From: Promethearchaeota archaeon
Lineage (GTDB): Archaea > Asgardarchaeota > Lokiarchaeia > Sigyniarchaeales > SOKP01
Direction: 5' to 3'
Length of the DNA: 64,000 nt
NCBI GenBank assembly: GCA_048939995.1
Contig: JBHLOY010000001.1
Location: 256,001 to 320,000 of the forward strand
This document shows, piece after piece, positions 1-64,000 of the stretch. Numbering within the stretch: position 1 is the first letter of the stretch; each line of letters starts with the position of its first letter. The notes below the pieces were generated by a model. The model ran no database searches. It saw only the letters and a list, made by a program, of their open reading frames with translations, and was not told the DNA's origin. The position numbers and the translations under genes were made by a program.

Positions 1-1
1 A

Positions 2-637
2 TTAAAAGAACGTACTTATCAAATTAATGAAGAAGCAAGGAAGAAGTTAGAAACTTTTTCAGAAGATTTAAATGTAAAATTAAGAGATAGAAATGAACAT
101 CTCTCTGCTTTTGAGAAAGAAAAAGAAGAGAAAATTTCAGAAATTATGATTTTGAAAGGTCAGATTGAAGAATTATTTTCAGAATTGAAGATTATCATCC
201 AAAACAAACAGGGAATATGTTTACAAGAAGCTAAAGATTTAATTGCTTGGTCCTTAAACGATGGGCAAGCAGAATTATTTTCTAGACCAATCCAATGGGT
301 TTATATGCCATTATATGGCATGCTTATTGAAAATACGAATACTAATGAAGAAGCTTTGAAATTTGTATTTCCGGGTAACATTAAGGCAGATATTTCGAAT
401 CTGTACACAGAATTATCAGATGCGATGAAAAGCTTGAACACTACAATTTCCGAAAAGATAGAAACTGATATGGCATTAAGATCTAATTTTGAATTTTCGT
501 GCGAAAATAAAAATTTACTCAAGGATTTAAGCTTTATAAAAAAGATTCAACAAGGTGTTTCAATTTTAAGGGGAAATGGTATCATAGATAATCAGATTGA
601 GGATAAAATAAGAGAAAAACTTAAATCATTAGACTAA
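2..637 (+). CDS. Hypothetical coiled-coil protein, 5'-truncated by window edge
   Basis: The frame of ORF 146..637 is open back to position 2 (LKERTYQINEEARKKLETFSEDL...); Glu/Lys-rich helical sequence. Confidence 0.7.
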   Translation, partial: LKERTYQINEEARKKLETFSEDLNVKLRDRNEHLSAFEKEKEEKISEIMILKGQIEELFSELKIIIQNKQGICLQEAKDLIAWSLNDGQAELFSRPIQWVYMPLYGMLIENTNTNEEALKFVFPGNIKADISNLYTELSDAMKSLNTTISEKIETDMALRSNFEFSCENKNLLKDLSFIKKIQQGVSILRGNGIIDNQIEDKIREKLKSLD

Positions 638-658
638 TATACTTCTCTTCCTAAGATT

Positions 659-1333
659 ATGAATCCTAAAGAAACAAAATTCAGTAAAAAAGTAGTATTA
701 AAGAGGAAATTTCTAAGATCTCTTTTTTTAAGTATTGAGAAAGATAAAGAAAAAGGTAAAGCCAGTGATCTTGAAAAACAAATTCTTGAAGAAGGTATGG
801 TATATGTTCAGATGAGGCTGCCAGTAGATAAAATAACAAAAAAGTTTGAGAGTCAACTAAAAGAAAAAATAGAGCATAACATTTTCCATGCAAATATTAG
901 AGAGGCTACCGAGAAAGACTTACAAACGATTGTTGATATCTATAATAAATCTTGGCTGACAGCGAATACACCGTTTAGACCAATAGCGAGGGAAACCATG
1001 AAAAAGATTTTTGCTGACTCCGACACTGTATTCTTAATTGCAAGAGTTTATGGAATAGATGGAGCTTTTGTTATTCTAGATTTTGAAGGTGAACATAATG
1101 AATATGGTATTATTGCAGGATTAGGAGTATTACCCCGCTTTCAAAGAAAAGGATTAGGAACTGTATTAGGGTTAGCAGCTTGGGAATACTTTAAGAATAA
1201 AGGTGTTAAAGAGCTTAGATGCGAGGTTTATAAAGGAAATGAAAGATCTTTCAATTTTATAAAAGGACTTAATTTTGAAATATATGGGGAAAAGGCTTAT
1301 CACAAAAGCGATTTTGAGTTAGAAAACACATAA
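659..1333 (+). CDS. GNAT family N-acetyltransferase (paralog 1)
   Basis: IREATEKD start of the GNAT fold, acetyl-CoA motif A (LGVLPRFQRKGLG), N..S..F.KGLNF motif B. Confidence 0.9.
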   Translation: MNPKETKFSKKVVLKRKFLRSLFLSIEKDKEKGKASDLEKQILEEGMVYVQMRLPVDKITKKFESQLKEKIEHNIFHANIREATEKDLQTIVDIYNKSWLTANTPFRPIARETMKKIFADSDTVFLIARVYGIDGAFVILDFEGEHNEYGIIAGLGVLPRFQRKGLGTVLGLAAWEYFKNKGVKELRCEVYKGNERSFNFIKGLNFEIYGEKAYHKSDFELENT

Positions 1334-1385
1334 GATTTTTTTAAAATCTGATTTTTTATTTAAACAGCCCATTTATTATCTATAT

Positions 1386-2042
1386 TTGATAATGTCAAAG
1401 TCAAGGATTAATTTTAAGAAGAGAAAAATTAGAAGTCTATTTTTAGCTTCAGATAAAAAAAAGGCGTGCAAAGAAGATCTCGAAAGTGAACTAACAGCAA
1501 AAGGTTTGGAATATATTCAGATGAGATTACCAATTCAAAAAATAACCCCAGAATTTGAAAATAAAATAAAAGAAAGGGTAGAAGGAAATATTCTTAAAGC
1601 AAAAATCCGAGAAGCTTCAGAAAATGACTTAGAAAGTGTTGTGTATCTACATAATAGGGCTTGGATGACATCAAATGAACCATTTTCACCTTTATCTATT
1701 GAGTCATTAAAGAATTTATTTGAATATCCTGAAATCAAAATTTTTATTGCTAAAGTATATGGTATTGACGCTGGATTTGTAATTCTAGATTTTGAAGGTC
1801 CAAATGATGAATATGGTATTATTGCAGGATTAGGAGTTCTTACTAGATTTCAACGTAAAGGATTGGGGACTGTATTAGGGATGGCAGTGTGGAACTATCT
1901 TAAGGAAAAAGGAATTAAAGAACTTAGATGTGAGGTTTATAAAGACAATCAAGTTTCATATAATTTTATTAAATCATTAGGATTCGAAGAATATGACACT
2001 AAAATTTATAAATGTGAAGATTTTGAAATAAATAATAGATAA
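1386..2042 (+). CDS. GNAT family N-acetyltransferase (paralog 2, tandem duplicate)
   Basis: GVLTRFQRKGLG motif; co-linear and highly similar to 659..1333. Confidence 0.9.
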   Translation: MIMSKSRINFKKRKIRSLFLASDKKKACKEDLESELTAKGLEYIQMRLPIQKITPEFENKIKERVEGNILKAKIREASENDLESVVYLHNRAWMTSNEPFSPLSIESLKNLFEYPEIKIFIAKVYGIDAGFVILDFEGPNDEYGIIAGLGVLTRFQRKGLGTVLGMAVWNYLKEKGIKELRCEVYKDNQVSYNFIKSLGFEEYDTKIYKCEDFEINNR

Positions 2043-2061
2043 GTTTTGTAGGAGTACTATT

Positions 2062-3222
2062 TTGAAGGGGATTAATAGCATTGAGATAACTAAAGGAATT
2101 GCAGTTATCATTATCATATTTACAAATACAATAAACTATTGGTTAAATTATAGCATTGAATTCAGCTATTTCTTGAGTTTATTAATAACAATTTTTGAAT
2201 TATTTGGCTCTTCTTTATTAATATTTGTATTTTCATTTTCAATTATATTTGCTTTAAGGAAGAAAATGGGGATTTTCGCTGATAGAAAAAACCGCAATAA
2301 ATTGTTAAAACAATTTATTCTCTTAATTTTATTAGGTATTGCATATAACTTAATTTTCAATTATCTTGGAAATAGATCGATTGTATTTTGGGGTTGGAAT
2401 ATTTTAATTTTTGTTGGAGTTGGTCAAATTATATGCTATTATATATTTAAATTATTACGATGGGCGAGAATTGTAATTGGTATCATTATTATATTAATTA
2501 CACCATATATAAGAGAAGTCTTATTTTTTTGGAAGGAAAGTAATATCATAGTTTACTTTTTCCATCAAATTCTAGTATCTAGCACCCCAGTTTATCCATT
2601 TTTGCCTTTTGCTTCATTATGGTTTTTTTCAACTATTTTTTCCGAATTAATCTACGAATCTTTTCTCTTAGAGTCGGAAATAGCGCCATTAAATGCGGTA
2701 CGTTCAATTATTAAATACGCTTTTATCTTTATTATATTAAGTTTTATTTATTCTGCAATACAATTCCTCCCATTTATCGACTCATTTACTTATGATCCAA
2801 ATGCATATCCATTTATCGATAGCTTACCTATTCTAAGAGGAACGACCATCATTTATGTTCCAGGTATACCAGAAGCTCTAATAAAAGGAACTATTCAAAA
2901 TATTTTTTTCATAACTGGAACTTCTTTATTAATTATTGGTCTAACTTTTTATTTTAGGGAAATTAGAAAGAAAAAGAGTAAAATTTCCAATGTTTTAACT
3001 ATTTTTGGTAAGAGTGCTATAACTTTATTATTTTTTCAATGGCTTTTTTTACCATTATTCAATCAATTATTAACTTATTATATATATCTTCCAATTTCAC
3101 TGAGTTATGTAATCATTATTGGATTGATTATCTACTTATGGGAAAAAAATATTAATTTGAAATATAACATTGAATGGTTAATAAGAATAATAAGCAGAAA
3201 AGAAAATGAAGAAGTTATTTAA
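2062..3222 (+). CDS. Multi-pass membrane protein, HGSNAT/DUF1624 (transmembrane acyltransferase)-like
   Basis: N-terminal SIEITKGIAVIII resembles the SID..RG.A motif; W.IL..G and YP..P motifs; about 10 hydrophobic segments. Confidence 0.6.
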   Translation: MKGINSIEITKGIAVIIIIFTNTINYWLNYSIEFSYFLSLLITIFELFGSSLLIFVFSFSIIFALRKKMGIFADRKNRNKLLKQFILLILLGIAYNLIFNYLGNRSIVFWGWNILIFVGVGQIICYYIFKLLRWARIVIGIIIILITPYIREVLFFWKESNIIVYFFHQILVSSTPVYPFLPFASLWFFSTIFSELIYESFLLESEIAPLNAVRSIIKYAFIFIILSFIYSAIQFLPFIDSFTYDPNAYPFIDSLPILRGTTIIYVPGIPEALIKGTIQNIFFITGTSLLIIGLTFYFREIRKKKSKISNVLTIFGKSAITLLFFQWLFLPLFNQLLTYYIYLPISLSYVIIIGLIIYLWEKNINLKYNIEWLIRIISRKENEEVI

Positions 3223-3228
3223 CTTTTT

Positions 3229-4647
3229 TCATTTCTTTTTCAATGATTTTATCTTCTCCGAAATTAAGTCAAGATTATATTGATCTTGCAAATCTTGATA
3301 GTATAACTGCGACCTATTAAAATAATTTGAAGCTTCTTGAAATTTATTGTTATCCAAACATAAATCTCCTAATTTGTTTAATATTTCTGCCGCTTGTTTT
3401 ATGTAATTTAAAGTTTCAAATATTTCTAATGCTTCTTCATAATATTCACGTGCTTTATTAGGATCTTGTAAGTGTGTGTTATAAATTCTGGCTGATTCAC
3501 TTTTTATTTCAGCAATTTTAACTTTATCTCCATATTTCTTATAGATATTACTTGCATAATTCAAAAATTCAATAGATTTCTTATCTTCTCCTTTAAGTAA
3601 ATATAATTGCGCTAAACTTTCTAAAATTATACCCTGGTTTATGTGATCTTCTTCTTCAAAAGTTCTAATTGCTTCTAAACTTCTAATCAAGTTAACCTCT
3701 GCCAATTCATCATTGTTCCATATGAGATTCAGTTTTCCTATATAAAGGTAACATTCCCATTCTAATTTAGCTTTCAAAAAGACAGATATTTTATCTCTTA
3801 TATTATCTATAAGCTCTAATGCATTATTAAAATATTGGTAAGATTCCTCATAATAAATTTCTCCAAGTAAATAATTTAATTTACCATATTTTATGAGAGT
3901 TTGAATCAAACCATATATATCTTGATTTTTTTCAAAAAATTCAGAATTTCTTCTTAGAATTTTTGAGATTCTATCATAATCTTTGAAATTAAAAAGAATT
4001 TCAACTAAATTACTAGCTGATTTTACAGCTTCTAATTCAAAGTGGTTTATTTCAGCTAAGGTTAAAGCTTCTTGGTAATATTCATATGATTTTTCTAAAT
4101 CCTTCAGAAGATAATATACATTTCCCAAATTGTTTAATACATGAACAATTTTCATGTTATCTTTGTTATTCTTGAGGATTGTTAGGGATTCCTCAAAATG
4201 AAAGATAGCCTGATCGAAGTATCCTCTTTCCTCGTGGATCAACCCTATTTCATTATGGCAGATTGCCACCTGAGGCAAATCTTTTTCTTCTATGAAATTT
4301 TTTAAGGCTAGTTCTAAATTTGAAAGGCTTTTTGAAAAATCTCTTACTTTATAATATAGGCTGGCTTTTTTTAATAATAATTTACCCATTATTTCTCCTT
4401 GAAGCTCTCTTTGCCTTAACTCATTATCAATCTCTAATAGTTTAAGTTCAATTTCTTTATCTTCTATCGAATTTTTATCGGGTTCTTGTTCAAAATCAGT
4501 ATAAAAATAAGATTTATCTTTATATGAGGAGGAAGAATCATCAAATAAAAAATCATCTAAGTTTGTAATTAATGGTTTTCCACATTTATGACAATATAGC
4601 CAATAACTTTCTATTAATTCCTTACAATAAGGACATGTATAAGTCAT
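3229..4647 (-). CDS. Zinc-ribbon plus tetratricopeptide repeat protein
   Basis: N-terminal CPYC-x9-CHKCG; ~40-aa TPR-like repeats (NNLGNVYYLLKDLEKSYEYYQEAL). Confidence 0.85.
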   Translation of the reverse strand: MTYTCPYCKELIESYWLYCHKCGKPLITNLDDFLFDDSSSSYKDKSYFYTDFEQEPDKNSIEDKEIELKLLEIDNELRQRELQGEIMGKLLLKKASLYYKVRDFSKSLSNLELALKNFIEEKDLPQVAICHNEIGLIHEERGYFDQAIFHFEESLTILKNNKDNMKIVHVLNNLGNVYYLLKDLEKSYEYYQEALTLAEINHFELEAVKSASNLVEILFNFKDYDRISKILRRNSEFFEKNQDIYGLIQTLIKYGKLNYLLGEIYYEESYQYFNNALELIDNIRDKISVFLKAKLEWECYLYIGKLNLIWNNDELAEVNLIRSLEAIRTFEEEDHINQGIILESLAQLYLLKGEDKKSIEFLNYASNIYKKYGDKVKIAEIKSESARIYNTHLQDPNKAREYYEEALEIFETLNYIKQAAEILNKLGDLCLDNNKFQEASNYFNRSQLYYQDLQDQYNLDLISEKIKSLKKK

Positions 4648-4673
4648 CAGATATTAGAAAAAAGATAATTTCT

Positions 4674-5600
4674 TTATTTATAATTATTGTTACTTTTTAA
4701 TATCTCCTCAAAATCCTCCTTATTTAATCCAAGAGACCTTAAGAGAATTTTTAATTGCATGATTGCGTTTTTAGCATTTACTTGATTTGCCAAATGTAGG
4801 GCTTTGATAAACTTTCCTTGAGCTTTTTTAGCTTGACCTTGAAGAAATAGAATTTCTCCGACATAACTTAGACCTTTAATGATTAATTCTGAAAAGTTAC
4901 TTTTTGTAGCAAGATCTGTACCTTGTTTAAAATATTTCAAGGCTTCTATAAGCTTTTTTTCCTTCTTTTGAAGAATACCTAGATTAAATGTAGTTACAAT
5001 TATACCTTTATTATCTTTTAATCGTTTGAAAGCCTCTAATGATTTGAGATATAATTCGTTTAATATATCCCAATTTTCTTTCTTTTCATAAATATATATC
5101 AAGTTTCCTAAGCAATCTAATAAATTATAAATATCGTCATTATCTGAACAAATAGCACTACATTCTAAAAAGATCTCACATGCGTTATCTAATGTATTCA
5201 GTTTAATATAATTGTTTCCTATTCCTTTTAAACAAGTTATTTCCTCTTGAATTTGATTCAATTCTTTATAAATTTCGAAAGCTTCTGTATAAAATTCAAT
5301 TGATTTCTCATATTCATCTTTCTTATAAAATAAAACACCAAGTAATCCTAAAACAGCAGCTTGTCCTAATCTATCACGCTGATTTTTAAAATGTTTTAAA
5401 CACAATAACAAATTGTTTTCAGCTTCAGTGTAATTCTCCAACTCAATCTGAAGAAGTGCTAGATTACTTAATTCTTTGATATAGTTGGAATCTTTACCAA
5501 ATTTTTCTAATTCTTCAAGTTTATTTTTTGATTCCTCAACTAATTTTTCTATTTCCTCTTGATTCAGAGCAAAGTCTTTTCTAATGTAAATAGAACACAA
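4674..5600 (-). CDS. Tetratricopeptide repeat protein
   Basis: Repeats such as LGVLFYKKDEYEKSIEFYTEAFEI; exact start uncertain. Confidence 0.85.
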   Translation of the reverse strand: MCSIYIRKDFALNQEEIEKLVEESKNKLEELEKFGKDSNYIKELSNLALLQIELENYTEAENNLLLCLKHFKNQRDRLGQAAVLGLLGVLFYKKDEYEKSIEFYTEAFEIYKELNQIQEEITCLKGIGNNYIKLNTLDNACEIFLECSAICSDNDDIYNLLDCLGNLIYIYEKKENWDILNELYLKSLEAFKRLKDNKGIIVTTFNLGILQKKEKKLIEALKYFKQGTDLATKSNFSELIIKGLSYVGEILFLQGQAKKAQGKFIKALHLANQVNAKNAIMQLKILLRSLGLNKEDFEEILKSNNNYK

Positions 5601-5720
5601 TCACCATTAAAATATTGTTTAGTCTTTAATTTTTAATTTGAAACTAACGTTATGAACAAATAATTATAACATTCCTTAACTAATATTTATTTAATAAATG
5701 ATATTTGGTGTAAATTACTT

Positions 5721-6833
5721 ATGAAAAAGAAGGCTAGACTATGGGAAAAAATTGGAGATCATAAAGTAAAATGCCATGTATGCGCAAATGAATGTATTAT
5801 TACGTCTGGAAAGTTAGGAATTTGCCGTACTAGAAAAAATTTCGATGGTGAACTATTTACACTTATATATGGGTCATTAATATCTAAAGGTAGCTTAGAT
5901 CCCATAGAGAAAAAGCCACTCTACAATTTTTGGCCAGGTGCTATAGCTTACTCAATTGCATCTATAGGATGCTCATTTAGGTGTCAAAATTGCCAGAATT
6001 GGAATATCTCGCAGGCTACACCAAGTGATAATGGAAAGAATGGGCATTTTGACCTTGAAGGTTATAGAAATCGTGGAATTTCTTTAGTAGAGATGAAACC
6101 AGATGAGCTAGTAAAGAGAGTAGTAAATAGTGGAGCTAAGACTTTAGCATACACGTATAATGAACCACTAATATGGCATGAGTGGATTTTAGACACCACT
6201 AAACTATTAAAGGAAAAAGATATTAAAGTAATATTAGTTACTAATGGATATTCCACGCCTGAGGCTACAAAAGAATTGATTGACGTTGGAATAGATGCTG
6301 CAAATATTGACATTAAAGCGATGTCTGATAGTTTTTATAAGGAAATATGTGGAGTAAAATCTGTACAACCAGTTCTAGATACAGCAAAAAAGTTTAAAAC
6401 TGGTGGAATTCATGTAGAAATTACAAATTTAGTAATACCAAAATTAAATGATACTCAAGAGGATTTTAAGAAGTTATCTGAATGGTTGGTTGAAAACTTG
6501 GGAAAAGATACACCCCTCCATTTTTCAGCTTATCATCCTGACTTCAAAATGCCTTCAATGGAAAACACTCCATATCAAACCTTAAACCTTGCTTATAATA
6601 CTGCAAAAAAGTCTGGATTGAGTTATGTGTACGTAGGAAATATTTCTCATGAAAAAGGTGGAAATACATATTGTCCCAATTGTAACCATTTAATTATTGG
6701 TAGAAGAGGATATAGTTTTACTAATATGGATATTACTGACCATAAAAAATGCTCAAATTGTGGTTATGATTTAAATCAAGAGATTAAGGGAGAAATTAAT
6801 AGGAATTCTTCTCTTAGATTTAGCATCTTTTAA
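5721..6833 (+). CDS. amrS: AmmeMemoRadiSam-system radical SAM enzyme (PFL-activase-like)
   Basis: N-terminal CHVC..C..GICRTR, DPIEKKPLYNF, CSFRCQNCQNW (CxxxCxxC), YTYNEP, C-terminal CPNC...CSNCG. Confidence 0.85.
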   Translation: MKKKARLWEKIGDHKVKCHVCANECIITSGKLGICRTRKNFDGELFTLIYGSLISKGSLDPIEKKPLYNFWPGAIAYSIASIGCSFRCQNCQNWNISQATPSDNGKNGHFDLEGYRNRGISLVEMKPDELVKRVVNSGAKTLAYTYNEPLIWHEWILDTTKLLKEKDIKVILVTNGYSTPEATKELIDVGIDAANIDIKAMSDSFYKEICGVKSVQPVLDTAKKFKTGGIHVEITNLVIPKLNDTQEDFKKLSEWLVENLGKDTPLHFSAYHPDFKMPSMENTPYQTLNLAYNTAKKSGLSYVYVGNISHEKGGNTYCPNCNHLIIGRRGYSFTNMDITDHKKCSNCGYDLNQEIKGEINRNSSLRFSIF

Positions 6834-6886
6834 TTTTTTATAAAATAAATGAGAAAAAATAAGACTAAATATAAGAAAAAATTAAT

Positions 6887-7561
6887 TTAGAAAATTCCTG
6901 TTATTGAAACACCGACCACTAGAAGCAGAAATCCTTGAAGTATGCAAAATGCTGAAATCACAAATGCTATTGGTGGCCAAGACACACCTTTAGAAATTTT
7001 CATCAAGCCCCCTATATAGAACTTAGTTGTAAGTGCAACAATCGCAAAAATGACGATAAATAGGATAATAAAGAATAACTTCGGATTCATGGCAAGCCCA
7101 ATTATAATGTATGCTTCTTCAGGCATTACAAAAATAAGTATTAACACTACTGCGGAGCCAGCGAGCAATCCTAAAACACTTGCAATAGGCATATCATTAA
7201 TAGGTTTTAAAAATGTTAGAATACCAAATATTATTAAAAAAGCAGAAGTAAATATACTTACTTGATCTCCAGTGCCACTTATATATGCTACACTTGGTGC
7301 AATATTATACATTAAACCAGAAATTCCACATAAAAGACTAAAAACTCCTACTACAAATCCAAAATAAGTGAGTATTTTTAAAAACTTTGTAGGTTCAGCA
7401 TGCTCCCACTCTTCTACCTTTCTTTTTTCAAAGGAGCCTCTTCTTTTGGTCTCGTAAATGGCATAAATCAACCACATTAAACCTAAAATCAATAGGAAAA
7501 AACCTGCAAATGCACCTAAAGGTTTAAAGAAATTATCAACAAAATTCCATTCAAAAAACAC
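6887..7561 (-). CDS. Hypothetical multi-pass membrane protein
   Basis: About 6 hydrophobic helices; GGAGTGA SD-like site upstream. Confidence 0.7.
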   Translation of the reverse strand: MFFEWNFVDNFFKPLGAFAGFFLLILGLMWLIYAIYETKRRGSFEKRKVEEWEHAEPTKFLKILTYFGFVVGVFSLLCGISGLMYNIAPSVAYISGTGDQVSIFTSAFLIIFGILTFLKPINDMPIASVLGLLAGSAVVLILIFVMPEEAYIIIGLAMNPKLFFIILFIVIFAIVALTTKFYIGGLMKISKGVSWPPIAFVISAFCILQGFLLLVVGVSITGIF

Positions 7562-7686
7562 CTTATTTCACTCCATAAATTGAATTAAGATTTATTATTA
7601 TATAGATAATCATATGATTAAAATATATATTTAGTGGAGTCCAATAATTCAGAATATTAAAAAAGAATTAACTTCGAAATTAGGAA

Positions 7687-9384
7687 TCAATCTTTTATGA
7701 ATGCCATTATTTTTTTGATATAATTTAAATAGTTTCTGATCTCTTTATTTTTCTTGTTATCGTCCCAGAGATATTCTTTTGCCATTAGATCTGCAACTCT
7801 TTCAGCCGCTTCTGCGGCCTCTCGATGGTCTACCCATAATGACATCTCAGATCTTCTGCAAAAAACATCAATCAAATGAGTAGTTAATTCATACCTTAGT
7901 GTATAGATAATTTCAGCGCAGATGAAATAATAATCTTCTAATATCTTTTGTTTGAGGGTTTCATCTTCTTTGATGAGTTCGAGGATTTTAATTGCACCCT
8001 TTCCATATTGCTGATATAAGTGCTCAATGACATCCGCTTGCAATTCTATTCCAGACGCTTTCAATTTCTCATACCATTCCCTTTCTTCTAATCCTATAAT
8101 GAATTTTTGTCTGGAAAAATGTTTTGGTCTCTGAATATTGGGAAATATTTTTTTTTCTTCAATGTGATTAAATAAATCTTCTGCCATGGCTCTCCATTCA
8201 GTTAGTTTTCCCCCTGTAATAGTTAACAACCCATCATCAGAAAAGAAAATTATATGCTTTCTTGAAACTTCACTTTCAGATTTACCTTTTTGCATAACCA
8301 AGGGTCTTATTCCTGCATATGTAGATAAAATATTATTATAATCTATTTCTGCATTTGGAAAATAATACTTAACAGATTCTATTAAATAATCTGCATCTTC
8401 CTTATAACAAAAAGGATCTGCATAATCTTCCTTATAATCTGTATCTGTAGTACCTATTATTGTGAATTCTTTATTACGCGGTAATACGAAAAATGCCCTT
8501 CCATCCGAAATTGAGAACACTATTGCTGCCATATTATTTCTTATATGCTTTCTCCTATATTGCAAATGAACTCCTTTTGTAGGGCGAATTAAGGGTTTTG
8601 GAATCTCCTCAGGATAATTCTCTAATAAACCATCAGTCCAGACTCCAGTGGCATTGATTACTAATGTAGTTTTTATATCGAATTCACTACTCTTTTCTAA
8701 ATCCTTACATTTAACACCTACAATTTTACCGTTTTCTTTAAGATAACCAATCACTTCACAATAATTGATCGCATCTGCTCCCCTTATTACTGCTTCTTTA
8801 ATAGTTTCTATAGTCAATCGTGCGTCATCAACATTATTATCATAATAAACAGCTCCCCCTAAATTTCCGTCTCTTATGTATTCTGGCTCCATCTCAAAGA
8901 TTTCTTCAGGAGAATACCATTTATGTTTTTTATAGTTTTTATACTCTGAATCTTTATCACTTAAAATATCATAAATTTTGCATGCGCCCACTATATCACG
9001 CTTCTTGTATTTCCCATCTTTTAAAGTTACAAAAAGAAAAGGGATAGGACGAACTAAGTGAGGAATATGTGCTCTCATCCAGTTCCTTTCTCTCGTCGCT
9101 TCTTTGACTAAATCTATATCACCATGACTAAGATATCTAATACCTCCATGTGCCAATTTAGAGCTTCTCGAAGAGGTCCCAGCAGAGAAATCTTGCATAT
9201 CTAAAATCGCCACCTTCAATCCCCTCATAGCAGCTTCTCTTGCTACACCTGCACCTGTAATTCCAGCTCCAATTACTACAATATCATAACTTCTTCTTTT
9301 CAAATTATTTAAAATTGAATCTCTTGACTTTTGATTCCAAGTTTGGTCAAAAAGTTTTTCTTCTAAATTGCTCATGAATATCAT
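7687..9384 (-). CDS. glpD: FAD-dependent glycerol-3-phosphate dehydrogenase/oxidase (GlpD/GlpA family)
   Basis: IGAGITGAGVA, DFSAGTSSRSSKLAHGGIRYL, DDARL, TKGVHL, GTTD, GGKLT motifs. Confidence 0.9.
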   Translation of the reverse strand: MIFMSNLEEKLFDQTWNQKSRDSILNNLKRRSYDIVVIGAGITGAGVAREAAMRGLKVAILDMQDFSAGTSSRSSKLAHGGIRYLSHGDIDLVKEATRERNWMRAHIPHLVRPIPFLFVTLKDGKYKKRDIVGACKIYDILSDKDSEYKNYKKHKWYSPEEIFEMEPEYIRDGNLGGAVYYDNNVDDARLTIETIKEAVIRGADAINYCEVIGYLKENGKIVGVKCKDLEKSSEFDIKTTLVINATGVWTDGLLENYPEEIPKPLIRPTKGVHLQYRRKHIRNNMAAIVFSISDGRAFFVLPRNKEFTIIGTTDTDYKEDYADPFCYKEDADYLIESVKYYFPNAEIDYNNILSTYAGIRPLVMQKGKSESEVSRKHIIFFSDDGLLTITGGKLTEWRAMAEDLFNHIEEKKIFPNIQRPKHFSRQKFIIGLEEREWYEKLKASGIELQADVIEHLYQQYGKGAIKILELIKEDETLKQKILEDYYFICAEIIYTLRYELTTHLIDVFCRRSEMSLWVDHREAAEAAERVADLMAKEYLWDDNKKNKEIRNYLNYIKKIMAFIKD

Positions 9385-9460
9385 CTATAAGAATATTTGA
9401 AGATAAATTAAGTTTGTTGACATATTATCCCCAAAGATTTGGTATTTTTAATAGTTAAAA

Positions 9461-10102
9461 TTAGACTTTTTCAAATATAAATGCAATCATATGCTCAACC
9501 CCAAATTCTTTAGAGCTTTGAACTTCTCGATAAATTTTAAGAAGATTCATCCCTAATGGTTTAAATATTTCTAAAACTTCCTCTTCAGGATACGGACGTG
9601 AATACATTTTTTCTCCCATAATTTCAATAAAAATTTCATTGTCTACATTTACTCCTTTCACACGGGGTTCATTTAAAGACAGATAAAATAAACCTTTATT
9701 TTTTAGTGAGCAAACTATTCTCTTCGCAACATCCCTAAAATATGGTGGATCAAGTAAAAGCATTGAATAAGAAGAAAAAACTCCATCAAATTCATTCTCA
9801 AAATTTATGAGGGTTATGGATAATTGTCTAAAGGAGGCTTGAGGCACATTTTTTTGTGCGATTTCTATCATCTTTTCGGATATATCAATACCAAGTACTT
9901 TGAAACCTCTTTCTACCATAAATTTCACATAGGGGATTCCTGTTCCAGAGCCTAAATCTAAAATATAACCATTTTTGGGAAGTTTTTCACAAAATAACTC
10001 AACTAACGGATTAATTTTCCCATAACCTATTTTTTCATACCGTTCTGCTAGATTATTCCATGCTCTCTTATTTAATGATATGATATCTATTCTGTCTCTC
10101 AT
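9461..10102 (-). CDS. Class I SAM-dependent methyltransferase
   Basis: ILDLGSGTG motif I, GIDISEKM. Confidence 0.9.
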   Translation of the reverse strand: MRDRIDIISLNKRAWNNLAERYEKIGYGKINPLVELFCEKLPKNGYILDLGSGTGIPYVKFMVERGFKVLGIDISEKMIEIAQKNVPQASFRQLSITLINFENEFDGVFSSYSMLLLDPPYFRDVAKRIVCSLKNKGLFYLSLNEPRVKGVNVDNEIFIEIMGEKMYSRPYPEEEVLEIFKPLGMNLLKIYREVQSSKEFGVEHMIAFIFEKV

Positions 10103-10132
10103 ATTATTTTTTAAGAAATCTTAAAAAATAAA

Positions 10133-11104
10133 TCATTCTTCTATTAATTTATGAAGGAGTAACGGCATAGAATAGATATCATAATAATTATGTTCTATAA
10201 CTTTCTTAATTAATCCTCCATTTCTAAAAGGATCTTCTAGATACTTCTTATAAAAAAAACCTGCTAAAACTCCTGGAATATCAAGGTTTCTTTTTATATC
10301 TAATAGTTCCTTTTCCATGTTTGTGAGAGTAAATCCTTCAAAATCTTCTTTGAATTTCCTTCTACAGTTATGGTATAAATCAATATGATGAAATTTCGTA
10401 TTAAAGTCTTCATAGGGAGTATCTTGGTCTGTGATCATTGGATTGTTGTCAAAATAATAAAGAAATCGATTAGCAATATAAGGAATATCAAAACTCTTAC
10501 CATTATATGTCACAAAACACTTAAAATGAGGAATAATTTCATTCTTGAAATGCTCAAGTAGAGTAATTTCTTCAGAAAAATCTCGAGCAAATAGGATATG
10601 AATCTCAAAAGTTTGGTTTCTGAAAAATCCAATTCCTATTATTATGATTGGACTATTATATGTGCCCATTGTTTCTATATCAAGAAAAAGTAAATCCTCT
10701 AGCTCAAAACAAAAAGCTACATCTAGATCATTAATGTATCGATTCCCACATAAACGGAAATAATCTTTATTTTTAATAAGATTTAAGAGATTATTCACTG
10801 AATGCATATACTTAAAATTAATCTTCAAATCATATAATGATTTTACCCCTCGTCGTATCAGTTTTTGCTCGATTTTATCTCCAATATAGTAAACGGTTTT
10901 AAGGTTTTGCAGTAAATTGATCTTTAATTTATTGAGGTTAATATTACAAGCACATAGGGATTCATTCCATGTAAGTTCCATAAATTCGCCCATAGCATTT
11001 TTTGTAATCTTATAATTCTGAAATAAATCTTCTAATTTTGTTTCCTTACCTCCATTAATTAAAGGAGATATATCAAAACCTTCAAAATTATAATAAGAGT
11101 CCAT
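10133..11104 (-). CDS. YprB/RNase H-like (DEDD) 3'-5' exonuclease domain protein
   Basis: FLDIET, VTYNGKSFDIPY, HIDL, HN..DI motifs; N-terminal HhH-like VYYIGDK. Confidence 0.8.
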   Translation of the reverse strand: MDSYYNFEGFDISPLINGGKETKLEDLFQNYKITKNAMGEFMELTWNESLCACNINLNKLKINLLQNLKTVYYIGDKIEQKLIRRGVKSLYDLKINFKYMHSVNNLLNLIKNKDYFRLCGNRYINDLDVAFCFELEDLLFLDIETMGTYNSPIIIIGIGFFRNQTFEIHILFARDFSEEITLLEHFKNEIIPHFKCFVTYNGKSFDIPYIANRFLYYFDNNPMITDQDTPYEDFNTKFHHIDLYHNCRRKFKEDFEGFTLTNMEKELLDIKRNLDIPGVLAGFFYKKYLEDPFRNGGLIKKVIEHNYYDIYSMPLLLHKLIEE

Positions 11105-11306
11105 TATTTGTTCTAATTAATTAGGTTTATTTAAAAAGTAATTCTGTTGAGATTTATAGTAAAACTGAAAAGAGATAAAATTTAATATTTAGTTAATTTG
11201 ACTAGGATCATTAAGATGCGACCAAAAAGCTCTTATCCTATAGAATATATTAATAATATTCTTTATGAAGTGGAACAATGAAAAATTAAAAGAAAAGATG
11301 CTTGTG

Positions 11307-12599
11307 TTATTGCTTATATCTAAAAAGTCTTCTTGATTCGCTATCTTCTAGAACATAGTTCGATCCCCCTCCATGTACCATACAATAGGGGTCAAGAAGT
11401 CCGATTTCATTAGCATATTGCCTTGTAAAGCCACGTCCACCCATAGTTCTGAAACAATGTATAGAGGATTCAAACCCTAATTCCGTAGCGCTAACTTTAA
11501 GACCCATGGCATTTACTGCCATTAATTTTGAACTCGCTAATTCGGGATGCTCATCAAGTTGTCGTGCATAATTAAATAAAGCAGAAATGTGTAAGTTTAA
11601 TTCGCGAATTTTTTCCGAAATAGGATATCTTATAACCTGATATTGATGTAATCTTTTTTCGAATTGTACACGTTGTAAGGCATATGCATGAGAATATAAT
11701 AACTTTTTCATTGCGTCCCCTAACGCTTCAGCACTGATAACTAGTCTCTCTTCTGTAAGTTGATGAAAGGCTATATCCAAGCCATGTCCGTTTAAGAGGT
11801 TTTCTTTTGGAATTTCAGTTCCATCAAAGATTAAACGACTTACAAAAGCATCAGTCATTCCATAAGTACTGATTCTTGTGCTTTTAAAATTCTTCAATTC
11901 TTGATGTTCAGTATCAAGTACCACCGCCCCAAGTTCGCCATTATCCAATCTACCATATAAAATGATATAGTCTGCTATCATACCATTGGTGATAAATAAT
12001 TTTTTACCTTTTGCGATTATTTTATCATTTTCTTCATGTAAAGATAATTCCATTCTAAAGATATCTGATCCTGCATTGAATTCTGTCATTGCTGAGGCTC
12101 CAATTTGGCCATCTTTTGCAACAGGAACTAGAAAACTTTCATTTTGCCATTTGTTTGACGCATAATTAACGGGATTGCAATATAATGTACCTCCTGCTAA
12201 TCTTCCCATCTCAACGCTATAATTACCTGCAATATATTTTTCACTATGTTCGCTCCAACGCCCTCCACATAATGCATAAGCAATTAAAGCATTTCTTGTA
12301 ATTCGTCCCACTTCAAATTCTTCAGTATTTAAAATAGTTGAATAATAACCTTTTTCAGCTAGTTTCTTCATAATGCCTATAACAATCTCTTTTTTCTTAT
12401 CTTCTGTAGGTTGTTCTATGTAATAGTTTAATTCCTCTAATTTCCTTAAATCTTTATCAAGTCTATTTTCGAGGAACTCATAAAACTCTGCTAGAAATTC
12501 TTTTTCCTTATCGTTTAGAACTGGATTGTTCAATAAGTCTAGCTCAGGGACATATCTTTGAATTCTTATCTTTTCAAATTCACTGATTCTTGTATCCAT
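11307..12599 (-). CDS. Acyl-CoA dehydrogenase family protein (divergent)
   Basis: AMTEFNAGSD, KGKKLFITNG, R.QF, MGGRGF motifs. Confidence 0.85.
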   Translation of the reverse strand: MDTRISEFEKIRIQRYVPELDLLNNPVLNDKEKEFLAEFYEFLENRLDKDLRKLEELNYYIEQPTEDKKKEIVIGIMKKLAEKGYYSTILNTEEFEVGRITRNALIAYALCGGRWSEHSEKYIAGNYSVEMGRLAGGTLYCNPVNYASNKWQNESFLVPVAKDGQIGASAMTEFNAGSDIFRMELSLHEENDKIIAKGKKLFITNGMIADYIILYGRLDNGELGAVVLDTEHQELKNFKSTRISTYGMTDAFVSRLIFDGTEIPKENLLNGHGLDIAFHQLTEERLVISAEALGDAMKKLLYSHAYALQRVQFEKRLHQYQVIRYPISEKIRELNLHISALFNYARQLDEHPELASSKLMAVNAMGLKVSATELGFESSIHCFRTMGGRGFTRQYANEIGLLDPYCMVHGGGSNYVLEDSESRRLFRYKQ

Positions 12600-12763
12600 A
12601 AAAGATCATAAACATTTTTGTAATTTAAAATTAGAATGTTAATTATTAGAAATGTTTTAATCAAAATAAAACATAACAATAAAATATCAGATCTATTAAA
12701 AATATAACTACAAAAACCAAATGAAAGAAAATTAAAGAAAGAAATAATATAATGTGAAAAATA

Positions 12764-14185
12764 ATGATAAAATTTAGTGATAAACAATTAAAGATACCTA
12801 AATTGATGAGACCAGTATATCTGGCTACAGTAGGAATGTCTAAATTTGATAGAGCTTTTCCAGAGACTCGCACTGAAGAGCTTTGCGTTGATGCATTTAC
12901 TGCTGCTGCTGATTTTGTGAATATGACCCCTTCTGAATTAAAAAGTTATATTCATACATGTTATTATGGTCATTTTGCGGATCATTTTGGTGATCAACTC
13001 CTTGGAGAGGCTGTTATTCATGATAGATTAGGTTTAGATCCATTGGGAAATATTGGTGTAAAAACAGGTGGCGCAACTGGAGGATCAGCCATGTGGGAAG
13101 CTGTTAAGACAGTAGCCTCAGGGTATAGTGATTGTGCTCTAGCATTGGGGTGGGAGAGGATGGATGAAGTTCCTACGGATGAGGGAAATCATTTAATTTC
13201 ATGTGCTGCAGACAAGGATTGGGAAACTCCATTAGGTCATATTTATACTGGCTATTATGCTGTAATGGCTCAGAGGTATTGGAAAATATTTGGCAAAGAA
13301 GAACCTTCTTTTAGAGATACAATGGCAGAAATTGCAGTAAAAAATCGTGGATATGCTAGAATGAATCCTCATGCTCAAGGTCCTATGAAGATCACAATAG
13401 AAGATGTTAAAAATTCGCCCATAGTAGCTTATCCTCTAAGAGCTTTAGATTGCTGTTTAATGAGTGTAGGATCTGCATGTGGAATCGTTTGTGATGAGAA
13501 GACAGCTTATGAGATTACAGACAAACCGCTCAGAATTTATATTGCTGCCGGAAGTCACACACTAAGAGTGGCTGATCGAAGAAATATGAATATCCCATTA
13601 TTACCTAATGAAGAACCAGGTCAATATGACAATTTGGGTAAGCAATTTCCAGGAGGAGATCGATATCCTGGTTTCACGGGTTTTTTGGCTGCTCGTATGG
13701 CAGCCTATTATGCTTATAGAATGGCTGGTGTGATGGATCCAACAGATGATTTAGATATTGTTGAATTGCATGATGCATTTACAATCAGTGATATTCAAAC
13801 CTATGAAGATATAGGAATACGACCATATGGTCATGGGCGCGAATATATTGAATCTGGTGATGCTTATGTTATTAATCCAAAAACCAATAAGCCTGGAAAA
13901 TTACCTAGCAATCCATGTGGGGGCCTAATAGGTTGCATGCACGCTGTAGGAGCTACTGGATTAATGCAAATAGCTGAAATCGGTTATCATATATGGAATA
14001 GATGGGATGAAATTCATGAACCAAAAGAAAAATGGAAAGCATTTGATCGTGAAAAGCCAGAAGATTGGACGAGTTTACAAGTCAAAGGTGCTAAGCGTGG
14101 ATTAGCTATAAGTCATGCAGGTGTAGGCTCTCATGTAACTTGTACTATTTTAATGGATCCAAATCATTTAATTAAGGAGGATTGA
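12764..14185 (+). CDS. Thiolase-fold protein (SCP-x/archaeal type) lacking the nucleophilic Cys
   Basis: VELHDAF, NPCGGL..MHAVGATG; the CASG site reads TGGATGG. Confidence 0.85.
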   Translation: MIKFSDKQLKIPKLMRPVYLATVGMSKFDRAFPETRTEELCVDAFTAAADFVNMTPSELKSYIHTCYYGHFADHFGDQLLGEAVIHDRLGLDPLGNIGVKTGGATGGSAMWEAVKTVASGYSDCALALGWERMDEVPTDEGNHLISCAADKDWETPLGHIYTGYYAVMAQRYWKIFGKEEPSFRDTMAEIAVKNRGYARMNPHAQGPMKITIEDVKNSPIVAYPLRALDCCLMSVGSACGIVCDEKTAYEITDKPLRIYIAAGSHTLRVADRRNMNIPLLPNEEPGQYDNLGKQFPGGDRYPGFTGFLAARMAAYYAYRMAGVMDPTDDLDIVELHDAFTISDIQTYEDIGIRPYGHGREYIESGDAYVINPKTNKPGKLPSNPCGGLIGCMHAVGATGLMQIAEIGYHIWNRWDEIHEPKEKWKAFDREKPEDWTSLQVKGAKRGLAISHAGVGSHVTCTILMDPNHLIKED

Positions 14186-14189
14186 AAAG

Positions 14190-14792
14190 ATGCCTAAACT
14201 AGAAGATGAAAAGGGATTTGTTAAAATTGTGAAAGGAAAGTATAAACCTCGAGGGAAATTTCATAATATCGAAAAAAATCAACCAATTTATAATGAAGAT
14301 ACAGGAATGTTAGCAGGAGTTACAAATCCAAGAGATATGACCTATATTCATTCATATGGTGGAGAAAGTATCTTTTTTGAATCATTGGGGAAAGGAAAAT
14401 TAATGGCAACCCGTTGTGATAATGATAAATGCGAGTCAAAGGGATCCATCTTTGAACCTTTTAGAATCTACTGTCCTGATTGCTTGAGAAAAGCTACTGT
14501 TGTTGACATTACCCAAAAAGCTCAAGATTCTGCTAAGATTCATTCATTTATTATCACCCATCGTTCAGGAGCTTTTAATACACTTCCTAAACCAATAAAG
14601 TTCATAAACGTTGAGTTTGATGAAGAAGTAGTAACAATTCTTATGAGTGTATTAGTTGTAGGAGAGCCTGAAATTGGAGAAAGAGTCGTACCAATTTTCC
14701 GAACCAAAAGCCCAACTTATACAATTATGGATTTAATGTTTGTTATTAAAGGTACATCTGAGGCAGAGTTACCAGAAGGATTTACTTTCTAG
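14190..14792 (+). CDS. DUF35 Zn-ribbon/OB-fold acyl-CoA-binding protein
   Basis: FFESL..GKLMATRC...C...YCPDC, OB-fold ending IGERVVPIF; 4 nt after the thiolase. Confidence 0.85.
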   Translation: MPKLEDEKGFVKIVKGKYKPRGKFHNIEKNQPIYNEDTGMLAGVTNPRDMTYIHSYGGESIFFESLGKGKLMATRCDNDKCESKGSIFEPFRIYCPDCLRKATVVDITQKAQDSAKIHSFIITHRSGAFNTLPKPIKFINVEFDEEVVTILMSVLVVGEPEIGERVVPIFRTKSPTYTIMDLMFVIKGTSEAELPEGFTF

Positions 14793-14942
14793 TAAAAAGA
14801 ACTAAACTTTAATTAAAAATTTAATTTAATTTTTCTATTTTCTAATCGTAGAATATTTGTATCTAAAAGATTTTAAGTGATAAAATAGATTATAATTTAT
14901 TTTTTAATAAAATCCAATCCAATTAATTAGAAGTAGATAAAA

Positions 14943-16013
14943 GTGAGTATAAAATTTGGGATTCAACATGGTGCTAATGTTGGAGAATTAGAGTTAAAAA
15001 CTAAGGATTACATTAAATCAATAAATTATGTTGAAAAAGCGGGATACGACTCTATTTTTATTTGGGATCATTTAAATGCGACTAATACTAAAGAAGTTCC
15101 AAGTTGTAGTGTTTTATTAACTGTCACTTCTTTAGAAACAGAGAAAGTAAGGATAGGATCATGTGTTTGTGATTCATATAGGAGACATCCTTCTCAAATA
15201 GCTTTAGATTCACTAACGCTACAAAAAATATCAAATGATAGGTTTATTTTAGGTCTAGGCGCTGGAGAAGTTATGAATTTAAACAATTTCGGAATAAATT
15301 GGAATAAACCAGCTCTAAGATTGAAAGAATCTGTAGAAGTCATAAAGAAATTATGGAGTACAACTCAATCAGAAAATGCAGTTAATTATTCTGGCAGGTT
15401 TTTTAGTTTAGACAATGCTCGTTTACAATACTCAGTGAATCAACTACCTGAGCTTTGGTTAGCTGCAAATGGACCACGATTGATTGAATTTACGGGAAAA
15501 ATTGCTGATGGATGGATTCCTTCTGCTCATAATGCTAAACTATATAAAAAGAACTTGAAAATTTTAGGAAAGGGAGGGAGATTAGATGAAATTGAGAAAG
15601 CTTGTGAAGTTTTTGTAGTAATTAGTAAGGATAATCCCGAATTAGCACGACAGATGGCTCGATTGGGAGGCGCATCAATAAGTGTGAATCCATATATTCT
15701 TGAAGATTTGAATATAAAAATCCCTGATAACATTCCTCATGGTCGTTATTACAAGGAAACAATAAGAGAATTAGAAAGTGAGGAAAAAGCAAAAGAGATT
15801 TCTGAGTTTGCTAAAGAATACATACCTCAAGATGTTATTGATTCAATGATTATCTCTGGAAGCCCAGAAGAATGCATTGAACAAATTGATGAGTATATCA
15901 ATGCTGGCGTAGAACATTTTTTAATTGAAGTTTGGGGGTTAGGGAAATATTTTCAGGCGTTAGAGTTATTTACTGATACTGTATTTAGTTATTTTAAAGA
16001 ACTTTACGATTGA
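14943..16013 (+). CDS. LLM-class (luciferase-like, probably F420-dependent) oxidoreductase
   Basis: GYDSIFIWDH, RHP..A, RFILGLGAGE, GKIADGW, GSPEEC. Confidence 0.85.
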   Translation: MSIKFGIQHGANVGELELKTKDYIKSINYVEKAGYDSIFIWDHLNATNTKEVPSCSVLLTVTSLETEKVRIGSCVCDSYRRHPSQIALDSLTLQKISNDRFILGLGAGEVMNLNNFGINWNKPALRLKESVEVIKKLWSTTQSENAVNYSGRFFSLDNARLQYSVNQLPELWLAANGPRLIEFTGKIADGWIPSAHNAKLYKKNLKILGKGGRLDEIEKACEVFVVISKDNPELARQMARLGGASISVNPYILEDLNIKIPDNIPHGRYYKETIRELESEEKAKEISEFAKEYIPQDVIDSMIISGSPEECIEQIDEYINAGVEHFLIEVWGLGKYFQALELFTDTVFSYFKELYD

Positions 16014-16087
16014 ATTCGAAGTTAGATTTATTTTAAGGCTTTCAAAATCATTCTTTTTCAATTTTGTAATCTAAATAGCTTAATTCT

Positions 16088-16105
16088 AAAGAAACCTTTA
16101 TATTT
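16088..16105 (+). promoter_or_regulatory. Putative BRE-TATA promoter for the BKACE gene
   Basis: aaagaaacctttatattt: purine-rich BRE followed by TTTATA, about 85 nt upstream of ATG 16186. Confidence 0.35.
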
Positions 16106-16185
16106 TTTAAATCCGATAAATTATAAACCCTATATATTGAAATAAGATTAATTATAAAATAAAATTAAAATAGAGTGATAAAAAA

Positions 16186-17157
16186 ATGTCTAATGTATTG
16201 ACATCATGGCGTGATAAGTGTATAATTACTTGTGCTCTTACGGGCTCAGCTACAATACCATCTCAAACACCTTATTTACCAATAACTCCTGAAGAGATCG
16301 CTGAAGAAGCTAAAAAAGCATGTGATGCAGGTGCAGCTGTTGTTCATGTTCATGTTAGAGACCCTAAAACTGCTATGCCATCTTCGGATTTGGGGATTTG
16401 GAGAGAGACTCTCGAGAAAATTAAATCTAAAACTAATGTGATAGTTTGTTGCACAACTGGAGGAGGTGCTGGAATGACGGCAGAAGAAAGAATTTCTGTA
16501 GTGCCAGAATTTAAACCAGAGATGTGTTCATTTAATTGTGAATCCATGAATTTTTCAATTTTTCCATTATTGGAAAGAATTCAAGAGTGGAAGTATCCTT
16601 GGGAAAAAGCACTTGTAACTATGAGTAAAGGATTAGTTTTTCAGAATAGTTTTGTAGATTTAGAGAAATTTGTTAAAACCATGTATGAAAATAATGTTAA
16701 ACCTGAACTTGAAATTTACAGCACCAGTGGTCTCTGGAATGCGGGGGCTATGGTTAGATTTGGATGGTTAAAACTTCCTCTTCATATGCAATTTGTATTA
16801 GGAGTATTAGGTGGAACAGGAAACACTCCCTGGGAATTGATGCATTTACATACTGAAGCTTTTAGACTTCTTGGAGAGAGAAATTTCACTTGGTCCGTGA
16901 TTGGGCTAGGATATCCGAGAGAGTTTCATTTAGGAGCAATTTCAGCAACAATGGGTGGCCATATAAGAGTTGGTTTAGAAGATAATATCTCTTTAGGATA
17001 TGATGTTGAAAAGAAGGAACGAATATTGGCGAAAAGTAATGCTGAATTAGTTGAAAAAATGGTAAGAATAGTTAATGACTTGGGGCGTGAAGTAGCTACT
17101 CCTGATGAAGCAAGAAAAATGCTCAAACTTAAAGGTCTTGATAAAGTTAACTATTAA
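16186..17157 (+). CDS. Beta-keto acid cleavage enzyme (BKACE/DUF849; 3-keto-5-aminohexanoate cleavage family)
   Basis: IITCALTG, P.TPEEIA, VHVHVRD Zn motif, KPELE, GGHIRVGLEDN, ATPDEAR. Confidence 0.92.
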   Translation: MSNVLTSWRDKCIITCALTGSATIPSQTPYLPITPEEIAEEAKKACDAGAAVVHVHVRDPKTAMPSSDLGIWRETLEKIKSKTNVIVCCTTGGGAGMTAEERISVVPEFKPEMCSFNCESMNFSIFPLLERIQEWKYPWEKALVTMSKGLVFQNSFVDLEKFVKTMYENNVKPELEIYSTSGLWNAGAMVRFGWLKLPLHMQFVLGVLGGTGNTPWELMHLHTEAFRLLGERNFTWSVIGLGYPREFHLGAISATMGGHIRVGLEDNISLGYDVEKKERILAKSNAELVEKMVRIVNDLGREVATPDEARKMLKLKGLDKVNY

Positions 17158-17337
17158 AATTAGGAGATTTTTTCTTTTTTTTATTTTAAACAAAACTGTT
17201 AAAGATCTTGCCAGAAAGTTAAATCATCACAGATTTATCATATTCTATTTATCTAATTAAAAATTATTAATATAAGATTCTATCAATAATATATTAATTT
17301 CAATTTAAATGACTAAAAAGTAATTAGGTAAGTCAAG

Positions 17338-18480
17338 ATGGATAAAGTTGCGATAGTAGGAGTTGCTCAAACTAAATATGAAGCAGAGAAGATAGATCAA
17401 ACATATATGGAGCTTGTCTTTGAAGTTGTAAAGAAATTATATAATGATCTAGGAATAATTAATGATGATGTTGGGTCTGTTATAACAAGTTCAAACGATT
17501 TTAATGATGGTAGAACTATTGCTAATATGGGAATTCAAGATGCTGTAGGATCAATTGGAAAATCAGAATCTAGAGTCTCTGGTGATGGTGCTTTTGCGTA
17601 TGTTTATGCTGCAATGAGAATACTATCTAGAGAATATGACACTGTAATGGTTGTTTCTCATTGTAAGTGTTCTGAAGTGAATCAGTATCTTGTAAATAAT
17701 ACTATTTTTGATCCATATTATCAAAGACATTTAGGTTTAGATCAAATCTCTTCTGCTGGCTTAATGGCAAATATGTATATGACAAAATATGGCATAACTA
17801 AAGAACAGGCAGCCAAAGTGGTAGTAAAGAACAGAAAAAATGCTCTAAATAATCCTTATGCTCACTTACAGAAAGAAGTATCCCGTGAGGAAGTCCTCAA
17901 TTCACCAATGATGGCTTATCCCTTAAAAAAATTAGAATTTCCACCTTTTTCAGATGGTGCAGTTGCAATGTTGTTAACTAATGAGAAAATAGCAAGAAAG
18001 TTCACAGATACTCCTGTATGGTTAAAAGGATATGGAAATTGTACTGATGCATATTATCTAGGACATCGTAATATGACAGACTTGATTGGACTTGAATTAG
18101 CTGCAAAAGAAGCATATAAAATGGCAGATATTAAAAATCCTGTGGAAGAATTAGATGTTGCTGAAGTTTATGATGCTTTTTCGGTTCATGAATTGATGAG
18201 TTATGAAGCTTTGGGTTTCTGTAACAAGGGAAAGGGTGGTGAATTTATGGATAGTGGTCAATCTTATATGAATGGAAATATACCAGTAAATCCCTCAGGA
18301 GGTGTGCTTTCAAGTAATCCAACAATGGCAAATGGTCTGATTCGCGTAGCAGAAATTGCTCTCCAATTAATGGGTAAAGCTGATAAGAGACAGATTAATG
18401 GTGCTAAAATAGGTTTAGCAAATGGCATGAATGGAATATGTTCCCAAGGAAATTGCGTTTTAATTTTTGGAGGTGAATAA
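17338..18480 (+). CDS. Thiolase-fold protein, Ltp4-like (no catalytic Cys)
   Basis: SSNDFNDGR, SRVSGDGAFA, EVYDAF, VNPSGG..SSNP.MANGL. Confidence 0.8.
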   Translation: MDKVAIVGVAQTKYEAEKIDQTYMELVFEVVKKLYNDLGIINDDVGSVITSSNDFNDGRTIANMGIQDAVGSIGKSESRVSGDGAFAYVYAAMRILSREYDTVMVVSHCKCSEVNQYLVNNTIFDPYYQRHLGLDQISSAGLMANMYMTKYGITKEQAAKVVVKNRKNALNNPYAHLQKEVSREEVLNSPMMAYPLKKLEFPPFSDGAVAMLLTNEKIARKFTDTPVWLKGYGNCTDAYYLGHRNMTDLIGLELAAKEAYKMADIKNPVEELDVAEVYDAFSVHELMSYEALGFCNKGKGGEFMDSGQSYMNGNIPVNPSGGVLSSNPTMANGLIRVAEIALQLMGKADKRQINGAKIGLANGMNGICSQGNCVLIFGGE

Positions 18481-18484
18481 GAGA

Positions 18485-19651
18485 ATGGCTAAAAATGATG
18501 TGGCTATTGTTGGGATAGGGCAAACAAAATTTAGAAGTAAACGGAGAGATGTAAATATTCCTGAAATGATCTATGAAGCCACAAAAATGGCTTTGGATGA
18601 TGCTCAACTTGAACCTAAAGATATTGACGCCATAATTATTGGCAATATGGACCATTTTGAAGGAGTTAATTTCTCAGAAATGTGGTGTGGAATTGATGCA
18701 GCACCAGGTTATTTAAAGCCAGTTGTTAAAGTTGCAACAGGTGGTACAACTGGAAGTTCATTAGCAATTTGCGGATATTATAATGTTGCTTCAGGAATTT
18801 ATGATAAAGTACTGGTTATTGGGTGGGAAAAATTAAATGAAGGAGGAGCAACAACAGGGATCATTACCGCTTTTGATCCCGTTTGGGAAAGACCATCATT
18901 AGCAGGAGCTTTAGGTCCTTTGGCTCTTATGGCAAGTACCTACGCAGCAAAATACGGAATAACACCAGAACAAGCTGCAAAAGTAACAGTTAAAAATAGA
19001 AGTAATGCAGCAAACAATCCATTTGCTCATCTACAAATGCCTAATATCACTGTAGATTATGTAATGAGCTCTCAATTGATATCTCCTCCTTTAAGACTGC
19101 ATGATTGCTGCCCTCAGAGTGAAGGTGCTTGCGCAATTATTTATGCTAATAAGGAAGAAACGAAGAAGATAAGAGACAACCCCGCGTGGGTTCATTCAGT
19201 TGCAACAGCTCATTATTATACTTATGGAACCGATACATTAATGTACGATTTGCCTTCAGCAACCATAGCTGCAAAAGTGGCTTATAAAAAGGCTGGGATT
19301 AAAGATCCCGTTAAAGATTTAGACGTTGCTGAAATTTATGAACCTACTTCTTGGAGCGAGTTAGCATGGACAGAAGGTCTACTTTTCTGTGAAAAGGGAG
19401 AGGGTGGGAAAATACTAGATGAAGGAATTACTCAAATGAGCGGTGAATTACCTGTTAATCCATCAGGTGGCGTTTTAAGTACTAATCCCATTGGGGCCAC
19501 AGCTTTAGTACGAGTAGCAGAAGCAGCAACCCAAGTAATGGGTAGAGGTGAAAAGAGACAAGTCCCAGAAGTAGAGAAAGCTCTTTCTATGGGATTTGGA
19601 GGAAGTTTATGGACTGAATTATTAATATTAGGTAAAGAACCAATGAGGTGA
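18485..19651 (+). CDS. Thiolase-fold protein, Ltp3-like (no catalytic Cys)
   Basis: DHFEGV, KVATGGTTGSS, EIYEPTSW, VNPSGGVLSTNPIGATA; ATG 18485 follows a GGAGGTGA SD. Confidence 0.8.
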   Translation: MAKNDVAIVGIGQTKFRSKRRDVNIPEMIYEATKMALDDAQLEPKDIDAIIIGNMDHFEGVNFSEMWCGIDAAPGYLKPVVKVATGGTTGSSLAICGYYNVASGIYDKVLVIGWEKLNEGGATTGIITAFDPVWERPSLAGALGPLALMASTYAAKYGITPEQAAKVTVKNRSNAANNPFAHLQMPNITVDYVMSSQLISPPLRLHDCCPQSEGACAIIYANKEETKKIRDNPAWVHSVATAHYYTYGTDTLMYDLPSATIAAKVAYKKAGIKDPVKDLDVAEIYEPTSWSELAWTEGLLFCEKGEGGKILDEGITQMSGELPVNPSGGVLSTNPIGATALVRVAEAATQVMGRGEKRQVPEVEKALSMGFGGSLWTELLILGKEPMR

Positions 19652-19656
19652 ACTTA

Positions 19657-20145
19657 ATGAGTAAAAAGAAAAACCAAGAAAAAGTATTTGAGATAAAATG
19701 GAAAACAGATCTACCATATCGATATTCAATTGGAAAACTCGCTGTCAAGTTTTTTGAAGAACTAAAAATGAATAAGAAAATTTTAGGTAGTAAGTGTTCA
19801 AAATGCGGTAAGGTTCACTTTCCTCCAAGAGCCGTATGCGCAGATTGTTTAGTTGAGATGACTATTAAAGATATGGTGGAATTGTCCACAAGAGGTACTT
19901 TAGCAGGGTTTACAGTTGTAAATTATCCTTTTATTGACCCCAATACAGGTGGTATGCGCCCATTTCCTTATGGTTATGCTATATTCAAGTTAGATGGGGC
20001 AGATACATATACTATGCATTTCTTGGATGAAACCGATCATACCAAAATGCGTGTTGGCCAGCGAGTTGAGGCTGTATTCAAAGAGGAAAGAGAAGGAAAT
20101 ATCGGTGATATTCCATACTTTAGAATTATAAAGGAGGAAAAATAA
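19657..20145 (+). CDS. DUF35 Zn-ribbon/OB-fold protein
   Basis: KCSKCG..FPPRAVCADC, LDGADT, VGQRVEAVF; GAGGTGA SD before ATG 19657. Confidence 0.9.
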   Translation: MSKKKNQEKVFEIKWKTDLPYRYSIGKLAVKFFEELKMNKKILGSKCSKCGKVHFPPRAVCADCLVEMTIKDMVELSTRGTLAGFTVVNYPFIDPNTGGMRPFPYGYAIFKLDGADTYTMHFLDETDHTKMRVGQRVEAVFKEEREGNIGDIPYFRIIKEEK

Positions 20146-20158
20146 CGAGGTGAATCTA

Positions 20159-20608
20159 ATGGGAGAAGAGATTGAAAAGAAAATATTTAAAGGAAGGATT
20201 AAAGTTCCTTACAAACATACTGCTGGGGCTTATGTAGAGAAGTTTATTACACATATTGGAAAGGAACATAAAATTATGGGAGTTAAGTGCCCAAAATGCA
20301 AAAAAGTGTTTGTTCCTCCAAAAATGATATGTTTTGAATGCTTTGAAAAAATGGAAGAATGGATTGAAGTAGAAAATATTGGCACAGTGACAGGTTTCAC
20401 TGTTATTACGCATTCTACACCTGTGTTGCCATTGGAATCCCCCTTTGCTTATGCCAGAATTAGATTAAACGGCGCAGATACCGATTTTGTACATTTGATA
20501 AATGAAAGTGATCCTAATAAGTTACGCGTTGGTATGAAAGTTGAAGCTGTTTTTAAAGAAAAACCAAGAAAAAGAATCTTAGATATTGAGTATTTTAAAC
20601 CAATATAA
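20159..20608 (+). CDS. DUF35 Zn-ribbon/OB-fold protein
   Basis: KCPKC..VPP..CFEC, LNGADT, VGMKVEAVF; GAGGTGA SD before ATG 20159. Confidence 0.9.
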   Translation: MGEEIEKKIFKGRIKVPYKHTAGAYVEKFITHIGKEHKIMGVKCPKCKKVFVPPKMICFECFEKMEEWIEVENIGTVTGFTVITHSTPVLPLESPFAYARIRLNGADTDFVHLINESDPNKLRVGMKVEAVFKEKPRKRILDIEYFKPI

Positions 20609-20678
20609 TAAAAGATTAATTTCTTTTTTTTTTTATCTTATTAAATTAACATCAATAAAAATTTAGATTTGATCAAAT

Positions 20679-21503
20679 ATGAGTGAAAATGTTATCTTAA
20701 TTGAAGAGGATGAGGATAAAACTATTACAACCATAAAAATGAATCGGATTGCGAAAAAGAATGCAATCAATTATGATTTAATGGTAGGTCTTCAAAAAGC
20801 TATAGATCAAGTGGAACGCTCTGATACAAGGGTTGTCATCATCACTGGTGGAGATGAATTATTTAGCTCTGGAATTGATTTAAACTTCCTAACTGGGCAA
20901 GAAAAAGATCCTGAGGGCGTAATACCTGATTTACGAGTTCCAAGAAATTTCAGATACTTTGCTAATACATGGATTCATTCAATATTCACAAAAATTGAAA
21001 AAATGGAAAAACCAGTAATCGCTAAAATCAACGGTTATTGCTTTGGAATGGCATTTGAGCTTGCTTTGGCGTGTGACTTTCGATTTTGCACCGAATCGGC
21101 TCAATTTCACATGCTTGAAAGTAAGATCGGTATGAACCCAGATGTGGGGGGTACAATAAGGTTAACAAGGCTTGTAGGTATTCAAAATGCTAAAGATATA
21201 ATTTTAACTGGACGTATGTTTGATGGAAATGAAGCTTATAGATTAGGAGTCGTAAATCGAGTAACTAAAACACACCAAGAATTAGATTCTATAATTAAAA
21301 TGTATACAGATGAGCTTATAGACAGCGCACCTCTAGCTGTAGGGCTTACTAAAAAATTAATTGATGATTGTTATGGCAAGGATACTGCTTTTGGACTAGA
21401 GCTTGAAACTTTGGTAAGTTCACAATTGCTTCAAACAAAAGATGCTGTATCTGGAGCTTTAGCAAGATTACAGAAAACAAAACCAAAATGGAAATGGAAA
21501 TAA
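20679..21503 (+). CDS. Enoyl-CoA hydratase/isomerase (crotonase)
   Basis: FSSGIDL, KPVIAKING..G.AFELALACDFR, ES.IG..P. Confidence 0.92.
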   Translation: MSENVILIEEDEDKTITTIKMNRIAKKNAINYDLMVGLQKAIDQVERSDTRVVIITGGDELFSSGIDLNFLTGQEKDPEGVIPDLRVPRNFRYFANTWIHSIFTKIEKMEKPVIAKINGYCFGMAFELALACDFRFCTESAQFHMLESKIGMNPDVGGTIRLTRLVGIQNAKDIILTGRMFDGNEAYRLGVVNRVTKTHQELDSIIKMYTDELIDSAPLAVGLTKKLIDDCYGKDTAFGLELETLVSSQLLQTKDAVSGALARLQKTKPKWKWK

Positions 21504-21528
21504 TTTTTTTTATACTTTTTTTTTTAGA

Positions 21529-22740
21529 TTAAAAGTCAACATCCTTACCTTCAAATGCATATTTGTAGATGTTTTCAAAGTCCGCTTTGGAAGGTAGTCT
21601 TGGACACATAGAGCCGCTGGCATCTTGGAAGCATAAATTAACTAAGGTGTCGAGGTTTTTATCTAAATCTTCTCTTGAAATACCTATATCTTGAATTTTT
21701 TCTGGAAATCCCACCTCTCTATAGAGCTCTTTTAATTTTTTTAGAACCATATTAGCCGCTGTTTTATCACCCTCGTCCCATTTAGCCCAGCCAAGTTGTT
21801 TTGCCAGTTTCGCATAAATTTCAGTTGATGGATCGGTTTTATCAGGGTTGTTCAAACAATATTGCGTTACATATTTCAACATTAGTCCTACACATCTACC
21901 GTGAGGAGTTTGAAATACAGCACCAAGGCAATGTCCAGTAGTATGCCCTATATGTAAATTAGCATTCCCAAATGCTAATCCTCCCATTGTTGCAGCTTGA
22001 TGGAGATAGTCTCGAGCTTCCTTATTTTTTCCATTCTTATAAGCAATAGGTAGGTAACTAAATATCAGTTCTATGGCTTTAGTAGCTAAAGCATTACCAA
22101 ATTCGTTTCTCCCATTTGCAATCAATGCTTCAATTGCATGTGCTAATACATCCATTGCAGTATCTAGAGTTAGACTCGAAGGCATACCTAATGGAAAAAT
22201 AGGATCTAATATAGAATAAGTGGGAACTAATCCTCTATGAGCTTGAATTAATTTTTGCCACACACCATCATTATATCTTGAAATAACTGCTGCATAAGTT
22301 GCATCAGCTCCTGTTCCAGAAGTAGTAGGAATGGCGATCAATTTAGCTTTTTTCCCCAATTCATATAGAGAAATATTAAAAATATGAAGATCATCTATCC
22401 CAAATTCTGGAAACTCGTACATGGCCCAAACTCCCTTTGCAGTATCTATAACAGACCCTCCTCCCAACGCGATAATTAAATCTGGTTTATAGGTTAAACA
22501 GGATTCCTTAGCTTTTAGCAGTATTTCTTCTTTTGGGTCAGGTTCAACTTCAGTAAATAATTCGGAAACTTTTCCTAATTTATCCAATTTATTTGTCAAA
22601 ATTTTAGTATAACCTAAACTTTCTATATTCTTGTCAGTAATTATAAAACATTTACCTCCTGCAATATTTTCCAAAAAATCTAACGCATCTTCTCCATAGA
22701 CAATATTAGGACTATTAAAAAACCACATATAAAATATCAC
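21529..22740 (-). CDS. Iron-containing alcohol dehydrogenase
   Basis: ALGGGSVIDTAK, IPTTSGTG, D.LAHAIE, H..GH, PHG; true start may be ATG 22728. Confidence 0.92.
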   Translation of the reverse strand: MIFYMWFFNSPNIVYGEDALDFLENIAGGKCFIITDKNIESLGYTKILTNKLDKLGKVSELFTEVEPDPKEEILLKAKESCLTYKPDLIIALGGGSVIDTAKGVWAMYEFPEFGIDDLHIFNISLYELGKKAKLIAIPTTSGTGADATYAAVISRYNDGVWQKLIQAHRGLVPTYSILDPIFPLGMPSSLTLDTAMDVLAHAIEALIANGRNEFGNALATKAIELIFSYLPIAYKNGKNKEARDYLHQAATMGGLAFGNANLHIGHTTGHCLGAVFQTPHGRCVGLMLKYVTQYCLNNPDKTDPSTEIYAKLAKQLGWAKWDEGDKTAANMVLKKLKELYREVGFPEKIQDIGISREDLDKNLDTLVNLCFQDASGSMCPRLPSKADFENIYKYAFEGKDVDF

Positions 22741-22797
22741 TCATCAATTTTAATTTTCATAAAAATTAATTATTTAAAAAGAAAATAGTTTAAAAAG

Positions 22798-23199
22798 TTA
22801 TAAAAATTCAGTTTCGACTCTTTGTAAGCTATTTACGATTTCTTGAGCAGCTCTAGTGGCTCGCATCAATTTTGCCATATTTCCTACTAGTCTTAGTTTC
22901 CCAGACATTACTCCTTGAATAGTATCTAATTCTTTTTTAGCAATCTTAACCCAGTTATCATAGGGTCCAGAAAGTGTAAATTCTACATCCATTTTCTCAC
23001 CTTCCTCTAATAGTTTAACACTAGTGCATTCTCCGTGATAAAGTCCAAGAAAAAATCTGACTTCATGATCTAAGGGACCACTAGGTTCGATTACACATAA
23101 CATATCTCCTTCCCACCATGATGCGGCTTCACTATAGGCAGGATTATCGTTAATGGCCTTTCCAAAATCATCTAACCACTCTTTTGTTAAAATTTTCAT
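22798..23199 (-). CDS. Stand-alone SCP2 (sterol/acyl carrier) domain protein
   Basis: EWL....IN....Y.....WEG, G.LD....MSGKLRLVGNMAKLM. Confidence 0.85.
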   Translation of the reverse strand: MKILTKEWLDDFGKAINDNPAYSEAASWWEGDMLCVIEPSGPLDHEVRFFLGLYHGECTSVKLLEEGEKMDVEFTLSGPYDNWVKIAKKELDTIQGVMSGKLRLVGNMAKLMRATRAAQEIVNSLQRVETEFL

Positions 23200-23276
23200 T
23201 AATATCCACCTAATAAAATATATTTCCTTATTTTATTTTTAAATATTTAATATTTTATAGTATTTATCAAAATGGG

Positions 23277-24473
23277 TTAGGTTAAAGTTAAATCAAGATG
23301 GATATCTGTTAAAGGATAAGAGACACAGGGATGAATAAATCCAAAATCCTTGTCAACTTCACGGATAGTGACCCAAGGAGGTACAAAAATTTTTCCAGAG
23401 ATCAATTTTGTTCTGCATAATGCACACTCTCCTGAACGACAGCCATTTGCAATTCCAATCCCCGGTAATTTTAGACGTTCTATACTATTTAGAAGTGGTT
23501 CTATACAAGAAGCTTTAAATTCTATTTTTTCAGCAGCACTACCTTTCCTAAGATCAATTTCTATTTTAATCTCCTGTGAAGCATCAACTTCTTTTGGCCA
23601 TCCCATAATTTGGGCTATATCTTCTGGAATTCCAAATGCTTCATAATAGATTTTATGTTCTGGCACCCCTATAGTACTCATTTCAGCTTTAATAAATTCA
23701 TACATAGGAAGATTTCCTACAACATAGAAATACTTGTTCTTTATTGAACCTATCTCATTTAAAATCTTATCTTTTGTAATGAAGCCGCATTCTCCACTCC
23801 AATCAGGCTCTGGTTCAGATAATATGAATTTTATCCTTATATTTGTCCTTCTTTTTTGAATATCTTCTAATTCATCTCTAAAGAGAATATCTTTTTCAGT
23901 TAAACAGCCATAAATCAGTGAAATATTCAATGGTAAAGCTTTCTCAGAGATGTCTCTTAGCATCGAAATAAATGGAGTTATCCCGCATCCTCCAGCGATA
24001 AATACAAGATGATCTCCATGAAAGAGAGGGTTATAAAATAAGTTTCCTAAAGGTTCAGTTGCTTCATAAATATCTCCGATCTTTGCAGATTCGAATAAGT
24101 AAGGACTAACAAAGCCACCTTGCTTCTTTCTAATGCCTAACTCATAATAAGCAAGTTGATTAGGTGATGATACTAATGAATAAGGACGTGATGTTCTGAC
24201 TCCATCAATTTCCAAAGTAACACCTATGTATTGGCCCGCCCGAAATGGTGCTAAAGCCTTTTTTGGTTTCGCTGATATAAATCGAAATAATTTTGTATCA
24301 TGAGAAAGGTCTTCAATATCAGTTAGTTTTAGTAATTGATTTCCAGGATGTATTCTTTCACATAAATTTTCTAAACCATCAAAATACCAAGGAATTGGTT
24401 GAATTTCTTCACGCAACTTTTTCAATTTTTCAGCTTTTTGATATTTCTTTATATCTTCCATCATGTTTACCAT
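23277..24473 (-). CDS. FNR-type FAD/NAD(P)H oxidoreductase with C-terminal [2Fe-2S] ferredoxin (PaaK/Hcr-like)
   Basis: F.AGQY, RPYSLVS, GG.VS, IAGGCGITPF, CRSGECALC...HPC. Confidence 0.9.
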   Translation of the reverse strand: MVNMMEDIKKYQKAEKLKKLREEIQPIPWYFDGLENLCERIHPGNQLLKLTDIEDLSHDTKLFRFISAKPKKALAPFRAGQYIGVTLEIDGVRTSRPYSLVSSPNQLAYYELGIRKKQGGFVSPYLFESAKIGDIYEATEPLGNLFYNPLFHGDHLVFIAGGCGITPFISMLRDISEKALPLNISLIYGCLTEKDILFRDELEDIQKRRTNIRIKFILSEPEPDWSGECGFITKDKILNEIGSIKNKYFYVVGNLPMYEFIKAEMSTIGVPEHKIYYEAFGIPEDIAQIMGWPKEVDASQEIKIEIDLRKGSAAEKIEFKASCIEPLLNSIERLKLPGIGIANGCRSGECALCRTKLISGKIFVPPWVTIREVDKDFGFIHPCVSYPLTDIHLDLTLT

Positions 24474-26020
24474 CTCCCTTCGATTTTATCTTTTAAATAA
24501 ATCCCTGAAGCAATCCTACCTCCAAGTATGGTGGAAGAAAAACCACCTCCAAAATTTGTCCATGCACCTACTTGATAAAGTCCAGGAATTGCCCCTCTAC
24601 TAGTTAATCTAAATAATGGCCCGTTAGTGACATCTTGAGTTGTACCATAAATAGCACCTTCAAGATTCTTCGAATATCGGTAGTATGTTAGAGGACTTGC
24701 TGCTACAGCAACTTCTATATAGTCTCGGATTTCTGGACATATTGTTTCTTCCACTAATGAGATCATACCATCCGCGATTTCATCCTTAAGCTGAAAGTAT
24801 TGATCTGGGGGGACACTTTGCCATAGTTTACCCATTTGTAAAGTAGTTAATACAAGTTGTGTTGTCCCAGGAGGTGATATATCCTCATAAATATGATTAT
24901 AGCAGGCCGCTACGATATATTTCGGTACCTCTAATTTGTGAAACATTTCATATGCTTCATTCATATTGTAACTATTATTGATGAAGGTCTCGTGAGCAGT
25001 TAAGCCCAAGTCTTTATAAGAAGCGTTCAGTCCAATATAAACTGAGAATCCTGAGGGTCCAATCTCAGGGGTATAAATTTTTTTCTTGTATTCTTCAGGA
25101 ACAGTCTCAGGTGGTAACATTTTCATTGTAGTACATATTGGGTTAACATTAGAAATCAGTGCCTTACACTTGTAAATGTCTCCATTAATCAATTCCACAC
25201 CGCAAACTCTTCCATTTTCTACTAATACCTTATTTACTAAAGCATTATATCTTATTTCTCCGCTAAACTTTTCAAATGCTTCGACCATTGCGTTTACTAA
25301 TGAATGAGATCTTCCCATAGGAAATGCTGCGCCCCATTTTAAATAAAAGATTAACATGGCAATAAAGGCATATGCATTTAATCTATCTGGTGGTAATCCA
25401 ACGTATCCCCAAAGTTGTGAAATTAGAGCAATCAACTTCTTGTCAGTAAAGAATTTTGAGTATAATTCAGATAAGGTAATACCAGAGACACGTGGAAGCC
25501 AAGGATGATCTTTAAGAACTTCTTGAGGCTTGAATTTCCCTCTTTTTGAAGCAACATATTCAATTCCTCTTAATACCGCTTTACACATCTCCATGAATTC
25601 TTCTATACCTTTTTTTTCGGAAGGAAAAAGCTCAATTAATTTTGCAGTGTATTCTTCTACACCCAATGGCATTGTAATGTCAAATCCATCGAGAAATACA
25701 CTTCTATAAAATTCTGGCACTTGTTTAAATTGTAATCTATCCGGAATAATTTCTAATCTCTCTAAAAAGCGATATAAACTGCCTTTATTATCTTTTGTGC
25801 CTATATCACTAAGTTCATGAAGTGCACCTTCAAATTCGAATCTTCCTCGTACGAAAGAAGTAGCAAAACCTCCTGGAACATTATGTTTTTCGAGTAATAA
25901 AACTTTTTCTCCTCTTAATACCAATTGACATGCTGCACCAAGTCCTCCAAGTCCAGCTCCAACAACTATAACTGGATATGTAGAAATAACTCTATTCTCA
26001 TCATAAGTACTATTTATCAT
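24467..26020 (-). CDS. CrtI/retinol-saturase-like FAD-dependent oxidoreductase
   Basis: VVGAGLGGL, EKHNVPGG...F.RG.FEFE, SPLTY.RY...GAIYG, GLYQVG...GGG. Confidence 0.85.
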   Translation of the reverse strand: MINSTYDENRVISTYPVIVVGAGLGGLGAACQLVLRGEKVLLLEKHNVPGGFATSFVRGRFEFEGALHELSDIGTKDNKGSLYRFLERLEIIPDRLQFKQVPEFYRSVFLDGFDITMPLGVEEYTAKLIELFPSEKKGIEEFMEMCKAVLRGIEYVASKRGKFKPQEVLKDHPWLPRVSGITLSELYSKFFTDKKLIALISQLWGYVGLPPDRLNAYAFIAMLIFYLKWGAAFPMGRSHSLVNAMVEAFEKFSGEIRYNALVNKVLVENGRVCGVELINGDIYKCKALISNVNPICTTMKMLPPETVPEEYKKKIYTPEIGPSGFSVYIGLNASYKDLGLTAHETFINNSYNMNEAYEMFHKLEVPKYIVAACYNHIYEDISPPGTTQLVLTTLQMGKLWQSVPPDQYFQLKDEIADGMISLVEETICPEIRDYIEVAVAASPLTYYRYSKNLEGAIYGTTQDVTNGPLFRLTSRGAIPGLYQVGAWTNFGGGFSSTILGGRIASGIYLKDKIEGRW

Positions 26021-26063
26021 TAAAGATCATTCTATCAGATAACATATAAAATTATAGATTTAA

Positions 26064-26093
26064 TTCTGATTTTTACATTTTAGGAAATCAGAA
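26064..26093. promoter_or_regulatory. 9-bp perfect inverted repeat (terminator hairpin or operator)
   Basis: TTCTGATTT-N12-AAATCAGAA between the crotonase stop (26095) and the TATA-like TTTATATG upstream of the crtI-like gene. Confidence 0.45.
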
Positions 26094-26094
26094 A

Positions 26095-26910
26095 CTACCT
26101 ACCAATAAAATTGGGAGCTCTTTTTTCCTTTAGTGCTTGCATTGATTCATTAAAGTCTTTCGACGTGAAGCTTTTTCTTAGAGCTTTATTCTCTATATCC
26201 AGGGTCTTTGAAAGGATTTCTCTGAAATAACTATGCATTGTTTTTTTCATTAATTTTATCGATAAGTAGGGCCCTTTAGGAGGAATTAATCGTAAAGCTT
26301 GTTCTCTAGCGTAAGGAATCAATTTATCAGTTGGTAATACTTTATTTATTAAACCTAGCTCGTATGCTTGCTGAGCTGTGATTTTATCTCCGAAATATAC
26401 GATTTCTTTAGCTTTTTGAAAACCTAAATAAAATGGTAGTATAAAAGAGTTGGCAAATTCTGGAATTATCCCTCTTTTAACAAAAAAGAATCCGAGCCAT
26501 GCATCCTCAGACATATAAATTAGATCAGCACCAGCAAGTGGCATAGTAATGCCCCCTCCAATTGCCATTCCATTAATGGCAACAATAACGGGCTTATTGA
26601 AGTCCCAAAGTTTCATACATAATGTTTTCTGTGCAATATCCATAATATTAATTTCTGGATATTTCTTCATTTCTTCAAACATTTCAAGCTTAAAAAAACC
26701 ACCAGAAGTAAAAGCTTTCCCTTTAGGATCTCCAGTAATTATCAAGACTTTACTACTTTTATCTCCTTCCATATCTTCTAAAATAGTGTATAGTTCCAGA
26801 AATGTAATGTAAGTAACAGCATTTCTTCTTTCAGGTTTAGAAATGGTTGCAGTACATATTCCATTATCTTCTTTTTTATAAATTATGTCTTGAAAGTCAT
26901 CAATATTCAT
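26095..26910 (-). CDS. Enoyl-CoA hydratase/isomerase (crotonase)
   Basis: KAFTSGG, KPVIVAINGMAIGGGIT, F.KRGIIPE. Confidence 0.9.
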   Translation of the reverse strand: MNIDDFQDIIYKKEDNGICTATISKPERRNAVTYITFLELYTILEDMEGDKSSKVLIITGDPKGKAFTSGGFFKLEMFEEMKKYPEINIMDIAQKTLCMKLWDFNKPVIVAINGMAIGGGITMPLAGADLIYMSEDAWLGFFFVKRGIIPEFANSFILPFYLGFQKAKEIVYFGDKITAQQAYELGLINKVLPTDKLIPYAREQALRLIPPKGPYLSIKLMKKTMHSYFREILSKTLDIENKALRKSFTSKDFNESMQALKEKRAPNFIGR

Positions 26911-26975
26911 TTTTGTGATAAAAACTAGAATGTATATACTATTTCAATAAAATAAAAAAAATTAAAAGAATTGGT

Positions 26976-28673
26976 TTAATCTTCACGTAATGCTCTTTTC
27001 AAAACTTTTCCTACCGTAGTTAAAGGCAACTCTTCTCTGAATTCCCAAATCTTTGGGACTTCATACTTTGAAAGATTTTCTTCTGCGTACTTTTGAATAC
27101 TTGCTTTTACTTCATCAGTTGCAGTCACACCTTCCTTTAACTGAATAACTGCTTTTACTATTTCAGCTCCGGGTCGATCGGGGTTCGGTACTCCAATTAT
27201 TGCTAGGATAGCTATGTCGGGATGTTTAGTCATAACTTCTTCTACGTGAACGCTGTAGACCTTAAAACCACTAACGATTAGCATATCTTTTGTACGATCT
27301 ACAATCTTCAAATATCCCTCTTCATCGAAGACACCTACATCTCCAGTATGAACGTAGCCCTCGTTATCAAAGGTTTTCGCTGTCGCTTCAGGTTTATTAT
27401 GATATCTTTTTGTGACTTGAGGTCCTTTGATTAGGATTTCACCAGGAGTCCCAATACCTACTTTTTCACCTGTTTCTACATCAACAAGCTTAATATCCGT
27501 ATCAGGTAGAGGTAACCCCACTGTTCCTATTTTCTTTTCTCCAAACATTGGATTTACAGTAGCCAGTACTGCTGTTTCAGTCATTCCATAGACCTCAACA
27601 AATTTGTTCTGAGAATGAAACTGCTTTTCAAATTGTCTTATCGCTTCAGGAGGAAATGGAGCGGCTCCACTAACATACAGAGTGATATTGTCTAATACTT
27701 CAGGTGGAATATCTTTTGACTTTGGATTTTGTTGAACCATTAAGAAGAGAGTTGGTACATTGCCAAAACTAGAAGGCTTCTTATCAATGAGTTCTTTAAT
27801 AATGTGATCAGTATCTCTCGGATTTGCGATTATAATCTGAGTTCCGCCAATATAATTCAAGAACAATCCAATAAAGTATCCTGCAATGTGGAAATAAGGA
27901 AATGCAGATAACGTAATCTCTTTTCCTTTTTCTCTATTAAGCCAAGTATCGAATTGATGCATGTTTGAAACCAAGTTAGCATGTACTATTTCAGTTCCTT
28001 TAGGAAGACCTGTCGTTCCTCCTGTATATTGAATTAATGCTAAATCAGTCTTGGGATCAATGTTCACTGGTTTTAAATCTATTTCAATATTAATAGCATC
28101 TAAAAATGGAACTACTGTTTTCCCTGGCCATGGTGTCATCTTTCCTTTAGGGATTTTTTTTATCAATTTTCCCATGAATACTTTAAATCCAGAAAAACCC
28201 ATGAATTCAGAAACATTAGTAGGAACAATTACCTGCAAATTTGGTAACCTGTCTAAAAATTTACTAAAGATTTTTTCATAAATAATGTCCATAGTTACAG
28301 CAACTTTAGCATTACAATCCCCAAGTTGATAAGCCATCTCTTCGGGACTTAAGAGTGGAGAACACCCAGAGACTGTTCCACCTGCAATATAGGTCCCATA
28401 AGCGGCAAATAAAAATTGAGGTGTATTTGGAAGACAAATAGCAACTACATCACCCTTTTGTAGCCCATTTTTTTGTAAAAAAGTCCCAAATTTCTGAGCG
28501 TATTCTAAAATTTCAGAAAAAGTGAAAGAACGATCCATAAAATGAAATCCTATTCTATCAGAATATGTGGTCATAGTTTCAGTTAAAATTGTCCCAAGAT
28601 CCTTATTTGGGTATGTTAAAGTGGATGGAACATGTTTATCATACGATTTCAACCAAAATTTTTCACTACTCAT
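26976..28673 (-). CDS. Long-chain fatty acid-CoA ligase
   Basis: YTGGTTGLPKG, YGMTET, TGDVG, VDRTKDM, LP.T.VGK. Confidence 0.92.
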   Translation of the reverse strand: MSSEKFWLKSYDKHVPSTLTYPNKDLGTILTETMTTYSDRIGFHFMDRSFTFSEILEYAQKFGTFLQKNGLQKGDVVAICLPNTPQFLFAAYGTYIAGGTVSGCSPLLSPEEMAYQLGDCNAKVAVTMDIIYEKIFSKFLDRLPNLQVIVPTNVSEFMGFSGFKVFMGKLIKKIPKGKMTPWPGKTVVPFLDAINIEIDLKPVNIDPKTDLALIQYTGGTTGLPKGTEIVHANLVSNMHQFDTWLNREKGKEITLSAFPYFHIAGYFIGLFLNYIGGTQIIIANPRDTDHIIKELIDKKPSSFGNVPTLFLMVQQNPKSKDIPPEVLDNITLYVSGAAPFPPEAIRQFEKQFHSQNKFVEVYGMTETAVLATVNPMFGEKKIGTVGLPLPDTDIKLVDVETGEKVGIGTPGEILIKGPQVTKRYHNKPEATAKTFDNEGYVHTGDVGVFDEEGYLKIVDRTKDMLIVSGFKVYSVHVEEVMTKHPDIAILAIIGVPNPDRPGAEIVKAVIQLKEGVTATDEVKASIQKYAEENLSKYEVPKIWEFREELPLTTVGKVLKRALRED

Positions 28674-28821
28674 TTGTATAACACATTTTTGATTTTATTT
28701 TTTTTATTATTTATTTTGCTCTTTTCATTTTTAAAAGTTAATTTTTGATTGATCAAAGTAATTGATAATAAATATTTTATCAATTTTTTAAATTTTTTAA
28801 TTTGTCAATTTTTTAAACTAG

Positions 28822-29577
28822 TTATAAGCCCGGAATCCTTGTTCTTTTGTATAGAATATCTAAGGCTTTGGAAACGAGAGTGATCACTACTAAGAAAAGT
28901 AGAGCTACAATAATATATGTAAATATTACTGCAAACGTTGCGAAAGCTACAGCATATGCTTGAGCAAAGAGGTCTGATACAGCAATGAAATATACAACGA
29001 CTGTATATTTTGGGAGATATGCTGCTTCATTAGACCATGCAGGAATAACACGACGTAAAGCTTGTGGTAAAATTACTCGCCTTATGCCAGCTCCTCGAGA
29101 CATACCTAAAGATTGAGCAGTAATTAGTTGTTCGCTACTAATAGAAATAATAGCGCCTCGGAAATATTCAGCTTGATATGCAGCACTGTTAAGACCTAAA
29201 GTAAGAATGGCTACCAAGGTTTGTGGGTTTAACCATATGACAGAAATGTTCTTGCCTAAGAATGTGGATACAGTTTTTAATTCCCAATTTCCTAAGGGGA
29301 GATTTAAACTAAGGGGGAGAAAATAGAAGAAGAATATTTGTGCAAGTAACGGCGTGCCACGTATAATTTCAATATATCCGGATGCAATCCAAGAAAGAGG
29401 GGTAGTATATGGAGGGTGAAAACTTTTACCATATACCCGAAGAATAGCAAGTAAAAGTCCAAGGAAAAATCCTATTATAAGTGCCCATAAATATAACCAC
29501 ATGGTCACTATGAAACCCGAGAGAATGAAATTCCAACGGTTTAATACTTGTTCTATAGGATTTGCTTGAATAATCAT
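28822..29577 (-). CDS. Polar amino acid ABC transporter permease
   Basis: RGTPLL, AY.AE.FRG, ILPQALR. Confidence 0.92.
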   Translation of the reverse strand: MIIQANPIEQVLNRWNFILSGFIVTMWLYLWALIIGFFLGLLLAILRVYGKSFHPPYTTPLSWIASGYIEIIRGTPLLAQIFFFYFLPLSLNLPLGNWELKTVSTFLGKNISVIWLNPQTLVAILTLGLNSAAYQAEYFRGAIISISSEQLITAQSLGMSRGAGIRRVILPQALRRVIPAWSNEAAYLPKYTVVVYFIAVSDLFAQAYAVAFATFAVIFTYIIVALLFLVVITLVSKALDILYKRTRIPGL

Positions 29578-30362
29578 TATCTTTCCTCCTCTGATATTTT
29601 TAAAAGTTCTTCATGGCTTCCATATAAAATTTGGAGTTGCTTGAGGAAAGTTTTAACCCTTTCAGACTTTGGGTTTGTAAAAAAGTGCTGTGGGGTACCG
29701 CGTTCTAAAATGATACCTTCTCCAAGAAAAATCATTTCCGATGCAACAGCTCTAGCAAATCCCATTTCATGAGTTACAACCACCATCGTAGTTCCTGATT
29801 TAGCAATATCTAACATTACTTGAAGTACTTCACCGATCAATTCTGGATCTAATGCAGAAGTAGGCTCATCAAATAGTATTACATCAGGCTCCATGGCTAA
29901 AGCACGTGCTATGCCTATGCGTTGTTGTTGACCTCCTGATAGCTGCGCGGGATAATGATCCGCCCATTTTGCCATTTTTACACTTTCTAATGCTTTAAGT
30001 GCTTTTTCTCTAGCTTCTTCCTTTGGTAAAAATTTTACGCGACGAAGTCCAATAGTGACATTGTTTATTGCTGTGAGGTGGGCAAACAAATTAAAATGTT
30101 GGAATACCATCCCAATTCTTGCTCGAATTTGATTAATACTAACTCCTTTTTCTCTTATGTTCTGTCCGCGGAGATATACCTCACCCTTATCCGGAGGATT
30201 TAGCATATTGATACAACGCAGTAATGTGCTTTTCCCAGAACCACTCGGTCCGAATATAACTTTAACATCTCCTTCAGCTACTTCAAAAGAAACTCCTTTC
30301 AGAACTTGCAAATTGTCATAGGATTTCCATATATCAACTAATTTTAGTACAGATTCACTTAT
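29577..30362 (-). CDS. Polar amino acid ABC transporter ATP-binding protein (GlnQ-like)
   Basis: [36 protein letters not shown]; the N-terminal [12 protein letters not shown] lies upstream of the TTG at 30311, so the start is extended to ATA 30362. Confidence 0.9.
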
Positions 30363-30364
30363 TT

Positions 30365-31423
30365 TTAACCACCTCCCATTCCTAACTTTTTAAGTTTTTT
30401 AGTTTGGCGTTCGCCAAATAATTTAGTTATTGGAAAAGTAAAAAGAAAGTAAGTAATTGCTACAACCCCCATAGATAGCGCCCATAACTCGCGAAAACTC
30501 ACAGATACATAATAAGCTGCTCTTGTCATCTCAATAATTCCCACCTCAAATGCAAACGAAGAATCTTTAATAACGACAGCATATTCATTGGACCAGCTAG
30601 GTAAAGCGAGTCTGAGTGCTTGAGGCATTAATATGTGCCGGAAAGCTTGGAATCGGGTCATTCCCACCGAATATGCAGCCTCTATTTGCCCTGGATTCAC
30701 TGATAATATAGCCCCACGAAAGATTTGAGATTGATAAGCACCACTGCGAACAGCTAATGCTAAAACTACACTATTAAGTGGAGAAATATTTGGAATTCCA
30801 AAATAGAATAGGTAAATCAGAACTAGAAGTGGAATTCCTCTAAACAGCTTCTCATAACCGATTCCTACTATACGTAATTCTACACCTCCATAAACACGCA
30901 TAATTGCTAATGAAATGCCAAGAAGAAATCCGAATATTAGACCTAAAACAGTTAGGATTAGTGTTTGAGGTAAACCATTTATAACTATAAATAAAAAAAT
31001 GTAAGGAGGGGTTGCAATAAAGGAAAAAACAAACCCTAGTATAAGTGTAATAAAAAAAAGAATTAATTGAATGACTATAACAAAAACAATTGATTCTCTA
31101 AATTCCTTTTTATAAATCAACATAATGACAAAAATGCCAATTAAAATGTTAATACTAGTACTAATTATTTCTGGAATAATATTCTCGTAGAATAGTGGGA
31201 AAAGTGCATAAAGAGTTGGAATATCTTTTATTAACCATACTATATTGACTATAGCTGATGTTTTGAGGGAGGTATCCCATACATTTGAATAGGGCTTATG
31301 CTTTTTCCTAGCATACCATCTCATTAATAAAATTCCAATCAAAAAGAGAATACACGGAATGATAATGCTTTTAAGATTACTTATTATTAAAGCAATATAT
31401 CCTAAATTTACTTGAAATAACAT
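30365..31423 (-). CDS. Polar amino acid ABC permease with extra N-terminal membrane domain
   Basis: C-terminal FRGIPLL, AY.SQIFRG, GQIEAA, MPQALR; about 140 aa hydrophobic extension. Confidence 0.88.
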
Positions 31424-31504
31424 CTTAGAGTTTTTAATTTTATGTATATTTGATGAATATTAACTAAATAAATAAAAAAAAATTAATAAAGTTTGGAATT
31501 ACAA

Positions 31505-32302
31505 TTAGGCTGTAAAATTGAACCATTTCTGGAGACTATCATACATCCTTCCATCTAAAAAACTATCAAGTATAACGTTATTGATCTCATACATAAGTTC
31601 TGGCTCTCCATATCTGGTCCAAAGTGCAAACTCCTCTGTCCCTGTCCGAAGAATAACCTTGAGATCATACGTTTGTGACCAAGAAAGATAAACAGGTTCG
31701 TCTACATATACCGCTTCGATTGCTCCTCCAATTAAAGCTAACATCATTGCATCAACTGCAATATATTCTGTATATGTAGTCACTCCAGCAGCTATTATAT
31801 CTGCTAAAAGTGTTGAACCAGATTGAACACCTACGTTAGTTCCCTCAAGATCAGATAAATTTCCTATTACCAATACTGAATCATTCTTTACGACAACCGC
31901 TTGACCTACAGTAATGTATGTGATTGATGCCGCAAGATAGGTGGATCGATTTTCGGTGTATGTCATAGCCGCTGCAATCATATCAATTTGACCAGCAGCA
32001 CAAGAAGCAATTAATCCACCAAAAGATCGATCACTCCATTGAATAGTCACACCAATTTCATCAGCAATCCAGTTACATACATCTACATCAAAACCCTCAA
32101 TCTGGCTTGTAGAAATGTTTACAAACTCGAATGGGGGATAATCAGTACTGGTTCCAATTATCATATAACCTCGGGATTTAATTGTATCAAGTAATGAAGT
32201 GCGTGGGGCACCACCAATAAGGGGTGAGGGAATAAACCAACCGCCAAGTAGTCCTCCAACTAAACAAATGGCCATTCCTAGCACTGCTAATTCTCTTTTC
32301 AT
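31505..32302 (-). CDS. Polar amino acid ABC substrate-binding protein (family 3)
   Basis: N-terminal membrane anchor; DYPPFE, GFDVD, AMT.TENR, GVQSGS. Confidence 0.92.
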   Translation of the reverse strand: MKRELAVLGMAICLVGGLLGGWFIPSPLIGGAPRTSLLDTIKSRGYMIIGTSTDYPPFEFVNISTSQIEGFDVDVCNWIADEIGVTIQWSDRSFGGLIASCAAGQIDMIAAAMTYTENRSTYLAASITYITVGQAVVVKNDSVLVIGNLSDLEGTNVGVQSGSTLLADIIAAGVTTYTEYIAVDAMMLALIGGAIEAVYVDEPVYLSWSQTYDLKVILRTGTEEFALWTRYGEPELMYEINNVILDSFLDGRMYDSLQKWFNFTA

Positions 32303-32481
32303 ATAATTATCATCTCTACTTTTTTAATTTTCTATAATTATAATTTTTGGATAAATTCTGATGGGGATATAATTCTCAAGTAGATATATAAAGATTTCTG
32401 TTACTGGGTTGAATATACCAATTATTGTTAATTCAAGATTTGAATTCCCAATAGAAAGATCTAGTTATAAAATGAAAAAAA

Positions 32482-32853
32482 TTATTTACTTTTTAATACA
32501 ATTGCTATTGCTCTTGTTAGACGAATCACTTCCATAACCTTACCTTTTTCAACAGTAATTTGTTCTCGGGAAATAGCATGAGTAAAATCTCCTTTTCCTT
32601 CACAAATTCTCGCTATTGCCGCAGAATCTCCAGACATTATGACTTCTGCATCGGGTTTAATACCTTTAGATAATTTGATTTTCCGATTTATGATCTCTAA
32701 AAAGAAAGGATCTTCATTATCAAGATTGAATTGAAATGACATTTCCCAGCTAATATCTTTTCCTGCAATATTAGTAACAAAAACATCTTGTGCTTTTGGA
32801 TTTTTATTCAAATTATCAATTATCTTATTTAAATAATCTATTGCTCTTTCCAT
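32482..32853 (-). CDS. Stand-alone SCP2-like domain protein
   Basis: FQF.L, DAEVIM.......I..GK.D...A.....I.V..G pattern of SCP2. Confidence 0.75.
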   Translation of the reverse strand: MERAIDYLNKIIDNLNKNPKAQDVFVTNIAGKDISWEMSFQFNLDNEDPFFLEIINRKIKLSKGIKPDAEVIMSGDSAAIARICEGKGDFTHAISREQITVEKGKVMEVIRLTRAIAIVLKSK

Positions 32854-32855
32854 AA

Positions 32856-33350
32856 TTAATCTCCTCCTTCATATTCCGGTTTTGATGTCCATTTATCATA
32901 TTCATCTTCAGGTACAAAGAAAAAATCTGTCATTTTTCCTTCTCTTTCTTTACTAAAAACCGCTCTGACTCTTTTCCCCTTTCTTATTTTTGATGGAACT
33001 AGATTTTCAGAAAATATGCCTTGAAGTAGAGCTGTTTCTGCTCCATCTAGCTTTATAAATCCTATACCATATGGTATTGCTTTTATAAACGCTGAAGTAG
33101 TATACCATACTATCGTGCTGACTTCTATGGTTCCAGTTTGTTTTAGTTCCACCCAATCTGCGGGAGAATAGCAATCTGAACAATTGATCCTCGGAGGCAT
33201 CCATGTCTTACCACAATTATTACATTTTGTGCCTAATAATTTCTTGTTATTCATTAGTTCAATAAAGAATTTGGATTGTCCTCCCATTGTATATTTATAA
33301 TCAATTTTTATTTTATCTCTGATTTGATGATCTTGAAATTCTTTACTCAT
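32856..33350 (-). CDS. DUF35 Zn-ribbon/OB-fold protein
   Basis: GTKCNNCG..MPPRINCSDC, LDGAET, GKRVRAVF. Confidence 0.9.
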   Translation of the reverse strand: MSKEFQDHQIRDKIKIDYKYTMGGQSKFFIELMNNKKLLGTKCNNCGKTWMPPRINCSDCYSPADWVELKQTGTIEVSTIVWYTTSAFIKAIPYGIGFIKLDGAETALLQGIFSENLVPSKIRKGKRVRAVFSKEREGKMTDFFFVPEDEYDKWTSKPEYEGGD

Positions 33351-34615
33351 TTCTTCAACCCCTCCTCATTTGCCATTACAATTACTGCGGCATATGCCGC
33401 TCCAGGACCCCCTATTGAATGGGCAATTGATCTGCCTTTTTCAATTGCCACTTGATGTTTACCAGCTTCTCCTCTTAATTGCAAAGCAGCTTCCCCAGTA
33501 CTCATAATACCAGTGGCACCAACCGCATGTCCACATCCAATTAAACCACCAGAAGGGCAACATGGGAGTTCTCCCTCTAACCAGGGACCTTCGCCTGACT
33601 TTTCAAAGGTTTTCTCAATCCAAGGGCCACCCTCTCCAAATGGAACAAATCCAAGCTCTTCATAGGAAATTACCTCTTGCCCCGAGAAAGCATCATGAAG
33701 TTCAGCGCAATCGATTTGCTTCTTTATGTTTTTATAATCTAAACCCCCCATTTTATATGCAGCCTTTGCAGCATAGATATTTGAGTACAATCTGCCCATA
33801 TCTTCTCGATTGCCAATAAAACAATCAGTATTTGCTGCAGCTACTCCAGTAACCCAAATTGGTTTCTCAACCTTAAGTTCTTTTACTTTTTGTTCATTTG
33901 CCAAAATTAATGCTGCTGAAGCCTCTGAATAAAGACAGCAATCCAATAATTTAAAAGGATAACATATGATTCTTGAATAAAGTACATCTTCCACCGTTAT
34001 TTCCATAGGAGATTGAGCTTTTGGATTTAACATAGCGTTACTATGATTTTTAACACTGACGTATGCCATTTGTTCTTCAGTAGGGTTCCCAAATTCTTCA
34101 TAATGTGCATTTACCATGGAAACATATGAACTTGCTGCCATCATACCCATTGGATATTCATAGGTCATATCAGCTGAATAAGCAATAGCATTTAAAACTT
34201 CAGGAGTAGTAGTACCCGTCTGTTCATCATAACAATCATTACATTTCTCAAGCCCTATACATAAACATAGATCACTCAACCCTGATGCTACTTCTGCAAA
34301 TGCCATTCTCACAGTATATCCTCCAGTTGCTCCACCAGTTGCTACTCTGGTGCCGGGTTTATTATTCAATCCTAAATAACTGTTAGTAAAGATATCTGGC
34401 ATAAATTGACGCTCAAAGAGTTCATTATAAATACCATAGACAGAAGATTGAAGGTCATTGTGAGTTATTTCTGCTCCATTCTTATTTGCATCTTCTAAAG
34501 CCAATTTTGTAGCATCATAAGCAAGCTCAAAGTAAGTTTTATCTAAATATCTTGCTCTAAAAGGAGTTATTCCTATACCTATAATTGCTACTTTTTGCAA
34601 AATTTTTTCACTCAA
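33347..34615 (-). CDS. Thiolase-fold protein lacking the nucleophilic Cys
   Basis: RVATGGATGG at the CASG site, AELHDAF, GCGHAVGATG. Confidence 0.85.
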   Translation of the reverse strand: MSEKILQKVAIIGIGITPFRARYLDKTYFELAYDATKLALEDANKNGAEITHNDLQSSVYGIYNELFERQFMPDIFTNSYLGLNNKPGTRVATGGATGGYTVRMAFAEVASGLSDLCLCIGLEKCNDCYDEQTGTTTPEVLNAIAYSADMTYEYPMGMMAASSYVSMVNAHYEEFGNPTEEQMAYVSVKNHSNAMLNPKAQSPMEITVEDVLYSRIICYPFKLLDCCLYSEASAALILANEQKVKELKVEKPIWVTGVAAANTDCFIGNREDMGRLYSNIYAAKAAYKMGGLDYKNIKKQIDCAELHDAFSGQEVISYEELGFVPFGEGGPWIEKTFEKSGEGPWLEGELPCCPSGGLIGCGHAVGATGIMSTGEAALQLRGEAGKHQVAIEKGRSIAHSIGGPGAAYAAVIVMANEEGLKK

Positions 34616-34735
34616 TTATTTTTTTAGAATAATTAGTGATTGGTTTTTATAGTATTTAATTATTAAAAGAAGGGTTTTTTTTTCATTACATTAATAAAAT
34701 TTTTACAAAATAACGAATAATGAGAATTATAATCT

Positions 34736-35530
34736 ATGTCTCGTCTTAATAATTGGACCGAACATTATTTTGATACCCAAGGAAGTCATATTCGGTATTT
34801 TCGCACTGCTGGAGATAAACCATCAATGATATTACTCCATGGGGCAATGGATAATGGTTTGTGTTGGTCAAGAGTTGCGAAAGCATTAGAAAATGATTTT
34901 GACATTGTAATGCCAGATGCGCGGGGACATGGGAAATCTATTTCTTATCAAAAAGAATTCACTTTATCGGATATAGTTGATGACACAGCAGAATTAATTA
35001 AACATTTAAAATTTACTCCCGCAATTGTTATGGGGCATTCTATGGGAGCACAGGTGGCTACTGAACTTGGTGCCCGATACCCAAACTTTGTAAAAAAACT
35101 CATTTTAGAAGATCCTGGCTATTTTTTCAAAAATCCAACATTTTTAGATTTATGGTATTATAAACGGAGAATTCGAAGAATTAAAAGGAGCTCTCTCGTT
35201 CAAATTCGAGAATTTTGCGATAAAATTCACAGAGATTGGCAAGAGGTTGATAAGAGACTATGGCTTATAGCTCAAAAAGAATGGGCTGAAAATAAATCTA
35301 AGACGAAATCTTTCGATCCAAAAAGGAATTGGCATGAAATTTTTCCAAGAGTGAAATCACCCACTTTACTTCTTATTTCTGAAAAAGGTATAGTTCAAAG
35401 GCCAGAAGTAGAACAATATATTACTGAATTTGTTAATGCTAAATATCAATTTATAGAAAATGCAGGGCACCATATACATCGAGAAAATTTCAAAGCATTT
35501 ATGAAGAATGTACAAGATTTTTTGAATTAA
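34736..35530 (+). CDS. Alpha/beta hydrolase (esterase/lipase-like)
   Basis: LLHG, DARGHG, GHSMG nucleophile elbow, AGH. Confidence 0.9.
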   Translation: MSRLNNWTEHYFDTQGSHIRYFRTAGDKPSMILLHGAMDNGLCWSRVAKALENDFDIVMPDARGHGKSISYQKEFTLSDIVDDTAELIKHLKFTPAIVMGHSMGAQVATELGARYPNFVKKLILEDPGYFFKNPTFLDLWYYKRRIRRIKRSSLVQIREFCDKIHRDWQEVDKRLWLIAQKEWAENKSKTKSFDPKRNWHEIFPRVKSPTLLLISEKGIVQRPEVEQYITEFVNAKYQFIENAGHHIHRENFKAFMKNVQDFLN

Positions 35531-35852
35531 GAATTAGTGAATATCCTAATTATAGTTGACATCGTTATATTTATATTTCTTTAGGAAGATGCAGATTAAA
35601 AAGTATATAAGAAAAATTCTCTTAGTTAGATAGTATTCCGAGTTGAAAACAAAATATAAAAAGGAAACCTAAAATGAAAGATATATTTGAAAAAGTTGAA
35701 AGCGTTGTTGAAGAATTAAGAAAAGCAAGAAATAGTCAAGACTAATTTTTTCGAATAATTAGATTGAATTCAAAAAGAAAAATGGAAAACAAAATACTTA
35801 AAAATTTAAAGATTCAATAATGCATAATTAAAATGATAGATGAGTAATTATA

Positions 35853-37535
35853 ATGTCTTGGGAAGAATTTAAAACGGTTCCTCATACAATTAATGGGGTT
35901 GTAGAGAAATGGGCTAAAGAAAAGCCAGATAAAGTTGCGTTAATTTTTTATGATACAGAAAAGAAATATACTTTTAAAGATTTTAACAATGCTATAACTA
36001 TAATGGCATTTAAACTTTACAATTTAGGATTACGAAAGGGAGACATAATCGCAACCTCCTTACCTTTTCTTTATGAACATATAGTATTAGGCTATGCTTG
36101 TGCAAAACTAGGAGTAATGTGGTGTCCTATGGATTTACGCTTAAAGCCCCCTGAAATTATGAGGAACTTGAGTTTATTGAAAGAAAAATGTAAAATGTAT
36201 TGCCATTTAGGTAAAACATCTGTTGCAAACTTTGGTATGATTGGGGCTGCTGTCATGAAAAATAATCCCTGGCTAAAATACGTCATCCAATTTAGTTCTC
36301 CTGATGATAAATATCGGAAAGGAATTATCCCCGCATTTGAGTTAATACAAGAAGCCCAAAAGGACTTTGAAAAAGCACAAACGGACTCTAAAATTATGAA
36401 AGAATTTATAGTAGAATGTGATAAAGTAGGGGAGGATGATCCAATATTAATCATATTTACCACAGGATCTACGGGATATCCAAAACCTGCTATGTTAACA
36501 AACAAGGGAATCACGTGCCAGAATATGTGTTTAGCAAAGGGGCTTTACTCCGAAGAGGATGATATCATGTTAGTTAATTTACCACCGTCACATGTAGGAG
36601 GGACAACAGAACAATTTATGACTCCAATTTTTAAGGGTGGAGGAGTGGTTATACTTCATATTTTTGATTCCGCAAAAAGTCTTGATGCCATTCAAAAATA
36701 TAAGGTTACTATTATGGGACAAATTCCTGCGTTATTTGTAATGGAATGGAGGCTTCCTAATTTTGATGAGTATGATCTTAGTTCTTTAAAATATGCGATT
36801 GCAGCAGGTCAACCAGTTGATAAACCATTCTTGGAGCGATTAACAAAAATGGCTCCAAATTTGTTTACTGGGCTTGGATTAACTGAAACTTCGGGATTTT
36901 GTTCCTATACCCCCACAGATCTTACTTTGGATGAATTTACGGGTACTTTAGGCTATGATTTTCCAATTTACCCGATGTCTATTAGAAAACCAATGAAAGT
37001 AGATGGAAGCGCTGGAGAAGAATTACAAGAAGGAGAGATTGGAGAAATCTGCTATAAAGGACCTCAAACATTTTTAGGATATTTCGGAAACGAAGAGGCA
37101 ACACGTAAGACCTTATCAACAGATGGGTATCTCTATTCAGGAGATATGGGCTATATTGATGTAAAAGGGCTCCATCTTGCAGGGCGAAGAAAGTTTCTTA
37201 TTAAACCGAAAGGGTATCAGGTCTTTCCTCCGGAAGTTGAGGCTTATGTCGCAGAATTACCACAAGTAGAGTTTGTGGGAGCAATTGGTGCTAAACATGA
37301 GATCTTTACTGAAGGAATCGTCGTCTATATTAAATTAAAAAAAGGACAAACCCTCACAGAACAAGAGGTATTGGAACACTGTAAGGGGATGGCATCCTAT
37401 AAAAGACCCTCAATGGTTGTATTTTTGGATGAATTTCCGCTTAATCGTGTAGCAAAAACGGATTATGTAGCCTTACAATCTAGAGTTGATGAGGATGTTC
37501 AAGCTGCAAGAGCACAAGGCGGCTGGGATAGCTAA
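35853..37535 (+). CDS. Acyl-CoA synthetase (class I adenylate-forming)
   Basis: FTTGSTGYPK, GLTETSG, SGDMG, GR.K. Confidence 0.9.
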   Translation: MSWEEFKTVPHTINGVVEKWAKEKPDKVALIFYDTEKKYTFKDFNNAITIMAFKLYNLGLRKGDIIATSLPFLYEHIVLGYACAKLGVMWCPMDLRLKPPEIMRNLSLLKEKCKMYCHLGKTSVANFGMIGAAVMKNNPWLKYVIQFSSPDDKYRKGIIPAFELIQEAQKDFEKAQTDSKIMKEFIVECDKVGEDDPILIIFTTGSTGYPKPAMLTNKGITCQNMCLAKGLYSEEDDIMLVNLPPSHVGGTTEQFMTPIFKGGGVVILHIFDSAKSLDAIQKYKVTIMGQIPALFVMEWRLPNFDEYDLSSLKYAIAAGQPVDKPFLERLTKMAPNLFTGLGLTETSGFCSYTPTDLTLDEFTGTLGYDFPIYPMSIRKPMKVDGSAGEELQEGEIGEICYKGPQTFLGYFGNEEATRKTLSTDGYLYSGDMGYIDVKGLHLAGRRKFLIKPKGYQVFPPEVEAYVAELPQVEFVGAIGAKHEIFTEGIVVYIKLKKGQTLTEQEVLEHCKGMASYKRPSMVVFLDEFPLNRVAKTDYVALQSRVDEDVQAARAQGGWDS

Positions 37536-37585
37536 CACTCTCTCATTAAAAATTTGTTTTTTTAATAAAAATATCATATTTATCA

Positions 37586-38179
37586 TTACATTATGCATTT
37601 TTTCAAGAGTAGAATGCTTTCTTCTCTTGCCTTTAATAAAGTTCTTTCTTCTATACCTTCCATCTCTATTTTATGTAAAATCTTTTCTTTCAATACCTTT
37701 TTATACCATAAGTACTCGTCCTTTCTGCTAATAAATGGGTTTACTTTCCGTGTTTCAATGAATTTTTCAATTGAGGTCTTTTTACCATTGTTATTTCCTT
37801 CTGTGAGATCAAATCTATATTCTTTGTAGACTAAAAAGCAGTGGACCATAGGAACATAGGGGATGCTATATTTTTTTAAAATTTCCTGAGCTCCTGTAGT
37901 AATCTCTTCAGTAAATTTATATACACCCACATTTTTATGAAGTGGAATATCAAGTTCTCTGGCAAGACCCGCAATAATAGCATGTTTGGTGGTGCATGTA
38001 CCCTTATTTTCCTTAAATAAAATCAAATCATCTTCATAGGTCGAATTATAGCCATACTCTATTTCATGAATATATTTACACGCTTCCTTAAACGATTTAA
38101 TACCCAACTCTAAAAACTTCTTCGATAATTCTCCTTGAGGTATTATCTTACCATCAGGCAGATAATCATACGAATCCAT
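37586..38179 (-). CDS. Hypothetical protein, possible transglutaminase-like fold
   Basis: GTCTTKHA ... VHCFL ... FDLT give a Cys/His/Asp order. Confidence 0.55.
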   Translation of the reverse strand: MDSYDYLPDGKIIPQGELSKKFLELGIKSFKEACKYIHEIEYGYNSTYEDDLILFKENKGTCTTKHAIIAGLARELDIPLHKNVGVYKFTEEITTGAQEILKKYSIPYVPMVHCFLVYKEYRFDLTEGNNNGKKTSIEKFIETRKVNPFISRKDEYLWYKKVLKEKILHKIEMEGIEERTLLKAREESILLLKKCIM

Positions 38180-38404
38180 AATTTCAATGAGTTTATTCTC
38201 TCATTTATTTTGATCCTATATATTATATAAAGAAAATTATCAAATAGATTATTTTTAATTAGTAGTATGATCAACAATACCTTGCTAATATTCGTAATTC
38301 ATTCACTAAGATGTCACAAATTATCAGTATTATATAGATAATTTTTTTAAGTGCTAAAGTGTAATCTTAACCATAATTATTGGTATTTTAGAAGTGAATA
38401 TTAA

Positions 38405-39427
38405 ATGATTAAAACGCGAATAACAGAAATGTTTGGATTAAAATATCCTATTGTTAGTGCTCCAATGGGTCCTTTCTATACGACTGAATTATGTGTCGCT
38501 ATTTCTGAGGTTGGAGGTTTAGGTGTAGTAAGTCATGCTACACTAAGAGGAAAGAATTCATTAGAAGATATGAAGAAACAATTGGAATATGTAATTGAAC
38601 ATACTGACAAACCATTTGGGGTAAATGTTCGAACAGCGAGAATTCAAACAGATCATAAAATTATGTTAAGAAAGATTACTCAATGGTGTAAAGAGAACTC
38701 TAGATTACGTGAGCAGTTAGTATATTTTCTTACAAGTGCAGGAGGGGCTAGATTTGCTAGTCGGATTTTAAAGGAAAAAGCACCGCAAATTAAACATTTC
38801 CACGTAGGACCTGCTTTATGGTTAATTGATAAGATTGTTAATGTAGGATGTGATGGAATTGTGGCTACTGGTACTGAAGGAGGAGGACATCAAAGTTATG
38901 AAGGTATTAGTACTCTTGTTTTAGTACAAGAAGCAGTTAGGAAATATCCTAATATTCCATTAGTCGCTTGTGGGGGTTTTTCTAGTCCAGAGGGAGTGGC
39001 TGCAGGATTAGCGATGGGAGCTGATGCTATTGCAATGGGTACTAGATTTATTGCTTCTAATCAAAGTGAATTTCACCCAAATTACAAGGCTCTTATTCCT
39101 CCAGCATCATCTAAGGATACGTTATTAACAACTGGAGGATTTGGACCTATTAGATTATTAAAAAATAAATATGCTTTAGAGCATGGAAAGGTCATTTCAA
39201 AAGAGCAGAAAATTTCTCAAGAATTAGCATACGAAATGGATGAGTACTTAAAAGATCTTTATGCTTACGAAATAGTATATACCAAAGGAGATGTGGAGAG
39301 TGGAGCAGTACCCGTCGGTCAAACATGTGGCCTTATTGATTCAATAATGGATGTGGATGACATCATAAGTAGTTTCAGTGATGGAGCAGAAAAATTATTA
39401 AAGAGATTATGCTCTCAAATTTCTTAA
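38405..39427 (+). CDS. Nitronate monooxygenase / FabK-like FMN oxidoreductase
   Basis: YPIV.APM, KPFGVN, G.EGGGH, ACGG, GADAIAMGTRF, GQ..GLI. Confidence 0.9.
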   Translation: MIKTRITEMFGLKYPIVSAPMGPFYTTELCVAISEVGGLGVVSHATLRGKNSLEDMKKQLEYVIEHTDKPFGVNVRTARIQTDHKIMLRKITQWCKENSRLREQLVYFLTSAGGARFASRILKEKAPQIKHFHVGPALWLIDKIVNVGCDGIVATGTEGGGHQSYEGISTLVLVQEAVRKYPNIPLVACGGFSSPEGVAAGLAMGADAIAMGTRFIASNQSEFHPNYKALIPPASSKDTLLTTGGFGPIRLLKNKYALEHGKVISKEQKISQELAYEMDEYLKDLYAYEIVYTKGDVESGAVPVGQTCGLIDSIMDVDDIISSFSDGAEKLLKRLCSQIS

Positions 39428-39470
39428 CTCTCTATTACCACCAAACTCGTTTTATTTTAAAAGAATGCAA

Positions 39471-40082
39471 TTAAAAGTTCTTCCAAAATTTAGGAAATAG
39501 AGCTCCTGTATTTTTTTTGTATATTAGATAATTTTGGCCAAATTTCTTTATTAAATCTTTTTCTTCAAAATATATAACAATGGGAGTAATAAGCATCATT
39601 AATAATGCGATCCAGATTAGTAGGAATAGAGAATTTATTATTAAACAAAATATAAAAAACATTAGTATTGAACCAGAAATCTGAGGATGTCTGATATATT
39701 TATAAATACCTCCATACATTTGAGTTTCTCTAGATGTTTCAACACTTTCTTTTCCGGCGTCTCTTAATGCTTTTATAAGAATATAAAAAGAAGGAATAGA
39801 AATTAAAATAGATATTATTACTAAAATTAGGTAATTATCTAGAATTTTCCAATTAAGGGAAGAAATAGGGAACCAAATCCATATAAAAATTGTTATGATA
39901 AGGATTAAAAATAGAATATCTGATAGTAATCTAAAGATATTGCTCTGTTTCCACACTTTTGCTCCGATTTTCTCTTCACGAGTGAATGGGATTACACTTA
40001 AACCATAAAACAAGAAGCTTAAAATAACACTCAAGTTCAAGATTACAAAGTTTATCCAACCTATTAATTCAGCTAAATTCAT
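39471..40082 (-). CDS. Isoprenylcysteine carboxyl-methyltransferase/PEMT-family membrane protein
   Basis: GIYKYIRHP, EEKDL...FG..Y..Y....LFP. Confidence 0.8.
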   Translation of the reverse strand: MNLAELIGWINFVILNLSVILSFLFYGLSVIPFTREEKIGAKVWKQSNIFRLLSDILFLILIITIFIWIWFPISSLNWKILDNYLILVIISILISIPSFYILIKALRDAGKESVETSRETQMYGGIYKYIRHPQISGSILMFFIFCLIINSLFLLIWIALLMMLITPIVIYFEEKDLIKKFGQNYLIYKKNTGALFPKFWKNF

Positions 40083-40134
40083 AATAAATAATATGCCTTA
40101 GGTTAAATAAAAATATAAAATAATGAAAAATTTG

Positions 40135-41916
40135 TTATTCTCTTAATTCCCTTCTCAATATTTTACCTACTACTGATTTTGGTAACTCTGGAATAATCTC
40201 TATTATTCGTGGATATTTGAAGGCGCTTATATTTTCCTTGCACCATTCCATAAGATCATCTTTAGTTATTTTTCCTTGGTATTCGGGCTTTAGCGCCACG
40301 TATGCTTTTATATTTTCCCCTGCATCAGGATCAGGCACTCCAACAACTCCAACTTCAGCTACTGCATCATGAAGATACATTAAATCTTCTACTTCTCTTG
40401 GAAATACAGAATGGCCTTTGTATTTAATCATGTCTCTCTTCCTATCCTTTATATGCAGGTATCCATCTTTATCAATACAACCAATATCTGTGGTATAATA
40501 CCAAGTTCTTCCTTCTGAGTCCTTTCTCAAAGCATATTCAGTAGCTTCTGGGCGATTTAAATAACCTAAAAATACTTGAGGGCCACATCCGCATATTTCG
40601 CCAATATATTTTGTCTCATCTGCACCACAGTTTTCGCAACTTTCATTGGGGCATGGAGATAAAATTTTAGTGCCATTTTCTAGATCTACGATTTTTATAA
40701 GAGTATCTGAAACTGGAAATCCCACAGTATTTTCTTTATATTTATGAAAAGGAGTTGCAGTTAAAAGGGGACTAGTCTCACTCATACCAAAACCTTCTAT
40801 AATTAAAGCACCAGTTGTCTCTTCAAATTGCTGCTTAACCTCTAATGGTAAAGGAGCAGCACCGCTTAAGCAAGCAATTAAGGAAGTTAATTCTCCTTTA
40901 TATTTTGGAGTATCTGGATCAAGATTTATTTTTTGCCAGAGGGTTGGAACTCCAGGTCCAAATACTGCACCTTCCTTCATACAAACATCTAAAATTTTAG
41001 AAAGTTTAGCAGGAGGTTGGGGAAATAAGATTAATTTATATCCCATTTGAACTCCGAAATTCATAGCTATTGATAAGGCAAATTCATGTGCTAATGGTAA
41101 AACTACAAACATTCCTCCTGAGCCAAAAGTCTTTTCTACTTCTGGTAGTTGCGTTTTCGCCCAGAGAGCCCCTTGTTGAGCGTTAACTACAAAATTAGCA
41201 TGTGATAATTGACATCCTTTTGGAAGTCCTGTGGTTCCTCCCGTGTAAATAAGAGTTGAGACATCTTGCTTCGGATTTATCTGAACTTTGGGTAATTCAA
41301 TAGGAAGCCCTTTTGCTAATACATCTTGAAAGCTATGAAAATTAATATCTCCAACTTTCATAGGCCACTCCTTCATCCGAGGTACTTTCCCTAATGCCTT
41401 TCCTAATTTAGCTTTGAGTTTTGGAAGATATTCACCGACTCCTGTTAAGATAATATCTTTTAAACTGGGCATTTTACTTAAATCATTATTATGTAAATGT
41501 TCTTCATAAAGTACGTCTAATATTATCATTACTTTCCCTTTCGAATCATTCACTTGATGAATGATTTCACTAAATCGATTTAAAGGAATGATGGGATTAG
41601 CAATTGCTCCAATTCTTATTATGGCATAATATGATATTACAAATTGTGGAAGATTTGGGAGATCTATAAGTATAACATCTCCTTTTTTGATTCCCATCTT
41701 TGAAAGTGCTGTCGAGAACTGATCTACTAGAGTATCTAATTCTCCATAAGTCATTCGAAAACCTTCAAAATAAATAGCTTGACTGTTTGGACTTTCGTTT
41801 GCCGTTTTTCTAAGCATTTCACCCAGTGATATATTTTCATAATCAAAGTGTCTTGGGGTTTCTTCTGGCCAATTTTGGCCAATTCCATAAAATGTGAATA
41901 AATCTTTTTTACTCAT
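40135..41916 (-). CDS. Long-chain fatty acid-CoA ligase
   Basis: YTGGTTGLPKG, GFGMSE, DRKRDMIK, LPKSVVGK. Confidence 0.92.
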   Translation of the reverse strand: MSKKDLFTFYGIGQNWPEETPRHFDYENISLGEMLRKTANESPNSQAIYFEGFRMTYGELDTLVDQFSTALSKMGIKKGDVILIDLPNLPQFVISYYAIIRIGAIANPIIPLNRFSEIIHQVNDSKGKVMIILDVLYEEHLHNNDLSKMPSLKDIILTGVGEYLPKLKAKLGKALGKVPRMKEWPMKVGDINFHSFQDVLAKGLPIELPKVQINPKQDVSTLIYTGGTTGLPKGCQLSHANFVVNAQQGALWAKTQLPEVEKTFGSGGMFVVLPLAHEFALSIAMNFGVQMGYKLILFPQPPAKLSKILDVCMKEGAVFGPGVPTLWQKINLDPDTPKYKGELTSLIACLSGAAPLPLEVKQQFEETTGALIIEGFGMSETSPLLTATPFHKYKENTVGFPVSDTLIKIVDLENGTKILSPCPNESCENCGADETKYIGEICGCGPQVFLGYLNRPEATEYALRKDSEGRTWYYTTDIGCIDKDGYLHIKDRKRDMIKYKGHSVFPREVEDLMYLHDAVAEVGVVGVPDPDAGENIKAYVALKPEYQGKITKDDLMEWCKENISAFKYPRIIEIIPELPKSVVGKILRRELRE

Positions 41917-42030
41917 TTTCTATCTAAATTGATTTTTATGTAAATATGTTAATATTTCTTTCCTTACTATTTAAAATTTTAAGAATTCTATAATAAAGAT
42001 ATTGATCAGCATTTAAATTTAAATTTTGGG

Positions 42031-42456
42031 CTAATATAGATTATGATTTGGGATAAAACTCATCATAACTAAGTCATTTCTTATTTCCCAACCTAATTTT
42101 TGATAGAAAGTTATTACATCTTTGTTACGTTTTTCAATGAACAAGTGAACCTTATGAATTTTTTTTTCACGGAATTTTTTTATTAATTCAGCGATTAGCA
42201 TTCTTCCAAATCCTTTTCTTTGATATTTTGGATCAATGGCCAGATGATGAACATAGCCCCTTCGACCATCGAATCCTCCCATTACAACTCCTATAATTTT
42301 TTCATCGATCTTGCAAATCAAGAAGAATTCTGGGTTCCATTTTAACATTCTTTCTACTTCTTCCCTTGAATCTGATGATGTAATTGTTAGGTTTGTCTTT
42401 TTCCAAAGTTGAACAACATTTTCGTAATCCTCAATTGTAAATTTTTCAATTTTCAT
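42031..42456 (-). CDS. GNAT family acetyltransferase (YpeA-like)
   Basis: MGGFDGRRGYVHHLAIDP.YQRKG.G, FY.KLG. Confidence 0.9.
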   Translation of the reverse strand: MKIEKFTIEDYENVVQLWKKTNLTITSSDSREEVERMLKWNPEFFLICKIDEKIIGVVMGGFDGRRGYVHHLAIDPKYQRKGFGRMLIAELIKKFREKKIHKVHLFIEKRNKDVITFYQKLGWEIRNDLVMMSFIPNHNLY

Positions 42457-42487
42457 AATTCATATTCTAACTTATAATTAAATTAGT

Positions 42488-44599
42488 TTAGTTAAAAAAA
42501 GAACTTATAGAGAGATTATGCATCTCTTTTCTGATTTCTACTTTTTTATTAATAATTTCTTTTATCACGTTTGAAATTTCTATTCTTTTATTTATATCTC
42601 TTGGAAAGGGCAATATGACTTCCATTATTCGGTTTCCAATCGTTGCAATAGTACCTTGTATAAATGTAATTGCTTGGATCTGCTTTTGAACAATATCAAG
42701 GTTTAACAAATATAAAAGCAAAAAGGAGTTAATTTTTTCTTTATTTGGGAGGGTTTTAATTTGAAAAATGTGGCTTTGTATAATTATCTTAGTATCAAAT
42801 TCAGTGATATATGCAGTGTTACCGATTAGATGAGGTCCACCATCTTTAACTAAAATTATATCTCCAACTTCAATATTTTGTTTCTCTCTATAAATTTCAT
42901 ATATTTCATTGCTAGTTTTCTTATGTGAGTCTAGATTTACTTCCCAATTGTTTATATCGCTTGTACGGATAAAAGGGATTTCCCCTAATCCATATAAATT
43001 AGATCCTATCTCATCTCCTCTGGGGAGATAACCAGTTTTAGTAGTAAAAATGATTTTTTTTACTTCTAAATCCTTAATTGAATACAAAATGATGTTTTGA
43101 TCATTTTCAAGTTTTTTAAGTGTTTTTTCTACCCCTGTATAGTAAGAAGGAATAAATATATTATTTTTTATCTGGCTAAAATTGACTTTAAATACCTGCT
43201 GCTCTTTATTATAGTCAAAAGATTCACAATTGTATAATATTTCGTGTAAATCAACTAATTCATCATTAACAATAGGTAAACCCTCCTTATCTAAAATCTT
43301 GGTTCCATCCTTATGTAATTTATATGAAACTTTGCCATCCTTATCGTGACCAACATTATCAACTATTGCAAAATTAAGCTTATAGTCAGGAGGTACAATT
43401 TTTAATTTTTGAAAAAATAGAATGCTAGTCTTATTGCATGTATAAGGTTGAAATGTATTCGGATCTAAGGATACGATGCCTAAAATTTTACCATTTGAAT
43501 TTAAATAGTCCCAGATATACCGATCTGTGGGATTACCGAATAATCCTTCCGGTAAAACTATACCCAATTTTCCTCCATCTTTAAGTAATTGAATGCATCT
43601 TTCAATAAACAAAATCTGTGGGGGTTGTTGTTTTGCAATTCTTTTTTCCATTCGCCATTTGCTTCCTGTATTTTTCCAAATATGACCAAGCTGGTAATCG
43701 CTTAAAATAGATTTTTCATCGATGGGAATCTTTGACCCAAAAGGCGGATTGGTTATAATGTAATTAAAGGAGTCGTTTTTTATAATTTCTTTAGTTTGGG
43801 TTTGGTAATTTTTAGCATCCAAAGAATCTTCACAAAATATATTAGATATCCCTCCAGTTAAAATTGCTAAATACAATTTGCATAGGTTGACTAAGAATGA
43901 ATCTTTATCTATCCCATACAGGTTTGAGACAACTTCAAACTTCTTATCTTCACAAGTTTTTTCATTTTCCTTAAATTTTTTTTCGATTTTTGACCATAAT
44001 AAATCCTTGGTTTCAAGTAAAAAACCGCCATGCCCACAAGCAGGATCAAGGACCCTATCTTTAATGTCTGGATTCAAATAATTTACCATAAATTTTACTA
44101 CATTAGCTGGAGTAAAAAATTGTCCACCTTCATCCTTTAAAACTTTACTCACAAATATTTCAAAAGCATCACTTAAAACGTCTCGAGATGAATTTAAAAG
44201 AGAGATATGTTGTAACTCTTTAACGATTAGATAGATTAGTTCTTTGTTTAAATTAATTTTTTCATCTCTTTCAATTACATCTTGATATATTCTTTTAACA
44301 CTCTTATTGAACAGATCCTTTATTCTTAGTGATAAACTAGATGCCTTTTCTCCTTCTTTAACGCAAAACTCAACAGGTTCTTCGGGGCTTGTATTTTTCT
44401 CATCTATTATTTTGCATAAAAGCAAATTTATAATTTCTTTGGACCTTGATCTCGTGTCTGTATGAGTATATTTTAATTTTCCATAAAGATGTTGATTTAT
44501 TTGAGTAAAGATTTTTTTTAGGTTTGGTACCTTTACTAAATCTTTTTTCCTTAATACTTTCGGCTTTTCCACTAGGTAATCAGTTATTTTAGTTTTCAT
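42488..44599 (-). CDS. N6-adenine DNA methyltransferase fused to a type I-like target recognition domain
   Basis: GQFFTP, DPACGHGGFL (motif I), TNPPFG (motif IV), GIVLPEG; C-terminal PFIRTSDI...GDII..KDG TRD-like region. Confidence 0.88.
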   Translation of the reverse strand: MKTKITDYLVEKPKVLRKKDLVKVPNLKKIFTQINQHLYGKLKYTHTDTRSRSKEIINLLLCKIIDEKNTSPEEPVEFCVKEGEKASSLSLRIKDLFNKSVKRIYQDVIERDEKINLNKELIYLIVKELQHISLLNSSRDVLSDAFEIFVSKVLKDEGGQFFTPANVVKFMVNYLNPDIKDRVLDPACGHGGFLLETKDLLWSKIEKKFKENEKTCEDKKFEVVSNLYGIDKDSFLVNLCKLYLAILTGGISNIFCEDSLDAKNYQTQTKEIIKNDSFNYIITNPPFGSKIPIDEKSILSDYQLGHIWKNTGSKWRMEKRIAKQQPPQILFIERCIQLLKDGGKLGIVLPEGLFGNPTDRYIWDYLNSNGKILGIVSLDPNTFQPYTCNKTSILFFQKLKIVPPDYKLNFAIVDNVGHDKDGKVSYKLHKDGTKILDKEGLPIVNDELVDLHEILYNCESFDYNKEQQVFKVNFSQIKNNIFIPSYYTGVEKTLKKLENDQNIILYSIKDLEVKKIIFTTKTGYLPRGDEIGSNLYGLGEIPFIRTSDINNWEVNLDSHKKTSNEIYEIYREKQNIEVGDIILVKDGGPHLIGNTAYITEFDTKIIIQSHIFQIKTLPNKEKINSFLLLYLLNLDIVQKQIQAITFIQGTIATIGNRIMEVILPFPRDINKRIEISNVIKEIINKKVEIRKEMHNLSISSFFN

Positions 44600-44707
44600 T
44601 AAAAATTATGTTTAATCTTTATTATAACATCCTTTTAGTTTTACTATAACATTTTATTGTTATTCAAATTATTATTCTTTTTTATTAAAAGAAAATTAAT
44701 TTAAATT

Positions 44708-45493
44708 ATGTCTTCTAATGATTTAGATTTCGGACAATATATTGACTTTTCCACGCAAAAAAGATTTGGAATAATAAAACTTAATAGGGTTAATAGATCG
44801 AATGCGTTTACAATTGAGCAATTAGAAAATTTGAAAAAGGTATTGATTTATTGCCAAGAGAAAAAGACAATTAAGGGGTTAATACTTACAGCTAATGGAG
44901 ATAGCTTTAGCACGGGGATGGATTTATCTGCTGTGACATCATACAACTATGAAGGTGTTAAAAAGTTAGAAAAATTAGCGGCTCAAATATGTGAATTGCT
45001 ATTTAATGGAAAGCCTTCTATTTGTGCTATAAATGGGCGAACATTGGGGGAAGGTGTAGTATTTATGGTTTGTTGTGATTATCGCATCGCTGTAGAGGGT
45101 AGTTACTTCCAAATGCCTGAAATTAACTCTGCTATATTTCCTGGTACAGGGTGTATAGTCTTGTTTTCAAAAATAATTGGAATCTCTTGGACTAAGAAAA
45201 TGTTAATGTTTTCTGAGAAAATTGACACTCAAAAAGCCTTAGAAATTGGATTAATTGACAAGATCGTTAGTTCGAGAGATGATTTGATAAAGTCAACAAT
45301 GGAAAAAGTACAATTTCTTTATTCGAAAAATCAAACTGTCTTAAATGCAATTAAATTGTATAGTAATCATTTACTTGATAAAAATTTTAAAATCGGCTAT
45401 GAATTAGAAAAAATTGGTTCTGATTGGTATAAGTTCGAAAGAAAAGAAGAGATGATTAATAATCTTAGGGAAAAATTCAACTGGAAACCATGA
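44708..45493 (+). CDS. Enoyl-CoA hydratase/isomerase (crotonase)
   Basis: FSTGMDL, KPSICAING, CDYRIA, MPEI...FPG. Confidence 0.88.
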   Translation: MSSNDLDFGQYIDFSTQKRFGIIKLNRVNRSNAFTIEQLENLKKVLIYCQEKKTIKGLILTANGDSFSTGMDLSAVTSYNYEGVKKLEKLAAQICELLFNGKPSICAINGRTLGEGVVFMVCCDYRIAVEGSYFQMPEINSAIFPGTGCIVLFSKIIGISWTKKMLMFSEKIDTQKALEIGLIDKIVSSRDDLIKSTMEKVQFLYSKNQTVLNAIKLYSNHLLDKNFKIGYELEKIGSDWYKFERKEEMINNLREKFNWKP

Positions 45494-45717
45494 ATAATCG
45501 TTAGCTTATTTCCATGTATATTTTTTAAGAAATAACTCTCAGCTAATTTGATAATTAGCATAATTTTTACAAGATAGGTTAATTTACATAATCTTTAAAT
45601 CATGGTTTAAGTTAATTACCCATAACTATCTTTACATATTCTATATTAAAAATCAATCTTTGACTAAAAAAGCTGAAAATCGAAAGAAATCAACAATCTA
45701 CCTGTAGGTGATAGAAA

Positions 45718-46014
45718 GTGGCAAAGAAAAAGAAAGTTGAAGATGATACAGAAAAAGTCTTTATCGGTAAAAAAAAATCTATGAGTTATGTAATGGCAGC
45801 AATGGTCATTCTAAATGATAGACCGGTAAGAATTCTTGCTCGAGGGAGATCAATATCCAGAGCAGTAGATGTGTCTGAAATTCTCATTAATAAATTTGTG
45901 CCTGGAAGTACTTATGGAGAGATAAAAATTGATACCGAAACATTAAGTAATGATGACAACACTCAAACAAACGTATCATCTATCGAAATTGAAATAATCC
46001 CTCCCAAAAAATAA
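45718..46014 (+). CDS. albA: DNA/RNA-binding chromatin protein Alba
   Basis: VFIGKK..MSYV, ARGRSISRAVDV, NVSSIEI; GGTGA SD and GTG start. Confidence 0.93.
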   Translation: MAKKKKVEDDTEKVFIGKKKSMSYVMAAMVILNDRPVRILARGRSISRAVDVSEILINKFVPGSTYGEIKIDTETLSNDDNTQTNVSSIEIEIIPPKK

Positions 46015-46030
46015 CAAGTAAAATCTAAAT

Positions 46031-46080
46031 AATCAGGAGAAAATCAGGAGACTTTCTCGTTTATTTTTTTTATTTTCTAT
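46031..46080 (+). terminator. Probable terminator between convergent alba and cooT
   Basis: AATCAGGAGA direct repeat, GAGAAA/TTTCTC stem, followed by a T-tract. Confidence 0.4.
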
Positions 46081-46132
46081 TTTGTTATGATTTTTTACAG
46101 TTTTTTGAATCTATAATAATTCAAGTGTCAGT

Positions 46133-46432
46133 TTAAATGTCTGCTTTAATTTCCTCTAATTGATTCTGAAATTTTTCTATTTGCTTCTTTGTAATTGTCC
46201 TATTATTTATATCAATTACTAGTTTTAGAAAATCTTGAATAATTGGATTTTCCAAAACAATACATGTTTGATTCAAAGTATTAACATTCAAAATTAACGT
46301 TGATTTCAAGATTTCTCCTATACCTAATACATCTTTACATAATAATTCATAATTTTCATTGTAAGATAGAATGACTATATCCTCCAATATCTGAGCCCCA
46401 TCATTTTTCTTTATAATCTTAAATTCACACAT
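46133..46432 (-). CDS. cooT: CooT-family nickel-binding protein with C-terminal helical extension
   Basis: N-terminal MCE, ILEDI, L..DVLG pattern of CooT; divergent from cdhBC. Confidence 0.7.
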   Translation of the reverse strand: MCEFKIIKKNDGAQILEDIVILSYNENYELLCKDVLGIGEILKSTLILNVNTLNQTCIVLENPIIQDFLKLVIDINNRTITKKQIEKFQNQLEEIKADI

Positions 46433-46586
46433 ATTAGACTTATCTCAAAATTTTTAATTATAATAGCCTTATATCTACTTTAATTAAATAAAACCAAATT
46501 TTTTAAAATACGCTTAATAAAATAAAATATAGCAATTATTTTAAAACATATACGTAAAAACTTTTACAGAGGAAATTGGTGGAATT

Positions 46587-47117
46587 ATGGCAAGACCATA
46601 CCAAAAAGCGAATATTCCTGGACCAGAAATGGGTACTACTGTTTTTGAACCGCAAGTCATGGCTAATTTACTGAAGAGTCCTAAGAAGAAAGTGTTTGTA
46701 ATTGGTGCTGAATCACTAACATGGGAACTCAATGGCAAGAAAGTTGTCGATTATTTTGTTGATATTGCGAAAAAGCTAGATGGGCATATCGTCGCTACTG
46801 GACACACATACAAATATCTAAAGCAAAAGATCGACACTACTAAACTTTGGGAAATGTCATTAATCAATATCACCGCAAGATTAGTCGACAAAGATTGGAA
46901 AGGATTAGATGGAAACGGTCAATATAATATGGCGATTTTCGGAGGTCATCTCGTATTTTATGTCAGTCAAACCCTAAGTCGAATCAAGAATTTCTCAAAT
47001 TGGGTAAAAACAATTGAATTAGATAAATATGCACACCCAAATGCGCGCTTTAGCTTACCTAACTTTAGCGATAACGATTGGAAAGAGTTTTTAGAAAAAT
47101 TAATTGAATTATTATAA
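46587..47117 (+). CDS. cdhB: CO dehydrogenase/acetyl-CoA synthase complex epsilon subunit
   Basis: DWKGLDGNGQY, Y.SQTLS..KNF, HPNA.FS.PN. Confidence 0.92.
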   Translation: MARPYQKANIPGPEMGTTVFEPQVMANLLKSPKKKVFVIGAESLTWELNGKKVVDYFVDIAKKLDGHIVATGHTYKYLKQKIDTTKLWEMSLINITARLVDKDWKGLDGNGQYNMAIFGGHLVFYVSQTLSRIKNFSNWVKTIELDKYAHPNARFSLPNFSDNDWKEFLEKLIELL

Positions 47118-47156
47118 TAAGAAATATAAAAGGAACTTTATGAGGAGAAGTATAAA

Positions 47157-48566
47157 ATGAGTTTTTCAGATATGCCTGTAGATGTTGGCCCCGTGTATGA
47201 GGGAGAACGTATCAGAGCAAACCAAATGTTTGTAGAACTCGGCGGACCCAAGATCGAGAAGCATTTTGAATTGGTTAGAGTAAAAACAGCAAAAGAGATC
47301 AAGGATGGTCAAGTTACACTTCATGGTCCTGATCTTAAAGACATGAAAGAAGGTGAAAGATATCCTATTGGTATTTTGGTAGAAGTAGCTGGACCTGAAT
47401 TAGAAGAAGATTTAGAAGCCGTATTTGAAAGAAGAATTCATGAATTTTGTAACTTCGTTAATGGTATTATGCATTTAAATCAACGTTATACTAACTGGAT
47501 GCGAATTTCGAAATCTGCTTTTGAGAAAGGTTTTAATTCATTCGACTTACTTGGAACTATCTTAATTAGATTATATAAAGCAGAATTACCAATTATCGAG
47601 CAAGCTCAAGTGACTTTCTTTACTGACGAAAAAGAAATTGAAAGACCTTATGATATGGCAATTGAGATTTATAATAAAAGAGACGAAAGAGCTCGAACTA
47701 TCCATGATGAAGATGTCGATATGTTTTATGGTTGTGTGTTGTGCCAGTCTTTTGCGCCAACTCACGCATGTTGCATCACTCCTGATAGGACTTCATTATG
47801 TGGTTCAATAAATTGGTTTGACGCTCGTGCAGCTGCTAAAGTGGATCCTAAAGGTCCTATCTATGAGATCCCCCCCGGTGAATGCCTAAATGAGCTAGCA
47901 GGAGAGTTTTCTGGTGTAAATGAAATGATTAAGAAACGCTCCCTTGGTGAGATTGAAAGAATTTATCTTTATAGCGGAATGGAATTCCCTCATACTTCTT
48001 GCGGATGTTTTGAGGCGATAGATTTCTACATCCCTGAAGTGAATGGTCATGGAATTGTTGATCGTAACTTTGATGGTGTCGCGATAAATGGTTTACCATT
48101 CTCAGCAATGGCTAACCAGACTGGTGGAGGAAAACAAATGCCTGGTTTCAATGGAGTAAGCATACAATATATTGCAAGCCCGAAATATCAAAAATATGAT
48201 GGTGGAATAGAAACAATTGTTTGGATGCCAAAAGCAGTTAAGGATAGGCTTGGAGAGCTACTTCCACAGGACCTTTTACCCAAGATTGCTACAGAAGAGG
48301 ATATCCAAGATATTAATGAGTTACGTGATTTTCTAAAAGAAAAGAATCATCCTGTAGTTAAAACCTGGACTGAGCTTGAAGCAATGGAGGAAGAAGAAGA
48401 GGAGGAATGGGCAGAGGAAGGCGCAATGGTCCCAATGGGTACTGTTGGCATGACAATTCCAGGCGTTGGTGGGGCAGGTGGCTTTAAAATTATTTTAAAG
48501 AATTGTAAGATACATGCTGAATCAATAATCATTAAAAGAATAGAACCTTCAAAAAAGAAGAAATAA
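47157..48566 (+). CDS. cdhC: Acetyl-CoA synthase (ACDS beta subunit)
   Basis: YEGERIR, GCVLCQSFAPTH, R.SLCG, HTSCGCFE A-cluster ligands, acidic linker and C-terminal KIILKN. Confidence 0.96.
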   Translation: MSFSDMPVDVGPVYEGERIRANQMFVELGGPKIEKHFELVRVKTAKEIKDGQVTLHGPDLKDMKEGERYPIGILVEVAGPELEEDLEAVFERRIHEFCNFVNGIMHLNQRYTNWMRISKSAFEKGFNSFDLLGTILIRLYKAELPIIEQAQVTFFTDEKEIERPYDMAIEIYNKRDERARTIHDEDVDMFYGCVLCQSFAPTHACCITPDRTSLCGSINWFDARAAAKVDPKGPIYEIPPGECLNELAGEFSGVNEMIKKRSLGEIERIYLYSGMEFPHTSCGCFEAIDFYIPEVNGHGIVDRNFDGVAINGLPFSAMANQTGGGKQMPGFNGVSIQYIASPKYQKYDGGIETIVWMPKAVKDRLGELLPQDLLPKIATEEDIQDINELRDFLKEKNHPVVKTWTELEAMEEEEEEEWAEEGAMVPMGTVGMTIPGVGGAGGFKIILKNCKIHAESIIIKRIEPSKKKK

Positions 48567-48738
48567 TTTTCTAATCTATTTTATTTTACTTTTATTTCTT
48601 TTTATATTATTTGAAGTAAGTATTTAGTTAATTTAGCTAATAAATTATTAAATAAATTATTATTTATTAAGAGCTCCTATTTCTTATTTACTTAAATTGG
48701 AAATCAAAATTTAATTAGGAATAAGGAATTTAGAGGAG

Positions 48739-49272
48739 TTGAAAGATTTAATGGGCAAAGGTGGAATAGTTTTAGGAATGATTGCTCTATTATTAGGTGC
48801 TAGTGGTTTAGGTTTAGGGGTGATTACATATATAAACCAAGGTAATATACAAATAAATCAAGAAATCACACAAGTAATTCGACTGCCACCAGAATTCTGG
48901 TATGTTTATAAAGAAGATATTTTTACACCCACAAGTGGTGTATATATAAACGTTCCTGATTTATATGTAATTGTTTATTTGGATGTCGCTGCTACGGTCC
49001 ATCTTTTATTTACTACAAGCACAAGAATACTTCCTGATCCATTCAGTTTTGCTGACATGCTTTTCTATTTCTGGATTGATGGGGTCCGATTAACTAATCC
49101 ATTCACTCGTGCTGGTCCTTTTGAAGGAGATGCAACCTATCAATATTATCCTGTCGCGCTACAACATTCTCAGGCTTTAACCGCTGGATTTCATAATATT
49201 AGCATAACAGTATTTTCTGAAACTGCGGGAAACTTAATGAGAAGCAGTGGTCTTGCAGTAACACGTTATTAA
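48739..49272 (+). CDS. Hypothetical membrane-anchored protein with beta-rich extracellular domain
   Basis: N-terminal GIVLGMIALLLGASGLGLG helix; beta-rich remainder (GFHNISITV). Confidence 0.7.
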   Translation: MKDLMGKGGIVLGMIALLLGASGLGLGVITYINQGNIQINQEITQVIRLPPEFWYVYKEDIFTPTSGVYINVPDLYVIVYLDVAATVHLLFTTSTRILPDPFSFADMLFYFWIDGVRLTNPFTRAGPFEGDATYQYYPVALQHSQALTAGFHNISITVFSETAGNLMRSSGLAVTRY

Positions 49273-49337
49273 ATATCGAAAAAATTAATTCTTTTTATTT
49301 TTTTATTCTATATATAGGAGTATTTCTTTAAACTCAA

Positions 49338-49631
49338 CTATCTTTCTGTATATCCGATAAAACCTCCTATTAGTACTAGTATTCCACCAATTAAACTTGT
49401 ATATACAATCATAATTATTCCTAAAACTACAAACAGTATCCAATTTAAAGGGATAGGATTATTAGGACGAATAATACTAAGTAGTATAATTACAGCAATA
49501 ACTATAGCAGCGATTAAGGTAACTACCTGTATAAGATCTAAATTTCTTTGATTGAATCCCAATATTGCTTCGATTAATGAGATTGCTCCACCTATACCTC
49601 CTAAAAGTTTCATTAAATCCTCGTTTCGCAT
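49338..49631 (-). CDS. Small hypothetical membrane protein
   Basis: Three to four hydrophobic Gly-rich helices. Confidence 0.7.
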   Translation of the reverse strand: MRNEDLMKLLGGIGGAISLIEAILGFNQRNLDLIQVVTLIAAIVIAVIILLSIIRPNNPIPLNWILFVVLGIIMIVYTSLIGGILVLIGGFIGYTER

Positions 49632-49805
49632 TGGTTAGAAGAAGCTAAACTACATTTTAATTATATTTATTATAAAAATTCATTATAAAAAATCTAATGA
49701 TTTTTTTCAAAATAATGATACATTTTAATTTTTAGGTGCATTGATTGAGGAGTATCCGTAATCTTTTATCTTTAAGGAAATTAACTAAAATAATTAAAAG
49801 TACGG

Positions 49806-49869
49806 AGGAAAAGTTTATAAATAATATAAAATAGTTATAAGCTTGCCATTATGCTAATTTTTGGCAAGT
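49806..49869 (+). promoter_or_regulatory. BRE-TATA plus inverted repeat upstream of the SET gene
   Basis: AGGAAAAG-TTTATAAA (49814-49821), then CTTGCCA-N13-TGGCAAG (49842-49868). Confidence 0.5.
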
Positions 49870-49877
49870 GACTTAGA

Positions 49878-50366
49878 TTGAAGTATCAATCAGATGTTAA
49901 TACTTGTTTTTATGGAAAGTGTTTAATCGCAACTGAGGATTTATCCCCAAATATTGTGGTTGAAAAACTCGAGGGCTATTATGTTCAAAAAGGAGAAATT
50001 CCACCAGACGAAATATGTCACGCAATTCTAGTCGATAAGGGAATGTGGATGGTAATTCAAACAAATGCAAGATATATTAACCATTCATGTTCTCCAAATT
50101 GTTATATTAATGATAACTTAGAAATAATAACTAAGCTTACAATAAAAAAAGGAGAAGAGCTCACAATTTGCTATAATATTGTCCATAATGGTGAAAATCC
50201 AGGACAATGGGATGATAAATGGAGCTTCCTTTGTCTTTGTGGTTCAAAGAATTGTCAAGGGATTATTAATAAGTATATTACTGAAGATGGATTAATGTAT
50301 ATTGCGCCTGTGAATGAGGGTTTTAAAAATCAAATTGAAGTTCAAAATATATCTATCGAATACTAA
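49878..50366 (+). CDS. SET-domain protein lysine methyltransferase with post-SET Cys cluster
   Basis: ARYINHSCSPNC, IKKGEELTICY, CLCGSKNCQG. Confidence 0.93.
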   Translation: MKYQSDVNTCFYGKCLIATEDLSPNIVVEKLEGYYVQKGEIPPDEICHAILVDKGMWMVIQTNARYINHSCSPNCYINDNLEIITKLTIKKGEELTICYNIVHNGENPGQWDDKWSFLCLCGSKNCQGIINKYITEDGLMYIAPVNEGFKNQIEVQNISIEY

Positions 50367-50506
50367 AAAACCACAATTTAGACTTCTAATTCTATATTTC
50401 TATTTTTATTTTAAATGAAATATTACTTTTTTCACAGCCTTTTTCATTTTTTAAATGATGTATAAGCTTTTTAACTTATTATTAAATTTTTGTATCTTGT
50501 TTTCTA

Positions 50507-51688
50507 ATGTTAAAAACAAACTTATTTTATACAAAGCTTGGAGGATTTGTTAAAAATCAAAATCCAGAACTAACTACATTTATCCATGCTAGTGATCTAC
50601 ATTTAGGAAGCCATCAATATAGGAATGACTTTCGTGCAGATGATTTTATTAAAGCTTTCCAACAAATTTTAGAAATTTCTATATCAAGTCAATCTGATTT
50701 TATTATACTAGGTGGAGATGTATTTACTTCACTAGAAATGCTTCCAGGAAAACTAGTTAAGATTATTGATATATTAAAAGAGTTTAAAGTCTATACTAAT
50801 GAATCTATCCCAATTATTGCAATAGAAGGAAATCATGATATTCGTCGGTTTTCAAGAGGAGTGAAATTCTCTCAACGCGGACAATCGTGGTTAAAACTTT
50901 TATCTAGTCTTGGTTTAGTAATACTCCTTGATGGAGATTTAGATGCCCCACCATCTTCAGTTTACTTACCATATGACTATTACTTTAAAAAAGGGGGAAA
51001 AATTAGAAGGAAAAATGTAATTATCTATGGGAATCATTATATTGGTGAGAACCCAGAAGACTATATTCAGAAAATAGGAGAGGCTATAGAGAAAGAAAAA
51101 GATTCATTTTGTGTTCTTCTACAACACTTTGGTATTGCTGGTCAGATGGAACATGTGCCTGGTATCAAATTGAATAAATTATACCCATTGAGAGAAAAAG
51201 TGGATTATTTAGCATTAGGTCATTATCATTTACAATTTATATTGGATAATTGGATTTATAATCCCGGTTCTTCAGAAGCAGTCTGTTCAATTGATTCCAA
51301 ATTTAAGCGTGGAATTTTTATTGTAAAAATAAAGGGGAATGAACATTTTATAAAAGAGGTTTATCCCATTAAACTCCTTAATAGGAACCATATCTGGAAA
51401 ACAATCCATCTCCCTCATCCTTTTAAAAATAAGAGTGAATTGATAAATTTTATCATAAATAAACTTAAGTCTGAGTTGAGTTATTTAGATAACAATCATA
51501 ATAATCTTTCAAATCCTAAGGTACCTATACTATATCTTGTATTAAAGGGTAAAAAACCCTTATTACGCAGATTCAATGAAAAAGAACTTAAAACAGAATT
51601 ATTAAAAATACTTCCAATTGTAGAGGCTAGGATTTATCAGAAGTATAGTGAATATACCAAAAGTCTAAATCAATATCTTTATCTCTAA
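50507..51688 (+). CDS. Mre11/SbcD-like metallophosphoesterase nuclease
   Basis: SDLHLG, GGDVF, EGNHD, ALGHYH, NPGS. Confidence 0.88.
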   Translation: MLKTNLFYTKLGGFVKNQNPELTTFIHASDLHLGSHQYRNDFRADDFIKAFQQILEISISSQSDFIILGGDVFTSLEMLPGKLVKIIDILKEFKVYTNESIPIIAIEGNHDIRRFSRGVKFSQRGQSWLKLLSSLGLVILLDGDLDAPPSSVYLPYDYYFKKGGKIRRKNVIIYGNHYIGENPEDYIQKIGEAIEKEKDSFCVLLQHFGIAGQMEHVPGIKLNKLYPLREKVDYLALGHYHLQFILDNWIYNPGSSEAVCSIDSKFKRGIFIVKIKGNEHFIKEVYPIKLLNRNHIWKTIHLPHPFKNKSELINFIINKLKSELSYLDNNHNNLSNPKVPILYLVLKGKKPLLRRFNEKELKTELLKILPIVEARIYQKYSEYTKSLNQYLYL

Positions 51689-51732
51689 TTTTAGTAATAG
51701 CTTTTTAAACTTAAACGATTAAAAATATAATT

Positions 51733-53331
51733 ATGAATTTAAAAATCTATATAAAGAAAAACAAAATGTTTAGCATCCTAACCTTACTTTTTATTACTTG
51801 GGTCATATTTCTGATAATTTTAGCCATCAGAAATCAAAAAGTGGTTATATTCTGGGAAAATATATCCAATACGGATGTTTCTTCCGATTATATGATTATA
51901 TTACCATTACTAAGATATATTTTAGAACCGATTGCACAATTGTCATTTACTTTAGAAATGGAATTCACTTGGATGTTTCTCTTTTTCATATCCTATCCTA
52001 TCCTTCGTATTCTTTATTTAGTATTAAGAAAGAAAGGGAGATTTCAATCTCAAAAGTATAAATTATTAGCAATTCCACTAACAGATATTTTAACATTCTC
52101 TTTTAAAATTTTAACAACCGCAATATTCATAATTGGGGTAATAATGCTATTTGGTTATTTAATTCAGGGATATTTTTTTGTTAGTAGATACTTTATGATA
52201 CCAGTTCAAATTGGAGTGCATTTATGTATTATCCTTATTGTTATTAAGACTTTTTATGTTTTACTTAAATTAATTCATCCTAAACTACAATTTCGTTACT
52301 CTAGAAAGAAGAGTGTTGGTAAAAAGAATATTAGATTAAGAAATGTTAAGAAAGAGGTTATATATTTAATTGGGATTGGCTCAATCCTTTTAGGGACCAA
52401 TATTGTACTCATTTCATTCCCATTTCCCACTCAAATAATATCAACTCCACTTGAAAATGATGAATTTCTCTTTGATTTTCATGTTCACACAATTTATTCT
52501 GATGGTTGGCTCACTCCTGAAGAGAGAGTGTTATGGTATATCCAGCAAGGAATTTCGGGAGCAGCGTTTTCAGATCATGATAATATCAGGGGCGCTTTAG
52601 CAGCTCAAAATTTTGTCGAAGAGAATGGACTTAACTTTTTAGTCTTAATGGCCGAAGAATGGACCGATAATGGTAATGATATTCATATGAACTATTATGG
52701 TATAGCAGAAGAATTGATGCCTCTTCAATATTATACTCCCGGAGGACCTTTAGCACTAAACATTACAGACACAATAAATTATGTGAAAAGTCAAGGAGGA
52801 TATATCGTAGTAAATCATTATAATTTTGACCCGAATCCCAATGGAGGGTACGGTGTTCCCTATAATTTGACTCAGTTACGCGATTGGGGTGTGGATGGCT
52901 TTGAAATTATTAATGGCGGTAGTTACGGGGGAAAGTATCAACAAGTAAGAGACTTTTGTATCCTAAATAATTTAACTTGTATTGGAGGTAGTGATATTCA
53001 TACCAATGAACCATTAAATACATTTGTTAAGATTAAACTAGCTGATCCTTCAAATTTAACAATCGCAAATATTTTCGAAACTTTGAAAAACAATACGAAT
53101 CATGAAGTTATCGCTATTGAGTTAAATCCAAAATTAGTTGATTTCTCTAATGACTTAAATGATTTTGGGTTCTATATATTTGAAGAGTTCATCAATTATT
53201 TTCTAAATATGAATACATATCAGAGTATTTCGTGGATATGTTGGTCTGGGAGTATATATCTAATAATATTCCTCCTTTATAGAAAAATTAAAAAAGTAGA
53301 TTTAAGCCTATTACAACGGAAAATTAACTAA
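51733..53331 (+). CDS. Polytopic membrane protein with a PHP phosphoesterase domain
   Basis: DFHVHTIYSDG, SDHD, AEEW, VNH, GFEIIN, GGSDIH flanked by TM helices. Confidence 0.85.
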   Translation: MNLKIYIKKNKMFSILTLLFITWVIFLIILAIRNQKVVIFWENISNTDVSSDYMIILPLLRYILEPIAQLSFTLEMEFTWMFLFFISYPILRILYLVLRKKGRFQSQKYKLLAIPLTDILTFSFKILTTAIFIIGVIMLFGYLIQGYFFVSRYFMIPVQIGVHLCIILIVIKTFYVLLKLIHPKLQFRYSRKKSVGKKNIRLRNVKKEVIYLIGIGSILLGTNIVLISFPFPTQIISTPLENDEFLFDFHVHTIYSDGWLTPEERVLWYIQQGISGAAFSDHDNIRGALAAQNFVEENGLNFLVLMAEEWTDNGNDIHMNYYGIAEELMPLQYYTPGGPLALNITDTINYVKSQGGYIVVNHYNFDPNPNGGYGVPYNLTQLRDWGVDGFEIINGGSYGGKYQQVRDFCILNNLTCIGGSDIHTNEPLNTFVKIKLADPSNLTIANIFETLKNNTNHEVIAIELNPKLVDFSNDLNDFGFYIFEEFINYFLNMNTYQSISWICWSGSIYLIIFLLYRKIKKVDLSLLQRKIN

Positions 53332-53353
53332 AAACTATTTTACAACTTTTATT

Positions 53354-53809
53354 TTAAATGTAATAAAAAGATTTGTCATCATCGTATCTATCCTTTTCAT
53401 CATCTTTATCTTCGTCATCATCATTCAGAAATTTTTTTGAAAGAAATTTCAAAATCTCTTCTGGATCCATATCGGGATCAAAATCTTTAAGATCATTTAG
53501 ATTGATAGGGATAATCCCTCCATTCTTAAATGGAATAGCTTTCGCTTTAATTTCTCTTTCTATTTTTTCTTGTCTTCTAGCATTTAACGTTAATTCTTTT
53601 TTCATAAGCTCTCTTAATTGATCCGCGACTAGTTCATCCAATTCTTCTGGTGTTAAGTTCAGAAGCATTTCTACTCCATATAGTTTAGTAAGCTTTTTTA
53701 AAGCTTTTTCTTTCTTTGATTCTGGTATTTGTTTAATTGATTTTAAACCTAGAATTGTTATAATATTTAACCAATCTAATTGATGAGTCCAAGTTTCTTC
53801 TTCTGACAT
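53354..53809 (-). CDS. Hypothetical protein with acidic C-terminus
   Basis: 151-aa ORF with typical codon use; Asp-rich tail. Confidence 0.7.
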   Translation of the reverse strand: MSEEETWTHQLDWLNIITILGLKSIKQIPESKKEKALKKLTKLYGVEMLLNLTPEELDELVADQLRELMKKELTLNARRQEKIEREIKAKAIPFKNGGIIPINLNDLKDFDPDMDPEEILKFLSKKFLNDDDEDKDDEKDRYDDDKSFYYI

Positions 53810-53974
53810 TTTTTCATAAAAAATTAGTTTTCAAATTTTAAAATTTTGGATACTTGTTAAATGTTTATCTTTTTGTTTATAAAGACAGTTTATTGATATA
53901 AATTTATGGTTTGTAATCTATTAAAGTTTTACATACTTTGATTTCAATGTTTAAAAGAAAGATTTTAATAGATT

Positions 53975-54826
53975 TTAGTTTTTAAAAAACATTTTAAAAT
54001 TTGAGATTATAATTTCTGGTTGATCATGAATAACCCAATGAGATGAATTTTCTACTCGAATAATTTTTAAATCTTCTACATATTCCGATAATCCATCCAG
54101 ATTTTGGGGTAAAACTGCAGTATCTTGCATTCCATGAATCACTAGTGTGGGGACTTTTATAATGCCTGTCCATTTATCGAAATTAAAATTTGCTCTATAA
54201 TAATTTACACCACTTATTATTGCATTCGGTTGAGACCACGCTTCTATATATTTTTCTTTGGTAAATTCATCAAAAGCACTTTTATTCTTTGCAGCTCTAA
54301 AAACTGCTGCTTTTAACGCCTTAAAATTATCGACAATTACAAATTTCTCTCCTTGGGGTTTTTGAAACTCAAAAATGTAAAAACTAGCTTTTTGCTGTTG
54401 CTTATCAGTTCTTAACTTATGTTGAAATATCTTAGGGTGAGGTCCATTCAAAATAGCTAACTTTTTAACCTTTTCAGGGTACTTTTCTGCGAAAACCCAA
54501 GCAACAACAGCTCCCCAATCATGAGCTCCTAAGTAAATTTGCTTCAAATTAAGTTCATCAATTAAGCCTTTTAGATCTTCTATTAAAATCTCAATTAGAT
54601 AATTTTCCTTTCCTTGAGGCTTATCTGATAAATTATAACCTCTCATATCAGGGATTATTAATCTGTAGGATTTTTTAAGTTCCGGAATGATTGGAGCCCA
54701 TCCAAACCAAAAATCAGGAAAACCGTGAAGTAAAACCAAAGGTTCACCAGACCCAATAATCACGGTATGCAACTTAACTCCATTGGTTGTGATGAATTTG
54801 GTTTCAATTTCATTTATCCAGTCCAT
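53975..54826 (-). CDS. Alpha/beta hydrolase, epoxide-hydrolase-like
   Basis: LLHGFP, DMRGYN, HDWG Asp nucleophile, NYYRA, HW. Confidence 0.9.
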   Translation of the reverse strand: MDWINEIETKFITTNGVKLHTVIIGSGEPLVLLHGFPDFWFGWAPIIPELKKSYRLIIPDMRGYNLSDKPQGKENYLIEILIEDLKGLIDELNLKQIYLGAHDWGAVVAWVFAEKYPEKVKKLAILNGPHPKIFQHKLRTDKQQQKASFYIFEFQKPQGEKFVIVDNFKALKAAVFRAAKNKSAFDEFTKEKYIEAWSQPNAIISGVNYYRANFNFDKWTGIIKVPTLVIHGMQDTAVLPQNLDGLSEYVEDLKIIRVENSSHWVIHDQPEIIISNFKMFFKN

Positions 54827-55069
54827 TTTTTATCACCGATAGTTAATTTTATTGAATCTTCCTTTTATCTAAAAATTATCTGGCTATAATTCAAAAGTTA
54901 TAGGAAAAAGGATAAATTTTCCTAAAATATAGACTTTCTAGGAAGAAAAACACATAGTATTAACCAAGGAATAATCTATTTGATGATAATAAATAATGAT
55001 TTTGAATAATTTAGTTTAAATAGGGAAAAGAAACAGTAAAATAATTTCAACAAAAAAAATTATACATAC

Positions 55070-55279
55070 CTATTCAAAATAATTTCTGAATGATTCCTCA
55101 AAATCATCAACAGATTCACTATTCAGTTCAGCAAATTTATAACGACCATGTGGTAGTTTTTCCTTTTTATTAAAGTGTTTCTTAAGAGAACTCTCAAAAT
55201 CACTTGCACTCATACTTTTTTGTTCAGCAAATTTGATTTCACCAAAATGTTTCAGATATTCAGGATCTGGTTCACTCAT
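55070..55279 (-). CDS. Small hypothetical protein with internal duplication
   Basis: AGTGA SD before ATG; two KFAE..S.S..DFE.S....F repeats. Confidence 0.65.
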   Translation of the reverse strand: MSEPDPEYLKHFGEIKFAEQKSMSASDFESSLKKHFNKKEKLPHGRYKFAELNSESVDDFEESFRNYFE

Positions 55280-55738
55280 TTTTTTATCACTATATAGTTT
55301 TGTTCAAATGTTTGTTTAATCAAATAAATGTTAACATAAATAAATCCAATTCAACTATTTAAATATTTTCATACAAATAAACCTATGAAAAAATTTTATT
55401 CGGAAAAGATTCCCACTTGTCTTACATTGAACTTTTTAGGAATCTTGTTAGGTTTTTTAATTTTTGATAAAATCACTTTCCCTTCTCCAATGATAAGATC
55501 AATTTCGACAAAAATCTTTGGTTTATCATGATAAATTCATTTCGAATTTGGAAGATTTTACAGATTTTGATAGCAAAAAATTTTATACTTTAGCAAAATC
55601 TATTATCCATTTCTGTTAATTTATTGACAAAATTAATAATCGATAGGATAGCCCAAAAATCATAAATATCAGAGAATAAATTTATTATAGAAAAATTTAC
55701 AATTTTAAGTATTTTTATAAAAAAAATTTGCCAGGAAT

Positions 55739-56695
55739 ATGAATAGGAAAATAGAAAATAAGATATTTTTAAATTATTTATTGCAGTCTCTAAACTTAGA
55801 TGAGTTAAAACAAATTTGTCGAGATTACAAGATAAAAGGTTTTTCAAAATGGAAAAAAACTGAATTAGTTGAGAATCTATTAAGCTTTTTATCCGATGAA
55901 GAAATAGAATCCATTATAAAAGAAAAAGAAACGGAAATTGTATCAAATTCGATAAAAGATGCAATAAAAATGATTAAAGGTGAGGGCAGAGAAAAATTAA
56001 GGGAAATTAGAATAGTAAATGAAGAAGAGCATGTAGTTGAATTAGATTTTAAGGGCTTTAACTGGGAGACTTCTTCTTATCTGGCTATTAATCCTCAGAA
56101 TATTAATAACCCTGAAAGAGATTGTGATTGTCGCATTGGGAGTAACATGGGACTGTGTAGTCATTTTTGGGTAGGTTTTATTTTATCTCTAAAACATAAT
56201 TATTTTGCTTTATCAGATTGGAATCTAACTTTATTGCCAAGTAACTTTAAAGAAATGATAGAATCAATAGAAATTTCAACGTTATCAACACAAAAAGGTA
56301 AAGATCAAACTGTAACATTAATAGATTCTGAATCAGATCGTGTGGAATATATGAAGCATTTGGATAAAAGTATTACAATTTATGAAGGAGAGATCTCAAA
56401 GATCGATAAGAAAGTACAACAATTCCAAGATATTGAAACTATATATTATTTGGTCTCCTTAACCAATGTTAGATTTGGTCCAAGAGTCAAGAGAAAAAGT
56501 GATTTTAAAGAAGAAGATATTGAAAATTTAGATGAGTTATATATTCGCTTAAGCGAAAAATTATATGAAGAAAGTCACTTGAATATTGGGGGCAAAATAA
56601 CAGTAAATGGAAAATTAACGAGGGATGACTTCCTTAGGCTGTATATATTGAAAAACATCAGAAAAATTACGAAAATTAATCCCCAAAAAGATTAA
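55739..56695 (+). CDS. HeH/SAP-like + SWIM zinc finger + probable OB-fold protein
   Basis: L..LNLDELKQIC....IKGFSKWKKTELV; CDC-x8-CSH; C-terminal L.IG.KITVNGKL. Confidence 0.7.
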   Translation: MNRKIENKIFLNYLLQSLNLDELKQICRDYKIKGFSKWKKTELVENLLSFLSDEEIESIIKEKETEIVSNSIKDAIKMIKGEGREKLREIRIVNEEEHVVELDFKGFNWETSSYLAINPQNINNPERDCDCRIGSNMGLCSHFWVGFILSLKHNYFALSDWNLTLLPSNFKEMIESIEISTLSTQKGKDQTVTLIDSESDRVEYMKHLDKSITIYEGEISKIDKKVQQFQDIETIYYLVSLTNVRFGPRVKRKSDFKEEDIENLDELYIRLSEKLYEESHLNIGGKITVNGKLTRDDFLRLYILKNIRKITKINPQKD

Positions 56696-56758
56696 TAATC
56701 TCTGACTAATATATACTAAAGATTCGATAATAATTTTACTAATTTTGTTGTAGGATAT

Positions 56759-58138
56759 ATGAATAATGTAAAATCTGGTTTTATTGATGATTTCAATATG
56801 ATTTTATCAACGGATTTCTATCAATTAACGATGAGTGCGGCTTATTATCAGTATAATCTTGAAAATAAAATTAATGAGAATGATGAAAATGCCACTTTTG
56901 AATTATTTATACGACACTATCCTAAGAATCGAAATTATTTTGTTTTTGCTGGCTTAGAACAAGTAATTCACTATTTATCAAATGCAAGATTTATAGAACG
57001 CACGATAAACTTTTTGAAAGAAAAAGATGTGTTTAAAAATATCGATTCAAGTTTTTTCAGTGATTATCTACCCAATTTTAGATTTAAACTTAATGTATGG
57101 GCATTAAGAGAAGGCCAGTTTTTCTTCCCAAATGAACCAATTGTTCGTGTTCAAGGCCCAATTATTCATACTCAATTAGCTGAGACATATTTATTGAATG
57201 TCATCAATTATCAAACATTAGTTGCTTCCAAAGCATCGAGAATAAGAAATATTGCCCCTAATAAAATTCTCCTTGAATTTGGGACCAGAAGATCCCATAG
57301 CCCACTAGCTGGAGTCTATGCTGCTAGAGCAAGCTATATTGCTGGTTTCAATGGTACTAGCAATGTAATCGCAGATCTAGAATTAGGAATTCATTCTACT
57401 GGAACAATGGCTCATAGTTTCGTTCAGAGGTTTGATAACGAGAACGAAAGTTTTAATTTATATTGCAAACTCTATGAAAAAGACTCAATCTTGTTAATTG
57501 ATACGTATGATACTGAAAAAGGAGCAGAACAATCAGTTAAATATGGAAATATTATAAGGGGAGTTAGAATAGATTCTGGTGATCTTATTGACCATTCTAG
57601 AAAAGTTAGGAAAATTTTAGATATTCATGGTTATAATGATGTTATAATAGTAGCAAGTTCAGATTTAAATGAATATAAAATTAAAGAAATTATTGAAAAA
57701 GATGCACCTATTGATGCTTTTGGAGTAGGCACTGAATTAGCAACTTCTAGTGATGACCCAACAATCTCAGGAGTATATAAATTAATTGAGTATGATGGAA
57801 AACCAAGAATTAAAATTAGTGAAGAAAAGCTCACTTATCCAGGAATTAAACAAATTTTTAGGTTTTATGACGAAGAAGGAATGTTTAGACAAGATGTCTT
57901 AGCTTTAGAAACAGAAAAATTTTCTTCTGATTCAGAGCCATTATTAGTCCCAATTATGGAAAAAGGGGAAATAGTTTGTAAACTCCCCTTTTTAGATGAA
58001 ATTCGTCAATATTACTTAAAAAATATTGAAAAATTACCAACTAAATATAAAGAACTTAATGAAAATCATGTTTTTGAATTAAAAATCTCTGATGAACTAA
58101 AAACATTGACAAATTCATTAAAAGCAAAATATAAGTAA
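56759..58138 (+). CDS. pncB: Nicotinate phosphoribosyltransferase
   Basis: TDFYQLTM, EFGTRR, GTSNV, GTMAHS, LIDTYD, GVRIDSGD, FGVGT. Confidence 0.95.
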   Translation: MNNVKSGFIDDFNMILSTDFYQLTMSAAYYQYNLENKINENDENATFELFIRHYPKNRNYFVFAGLEQVIHYLSNARFIERTINFLKEKDVFKNIDSSFFSDYLPNFRFKLNVWALREGQFFFPNEPIVRVQGPIIHTQLAETYLLNVINYQTLVASKASRIRNIAPNKILLEFGTRRSHSPLAGVYAARASYIAGFNGTSNVIADLELGIHSTGTMAHSFVQRFDNENESFNLYCKLYEKDSILLIDTYDTEKGAEQSVKYGNIIRGVRIDSGDLIDHSRKVRKILDIHGYNDVIIVASSDLNEYKIKEIIEKDAPIDAFGVGTELATSSDDPTISGVYKLIEYDGKPRIKISEEKLTYPGIKQIFRFYDEEGMFRQDVLALETEKFSSDSEPLLVPIMEKGEIVCKLPFLDEIRQYYLKNIEKLPTKYKELNENHVFELKISDELKTLTNSLKAKYK

Positions 58139-58183
58139 TATTAGGGTAATTGAATAATTAACAAAATTCAATATTAAAACTTT

Positions 58184-58486
58184 TTGAGGTTAGAAAATTT
58201 GACCGAAAATCCAAAATTGGGTTACAGAATCATCGGTACTATAAAAAGTGTTAAAGGCACTTGTTCAGCGGGCCATAAGCCAGGAGATAGTATAGAACTC
58301 AGTGGATATGATTCTGGAGGATTGTGTGGATTTTTTTACCACGATATCTTCCCTTATATTATAATGTTGCAGTTTGGAGGAGCTTTCCCAGCAGACTGGG
58401 AGGGAAATCCTGATATAATCGAGCTTGGATGCATTGACAAAATAAATACGGTTACAATAGAATTGAGAAGAATAATAGAAGATTAA
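58184..58486 (+). CDS. TIGR04076-family Cys-rich protein
   Basis: VKGTC.AGHK.GD, LC..FYH.IFP, GC.D....V..EL.R. Confidence 0.75.
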   Translation: MRLENLTENPKLGYRIIGTIKSVKGTCSAGHKPGDSIELSGYDSGGLCGFFYHDIFPYIIMLQFGGAFPADWEGNPDIIELGCIDKINTVTIELRRIIED

Positions 58487-58632
58487 TTTTTTTTTTTTTG
58501 AATACTAATTTAAAAAATATTTATGTATTAATATTTTATTTGAGTCAAATTTTTATTTCTTCTTTCTGGATGATATCTAATATACGACATAATATTTTTG
58601 TATAAATAAGACTTAAGGAGTGAGGTAACCAT

Positions 58633-58806
58633 ATGGAGAATGAATCAAATTTACCTCCAAATCTGCATATTCTTTCTTGTCCTTTCTTAAATAGTTGTAG
58701 CCTCCCAAAATCTCAAAATGTATGTAATTTTCCTGAATATAAAATATGTCCAGATTATCAATCTAAATTAAATAATTTAAAACATGCTTCAAAAGTATTA
58801 CATTAA
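58633..58806 (+). CDS. Small four-Cys protein (57 aa), not in the ORF track
   Basis: MENESNLPPNLHILSCPFLNSCSLPKSQNVCNFPEYKICPDYQSKLNNLKHASKVLH; GGAGTGAGGT SD and TATA-like TTGTATAAA upstream. Confidence 0.65.
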   Translation: MENESNLPPNLHILSCPFLNSCSLPKSQNVCNFPEYKICPDYQSKLNNLKHASKVLH

Positions 58807-58915
58807 TTAAGTTTTCTCTATCTCTTTCACTTTTGATTTTAGTTTAATTAAATAACAATTTATAATTCAAGTAATATTTCTAGATCTTGATTTTTAGTTA
58901 GGAAATGAATCATAG

Positions 58916-60385
58916 GTGTTAAAATTGCAAGCAAATAATATTGTTGATACCTTCCTTAACCCTAAGTCTGTGGCAGTAATTGGGGCTTCGAAAAATCCAT
59001 TAAAAGGAGGACATCGTATTTTAAAAAATCTTGTTGATAATAATTTCAATGGAAAGCTTTTTCCAGTCAATATTAATTCGACCGGTAAGGTTTTAAATTT
59101 AGAATTTAAGAAGTCTGTTCTTGATATAGAAGATGATTTAGATATTGCTATTTTTTATGTACCAAATCAATCTATTCCGAAATTATTGGAAGAATGCATA
59201 CAAAAAGGTGTAAAAGGAGCAATCATTGAAGCCTCTGGATTTGAAGAGGTTGGAGAAAAAGGAATTGAATTAAGTGAACGGATTATTGATATAACTGCTA
59301 ACTTTTCTAAGATAAGAGTTGTTGGACCTAATTGTATGGGTCTAACAAGAATCGATGAGGACAGTGACAGCGAAAGAAAAAGTGGTCTCTTTACCTCTTT
59401 TTTAGTATTTAATGAATATAAAAGAGGAAATATCGCTGTAATAAGTCAATCTGGTATGCTTAACGGAGGATATTTCACTCACATTGTGACTAAATATCCA
59501 TATATGGGCTTCAGATATATTTGTACCATCGGAAACAAAATGGATTTAAATGAAATAGATTTTTTGGATTACTTCTTAGAAGATCCTGAAATTAATGTTA
59601 TTGCTTTATATCTGGAATCATTTAAAAATTCAAGAAAATTTATTAATTTATGCCAAAAAGCTGAAGGTATACAAAACAAAACTATAATCCTAACTAAAGG
59701 AGGAATAACATCTCAAGGTCAAAAATCAACCTTAAGCCATACAGCCTCGCTGTCAGAAAACTCTAAACTAATTCAAGCTACAATAAAACAATCAGGTATA
59801 ATTCAAGCTCGAACCTTTTACGACTTATTTGAATTTGCCAGAACTTTTTCATGGATGTATAATACTAAGAAGAATTTCCCTAAGAAAGGCGGAATAGCGC
59901 AAATCTTTGGGTCAGGAGGAGCAGGTACTATTTCGGCAGATCTTACAATGCAATATGGTTTAAAACTCCCCTTCCTTAAAGAAAAAACATATTCAGTGCT
60001 TCTCGACTTATTTCCAAAATGGATGCCTCCTAATAAGTTTGCATTTGTAGATATTTGGCCGGCAATGGAAAAGGCAATGACAAATGGGATTAATCCTGGT
60101 GATGTTGTAAGAAAGGTCTACAACGCTTTGTTAGAAGAACCTGAAATAGAAGGTATTTTTAACATGCTCTTTTGCTCTAAACAATTTAGAGTAGTGAATG
60201 ATGTAAATTACTTGATTGATATTATTAATACATACCCTAAACCTGTTTTTCTCTTCTTGGTCGGAGATTATAATGAAGTCCGCTTAATTTCTCAACAATT
60301 AAGCGAGCATAACATACCCAGCTTCTCAAACTTAGAGGATATGGTAAAGAATTTTAGCATTTTACTTAAAAAAAAAGAAAGTTAA
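58916..60385 (+). CDS. ADP-forming acyl-CoA synthetase alpha-subunit-like CoA-binding protein
   Basis: NPKSVAVIGAS, ASGFEE, GPNCMG, SQSG, GNKMD, YLES, SHT phospho-His motif; no ATP-grasp part. Confidence 0.85.
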   Translation: MLKLQANNIVDTFLNPKSVAVIGASKNPLKGGHRILKNLVDNNFNGKLFPVNINSTGKVLNLEFKKSVLDIEDDLDIAIFYVPNQSIPKLLEECIQKGVKGAIIEASGFEEVGEKGIELSERIIDITANFSKIRVVGPNCMGLTRIDEDSDSERKSGLFTSFLVFNEYKRGNIAVISQSGMLNGGYFTHIVTKYPYMGFRYICTIGNKMDLNEIDFLDYFLEDPEINVIALYLESFKNSRKFINLCQKAEGIQNKTIILTKGGITSQGQKSTLSHTASLSENSKLIQATIKQSGIIQARTFYDLFEFARTFSWMYNTKKNFPKKGGIAQIFGSGGAGTISADLTMQYGLKLPFLKEKTYSVLLDLFPKWMPPNKFAFVDIWPAMEKAMTNGINPGDVVRKVYNALLEEPEIEGIFNMLFCSKQFRVVNDVNYLIDIINTYPKPVFLFLVGDYNEVRLISQQLSEHNIPSFSNLEDMVKNFSILLKKKES

Positions 60386-60536
60386 AAGAGATGAATAATA
60401 CTATTAAGAGTATGAACTATTGATAATATTAAATATAGTAAAAGTAGTAAAATGTTTAAATAATTTGAAAACTACATCTTTTTAATTACTTAACTAGTTA
60501 TTTGAATAAAACATTAAAAAAAGGAGTAAAAATAGT

Positions 60537-62300
60537 ATGTATCATTTAGACGATACAGATGTCTTAGACGCTAAATACTACAGAAAGACTTTCAGTATAT
60601 GTCCTGAATGCTTAGAACGTATCCCCGCTGAAGTATACGAAGATGACAATGAAGAGATATGGATGAAGAAAAATTGCCCCGAACATGGAGATTTTAAAGA
60701 CAAGATCAGTTCATCTGCTAAATATTATAAGTGGACACACCATGCAATGAAAGATAAAGATGGAAAGATTGTATGGCAATTTGATAAGGATGGAGAAGCT
60801 AATCCTGCTGATTGTGCTCCAGAAGATCCACGAGGTTGTCCTTATAATTGTGGACTCTGTCCCGAACATTTATCTACTTGTTCCTTAGCTCTAATAGACT
60901 TAACTAATCGCTGTAATTTTTCTTGTAATTTTTGCTACGCGAATGTTGAGAAAGCTGGCTATTTAATTGAGCCAACATTAGAAGAAATCGGACGAATTAT
61001 GGATCACTTTAGAAATAAGCCTATTCCTGCCGTTGCTATCATGTTTACGGGAGGAGAACCAACAGTCAGAAAGGATTTTCCTGAAATTTGTAAGATGGCA
61101 AAGGATAAGGGATTTAAAGAGGTCATTGTAGCTACAAACGGATATGGATTCCAACGTAAGAAAGGTGGACTAGAATTTACTAAAAAATGTTGGGAATTGG
61201 GGTTAGATACCTTATATTTCCAATTTGATGGAATTAATGATATTACTTATGAAAAAACTCGGGGTATTAAAAATCTTATGGCATATAAGCAAAGAGTCAT
61301 TGATAACTGTCGAGAGGTAGGTCTTAGTTCCGTTGTTTTAGTTGCTACAATTGCTAAGGGTGTCACTGATATTGAAATTGGAAACATTATCCAATATGCG
61401 ATCGATAATATTGATGTTGTACGAGGTATTACTTTTCAACCAGTTTCACTCTGTGGAAGAATTACAGCAGAAGAGATGGACAATCTCCGAATAACAAATG
61501 CAGATGTTCTAAAAGCAATTGAGGAACAAACTGGTGGAAAACTCAGCATGGATAATGCATGGTACCCACTAACAACCATTGTAGAATTCGGCAGACTTGT
61601 CGCATATTTAGCTGATGTAGAAGCTATAGAGTTTACCTGCCACCCAGATTGCGGTTTTGCAAGCTATCTAGTTGTCGATCCTGAGACGAACGAGATGGTC
61701 CCCATCATGGATTACTTCGATCCATTGAAAGTAATTGATTTTGCAAATAGATTCTGGGAAAAAGTAAAACATAAAGAAAAAGAGCAGATCAAATTCTTTG
61801 AAAACTTTCTTGGTGATTTTGGGAAGACCTTAGATAAAGGGCTCAACTTTTTGGATAAACAGCAGCTTCGGGCAAGGTTTTTACTAGGTGTATTGCAATA
61901 TATGAAGAAGCCGGGAAAACTTATGGAAATGTTTGGTAGACTAATAATGAACGGAGATTGGGAGAGTATTAGCTCATTCAGTCATGGAACACTTTTACTA
62001 TCAAGTATGCACTTCCAAGATGCATATAATATGGATCTTGAAAGAACTAAAAGATGTATTGTGCATTTTGGAGTAGCTATGCCCGATGGAACAGTAAATG
62101 AAATTTCATTCTGCACTATGAATACAATACATCGCCCTATTATAGAAAAGCAAGTTGCTAAAAAGGTTACCCAAAAAGTTAGAGACGAATTTGATACCTC
62201 AGTTGGTCAAGCTAGAGAAGACCTTGAACAGAAAATAGAGCCTGAGGTCGCTCAAAATGGTGGTATTGATATAAATGAACTAGAAGAGGAGGATGAATAG
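60537..62300 (+). CDS. tes: Tetraether lipid synthase (Tes / GDGT-MAS, MJ0619 family) radical SAM enzyme
   Basis: SICPEC...CPEHG metal site, GCPYNCGLC auxiliary cluster, LTNRCNFSCNFCYAN SAM cluster, GGEPT, FQPVS, HPDCG, MHFQDAYN.D..R..RC, FCT.N. Confidence 0.85.
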   Translation: MYHLDDTDVLDAKYYRKTFSICPECLERIPAEVYEDDNEEIWMKKNCPEHGDFKDKISSSAKYYKWTHHAMKDKDGKIVWQFDKDGEANPADCAPEDPRGCPYNCGLCPEHLSTCSLALIDLTNRCNFSCNFCYANVEKAGYLIEPTLEEIGRIMDHFRNKPIPAVAIMFTGGEPTVRKDFPEICKMAKDKGFKEVIVATNGYGFQRKKGGLEFTKKCWELGLDTLYFQFDGINDITYEKTRGIKNLMAYKQRVIDNCREVGLSSVVLVATIAKGVTDIEIGNIIQYAIDNIDVVRGITFQPVSLCGRITAEEMDNLRITNADVLKAIEEQTGGKLSMDNAWYPLTTIVEFGRLVAYLADVEAIEFTCHPDCGFASYLVVDPETNEMVPIMDYFDPLKVIDFANRFWEKVKHKEKEQIKFFENFLGDFGKTLDKGLNFLDKQQLRARFLLGVLQYMKKPGKLMEMFGRLIMNGDWESISSFSHGTLLLSSMHFQDAYNMDLERTKRCIVHFGVAMPDGTVNEISFCTMNTIHRPIIEKQVAKKVTQKVRDEFDTSVGQAREDLEQKIEPEVAQNGGIDINELEEEDE

Positions 62301-62588
62301 ATGTCAGAAGAGCTAATAGAAACAAAAGATGGACTAAAACTTCGTAAATTGGCTGAGTTAAAGACCTCGACAGCAAAAGAATATGAAGATGCGATGTTAA
62401 ATCGAGTAGAATACTTTAAGAAGAAAAATGAAGCAAAAAGCGGATTCAACAGTATTTTGCAGAACACATTTTTTAAAGCCTTCAGTTCTGCTTTAGATTT
62501 TAAGATAAACATAGATAAAGCCATAGGAGAGGAAAATTTAAAAAAAATTCATGATGTAATAGACAACATCCTCTTATTTGGCTTATAA
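62301..62588 (+). CDS. Hypothetical protein directly abutting tes
   Basis: ATG immediately after the tes TAG; GAGGAGG SD within the end of tes. Confidence 0.7.
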   Translation: MSEELIETKDGLKLRKLAELKTSTAKEYEDAMLNRVEYFKKKNEAKSGFNSILQNTFFKAFSSALDFKINIDKAIGEENLKKIHDVIDNILLFGL

Positions 62589-62787
62589 ATTACTTTTTGA
62601 TACTTTTTTTATTTTATTTTGATTTTCCTTTTAATTCATATTATTATGTATTAATTTCCCTGTAATGATAATAAATATATTTTAAAGGAACTTTATGTTG
62701 TAAAGATCTTCTCATCTTCGATTTCTGTTTAAATTTAATTTTATTTCCAAAACCTATTTTTGAAATAAAATTTTAAATTAGATTATT

Positions 62788-63870
62788 ATGGTATTTAATT
62801 TCTTTACCTTACCTATTACTATCCTTTTTATTATAAATGGATTTATTCAATTATACTACGCAATTAGGTTAAGGAAGAAGTTTGCTCAAAAACATAATTT
62901 TCAAAATTCTATTTTGGTATTTTTTTTATGGATCATTGCAGGGGTCCTATATCCATATTTCTATTTAAGAGAAACTTTCCAAATCAGGTGGTTTCAGGCG
63001 TTATCAATGCAAATTATTTGCATTTACGCCCCACTTCTTATTCTTGGGATATTATTCTACCAATATCAGTTTGTGGTCAAGAAAAATCAAGATTTAAAAT
63101 TAGAGAGAACTATTGAGTCCTTTCAGAACAAAATGATTTTATTATATAATGAGAAGGTGAATAATAAGAATTATCCATTAATTACTGATTTGCATAGAAA
63201 GGCTTTTCATTTAATTCCAGCAGTAGTTATAATTTTTTTGTGGTTTTTTGCGGTTTATCTTTGGGATGGAATTTGGAATGCTGATCTTTTTTGGGGGATC
63301 ACTGGTGAAGAATATGGTATTTTTTTAATTCTAACTGTAGGATATGCCGGATTAATTATATTTGCAGCATTAGACTATATTCGATTATCATATATATTTG
63401 AAAATAGGAGCATATATCACCTAATGCCAAAATCTGTTTCAAATTTATTAGTAAAAACGTTAAAGCCTAATGAAATCTATGAGTTCACTAAACCAGTTGC
63501 GTTAGTATTATCATTTGTACCAATTTTTTTCTTACCAATTAGTATATTTTCAGCTGCTGCCCTTATATCTACTTTGGGAGATGCTGCAGCATCTATCTTT
63601 GGGATATGTTTCGGTAAAAAGAATTTCCCTAAATCTAGTAAAAAAACTATAATCGGATATGTTGCAGGATTTTCCTCTTCATTTATATGTAGTTTATTAG
63701 TGTTTTGGATATTTGAACCCTTACTTTCAGTAATAAAGTTAATGATTATAGCTCTTAGTGGAGCATTAGTTTTTTTAATAATAGATCTAATGAGTCTAAA
63801 AGTCGATGATAATATTCTAAATCCAATATTTTGTGGGCTAGTTATGGTTCTTCTCTATTTATACATTTAA
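62788..63870 (+). CDS. CTP-dependent polyprenol/diacylglycerol kinase (dolichol/phytol kinase family)
   Basis: RKAFHL, GDAAASIFG..FG....P....KT.IG, DDNI; multi-TM. Confidence 0.8.
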   Translation: MVFNFFTLPITILFIINGFIQLYYAIRLRKKFAQKHNFQNSILVFFLWIIAGVLYPYFYLRETFQIRWFQALSMQIICIYAPLLILGILFYQYQFVVKKNQDLKLERTIESFQNKMILLYNEKVNNKNYPLITDLHRKAFHLIPAVVIIFLWFFAVYLWDGIWNADLFWGITGEEYGIFLILTVGYAGLIIFAALDYIRLSYIFENRSIYHLMPKSVSNLLVKTLKPNEIYEFTKPVALVLSFVPIFFLPISIFSAAALISTLGDAAASIFGICFGKKNFPKSSKKTIIGYVAGFSSSFICSLLVFWIFEPLLSVIKLMIIALSGALVFLIIDLMSLKVDDNILNPIFCGLVMVLLYLYI

Positions 63871-64000
63871 AAAAACGCATCAATCCTTTTAATCCCACGT
63901 ATCTCATCATAAGTTATACCAAGAGCATCTAAAATTTGTTCTAAAGCCGATTGCAGCCGCTCTTTATACTTTTTTGAATCTATATCTTGAAGACTTGCTA
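63867..64000 (-). CDS. polB: C-terminal end of a family B DNA polymerase (PolB1-like), truncated by window edge
   Basis: ASLQDIDSKKYKERLQSALEQILDALGITYDEIRGIKRIDAFF* resembles the PolB1 ID..KY...L....EQIL tail with a PIP-like I..FF. Confidence 0.7.
   Translation of the reverse strand, partial: ASLQDIDSKKYKERLQSALEQILDALGITYDEIRGIKRIDAFF

Follow-up and report, generated by a model that had tools for sequence, protein, structure and literature searches.

A 23-kb cluster of fatty-acid-breakdown-like genes lies at 11307-34615 of the 64-kb window (the whole stretch of 64,000 nucleotides that was analysed), on the chromosome of a Lokiarchaeia-type Asgard archaeon. Pfam recovered the gene inventory of the original prediction (ACAD, crotonases, ligase, Fe-ADH, LLM, CrtI-like, FNR-ferredoxin, SCP2, BKACE and four thiolase folds) at the following coordinates, with the exception of the ORF at 14190-14792.

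11307-12599, minus strand: divergent acyl-CoA dehydrogenase (ACAD), 430 aa; Pfam Acyl-CoA_dh_M/_1.
12764-14185, plus strand: ThlA, His-type Cys-less thiolase fold with insertions, 473 aa; TGGATGG, HDAF, MHAVGATG.
14190-14792, plus strand: DUF35A, divergent ThlA partner, 200 aa; N-terminal extension, C-x5-C...CPDC zinc ribbon.
14943-16013, plus strand: luciferase-like (F420/Mer-like) oxidoreductase, LLM; Pfam Bac_luciferase 1.2e-50.
16186-17157, plus strand: beta-keto acid cleavage enzyme, BKACE; Pfam BKACE 1.4e-96.
17338-18480, plus strand: ThlB, Cys-less and His-less thiolase fold, 380 aa; SGDGA, YDAF, -NP.
18467-19651, plus strand: ThlC, Tyr/Asn-type Cys-less thiolase fold, 394 aa; TGGTTG, YEPT, -NP.
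19648-20145, plus strand: DUF35_1, zinc ribbon and OB fold; Pfam zf-ChsH2, OB_ChsH2_C; CxxC...CxxC.
20150-20608, plus strand: DUF35_2, zinc ribbon and OB fold; Pfam; CxxC...CxxC.
20679-21503, plus strand: ECH1, crotonase-family enoyl-CoA hydratase 3' of the ThlB/C-DUF35 cassette; Pfam ECH_1 7e-46.
21529-22740, minus strand: iron-containing alcohol dehydrogenase, Fe-ADH; Pfam Fe-ADH, ADH_Fe_C.
22798-23199, minus strand: SCP2_1, small sterol-carrier-protein-2 family lipid-binding protein; Pfam SCP2 1.9e-8.
23277-24473, minus strand: FNR-type FAD/NAD(P)H reductase with a fused [2Fe-2S] ferredoxin domain of plant type (FNR-Fd); Pfam FAD_binding_6, NAD_binding_1, Fer2.
24467-26020, minus strand: CrtI/CrtISO-family FAD enzyme (CrtI-like), 517 aa; Pfam Amino_oxidase, NAD_binding_8.
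26095-26910, minus strand: ECH2, second crotonase-family enoyl-CoA hydratase; Pfam ECH_1 4.5e-49.
26976-28673, minus strand: long-chain fatty-acid-CoA-ligase-like acyl-CoA ligase (ACSL); Pfam AMP-binding.
28822-32302, minus strand: polar-amino-acid-type ABC transporter, four genes (permease, ATPase, permease, SBP_bac_3); Pfam.
32482-32853, minus strand: SCP2_2, small SCP2-family protein 3' of ThlD-DUF35_3; Pfam SCP2 E=1.8e-4.
32856-33350, minus strand: DUF35_3, ThlD partner; Pfam zf-ChsH2, OB_ChsH2_C; CxxC...CxxC; 4-nt overlap.
33347-34615, minus strand: ThlD, His-type Cys-less thiolase fold, 422 aa; TGGATGG, HDAF, GHAVGATG.

The four thiolase-fold proteins were aligned with the solved thiolases 6ESQ, 7YVY and 6HSJ and the genome's own Cys-bearing ACAT. 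The alignment confirmed the claim that all four lack the nucleophilic Cys: ThlA, ThlC and ThlD have Gly in its place, and in ThlB the loop there is shortened (SGDGA). None of the four has the second (HDCF) Cys either. Each protein was paired with a DUF35 zinc-ribbon/OB partner, as had been predicted. DUF35A gave no significant Pfam match (OB_ChsH2_C only at E=0.003) and was recognised by its four zinc-ribbon Cys, by cross-phylum orthologues that matched DUF35_1/DUF35_3 in BLAST, and by 60-63% identity to the gene 3' of ThlA homologues in three other phyla, from which we conclude that ORF 14190-14792 is a real, divergent DUF35. Judged by sequence, a canonical thiolase role is impossible for ThlA, ThlB, ThlC and ThlD, and four 'thiolases' without the required Cys make it probable that carbon chains are cut by non-thiolase, aldolase-like chemistry.

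These proteins could instead be thiolases or acyltransferases with a relocated Cys, the island performing ordinary beta-oxidation with a 3-hydroxyacyl-CoA dehydrogenase from elsewhere in the genome. Conserved Cys columns were present elsewhere in three of the families: ThlC Cys215 and Cys222 (invariant, 110/110), ThlA Cys231 (invariant, 121/121), and ThlD Cys128 (95% conserved) and Cys125 (71%, at the thiolase 'EKM' Met position). Relocation also has a precedent in the superfamily, the acid/base Cys of SCP2-type thiolases having moved from CxG to HDCF (PMC12329534). No 3HCDH, SDR or Etf gene was found in the island or the 64-kb window, and to that extent the reported lack of a 3-hydroxyacyl-CoA dehydrogenase stood. 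It did not hold genome-wide, where six good PF02737 genes (HADs), the closest lying some 28 kb upstream of the window, and two Cys-bearing thiolases could complete ordinary beta-oxidation, making the missing-dehydrogenase argument weak. The genome's only thiolase/DUF35 pair with a catalytic Cys was C13 ACAT-DUF35. Against relocation, the invariant 'CC' Cys is common to Cys-bearing SCP2 thiolases (6HSJ 'lqCCptsdga') and is therefore not a replacement nucleophile; in thiolase structures it sits in the pantetheine-binding loop. Cys125 and Cys128 of ThlD are each substituted in some relatives (by Ala, Ser or Asn), the oxyanion-hole His pair is gone from both ThlB and ThlC, and the aldolase CtSal, with Gly at the nucleophile position, is incapable of thiolysis (PMC12329534). 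We therefore consider a relocated Cys improbable.

In ThlC, Tyr291, Glu292 and Asn340 were invariant or at least 97% conserved across the 110 sequences of the family, which range from Asgard lineages to Deltaproteobacteria, with Tyr-Glu and Asn occupying the thiolase HDCF-His and GHP-His positions respectively. About 30% of the family carried YEPC instead of YEPT, and ThlC scored 372 bits against NCBIfam PRK08313 (cut-off 514). In ThlB the HDCF-position motif varied even between orthologues that were 80% identical (YDAF, YDLF, SENF, SESF, FEAY, FGHT, GAYT, DDRF), suggesting that ThlB is degenerate, without a conserved active-site residue, and probably a scaffold-like, non-catalytic partner of ThlC, the probable catalytic lyase subunit. 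The start of DUF35_1 overlapped the ThlC stop by 4 nt, and ECH1 was found beside the cassette in relatives (77-91% conserved).

Characterised aldolases of this fold have Tyr at the HDCF motif (TcLtp2 YDHF, CtSal YDCY) and Gly at the nucleophile position (PMC12329534). TcLtp2-ChsH2(DUF35) of Thermomonospora curvata (PDB 6OK1), a retro-aldolase for steroid C3 side chains, converts a 3-hydroxyacyl-CoA (tertiary alcohol) to a ketone and an acyl-CoA (PMC12329534). It shares with the island an SCP2-type thiolase fold without the nucleophilic Cys, an obligatory DUF35 partner, a hydratase encoded alongside and a Tyr first in the HDCF-equivalent motif (ThlC YEPT, ThlB YDAF); phmmer ranges place Tyr291 of ThlC at TcLtp2 residue 294 and Asn340 near residue 344. 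The two are nevertheless distant in sequence (phmmer E 2e-25 for ThlC, 1.6e-19 for ThlB), and ThlC has Asn in place of the acid Tyr344 and Pro in place of the YDHF His. TcLtp2 forms a homodimer and is partnered by a MaoC-DUF35 fusion; the island instead encodes a predicted ThlB/ThlC heteromer, two free-standing DUF35 and crotonase-type hydratases. CtSal-CtShy(DUF35) of Comamonas testosteroni (PDB 9MYR; PMC12329534), an aldolase for bile-acid C5 side chains, also has Gly at the nucleophile position, a Tyr base and a DUF35 partner, carries an amide residue at the GHP-His position (Gln352; Asn340 in ThlC) and yields an aldehyde that requires a downstream redox enzyme. Its essential acid Cys304 has no counterpart in ThlC (Pro), the YEPC Cys of the family lying one position later, and CtSal is steroid-specific while the island has no steroid context.

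The Ltp3/Ltp4 'aldol-lyases' of Rhodococcus and Mycobacterium, which act on C24-branched sterol side chains, are by genetic evidence needed only when the sterol side chain is branched, according to PMC6273163 citing Wilbrink 2012. Like ThlB/ThlC they are two adjacent thiolase-fold genes acting as a pair; the context of the island differs in being archaeal, anaerobic and free of steroid genes. To our knowledge their biochemical characterisation has never been reported. An actinobacterial plasmid pair combined the ThlC signature (TGGATGG, YAPF, -NP; 41% identity) with a degenerate ThlB-like partner and had a MaoC hydratase pair and a DUF35 as neighbours; it is a putative counterpart of Ltp3/Ltp4. 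The best PDB match was 4YZO, an uncharacterised structure described as a 'putative acyl-CoA acyltransferase' (E 1.3e-50 for ThlB, 2.1e-46 for ThlC). Overall, ThlB/ThlC were nearer in sequence to 4YZO and archaeal ACATs (E 1e-46 to 1e-50) than to Ltp2/Sal (E 1e-19 to 1e-28), which counts against the aldolase reading, as does the loss from ThlC of the second catalytic residue of both these aldolases. 4YZO is also Cys-less at the nucleophile position (NTSGSGG) and has His in both motifs (HDMA, GHP), an active site like that of ThlA/ThlD and unlike that of ThlC.

ThlA and ThlD retain both thiolase His, have the two Cys replaced by Gly and Ala and lack the Tyr, and are therefore of a different catalytic type from ThlC. 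The ThlA motifs were invariant in 121 sequences. All 109 full-length ThlD relatives, which reach as low as 52% identity (Helarchaeota, Thermoplasmata, Nitrospirota), had the GHx His and a Gly in place of the nucleophile; HDAF was present in 108, the remaining one being gapped there. By these signatures ThlA-DUF35A and ThlD-DUF35_3 form a second enzyme type (Gly...HDAF...GH), distinct from the Tyr/Asn type and with His where TcLtp2 has Tyr. Their best or near-best PDB matches were Cys-bearing Claisen thiolase/DUF35 systems, which belong to the same subfamily and share the DUF35 partnership but keep the catalytic Cys. ThlA reached 675.6 bits against NCBIfam PRK06365 (cut-off 695). Of the four aldolases originally predicted, the assignment is probable for ThlC, with its invariant Tyr at the base position, DUF35 and adjacent hydratase, and was overstated for scaffold-like ThlB and the differently built ThlA and ThlD.

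The two retained thioester-polarising His, with both Cys lost, would also suit decarboxylases similar to those derived from ketosynthases by a Cys-to-Gln change, or another kind of enolate-forming enzyme, with ThlB/C largely structural and no retro-aldol step. Cys-less TbSLP does weakly decarboxylate malonyl-CoA (PMC12329534), and ThlB is degenerate. The genome, however, has no carboxyltransferase for making carboxylated acyl-CoAs, ThlC, with a Tyr where the aldolases have their base, shows strong conservation, and a Thermoplasmatota ThlD relative lies 3' of a MaoC hydratase gene with a 4-nt overlap, a translational coupling like that of hydratase-aldolase pairs. We give this explanation a low probability.

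Retro-aldol cleavage is the best reading of the ThlB/ThlC sequences, and the predicted thiolysis-independent route was partly supported, for this pair; ThlA/ThlD represent an uncharacterised type. In the proposed scheme, the ligase would activate a hydrophobic carboxylic acid, the IVD/LCAD-type ACAD would desaturate the acyl-CoA at C2-C3, and a crotonase would hydrate the enoyl-CoA to a 3-hydroxyacyl-CoA. A ThlB-ThlC-(DUF35)2 complex would then split this directly into a carbonyl compound and acetyl-CoA, with ThlC catalytic, Tyr291 acting as base as in Ltp2/Sal, and ThlB as scaffold. Fe-ADH would take the aldehyde or ketone product, the SCP2 proteins would carry hydrophobic intermediates, and the CrtI-like flavoenzyme, supplied by the NAD(P)H-[2Fe-2S] reductase, may treat other double bonds. 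ThlA-DUF35A and ThlD-DUF35_3, with their oxyanion-hole His pair, would most likely form thioester enolates (retro-aldol or a related lyase reaction).

When the ACAD was compared with the solved IVDs 4KTO and 4O5M, its 'lteERLV' aligned with the IVD 'ldyERVV', and the MCAD-type Glu position was Gly in both, indicating by alignment an IVD/LCAD-type placement of the catalytic base. Carboxyl_trans, HMGL-like and Hydantoinase_B had no match in the 98%-complete genome, and genes for acyl-CoA carboxylase, HMG-CoA lyase and ketone (acetone-type) carboxylase were not found in it; a carboxylation-independent splitting of beta-methyl-branched acyl-CoAs would therefore fill a real gap. Because of this base and these missing genes a beta-branched substrate is plausible, and the substrates are most plausibly beta-branched and/or bulky acyl-CoAs of leucine-type or isoprenoid-type acids. 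The branched-lipid idea was retained in this form. There is no indication of steroid or hopanoid substrates, and the proposed sterol/hopanoid side chains were dropped, as nothing steroid-related occurs in the island or its relatives. The whole proposal, a catabolic cluster with ThlB/C retro-aldol cleavage of branched and/or bulky acyl-CoAs, is tentative and falls slightly short of probable.

The cluster could also run in the synthetic direction, by aldol- or Claisen-type chain extension related to Sulfolobus KT/DUF35 archaeal fatty-acid/alkyl-chain synthesis, with CrtI-like/FNR-Fd as enoyl reductase and Fe-ADH as aldehyde supplier. A published reading of Asgard KT/DUF35 pairs assigns them to fatty-acid synthesis (bioRxiv 10.1101/2024.07.05.601840), and an FNR-[2Fe-2S] protein normally relays NAD(P)H electrons to a partner, which would fit C=C reduction. 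As the genome has no acetyl-CoA carboxylase, any synthesis would be malonyl-independent. Synthesis is nonetheless improbable: the acyl-Cys intermediate required for Claisen condensation is missing, the island, unlike the Sulfolobus complex, has neither an SDR ketoacyl-CoA reductase nor a MaoC dehydratase, and the acyl-CoA ligase and ACAD indicate catabolism. Annotation and published counts lump these thiolase-fold genes with Cys-bearing, Claisen-type thiolase/DUF35 genes, and tallying Cys-less genes as thiolases or fatty-acid-synthesis genes is unsafe in Asgard archaea, relatives of eukaryotes.

Island synteny was kept in all six genus-mates examined, and the island genes recurred in 12/12 related genomes or contigs, their order either preserved or rearranged; the clustering is not due to chance. 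A genus-conserved catabolic gene cluster is the best explanation. The ACAD, transcribed divergently from ThlA, was 82-92% conserved at the same place in genus-mates. SCP2_2 (22.2 bits against a Pfam cut-off of 21.3) also kept its place there. In rearranged loci ThlB/C-DUF35x2 was still linked with ECH, SCP2, Fe-ADH, CrtI-like, FNR-Fd and ACSL. ECH2 constantly adjoined CrtI/FNR-Fd in relatives, where the adjacency of FNR-Fd and CrtI-like, whose genes overlap by 7 nt, was also constant. The CrtI-like protein fell below NCBIfam cut-offs (crtI_fam 138 bits, cut-off 238; carot_isom 147, cut-off 587), its atlas neighbours were generic phytoene-desaturase/isomerase clusters, and its close relatives were confined to Promethearchaeota MAGs. 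The best NCBIfam matches of ACSL were long-chain-fatty-acid-CoA ligase models, all under cut-off.

LLM, Fe-ADH, SCP2_1, BKACE and the ABC transporter varied within the genus. LLM, below cut-off for all NCBIfam F420-type LLM models, occurred beyond this genome only in the closest relative, G019. Most genus-mates had an opposite-strand paralogue (about 39% identity) in place of BKACE, whose nearest NCBIfam model was 3,5-dioxohexanoate:acetyl-CoA transferase (351 bits, cut-off 430). Fe-ADH was not found in 5/6 genus-mates of the synteny comparison and was linked to CrtI/FNR-Fd/SCP2_1 in L042, L045, L053 and L054.

The island is made up of three old, separately widespread thiolase-fold/DUF35 modules joined with beta-oxidation-type activation, desaturation and hydration enzymes. 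A single pathway across the three is unproven, and the original claim of one was overstated given this variability and the separation of the modules in other phyla, where they occur alone or in unrelated contexts. Given the patchy occurrence of ThlA within the phylum (7/121 genomes), the island may simply co-locate functions that are independent of one another. ThlA-DUF35A and the IVD-type ACAD would then act on short branched acyl-CoAs derived from the fermentation of amino acids (such as 3-hydroxyisovaleryl-CoA from leucine, yielding acetone and acetyl-CoA), and the ThlB/C-CrtI-ACSL-SCP2 and ThlD-SCP2 blocks on other, lipid-like substrates. ThlA shared 76-79% identity with proteins from Planctomycetes, Cytophagales, Marinimicrobia, Desulfobacterales and Thermoplasmata, which together with the cross-phylum identity of DUF35A and the Asgard patchiness is expected of a self-contained transferable unit. 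G019 lacked ThlA-DUF35A and retained the rest, only the ThlB/C-ECH-CrtI-FNR-ACSL block stayed intact in rearranged loci, 2-oxoacid:ferredoxin oxidoreductase genes lay near ThlA in Thermoplasmatota, and an amino-acid-type ABC transporter sits mid-cluster. We still regard co-location as rather unlikely, as the three modules adjoined with identical flanks in 5/6 genus-mates and the ACADs that neighbour ThlA elsewhere, in other phyla, were non-orthologous to the island ACAD (24-26% identity).

The ABC transporter at 28822-32302 was missing from the original inventory. Its SBP matched an NCBIfam Lys/Arg/Orn-type model under cut-off, and G019 and L042 had no transporter between ACSL and SCP2_2, suggesting that it is probably an insertion and not a pathway member.

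The gene content of the island was assessed with a Pfam scan of all ORFs between 11307 and 34615, and the result agreed with the gene list of the original prediction. The window (G+C about 32%) lies in contig C11 of a 3.75 Mb genome that is 98% complete, and its closest protein and contig matches are Promethearchaeota, Promethearchaeia and 'Hermodarchaeota' MAGs.

Features of the island (window coordinates; assigned by Pfam unless stated)
11307-34615, within: ACAD, two crotonases (ECH1, ECH2), Fe-ADH, a luciferase-like oxidoreductase (LLM) and BKACE
11307-34615, within: three clear DUF35 proteins
11307-34615, within: a CrtI-family flavoenzyme, its gene overlapping that of an FNR-type reductase with a [2Fe-2S] domain (FNR-Fd)
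11307-34615, within: an acyl-CoA ligase (ACSL) and two small SCP2 proteins (SCP2_1, SCP2_2)
12764-14185: ThlA, thiolase fold
14190-14792: DUF35A, a 200-aa ORF after ThlA, below the Pfam threshold, with a C-x5-C...CPDC zinc ribbon
17338-18480: ThlB, thiolase fold
18467-19651: ThlC, thiolase fold
28822-32302: a four-gene polar-amino-acid-type ABC transporter, absent from the original prediction
33347-34615: ThlD, thiolase fold

The ORF at 14190-14792 is by its sequence a divergent DUF35 protein, and in three other phyla the gene downstream of ThlA homologues shares 60-63% identity with it. This brings the DUF35 genes to four, each adjoining or overlapping a Thl gene, as had been claimed for all four thiolase-fold proteins. 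Neither an SDR nor a MaoC gene was detected by Pfam, whether in the island or elsewhere in the window. The claim that a 3-hydroxyacyl-CoA dehydrogenase is lacking held for the window, where none was found, but it carries less weight given six PF02737 genes in the rest of the genome.

Active-site residues were called from alignments to the solved thiolases 6ESQ, 7YVY and 6HSJ and from a MAFFT alignment that included the paralogues from the genome itself. In thiolases the acid/base Cys lies in HDCF (SCP2-type) or CxG (classical). The nucleophilic Cys of the N-terminal domain (AACASG-type loop) is missing from all four Thl proteins: where 6ESQ and 7YVY have 'aaCas' and the genome's own ACAT has GACASSG, ThlA and ThlD carry TGGATGG, ThlC carries TGGTTG and the loop of ThlB is shortened, to SGDGA. 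The predicted loss of this Cys was thus confirmed against both the solved thiolases and the ACAT. The acid/base Cys is likewise missing from all four, and the replacements fall into two types. In the His-type (ThlA, ThlD) the HDCF position reads HDAF and the GHP position MHA or GHA, so that the two oxyanion-hole/activating His are kept, and kept family-wide. In the Tyr/Asn-type (ThlB, ThlC) Tyr and Asn stand in their place, with YDAF (ThlB) or YEPT (ThlC) at the HDCF position and Asn plus a one-residue deletion at the GHP position.

A relocated thiol might still act in ThlA, ThlC and ThlD, though this is unlikely. Cys215 and Cys222 of ThlC and Cys231 of ThlA are invariant in their families, and in ThlD Cys128 is 95% and Cys125 71% conserved, the latter at the position of the thiolase 'EKM' Met. 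Against such a role, the invariant 'CC' Cys also occurs in Cys-bearing SCP2 thiolases. The conclusion that ThlA-ThlD are not thiolases is secure.

Conservation was followed through each family, and the replacement motifs are conserved active sites and not the products of decay. In the ThlD family the Gly at the nucleophile position and the GHx His were found in 109/109 full-length relatives, and HDAF in 108, the remaining one being gapped at that position; relatives down to 52% identity come from Helarchaeota, Thermoplasmata and Nitrospirota. TGGATG, HDAF and MH[A/S] are fully or almost fully conserved across the 121 ThlA family sequences, and of the 473 ThlA columns 241 show at least 97% invariance. 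Proteins of Planctomycetes, Cytophagales, Marinimicrobia, Krumholzibacteria, Desulfobacterales and Thermoplasmata share 76-79% identity with ThlA, but within the Asgard phylum orthologues were found in only 7/121 sampled genomes, all in the order of the source genome, which is the pattern of a transferable accessory pair (ThlA-DUF35A). In our experience ThlA is among the most conserved proteins without known chemistry.

The ThlC family conserves TGGTTG, Tyr291, Glu292 and Asn340 in 110 members from Asgard lineages to Deltaproteobacteria (Tyr291 in 110/110). The ThlB motif at the HDCF position is free to vary, with YDAF, YDLF, SENF and SESF among orthologues 80% identical and FEAY, FGHT, GAYT and DDRF in more distant relatives, and thus the aldolase-type Tyr is there in ThlB but without conservation. 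Because the motifs of ThlC are conserved and that of ThlB varies, we take ThlC to be the putative catalytic subunit, and ThlB a degenerate partner with a scaffold-like role, in a heteromer that would also contain two DUF35 proteins. The four-gene cassette of ThlB-ThlC and two DUF35 genes was also found in bacteria. In all, none of the three large families, each spread across phyla, has a characterised member, and their non-thiolase active sites are strictly conserved.

The two characterised thiolase-fold aldolases, TcLtp2 (PDB 6OK1) and CtSal (PDB 9MYR), both lack the nucleophilic Cys and need a DUF35 partner, and the Tyr at the first position of their HDCF-equivalent motifs (YDHF and YDCY, respectively) is the catalytic base (PMC12329534). 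We mapped ThlC residues onto 6OK1 and 9MYR from aligned coordinate ranges, which places Tyr291 at TcLtp2 residue 294 and Asn340 at about residue 344; the residue equivalent to Asn340 is the acid Tyr344 in Ltp2 and Gln352 in Sal (PMC12329534). ThlC therefore shares the base Tyr with Ltp2/Sal, whereas ThlA and ThlD carry His there, but it does not share the second catalytic residue, having Asn340 and Pro293 in place of Ltp2 Tyr344 and Sal Cys304. The conserved Glu292 could stand in for it. The Ltp2/Sal systems resemble the island in combining DUF35 with a co-encoded hydratase, although the hydratases are MaoC-type there and crotonases here. In sequence, Ltp2 and Sal are more distant from ThlB and ThlC than are PDB 4YZO (uncharacterised, Cys-less) and archaeal ACATs. 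PDB 4U4E chain A, a solved 'thiolase' with no assigned function, reads 'iYDSFtyt' at the HDCF position and so also has the aldolase-type Tyr.

The ThlB/ThlC architecture of two adjacent Cys-less thiolase-fold genes with DUF35 partners is similar to that of Ltp3-Ltp4. For the Ltp3/Ltp4 'aldol-lyases' PMC6273163 gives a genetic requirement only for branched sterol side chains. On a Rhodococcus plasmid a pair with the ThlB/ThlC-type signature adjoins a MaoC hydratase pair and DUF35, and ThlC is 41% identical to one gene there, with the same motifs; this pair may correspond to Ltp3-Ltp4. The Sulfolobus-type KT/DUF35 fatty-acid synthase differs in using a competent ketothiolase, an SDR ketoacyl-CoA reductase and a MaoC dehydratase, all three of which the island lacks. 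No NCBIfam model names ThlA, ThlB, ThlC or ThlD above its cut-off, and literature searches on 4YZO, on Ltp3/Ltp4 by locus tag and on Hermodarchaeota thiolases returned little or nothing. ThlA and ThlD are without a characterised counterpart.

The proposal of a thiolysis-independent retro-aldol route stood in part. The Cys loss was borne out and a retro-aldolase is the best reading for ThlB/ThlC, but for ThlA and ThlD it is only a guess.

Substrate clues were sought in the accessory genes and in what the genome lacks. The island ACAD has an IVD/LCAD-type base arrangement, with a Glu in an 'ERxV' helix-G segment aligned with the catalytic Glu segment of the solved isovaleryl-CoA dehydrogenases (IVDs) 4KTO and 4O5M, and a Gly at the position of MCAD Glu376. 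The protein is very divergent (IVD match E about 1e-23, no NCBIfam ACAD cut-off reached), and the predicted likeness is one of residue placement, short of IVD orthology. Such a placement of the base is associated with substrates that are 3-methyl-branched or bulky. Both the SCP2 proteins and the long-chain-type ligase hint at hydrophobic substrates, and the CrtI/CrtISO-family enzyme with its NAD(P)H-[2Fe-2S] reductase suggests, by inference only, that double bonds in a long unsaturated chain are reduced or isomerised. Carboxyl_trans (PF01039), HMGL-like (PF00682) and Hydantoinase_B had no match in the 98%-complete genome while controls matched. Thus neither the standard carboxylase and HMG-CoA-lyase route for beta-methyl-branched acyl-CoAs nor an acetone-type ketone carboxylase was found in the genome. 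The absence of HMGL-like matches also implies that there is no isopropylmalate- or citramalate-synthase-type enzyme.

A beta-branched substrate is plausible. A sterol or hopanoid substrate had also been suggested and was not upheld: KstD, Hsa and the MaoC ChsH pair are missing from the island, the CrtI-like enzyme matches KstD over the Rossmann segment only, its relatives are limited to Promethearchaeota, and nothing points to steroids or hopanoids. BbsAB, the benzoylsuccinyl-CoA thiolase of the benzylsuccinate pathway, was rejected because the scores fall far short of the NCBIfam equivalog cut-offs (126-134 bits for BbsB, where 750 are required, and 27.7 for BbsA, where 250 are required). Lysine fermentation, considered from BKACE and a Lys/Arg-type binding protein, found no support: BKACE scores 249 against a Kce cut-off of 382, the transporter is missing in the closest relative and aminomutase genes were not found in the window.

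Synteny among Asgard relatives was confirmed, as the island was found with the same flanks in six genus-mates. The conserved core consists of ACAD, ThlA-DUF35A, ThlB, ThlC, two DUF35 genes, ECH1, FNR-Fd, the CrtI-like gene, ECH2, ACSL, SCP2_2, DUF35_3 and ThlD. ThlA-DUF35A is missing in the closest relative (G019), which alone among the six shares LLM, Fe-ADH and SCP2_1 with the source genome. At the BKACE locus (16186-17157) these two genomes have LLM together with BKACE on the + strand; most genus-mates have BKACE replaced by an opposite-strand paralogue of about 39% identity (38-41% in the five other genus genomes, without LLM). BKACE thus stays at this place in both layouts though the gene differs. 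The ABC transporter is absent from the closest relative and from a related contig with a rearranged locus (L042).

Divergent rearranged contigs keep one block, made of ThlB-ThlC and two DUF35 genes with a crotonase, SCP2_1, Fe-ADH, the CrtI-like gene, FNR-Fd and ACSL. In other phyla, the relatives of ThlA and ThlD are found singly or in different surroundings; in one locus, with an acyl-CoA ligase on either side, a ThlD relative shows translational coupling to a MaoC hydratase. Functional coupling is accordingly well supported for the ThlB/ThlC block but only moderately so for the full 23 kb, and with several island genes varying, the view of the island as one pathway was not borne out. Recent duplication of one thiolase gene was ruled out, as the paralogues share 25-39% identity and belong each to a separate cross-phylum family. 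A mobile island was also rejected: the genus-mates have the same flanks, which makes the island in its entirety chromosomal, and only the ThlA-DUF35A pair has a transfer-like distribution.

We consider it possible, if rather unlikely, that the His-type Gly...HDAF...GH thiolase-fold/DUF35 enzymes (including ThlA-DUF35A) form a new class, and that with these and the Tyr-type ThlB/ThlC anaerobes lacking acyl-CoA carboxylase and HMG-CoA lyase split 3-hydroxy-3-methylacyl-CoAs, from leucine or isoprenoid/phytanyl-type acids, directly into a ketone and acetyl-CoA. If true, beta-branched chains would have a route that needs neither carboxylation nor thiolysis. Beta-methyl-branched acids block ordinary beta-oxidation, and the branched-chain reading, if right, would explain how carboxylase-free sediment anaerobes attack them.

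The genome encodes nine thiolase-fold genes, of which only two bear the nucleophile Cys: an ACAT-type gene in C13 (GACASSG/HDCF/GHP) that adjoins a DUF35 gene, and a classical thiolase in C7. Five thiolase-fold units are DUF35-linked, with Cys only in the C13 unit. A second Cys-less cassette of DUF35, B-type and C-type genes lies at C28:113404-116066 (motifs FEAY and YSPF), and other families of the order carry this version, with 41-43% identity to ThlC. The thiolase-fold gene at C38:30078-31334 has Pro at the nucleophile position (NGPASGG), keeps HDAF and GHP, and had no DUF35 gene detected beside it. The expected mislabelling was evident, as public records call every one of the Cys-less Thl genes "thiolase" or "acetyl-CoA acetyltransferase". 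Asgard thiolase/DUF35 pairs have been counted as a hint of fatty-acid synthesis (bioRxiv 10.1101/2024.07.05.601840), and 3-ketoacyl-CoA thiolase has been used in published work as a marker of ancestral Asgard metabolism. With Cys in only 2/9 genes and 1/5 DUF35-linked units, such counts need a residue-level check, which bears on arguments about the lipid divide and eukaryogenesis.

Directly downstream of the island are two further acyl-CoA ligases, a third crotonase and an NMO/FabK-like flavoenzyme (35853-37535, 40135-41916, 44708-45493 and 38405-39427), making the acyl-CoA neighbourhood larger than 23 kb; a PEMT-like methyltransferase and a GNAT gene are interspersed among them. Wood-Ljungdahl genes for CO dehydrogenase/acetyl-CoA synthase (epsilon-type and beta, CdhC) were seen at 46587-48566, about 12 kb downstream of the island. 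A 703-aa N6-adenine DNA methylase of Eco57I/MmeI type, a candidate type IIG/IIL restriction-modification enzyme, is encoded at 42488-44599, and at 49878-50366 there is a gene for a small SET-domain protein with a eukaryote-like histone-methyltransferase fold.

Follow-up and report, generated by a model that had tools for sequence, protein, structure and literature searches.

The four genes described here, which encode two thiolase-fold proteins (T1 and T2) and two DUF35 proteins (Da and Db), are read as one functional module, and we give it a little better than an even chance that they form a heteromeric T1-T2-DUF35 complex acting as a Cys-independent retro-aldolase, with T2 as the catalytic subunit and a crotonase as the source of its substrate. 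This reading is based on the SD-coupled operon between two T-runs, the placement of both proteins in a phylogenetic tree, 17 signature residues and the genetic neighbourhood. Cleavage of a C-C bond in a hydroxy-acyl-CoA is the most likely reaction; complex formation, reaction type and direction are what we infer from these data.

Results

Gene organisation and neighbourhood

The features of the module and its immediate neighbours within the window, i.e., the whole stretch of 64,000 nucleotides that was analysed, are compiled in Table 1. The initial annotation had described four closely packed genes, the three downstream ones with GAGGTGA SDs, and both were confirmed: the ORFs are co-oriented, the intergenic gaps T1-T2, T2-Da and Da-Db amount to 4, 5 and 13 nt when SD-based starts are used, and SD and ATG are 7–8 nt apart in T2, Da and Db. 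From the positions of the SDs it follows that the real starts of these three genes lie slightly 3' of the longest-ORF starts; for T2 there is an alternative TTG start at 18467. The sequence motifs listed earlier for T1 (SSNDFNDGR, SRVSGDGAFA, SSNPTMANG) and T2 (HFEGVNFSE, ATGGTTGSS, IYEPTSWSE, STNPIGATA) were all found in the translations. On both sides the four genes are flanked by oligo-T runs, which we would read as terminators, the run of 11 T behind Db being likely an archaeal one.

Table 1. Positions of the module and adjacent features in the window.
Feature	Position	Strand	Description
BKACE (beta-keto acid cleavage enzyme)	16186..17157	+	Pfam BKACE, 323 bits
T-rich stretch	17168-17182		follows BKACE gene, 5' of T1
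T1	17338..18480	+	Ltp4-class thiolase-fold protein, 380 aa; Pfam Thiolase_N + Thiolase_C_1
T2	18485..19651	+	Ltp3-class thiolase-fold protein, 388 aa from ATG 18485; Pfam Thiolase_N + Thiolase_C_1
Da	19657..20145	+	DUF35 protein, 162 aa; Pfam zf-ChsH2 + OB_ChsH2_C
Db	20159..20608	+	second DUF35 protein, 149 aa; Pfam zf-ChsH2 + OB_ChsH2_C
GAGGTGA SD sites	18470-18476, 19645-19651, 20147-20153	+	upstream of T2, Da and Db, respectively
Run of 11 T	20624..20634	+	after Db stop codon
Crotonase (ECH1)	20679..21503	+	Pfam ECH_1, 157 bits; next gene after Db

The crotonase that had been reported to follow the module is indeed the next gene and possesses both hydratase glutamates (Glu127 and Glu147), but it lies behind the oligo-T run and may for this reason be a separate transcript. 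An orthologue of it is likewise the neighbour in G071, and a crotonase also adjoins the locus of G040 and a paralogous module (L037); the enzyme is likely the supplier of 3-hydroxyacyl-CoA. BKACE occurs within 6 kb of seven of the 14 T1-T2 modules found in six Asgard genomes. Further neighbours comprise an acyl-CoA ligase, an acyl-CoA dehydrogenase (ACAD), two crotonases in all, SCP2, an Fe-type alcohol dehydrogenase (Fe-ADH), a CrtI-like protein and an LLM-type oxidoreductase, while neither a 3-hydroxyacyl-CoA dehydrogenase nor a Cys-bearing thiolase was found in the neighbourhood of the module. Steroid genes were absent from the annotated neighbours within the window, the crotonase stays under the score required of an EchA19 equivalog (166 bits, cut-off 400), and nothing at the locus links the module to sterols.

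Class membership of T1 and T2

T1 and T2 had been matched to Ltp4 and Ltp3 by motif, and the motifs given for Ltp4 and Ltp3 proved correct on bona fide orthologues from Tsukamurella and Nocardia (SSDYLAGR, VEMDAAWA, (G/A)NPMF, MFEGV, TAGSVGGS, IYVPFSW, SNPIGA), apart from one letter in each of two motifs. As to the match itself, a careful IQ-TREE run grouped T1 with Ltp4 (clade support 100/100) and T2 with Ltp3 (100/99). All 110 of the 110 T1-class rows, Ltp4 among them, possess the S-x-D-x3-G-R motif and a deletion of three residues in the nucleophile loop (T1: VSGDGAFA---Y). T2 for its part carries the Ltp3 residue at every one of the 17 class-signature sites (R20, F58, K78, G87, H182, C209, P210, S212, Y285, P287, N325, N334, I336, G337, Q350, Q359 and G372). 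Tree, common deletion and common active-site signature thus support two ancient paralogue classes, one that unites T1 with Ltp4 and one that unites T2 with Ltp3.

Orthology, however, was not upheld. The best NCBIfam match of T2, by more than 100 bits, was the Ltp3 family NF006180/PRK08313, with a score of 372.6 bits under the curated cut-off of 514; T1 reached 191.7 bits with the Ltp4 family NF005924/PRK07937 (cut-off 419), which was outscored on T1 by four other thiolase-like models. For reference, Ltp3 and Ltp4 of Tsukamurella score 734 bits (NF006180) and 593 bits (NF005924). Identity amounts to 40% between T2 and Ltp3 and to 30% between T1 and Ltp4, and within the clades both proteins group with further sequences from Asgard archaea and anaerobes, not as sisters of the actinobacterial pair, their nearest relatives being found in Asgard, Bathyarchaeia, Syntrophales and Elusimicrobiota. 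The closest homologues with a named source mark the host as an Asgard archaeon. Judged by the scores under the cut-offs and by this placement, T1 and T2 are relatives, not orthologues, of Ltp4 and Ltp3.

About 110 of the best 150 clusters for T1 (at 50% identity) belong to the T1 class, which is thus very large and extends over archaea and strictly anaerobic bacteria. T1 and T2 always occur side by side in tandem, and distances among T1 proteins follow those among their T2 partners (r = 0.94, 0 of 5000 permutations; for the five paralogous pairs of one genome, r = 0.71). Their orthologues are 74–97% identical across two Asgard families. The host genome and its relatives contain two to five paralogous T1-T2 modules in unrelated contexts, and seven of the eight SCP2-type thiolase-like genes of the host genome are devoid of the nucleophilic Cys. 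A search for longer homologues, aimed at fusions of T1 with T2 or of either with DUF35, yielded no T1-T2 fusion and only two PhlA-DUF35-PhlC-like fusions from another branch, a negative result of little weight.

Active site and fold

Alignment to solved thiolases and 187 relatives confirmed the initial observation that both proteins lack the thiolase Cys and carry Tyr and Asn where thiolases have the HDAF and GHP histidines, Cys/His/His having been exchanged for Gly/Tyr/Asn in both. If four sites are considered (nucleophile Cys, HDCF His, HDCF Cys, GHP His), T1 displays Gly/Tyr/Ala/Asn and T2 Gly/Tyr/Pro/Asn. T1 and T2 cannot be true thiolases (acetyl-CoA C-acyltransferase).

In the T2 class, 100% of members have Gly instead of the nucleophilic Cys and Tyr instead of the first His; Gly87, Tyr285, Asn334, His182 and Gly372 are kept in 85–100%, all but His182 at 97–100% and across very wide phylogenetic distances, and Arg20 and Lys78 are conserved as well. 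The T1 class, in contrast, varies at the Tyr site (S 32%, H 12%, D 10%). Since the active-site positions are conserved in the T2 class and not in the T1 class, T2 is the probable catalytic subunit and T1 probably a non-catalytic structural partner, so that the former view of both proteins as aldolase subunits was too strong.

With Gly and Tyr the T2 class possesses the two features common to Ltp2 (YDHF) and Sal (YDCY), the two thiolase-fold aldolases with biochemical proof, whose Tyr acts as catalytic base and whose Gly binds the hydroxyl through its backbone (PMC12329534). Both aldolases use a second catalytic residue (Ltp2 Tyr344 or Sal Cys304), which is missing from T2 in the alignment, where Asn334 occupies the Tyr344 column and Pro287 the Cys304 column, in which Ltp2 has His. 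Cys209 of T2 was considered as a relocated nucleophile and rejected, as this Cys is shared by the aldolase Ltp2 and by a third of the aligned true thiolases. An AF2 single-chain model of T2 (pLDDT 90.6) showed the SCP2-thiolase fold and matched 6ESQ best (TM 0.92), with TM 0.86 to 6OK1 and 0.83 to 9MYR; the fold search did not separate aldolase from thiolase, all SCP2-type chains lying at TM 0.83–0.92.

DUF35 partners

Da combines a CxxC...CxxC zinc ribbon with an OB fold. The suggestion that Da and Db are a two-gene counterpart of the double-DUF35 protein Rv3521 was borne out by the same make-up of two thiolase-like and two DUF35 parts and by a natural fusion, as in the orthologous Asgard locus G040 Da and Db are joined in frame to a protein of 319 aa with Db as the C-terminal half; double-DUF35 fusions measure 309 aa in Tsukamurella and 340 aa in Nocardia. 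Two DUF35 genes or one fusion accompany 12 of 15 fully flanked T1-T2 pairs, and single thiolase genes are accompanied by one. An attempt to equate Da and Db with one half each, N- or C-terminal, of the double DUF35 of actinobacteria was abandoned, match scores being ambiguous. A tree of DUF35 proteins shows the actinobacterial halves as sister to each other, and so are both DUF35s of one Asgard module, a pattern from which it is concluded that the two-DUF35 state probably arose more than once and that ancient Da and Db classes probably do not exist.

Discussion

Proposed reaction

Gene adjacency and fusion predict a T1-T2 heterodimer with Da and Db, two DUF35 proteins that differ from each other, as 'staples' on its flanks, an arrangement that parallels the solved Ltp2-ChsH2(DUF35) and Sal-Shy(DUF35) aldolases. 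In this heterodimer T1, released from constraint on its active-site positions, would serve as structural partner. The two-Glu crotonase would convert enoyl-CoA to 3-hydroxyacyl-CoA, whose C2-C3 bond T2 would cleave in a reversible retro-aldol reaction, with Tyr285 as base on the 3-OH, the Gly87 backbone holding the hydroxyl and the thioester enolate departing as acetyl- or propionyl-CoA. An acyl-enzyme would be impossible, because T2 has no nucleophilic Cys.

A more far-reaching and rather unlikely extension is that the complex, together with crotonase and BKACE, removes beta-branches that block beta-oxidation, independently of O2 and ATP. A 3-alkylglutaconyl-type CoA ester would be hydrated and split by the retro-aldolase into acetyl-CoA and a free beta-keto acid, which BKACE and acetyl-CoA would turn into a shortened acyl-CoA and acetoacetate; the carboxylate that cleavage sets free in the scheme published for Ltp3/Ltp4 works out as a beta-keto acid, too. 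If this were true, Asgard archaea and syntrophic anaerobes could consume isoprenoid or other branched lipids.

Alternative readings

Aldol reactions are reversible, and the same complex could run in the condensing direction, in which an aldol-type C-C bond would link acetyl-CoA to an aldehyde, a ketone or a beta-keto acid. Such a reaction would serve to extend chains, to introduce beta-branches or to make fatty acids in the way that has been proposed for archaeal ketothiolase/DUF35 pairs. Fe-ADH as possible aldehyde source, two crotonases and BKACE are close by, and a preprint ties such pairs, numerous in Asgard genomes, to fatty-acid synthesis (10.1101/2024.07.05.601840). However, the characterised fatty-acid synthesis complex contains a true ketothiolase and T1 and T2 are without the Cys for Claisen chemistry; acyl-CoA ligase and ACAD at the locus are typical of degradation, and the sole genetic data for the class, those on Ltp3 and Ltp4, are catabolic, so that condensation is considered unlikely. 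Decarboxylation of a malonyl-type or 3-carboxyacyl-CoA, as in Cys-less, non-condensing members of the thiolase/ketosynthase superfamily, is judged quite unlikely. One model for it would be the Trypanosoma SCP2-thiolase-like protein, which we presume to have decarboxylase activity. That protein was crystallised with malonyl-CoA (PDB 5AB7), and Arg20 and Lys78 of the T2 class could bind a carboxylate; yet the Cys of its YDCF motif is absent from T2, the locus offers no carboxylase or malonyl-CoA context, and a hydroxyacyl substrate better accounts for the association with a hydratase.

The loss of every canonical thiolase residue would also agree with a non-catalytic, acyl-CoA-binding scaffold of T1, T2, Da and Db that keeps hold of substrates or channels them to adjacent enzymes such as crotonase, BKACE and ACAD, and DUF35 proteins are known docking modules. 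It is exactly at the former active-site positions, however, that the T2 class is strictly conserved (Gly87, Tyr285, Asn334, Gly372), a pattern that, with the identity of the orthologues across two Asgard families, is typical of an enzyme and renders the scaffold very unlikely. Least credible, and in our view highly improbable, is a direct functional counterpart of Ltp3/Ltp4 that cleaves carboxylated C24-branched sterol side chains in an archaeon: the module shares its architecture and its T2 signature residues with the bacterial system, SCP2 genes lie close by together with an LLM-type oxidoreductase, and an LLM gene adjoins the double-DUF35 gene in Nocardia too, but the pair is not sister to Ltp3/Ltp4 and remains under both family cut-offs, the crotonase fails that of EchA19, steroid-ring genes were not seen in the window, and the paralogous modules of host and relatives are found in unrelated contexts.

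Implications

In public annotations genes of the T1/T2 type are named 'acetyl-CoA C-acetyltransferase' or 'thiolase family protein'. Counts of 'ketothiolase/DUF35 pairs', which have been used to argue for fatty-acid synthesis in Asgard archaea, would be inflated if Cys-less genes were included, and this bears on the lipid-divide debate. A solved complex of the T1/T2 class would establish a C-C lyase chemistry that is new for the thiolase fold and would settle the role of Ltp3/Ltp4 in sterol-degrading actinobacteria, mycobacteria included.

Comparison with known systems

Ltp3 and Ltp4 are each needed for the degradation of C24-branched sterol side chains and were described as a heteromeric aldol-lyase (PMC6678751, PMC6273163); in the literature searched, no enzymology was found for any protein of the T1/T2 class, retro-aldol activity of Ltp3/Ltp4 included. 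The Rv3521-Ltp4-Ltp3 system (reference Tsukamurella tyrosinosolvens NZ_LR134446.1) resembles the retro-aldolase module proposed here in the Cys-less pair, the order of Ltp4-class before Ltp3-class gene, two DUF35 domains per module and a crotonase and acyl-CoA ligase close by. It differs in its single fused DUF35 gene, which lies upstream, whereas two separate DUF35 genes lie downstream here, in the first His site, which is still His in Ltp4 and has become Tyr in T1, and in its sterol catabolic cluster (EchA19, FadD19, Cyp), of which there is none in the window; the archaeal host is anaerobic and has BKACE, Fe-ADH and a CrtI-like protein in the vicinity of the module. The steroid side-chain retro-aldolases TcLtp2-ChsH2(DUF35) (6OK1) and CtSal-CtShy(DUF35) (9MYR) have fold, Gly, Tyr, a DUF35 partner and a substrate delivered by a hydratase in common with the module. 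Unlike the presumed heterodimer with two different free DUF35s and a crotonase-type hydratase, however, they are homodimers with two identical DUF35 domains fused to a MaoC hydratase, and Ltp2 falls outside the T1+T2 clade (IQ-TREE). The archaeal acetoacetyl-CoA thiolase/HMG-CoA synthase/DUF35 complex (6ESQ) and the Sulfolobus ketothiolase/DUF35 complex of fatty-acid synthesis are likewise archaeal and use DUF35 as docking protein, but comprise a true Cys/His/His thiolase, with only one thiolase gene and one DUF35.

Results

Four open reading frames, here termed T1 and T2 (thiolase fold) and Da and Db (DUF35), lie in tight succession in the genome of the archaeon (3.75 Mb, about 31% G+C). Pfam assigned Thiolase_N and Thiolase_C_1 to T1 and T2, a zinc ribbon with OB fold (formerly DUF35) to Da and Db, each with four of four zinc ribbon Cys kept, and ECH_1 to the gene directly after Db at 20679-21503, where the initial annotation had placed a crotonase. 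The GAGGTGA ribosome binding sites it had reported for the three downstream genes were confirmed 7–8 nt upstream of the ATG at 18485, 19657 and 20159 (T2, Da, Db), and these positions imply real intergenic gaps of 4, 5 and 13 nt. From this spacing and the oligo-T runs that flank the set on both sides, we read it as one putative four-gene operon, from which the upstream gene for a beta-keto acid cleavage enzyme (BKACE) and the downstream crotonase may be transcribed separately.

Features of the module, its surroundings and related loci (window positions unless a contig is named)
Feature	Location	Strand	Remarks
T1, T2, Da, Db	17338-20608	+	four ORFs fill the interval
Oligo-T runs	17168-17182 and 20624-20634		flank T1-T2-Da-Db
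BKACE gene	16186-17157	+	
CrtI-like flavoprotein and FNR-[2Fe-2S] reductase	23277-26020	-	overlapping genes
Second crotonase	26095-26910	-	first catalytic Glu absent (GGGIT for G-x-x-x-E), P-E Glu only
Thiolase-like protein, then 200-aa protein	12764-14792		thiolase-like protein 473 aa
Operon of thiolase-like, DUF35, SCP2	32482-34615	-	thiolase-like protein 422 aa
Second module, same genome	C28:113200-116615 (L020 8201-11616)		DUF35, T1-class, T2-class, zinc-ribbon DUF35
Thiolase with Cys/His/His triad, same genome	C13:218663-219922		own DUF35
Da-Db fusion, genome G040	C46, L051 5255-6214	-	319 aa, Lys/Glu-rich linker of ~15 residues

T1 and T2 were aligned to solved thiolases and to 187 relatives. 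In both proteins Gly occupies the column of the nucleophilic Cys, Tyr that of the HDCF His and Asn that of the GHP His, and the acid/base Cys is replaced by Ala in T1 and by Pro in T2. All motifs cited earlier for the two proteins were found in their sequences, and the alignment bears out the claim that both lack the thiolase Cys and carry Tyr and Asn for the two His. Since all four columns are substituted, the public names of these genes, ‘acetyl-CoA C-acetyltransferase’ and ‘thiolase family protein’, are wrong as functional labels.

References for the actinobacterial sterol side-chain module were a Tsukamurella record with an acyl-CoA ligase, echA19 (428 bits; cut-off 400), a double-DUF35 protein of 309 aa, Ltp4 (NF005924, 593 bits; cut-off 419) and Ltp3 (NF006180, 734 bits; cut-off 514), and a Nocardia record with a second set of those genes plus Ltp2. 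The Ltp3 and Ltp4 motifs given in the initial annotation recurred nearly letter-perfect on both. By phmmer, Ltp4 scored 104 bits to T1 versus 65 to T2, and Ltp3 264 bits to T2 versus 157 to T1. T1, Ltp4 and all first genes of Asgard pairs carry S-x-D-x3-G-R and have a nucleophile loop shortened by a deletion of 3 residues, and this deletion class formed a single clade in FastTree (187 rows). IQ-TREE (65 rows, LG+C20) split T1 and T2 from the Cys/His thiolases and from Ltp2 (100/100), and recovered a T1 clade including the window protein and Ltp4 (100/100) and a T2 clade including the window protein and Ltp3 (100/99); the duplication that formed the subunits hence predates the split of archaeal and actinobacterial modules. 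The identification of the two proteins as Ltp4 and Ltp3 thus stands at class level, but not as orthology: T2 reached 372 bits against the Ltp3 family cut-off of 514 and T1 191 against the Ltp4 cut-off of 419, identities were 40% (T2-Ltp3) and 30% (T1-Ltp4), and phylogeny placed both inside these clades, but not next to the actinobacterial pair, their neighbours being other Asgard sequences, beside Bathyarchaeia, Syntrophales, Elusimicrobiota and a deltaproteobacterial MAG. A divergent subgroup of modules (L047, L049 and L052 of genomes G007, G048 and G061) is marked by the motifs EIDDKFSYK and EVYDPFDYK; its T1-like and T2-like genes group together outside the main T1 and T2 clades, by either independent duplication or a long-branch effect.

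Conservation was compared across about 48 T2-class and about 110 T1-class sequences. At the old thiolase active-site positions the T2 class is nearly uniform (Gly87 100%, Tyr285 100%, Asn334 97%, Gly372 97%, His182 85%), the NPIGA loop is nearly invariant, and the window T2 is identical to Ltp3 at 17 of 17 class-signature residues. The T1 class varies at the Tyr site (S 32%, H 12%, D 10%; Ser also in the T1 orthologue of genome G071), has Asn at the Asn site in just 48%, and retains its own Asp54 (99%) and Gly58 (97%). Because T2-class sites are near-invariant and T1-class sites variable, we conclude that the active site, for the same reaction type, probably resides in T2 and Ltp3, and that T1 and Ltp4 would be structural partners. 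The AF2 model of T2 (pLDDT 90.6, pTM 0.93) confirms the predicted SCP2-thiolase fold; its TM scores to the archaeal thiolase 6ESQ (0.92), Ltp2 (0.86) and Sal (0.83) do not discriminate function.

Asgard genomes yielded 17 T1-T2 pairs, two of them at a contig end with incomplete flanks. Among the 15 fully flanked pairs, two DUF35 genes were present in 11, a fusion in one and a single DUF35 in three, all of one family; single thiolase-like genes have one DUF35 each. The fusion, in genome G040 of the same family as the present genome, joins Da and Db in frame beside orthologous T2 and T1 (282 bits to Da, 256 bits to Db) and matches the architecture of Rv3521. A DUF35 tree gave no sign of separate, ancient classes for Da and Db. 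The distances of T1 and those of T2 co-vary over 19 modules (Mantel r = 0.94, 0/5000 permutations, a figure inflated by relatedness) and over five paralogous modules inside one genome (r = 0.71).

T2 orthologues of at least 74% identity occur in four of ten genomes of the window's family, the present one counted, and in four of five of a second family; one genus has five modules per genome. The second module of the present genome shows the order DUF35-T1-T2-DUF35; two HGD-D genes (2-hydroxyacyl-CoA dehydratase D-component family) lie about 2.5 kb upstream of it, and an alpha-amylase gene follows.

Neighbours of the window's module are an ACAD, a Cys-less thiolase with DUF35-like partner, an F420-type LLM oxidoreductase, the BKACE and the crotonase, and on the opposite strand an Fe-ADH, SCP2, the FNR-[2Fe-2S] reductase, the CrtI-like flavoprotein, a second crotonase and an acyl-CoA ligase. 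Crotonase and CrtI-like genes are retained at the orthologous loci of G071 and G040, with the FNR partner also in G071, SCP2 and Fe-ADH in G040, and a more distant BKACE paralogue in both; an oxygenase partner for the CrtI-like/FNR pair was not seen. The second crotonase, which adjoins the module in G071 and G040 too, is, judged by its residues, unlikely to be a simple hydratase and may be of isomerase, decarboxylase or lyase type. Among annotated genes of the island neither a 3-hydroxyacyl-CoA dehydrogenase nor a Cys-bearing thiolase was present; canonical thiolases are encoded elsewhere in the genome. Nitronate-monooxygenase-family (FabK-like) genes adjoin Asgard modules L039 and L045, and echA19 in Tsukamurella.

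Two further kinds of Cys-less thiolase-fold gene lie in the window. In the 473-aa protein Gly occupies the nucleophile site, both His are kept (HDAF, MHAVGATG) and there are large insertions; its 200-aa partner weakly resembles DUF35, and the pair, kept in G071, branches outside the T1/T2 clade. The 422-aa protein likewise has Gly at the Cys site and both His. Only one of eight SCP2-type thiolase-like genes in the genome has the Cys/His/His triad; in the remaining seven the nucleophile site is occupied by Gly or Pro. The thiolase capacity of Asgard genomes may thus be overstated when ‘ketothiolase/DUF35 pairs’ are counted.

Discussion

BKACE enzymes convert a beta-keto acid and acetyl-CoA to an acyl-CoA and acetoacetate. 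Such genes (that of the window and those of G047, G071, G040 and G012 were considered) lie at most 6 kb from seven of 14 T1-T2 modules in six genomes that have just 2–6 BKACE genes each; by our estimate chance proximity is about 1–2% per module, related genomes not being independent. The best model for the window BKACE was 3,5-dioxohexanoate:acetyl-CoA transferase (351 bits; cut-off 430). In the published Ltp3/Ltp4 scheme cleavage releases a free carboxylate needing re-esterification (PMC6678751), by our reading a beta-keto acid. Linkage and scheme together suggest consecutive steps, in which a hydratase would act first, the retro-aldolase second and BKACE third on the beta-keto acid product. 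The set of ligase, dehydrogenase, hydratase, putative aldolase and alcohol dehydrogenase fits what is seen in known hydratase/aldolase side-chain pathways; a sterol function of the module was not supported.

Retro-aldol activity is proven for two thiolase-fold enzymes, TcLtp2 and CtSal. In both, a Tyr that replaces the HDCF His serves as catalytic base, and a Gly in place of the former nucleophile touches the substrate hydroxyl (PMC12329534). The T2 class keeps precisely this Tyr and Gly, but differs at the second catalytic residue, with Asn334 in the column of Ltp2 Tyr344 and Pro287 in that of Sal Cys304. In the solved aldolase structures, two copies of one DUF35 domain flank a homodimer (PMC12329534); a T1-T2 heterodimer with two distinct docking faces would fit the presence of two DUF35 genes. 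On balance we slightly favour a heteromeric retro-aldolase.

The proposed division between T2 and T1 has a parallel, in its logic, in the KS-CLF pair found in type II polyketide synthases. A literature search on Ltp3/Ltp4 returned genetic evidence only (Wilbrink 2012, to the extent that it is cited in PMC6273163 and PMC6678751), and one for archaeal or anaerobe relatives found no paper. Sequence comparison supports homology of the whole module to the Ltp3/Ltp4 system and makes a common reaction type probable; the module adds a new archaeal member to this group, which is itself known genetically.
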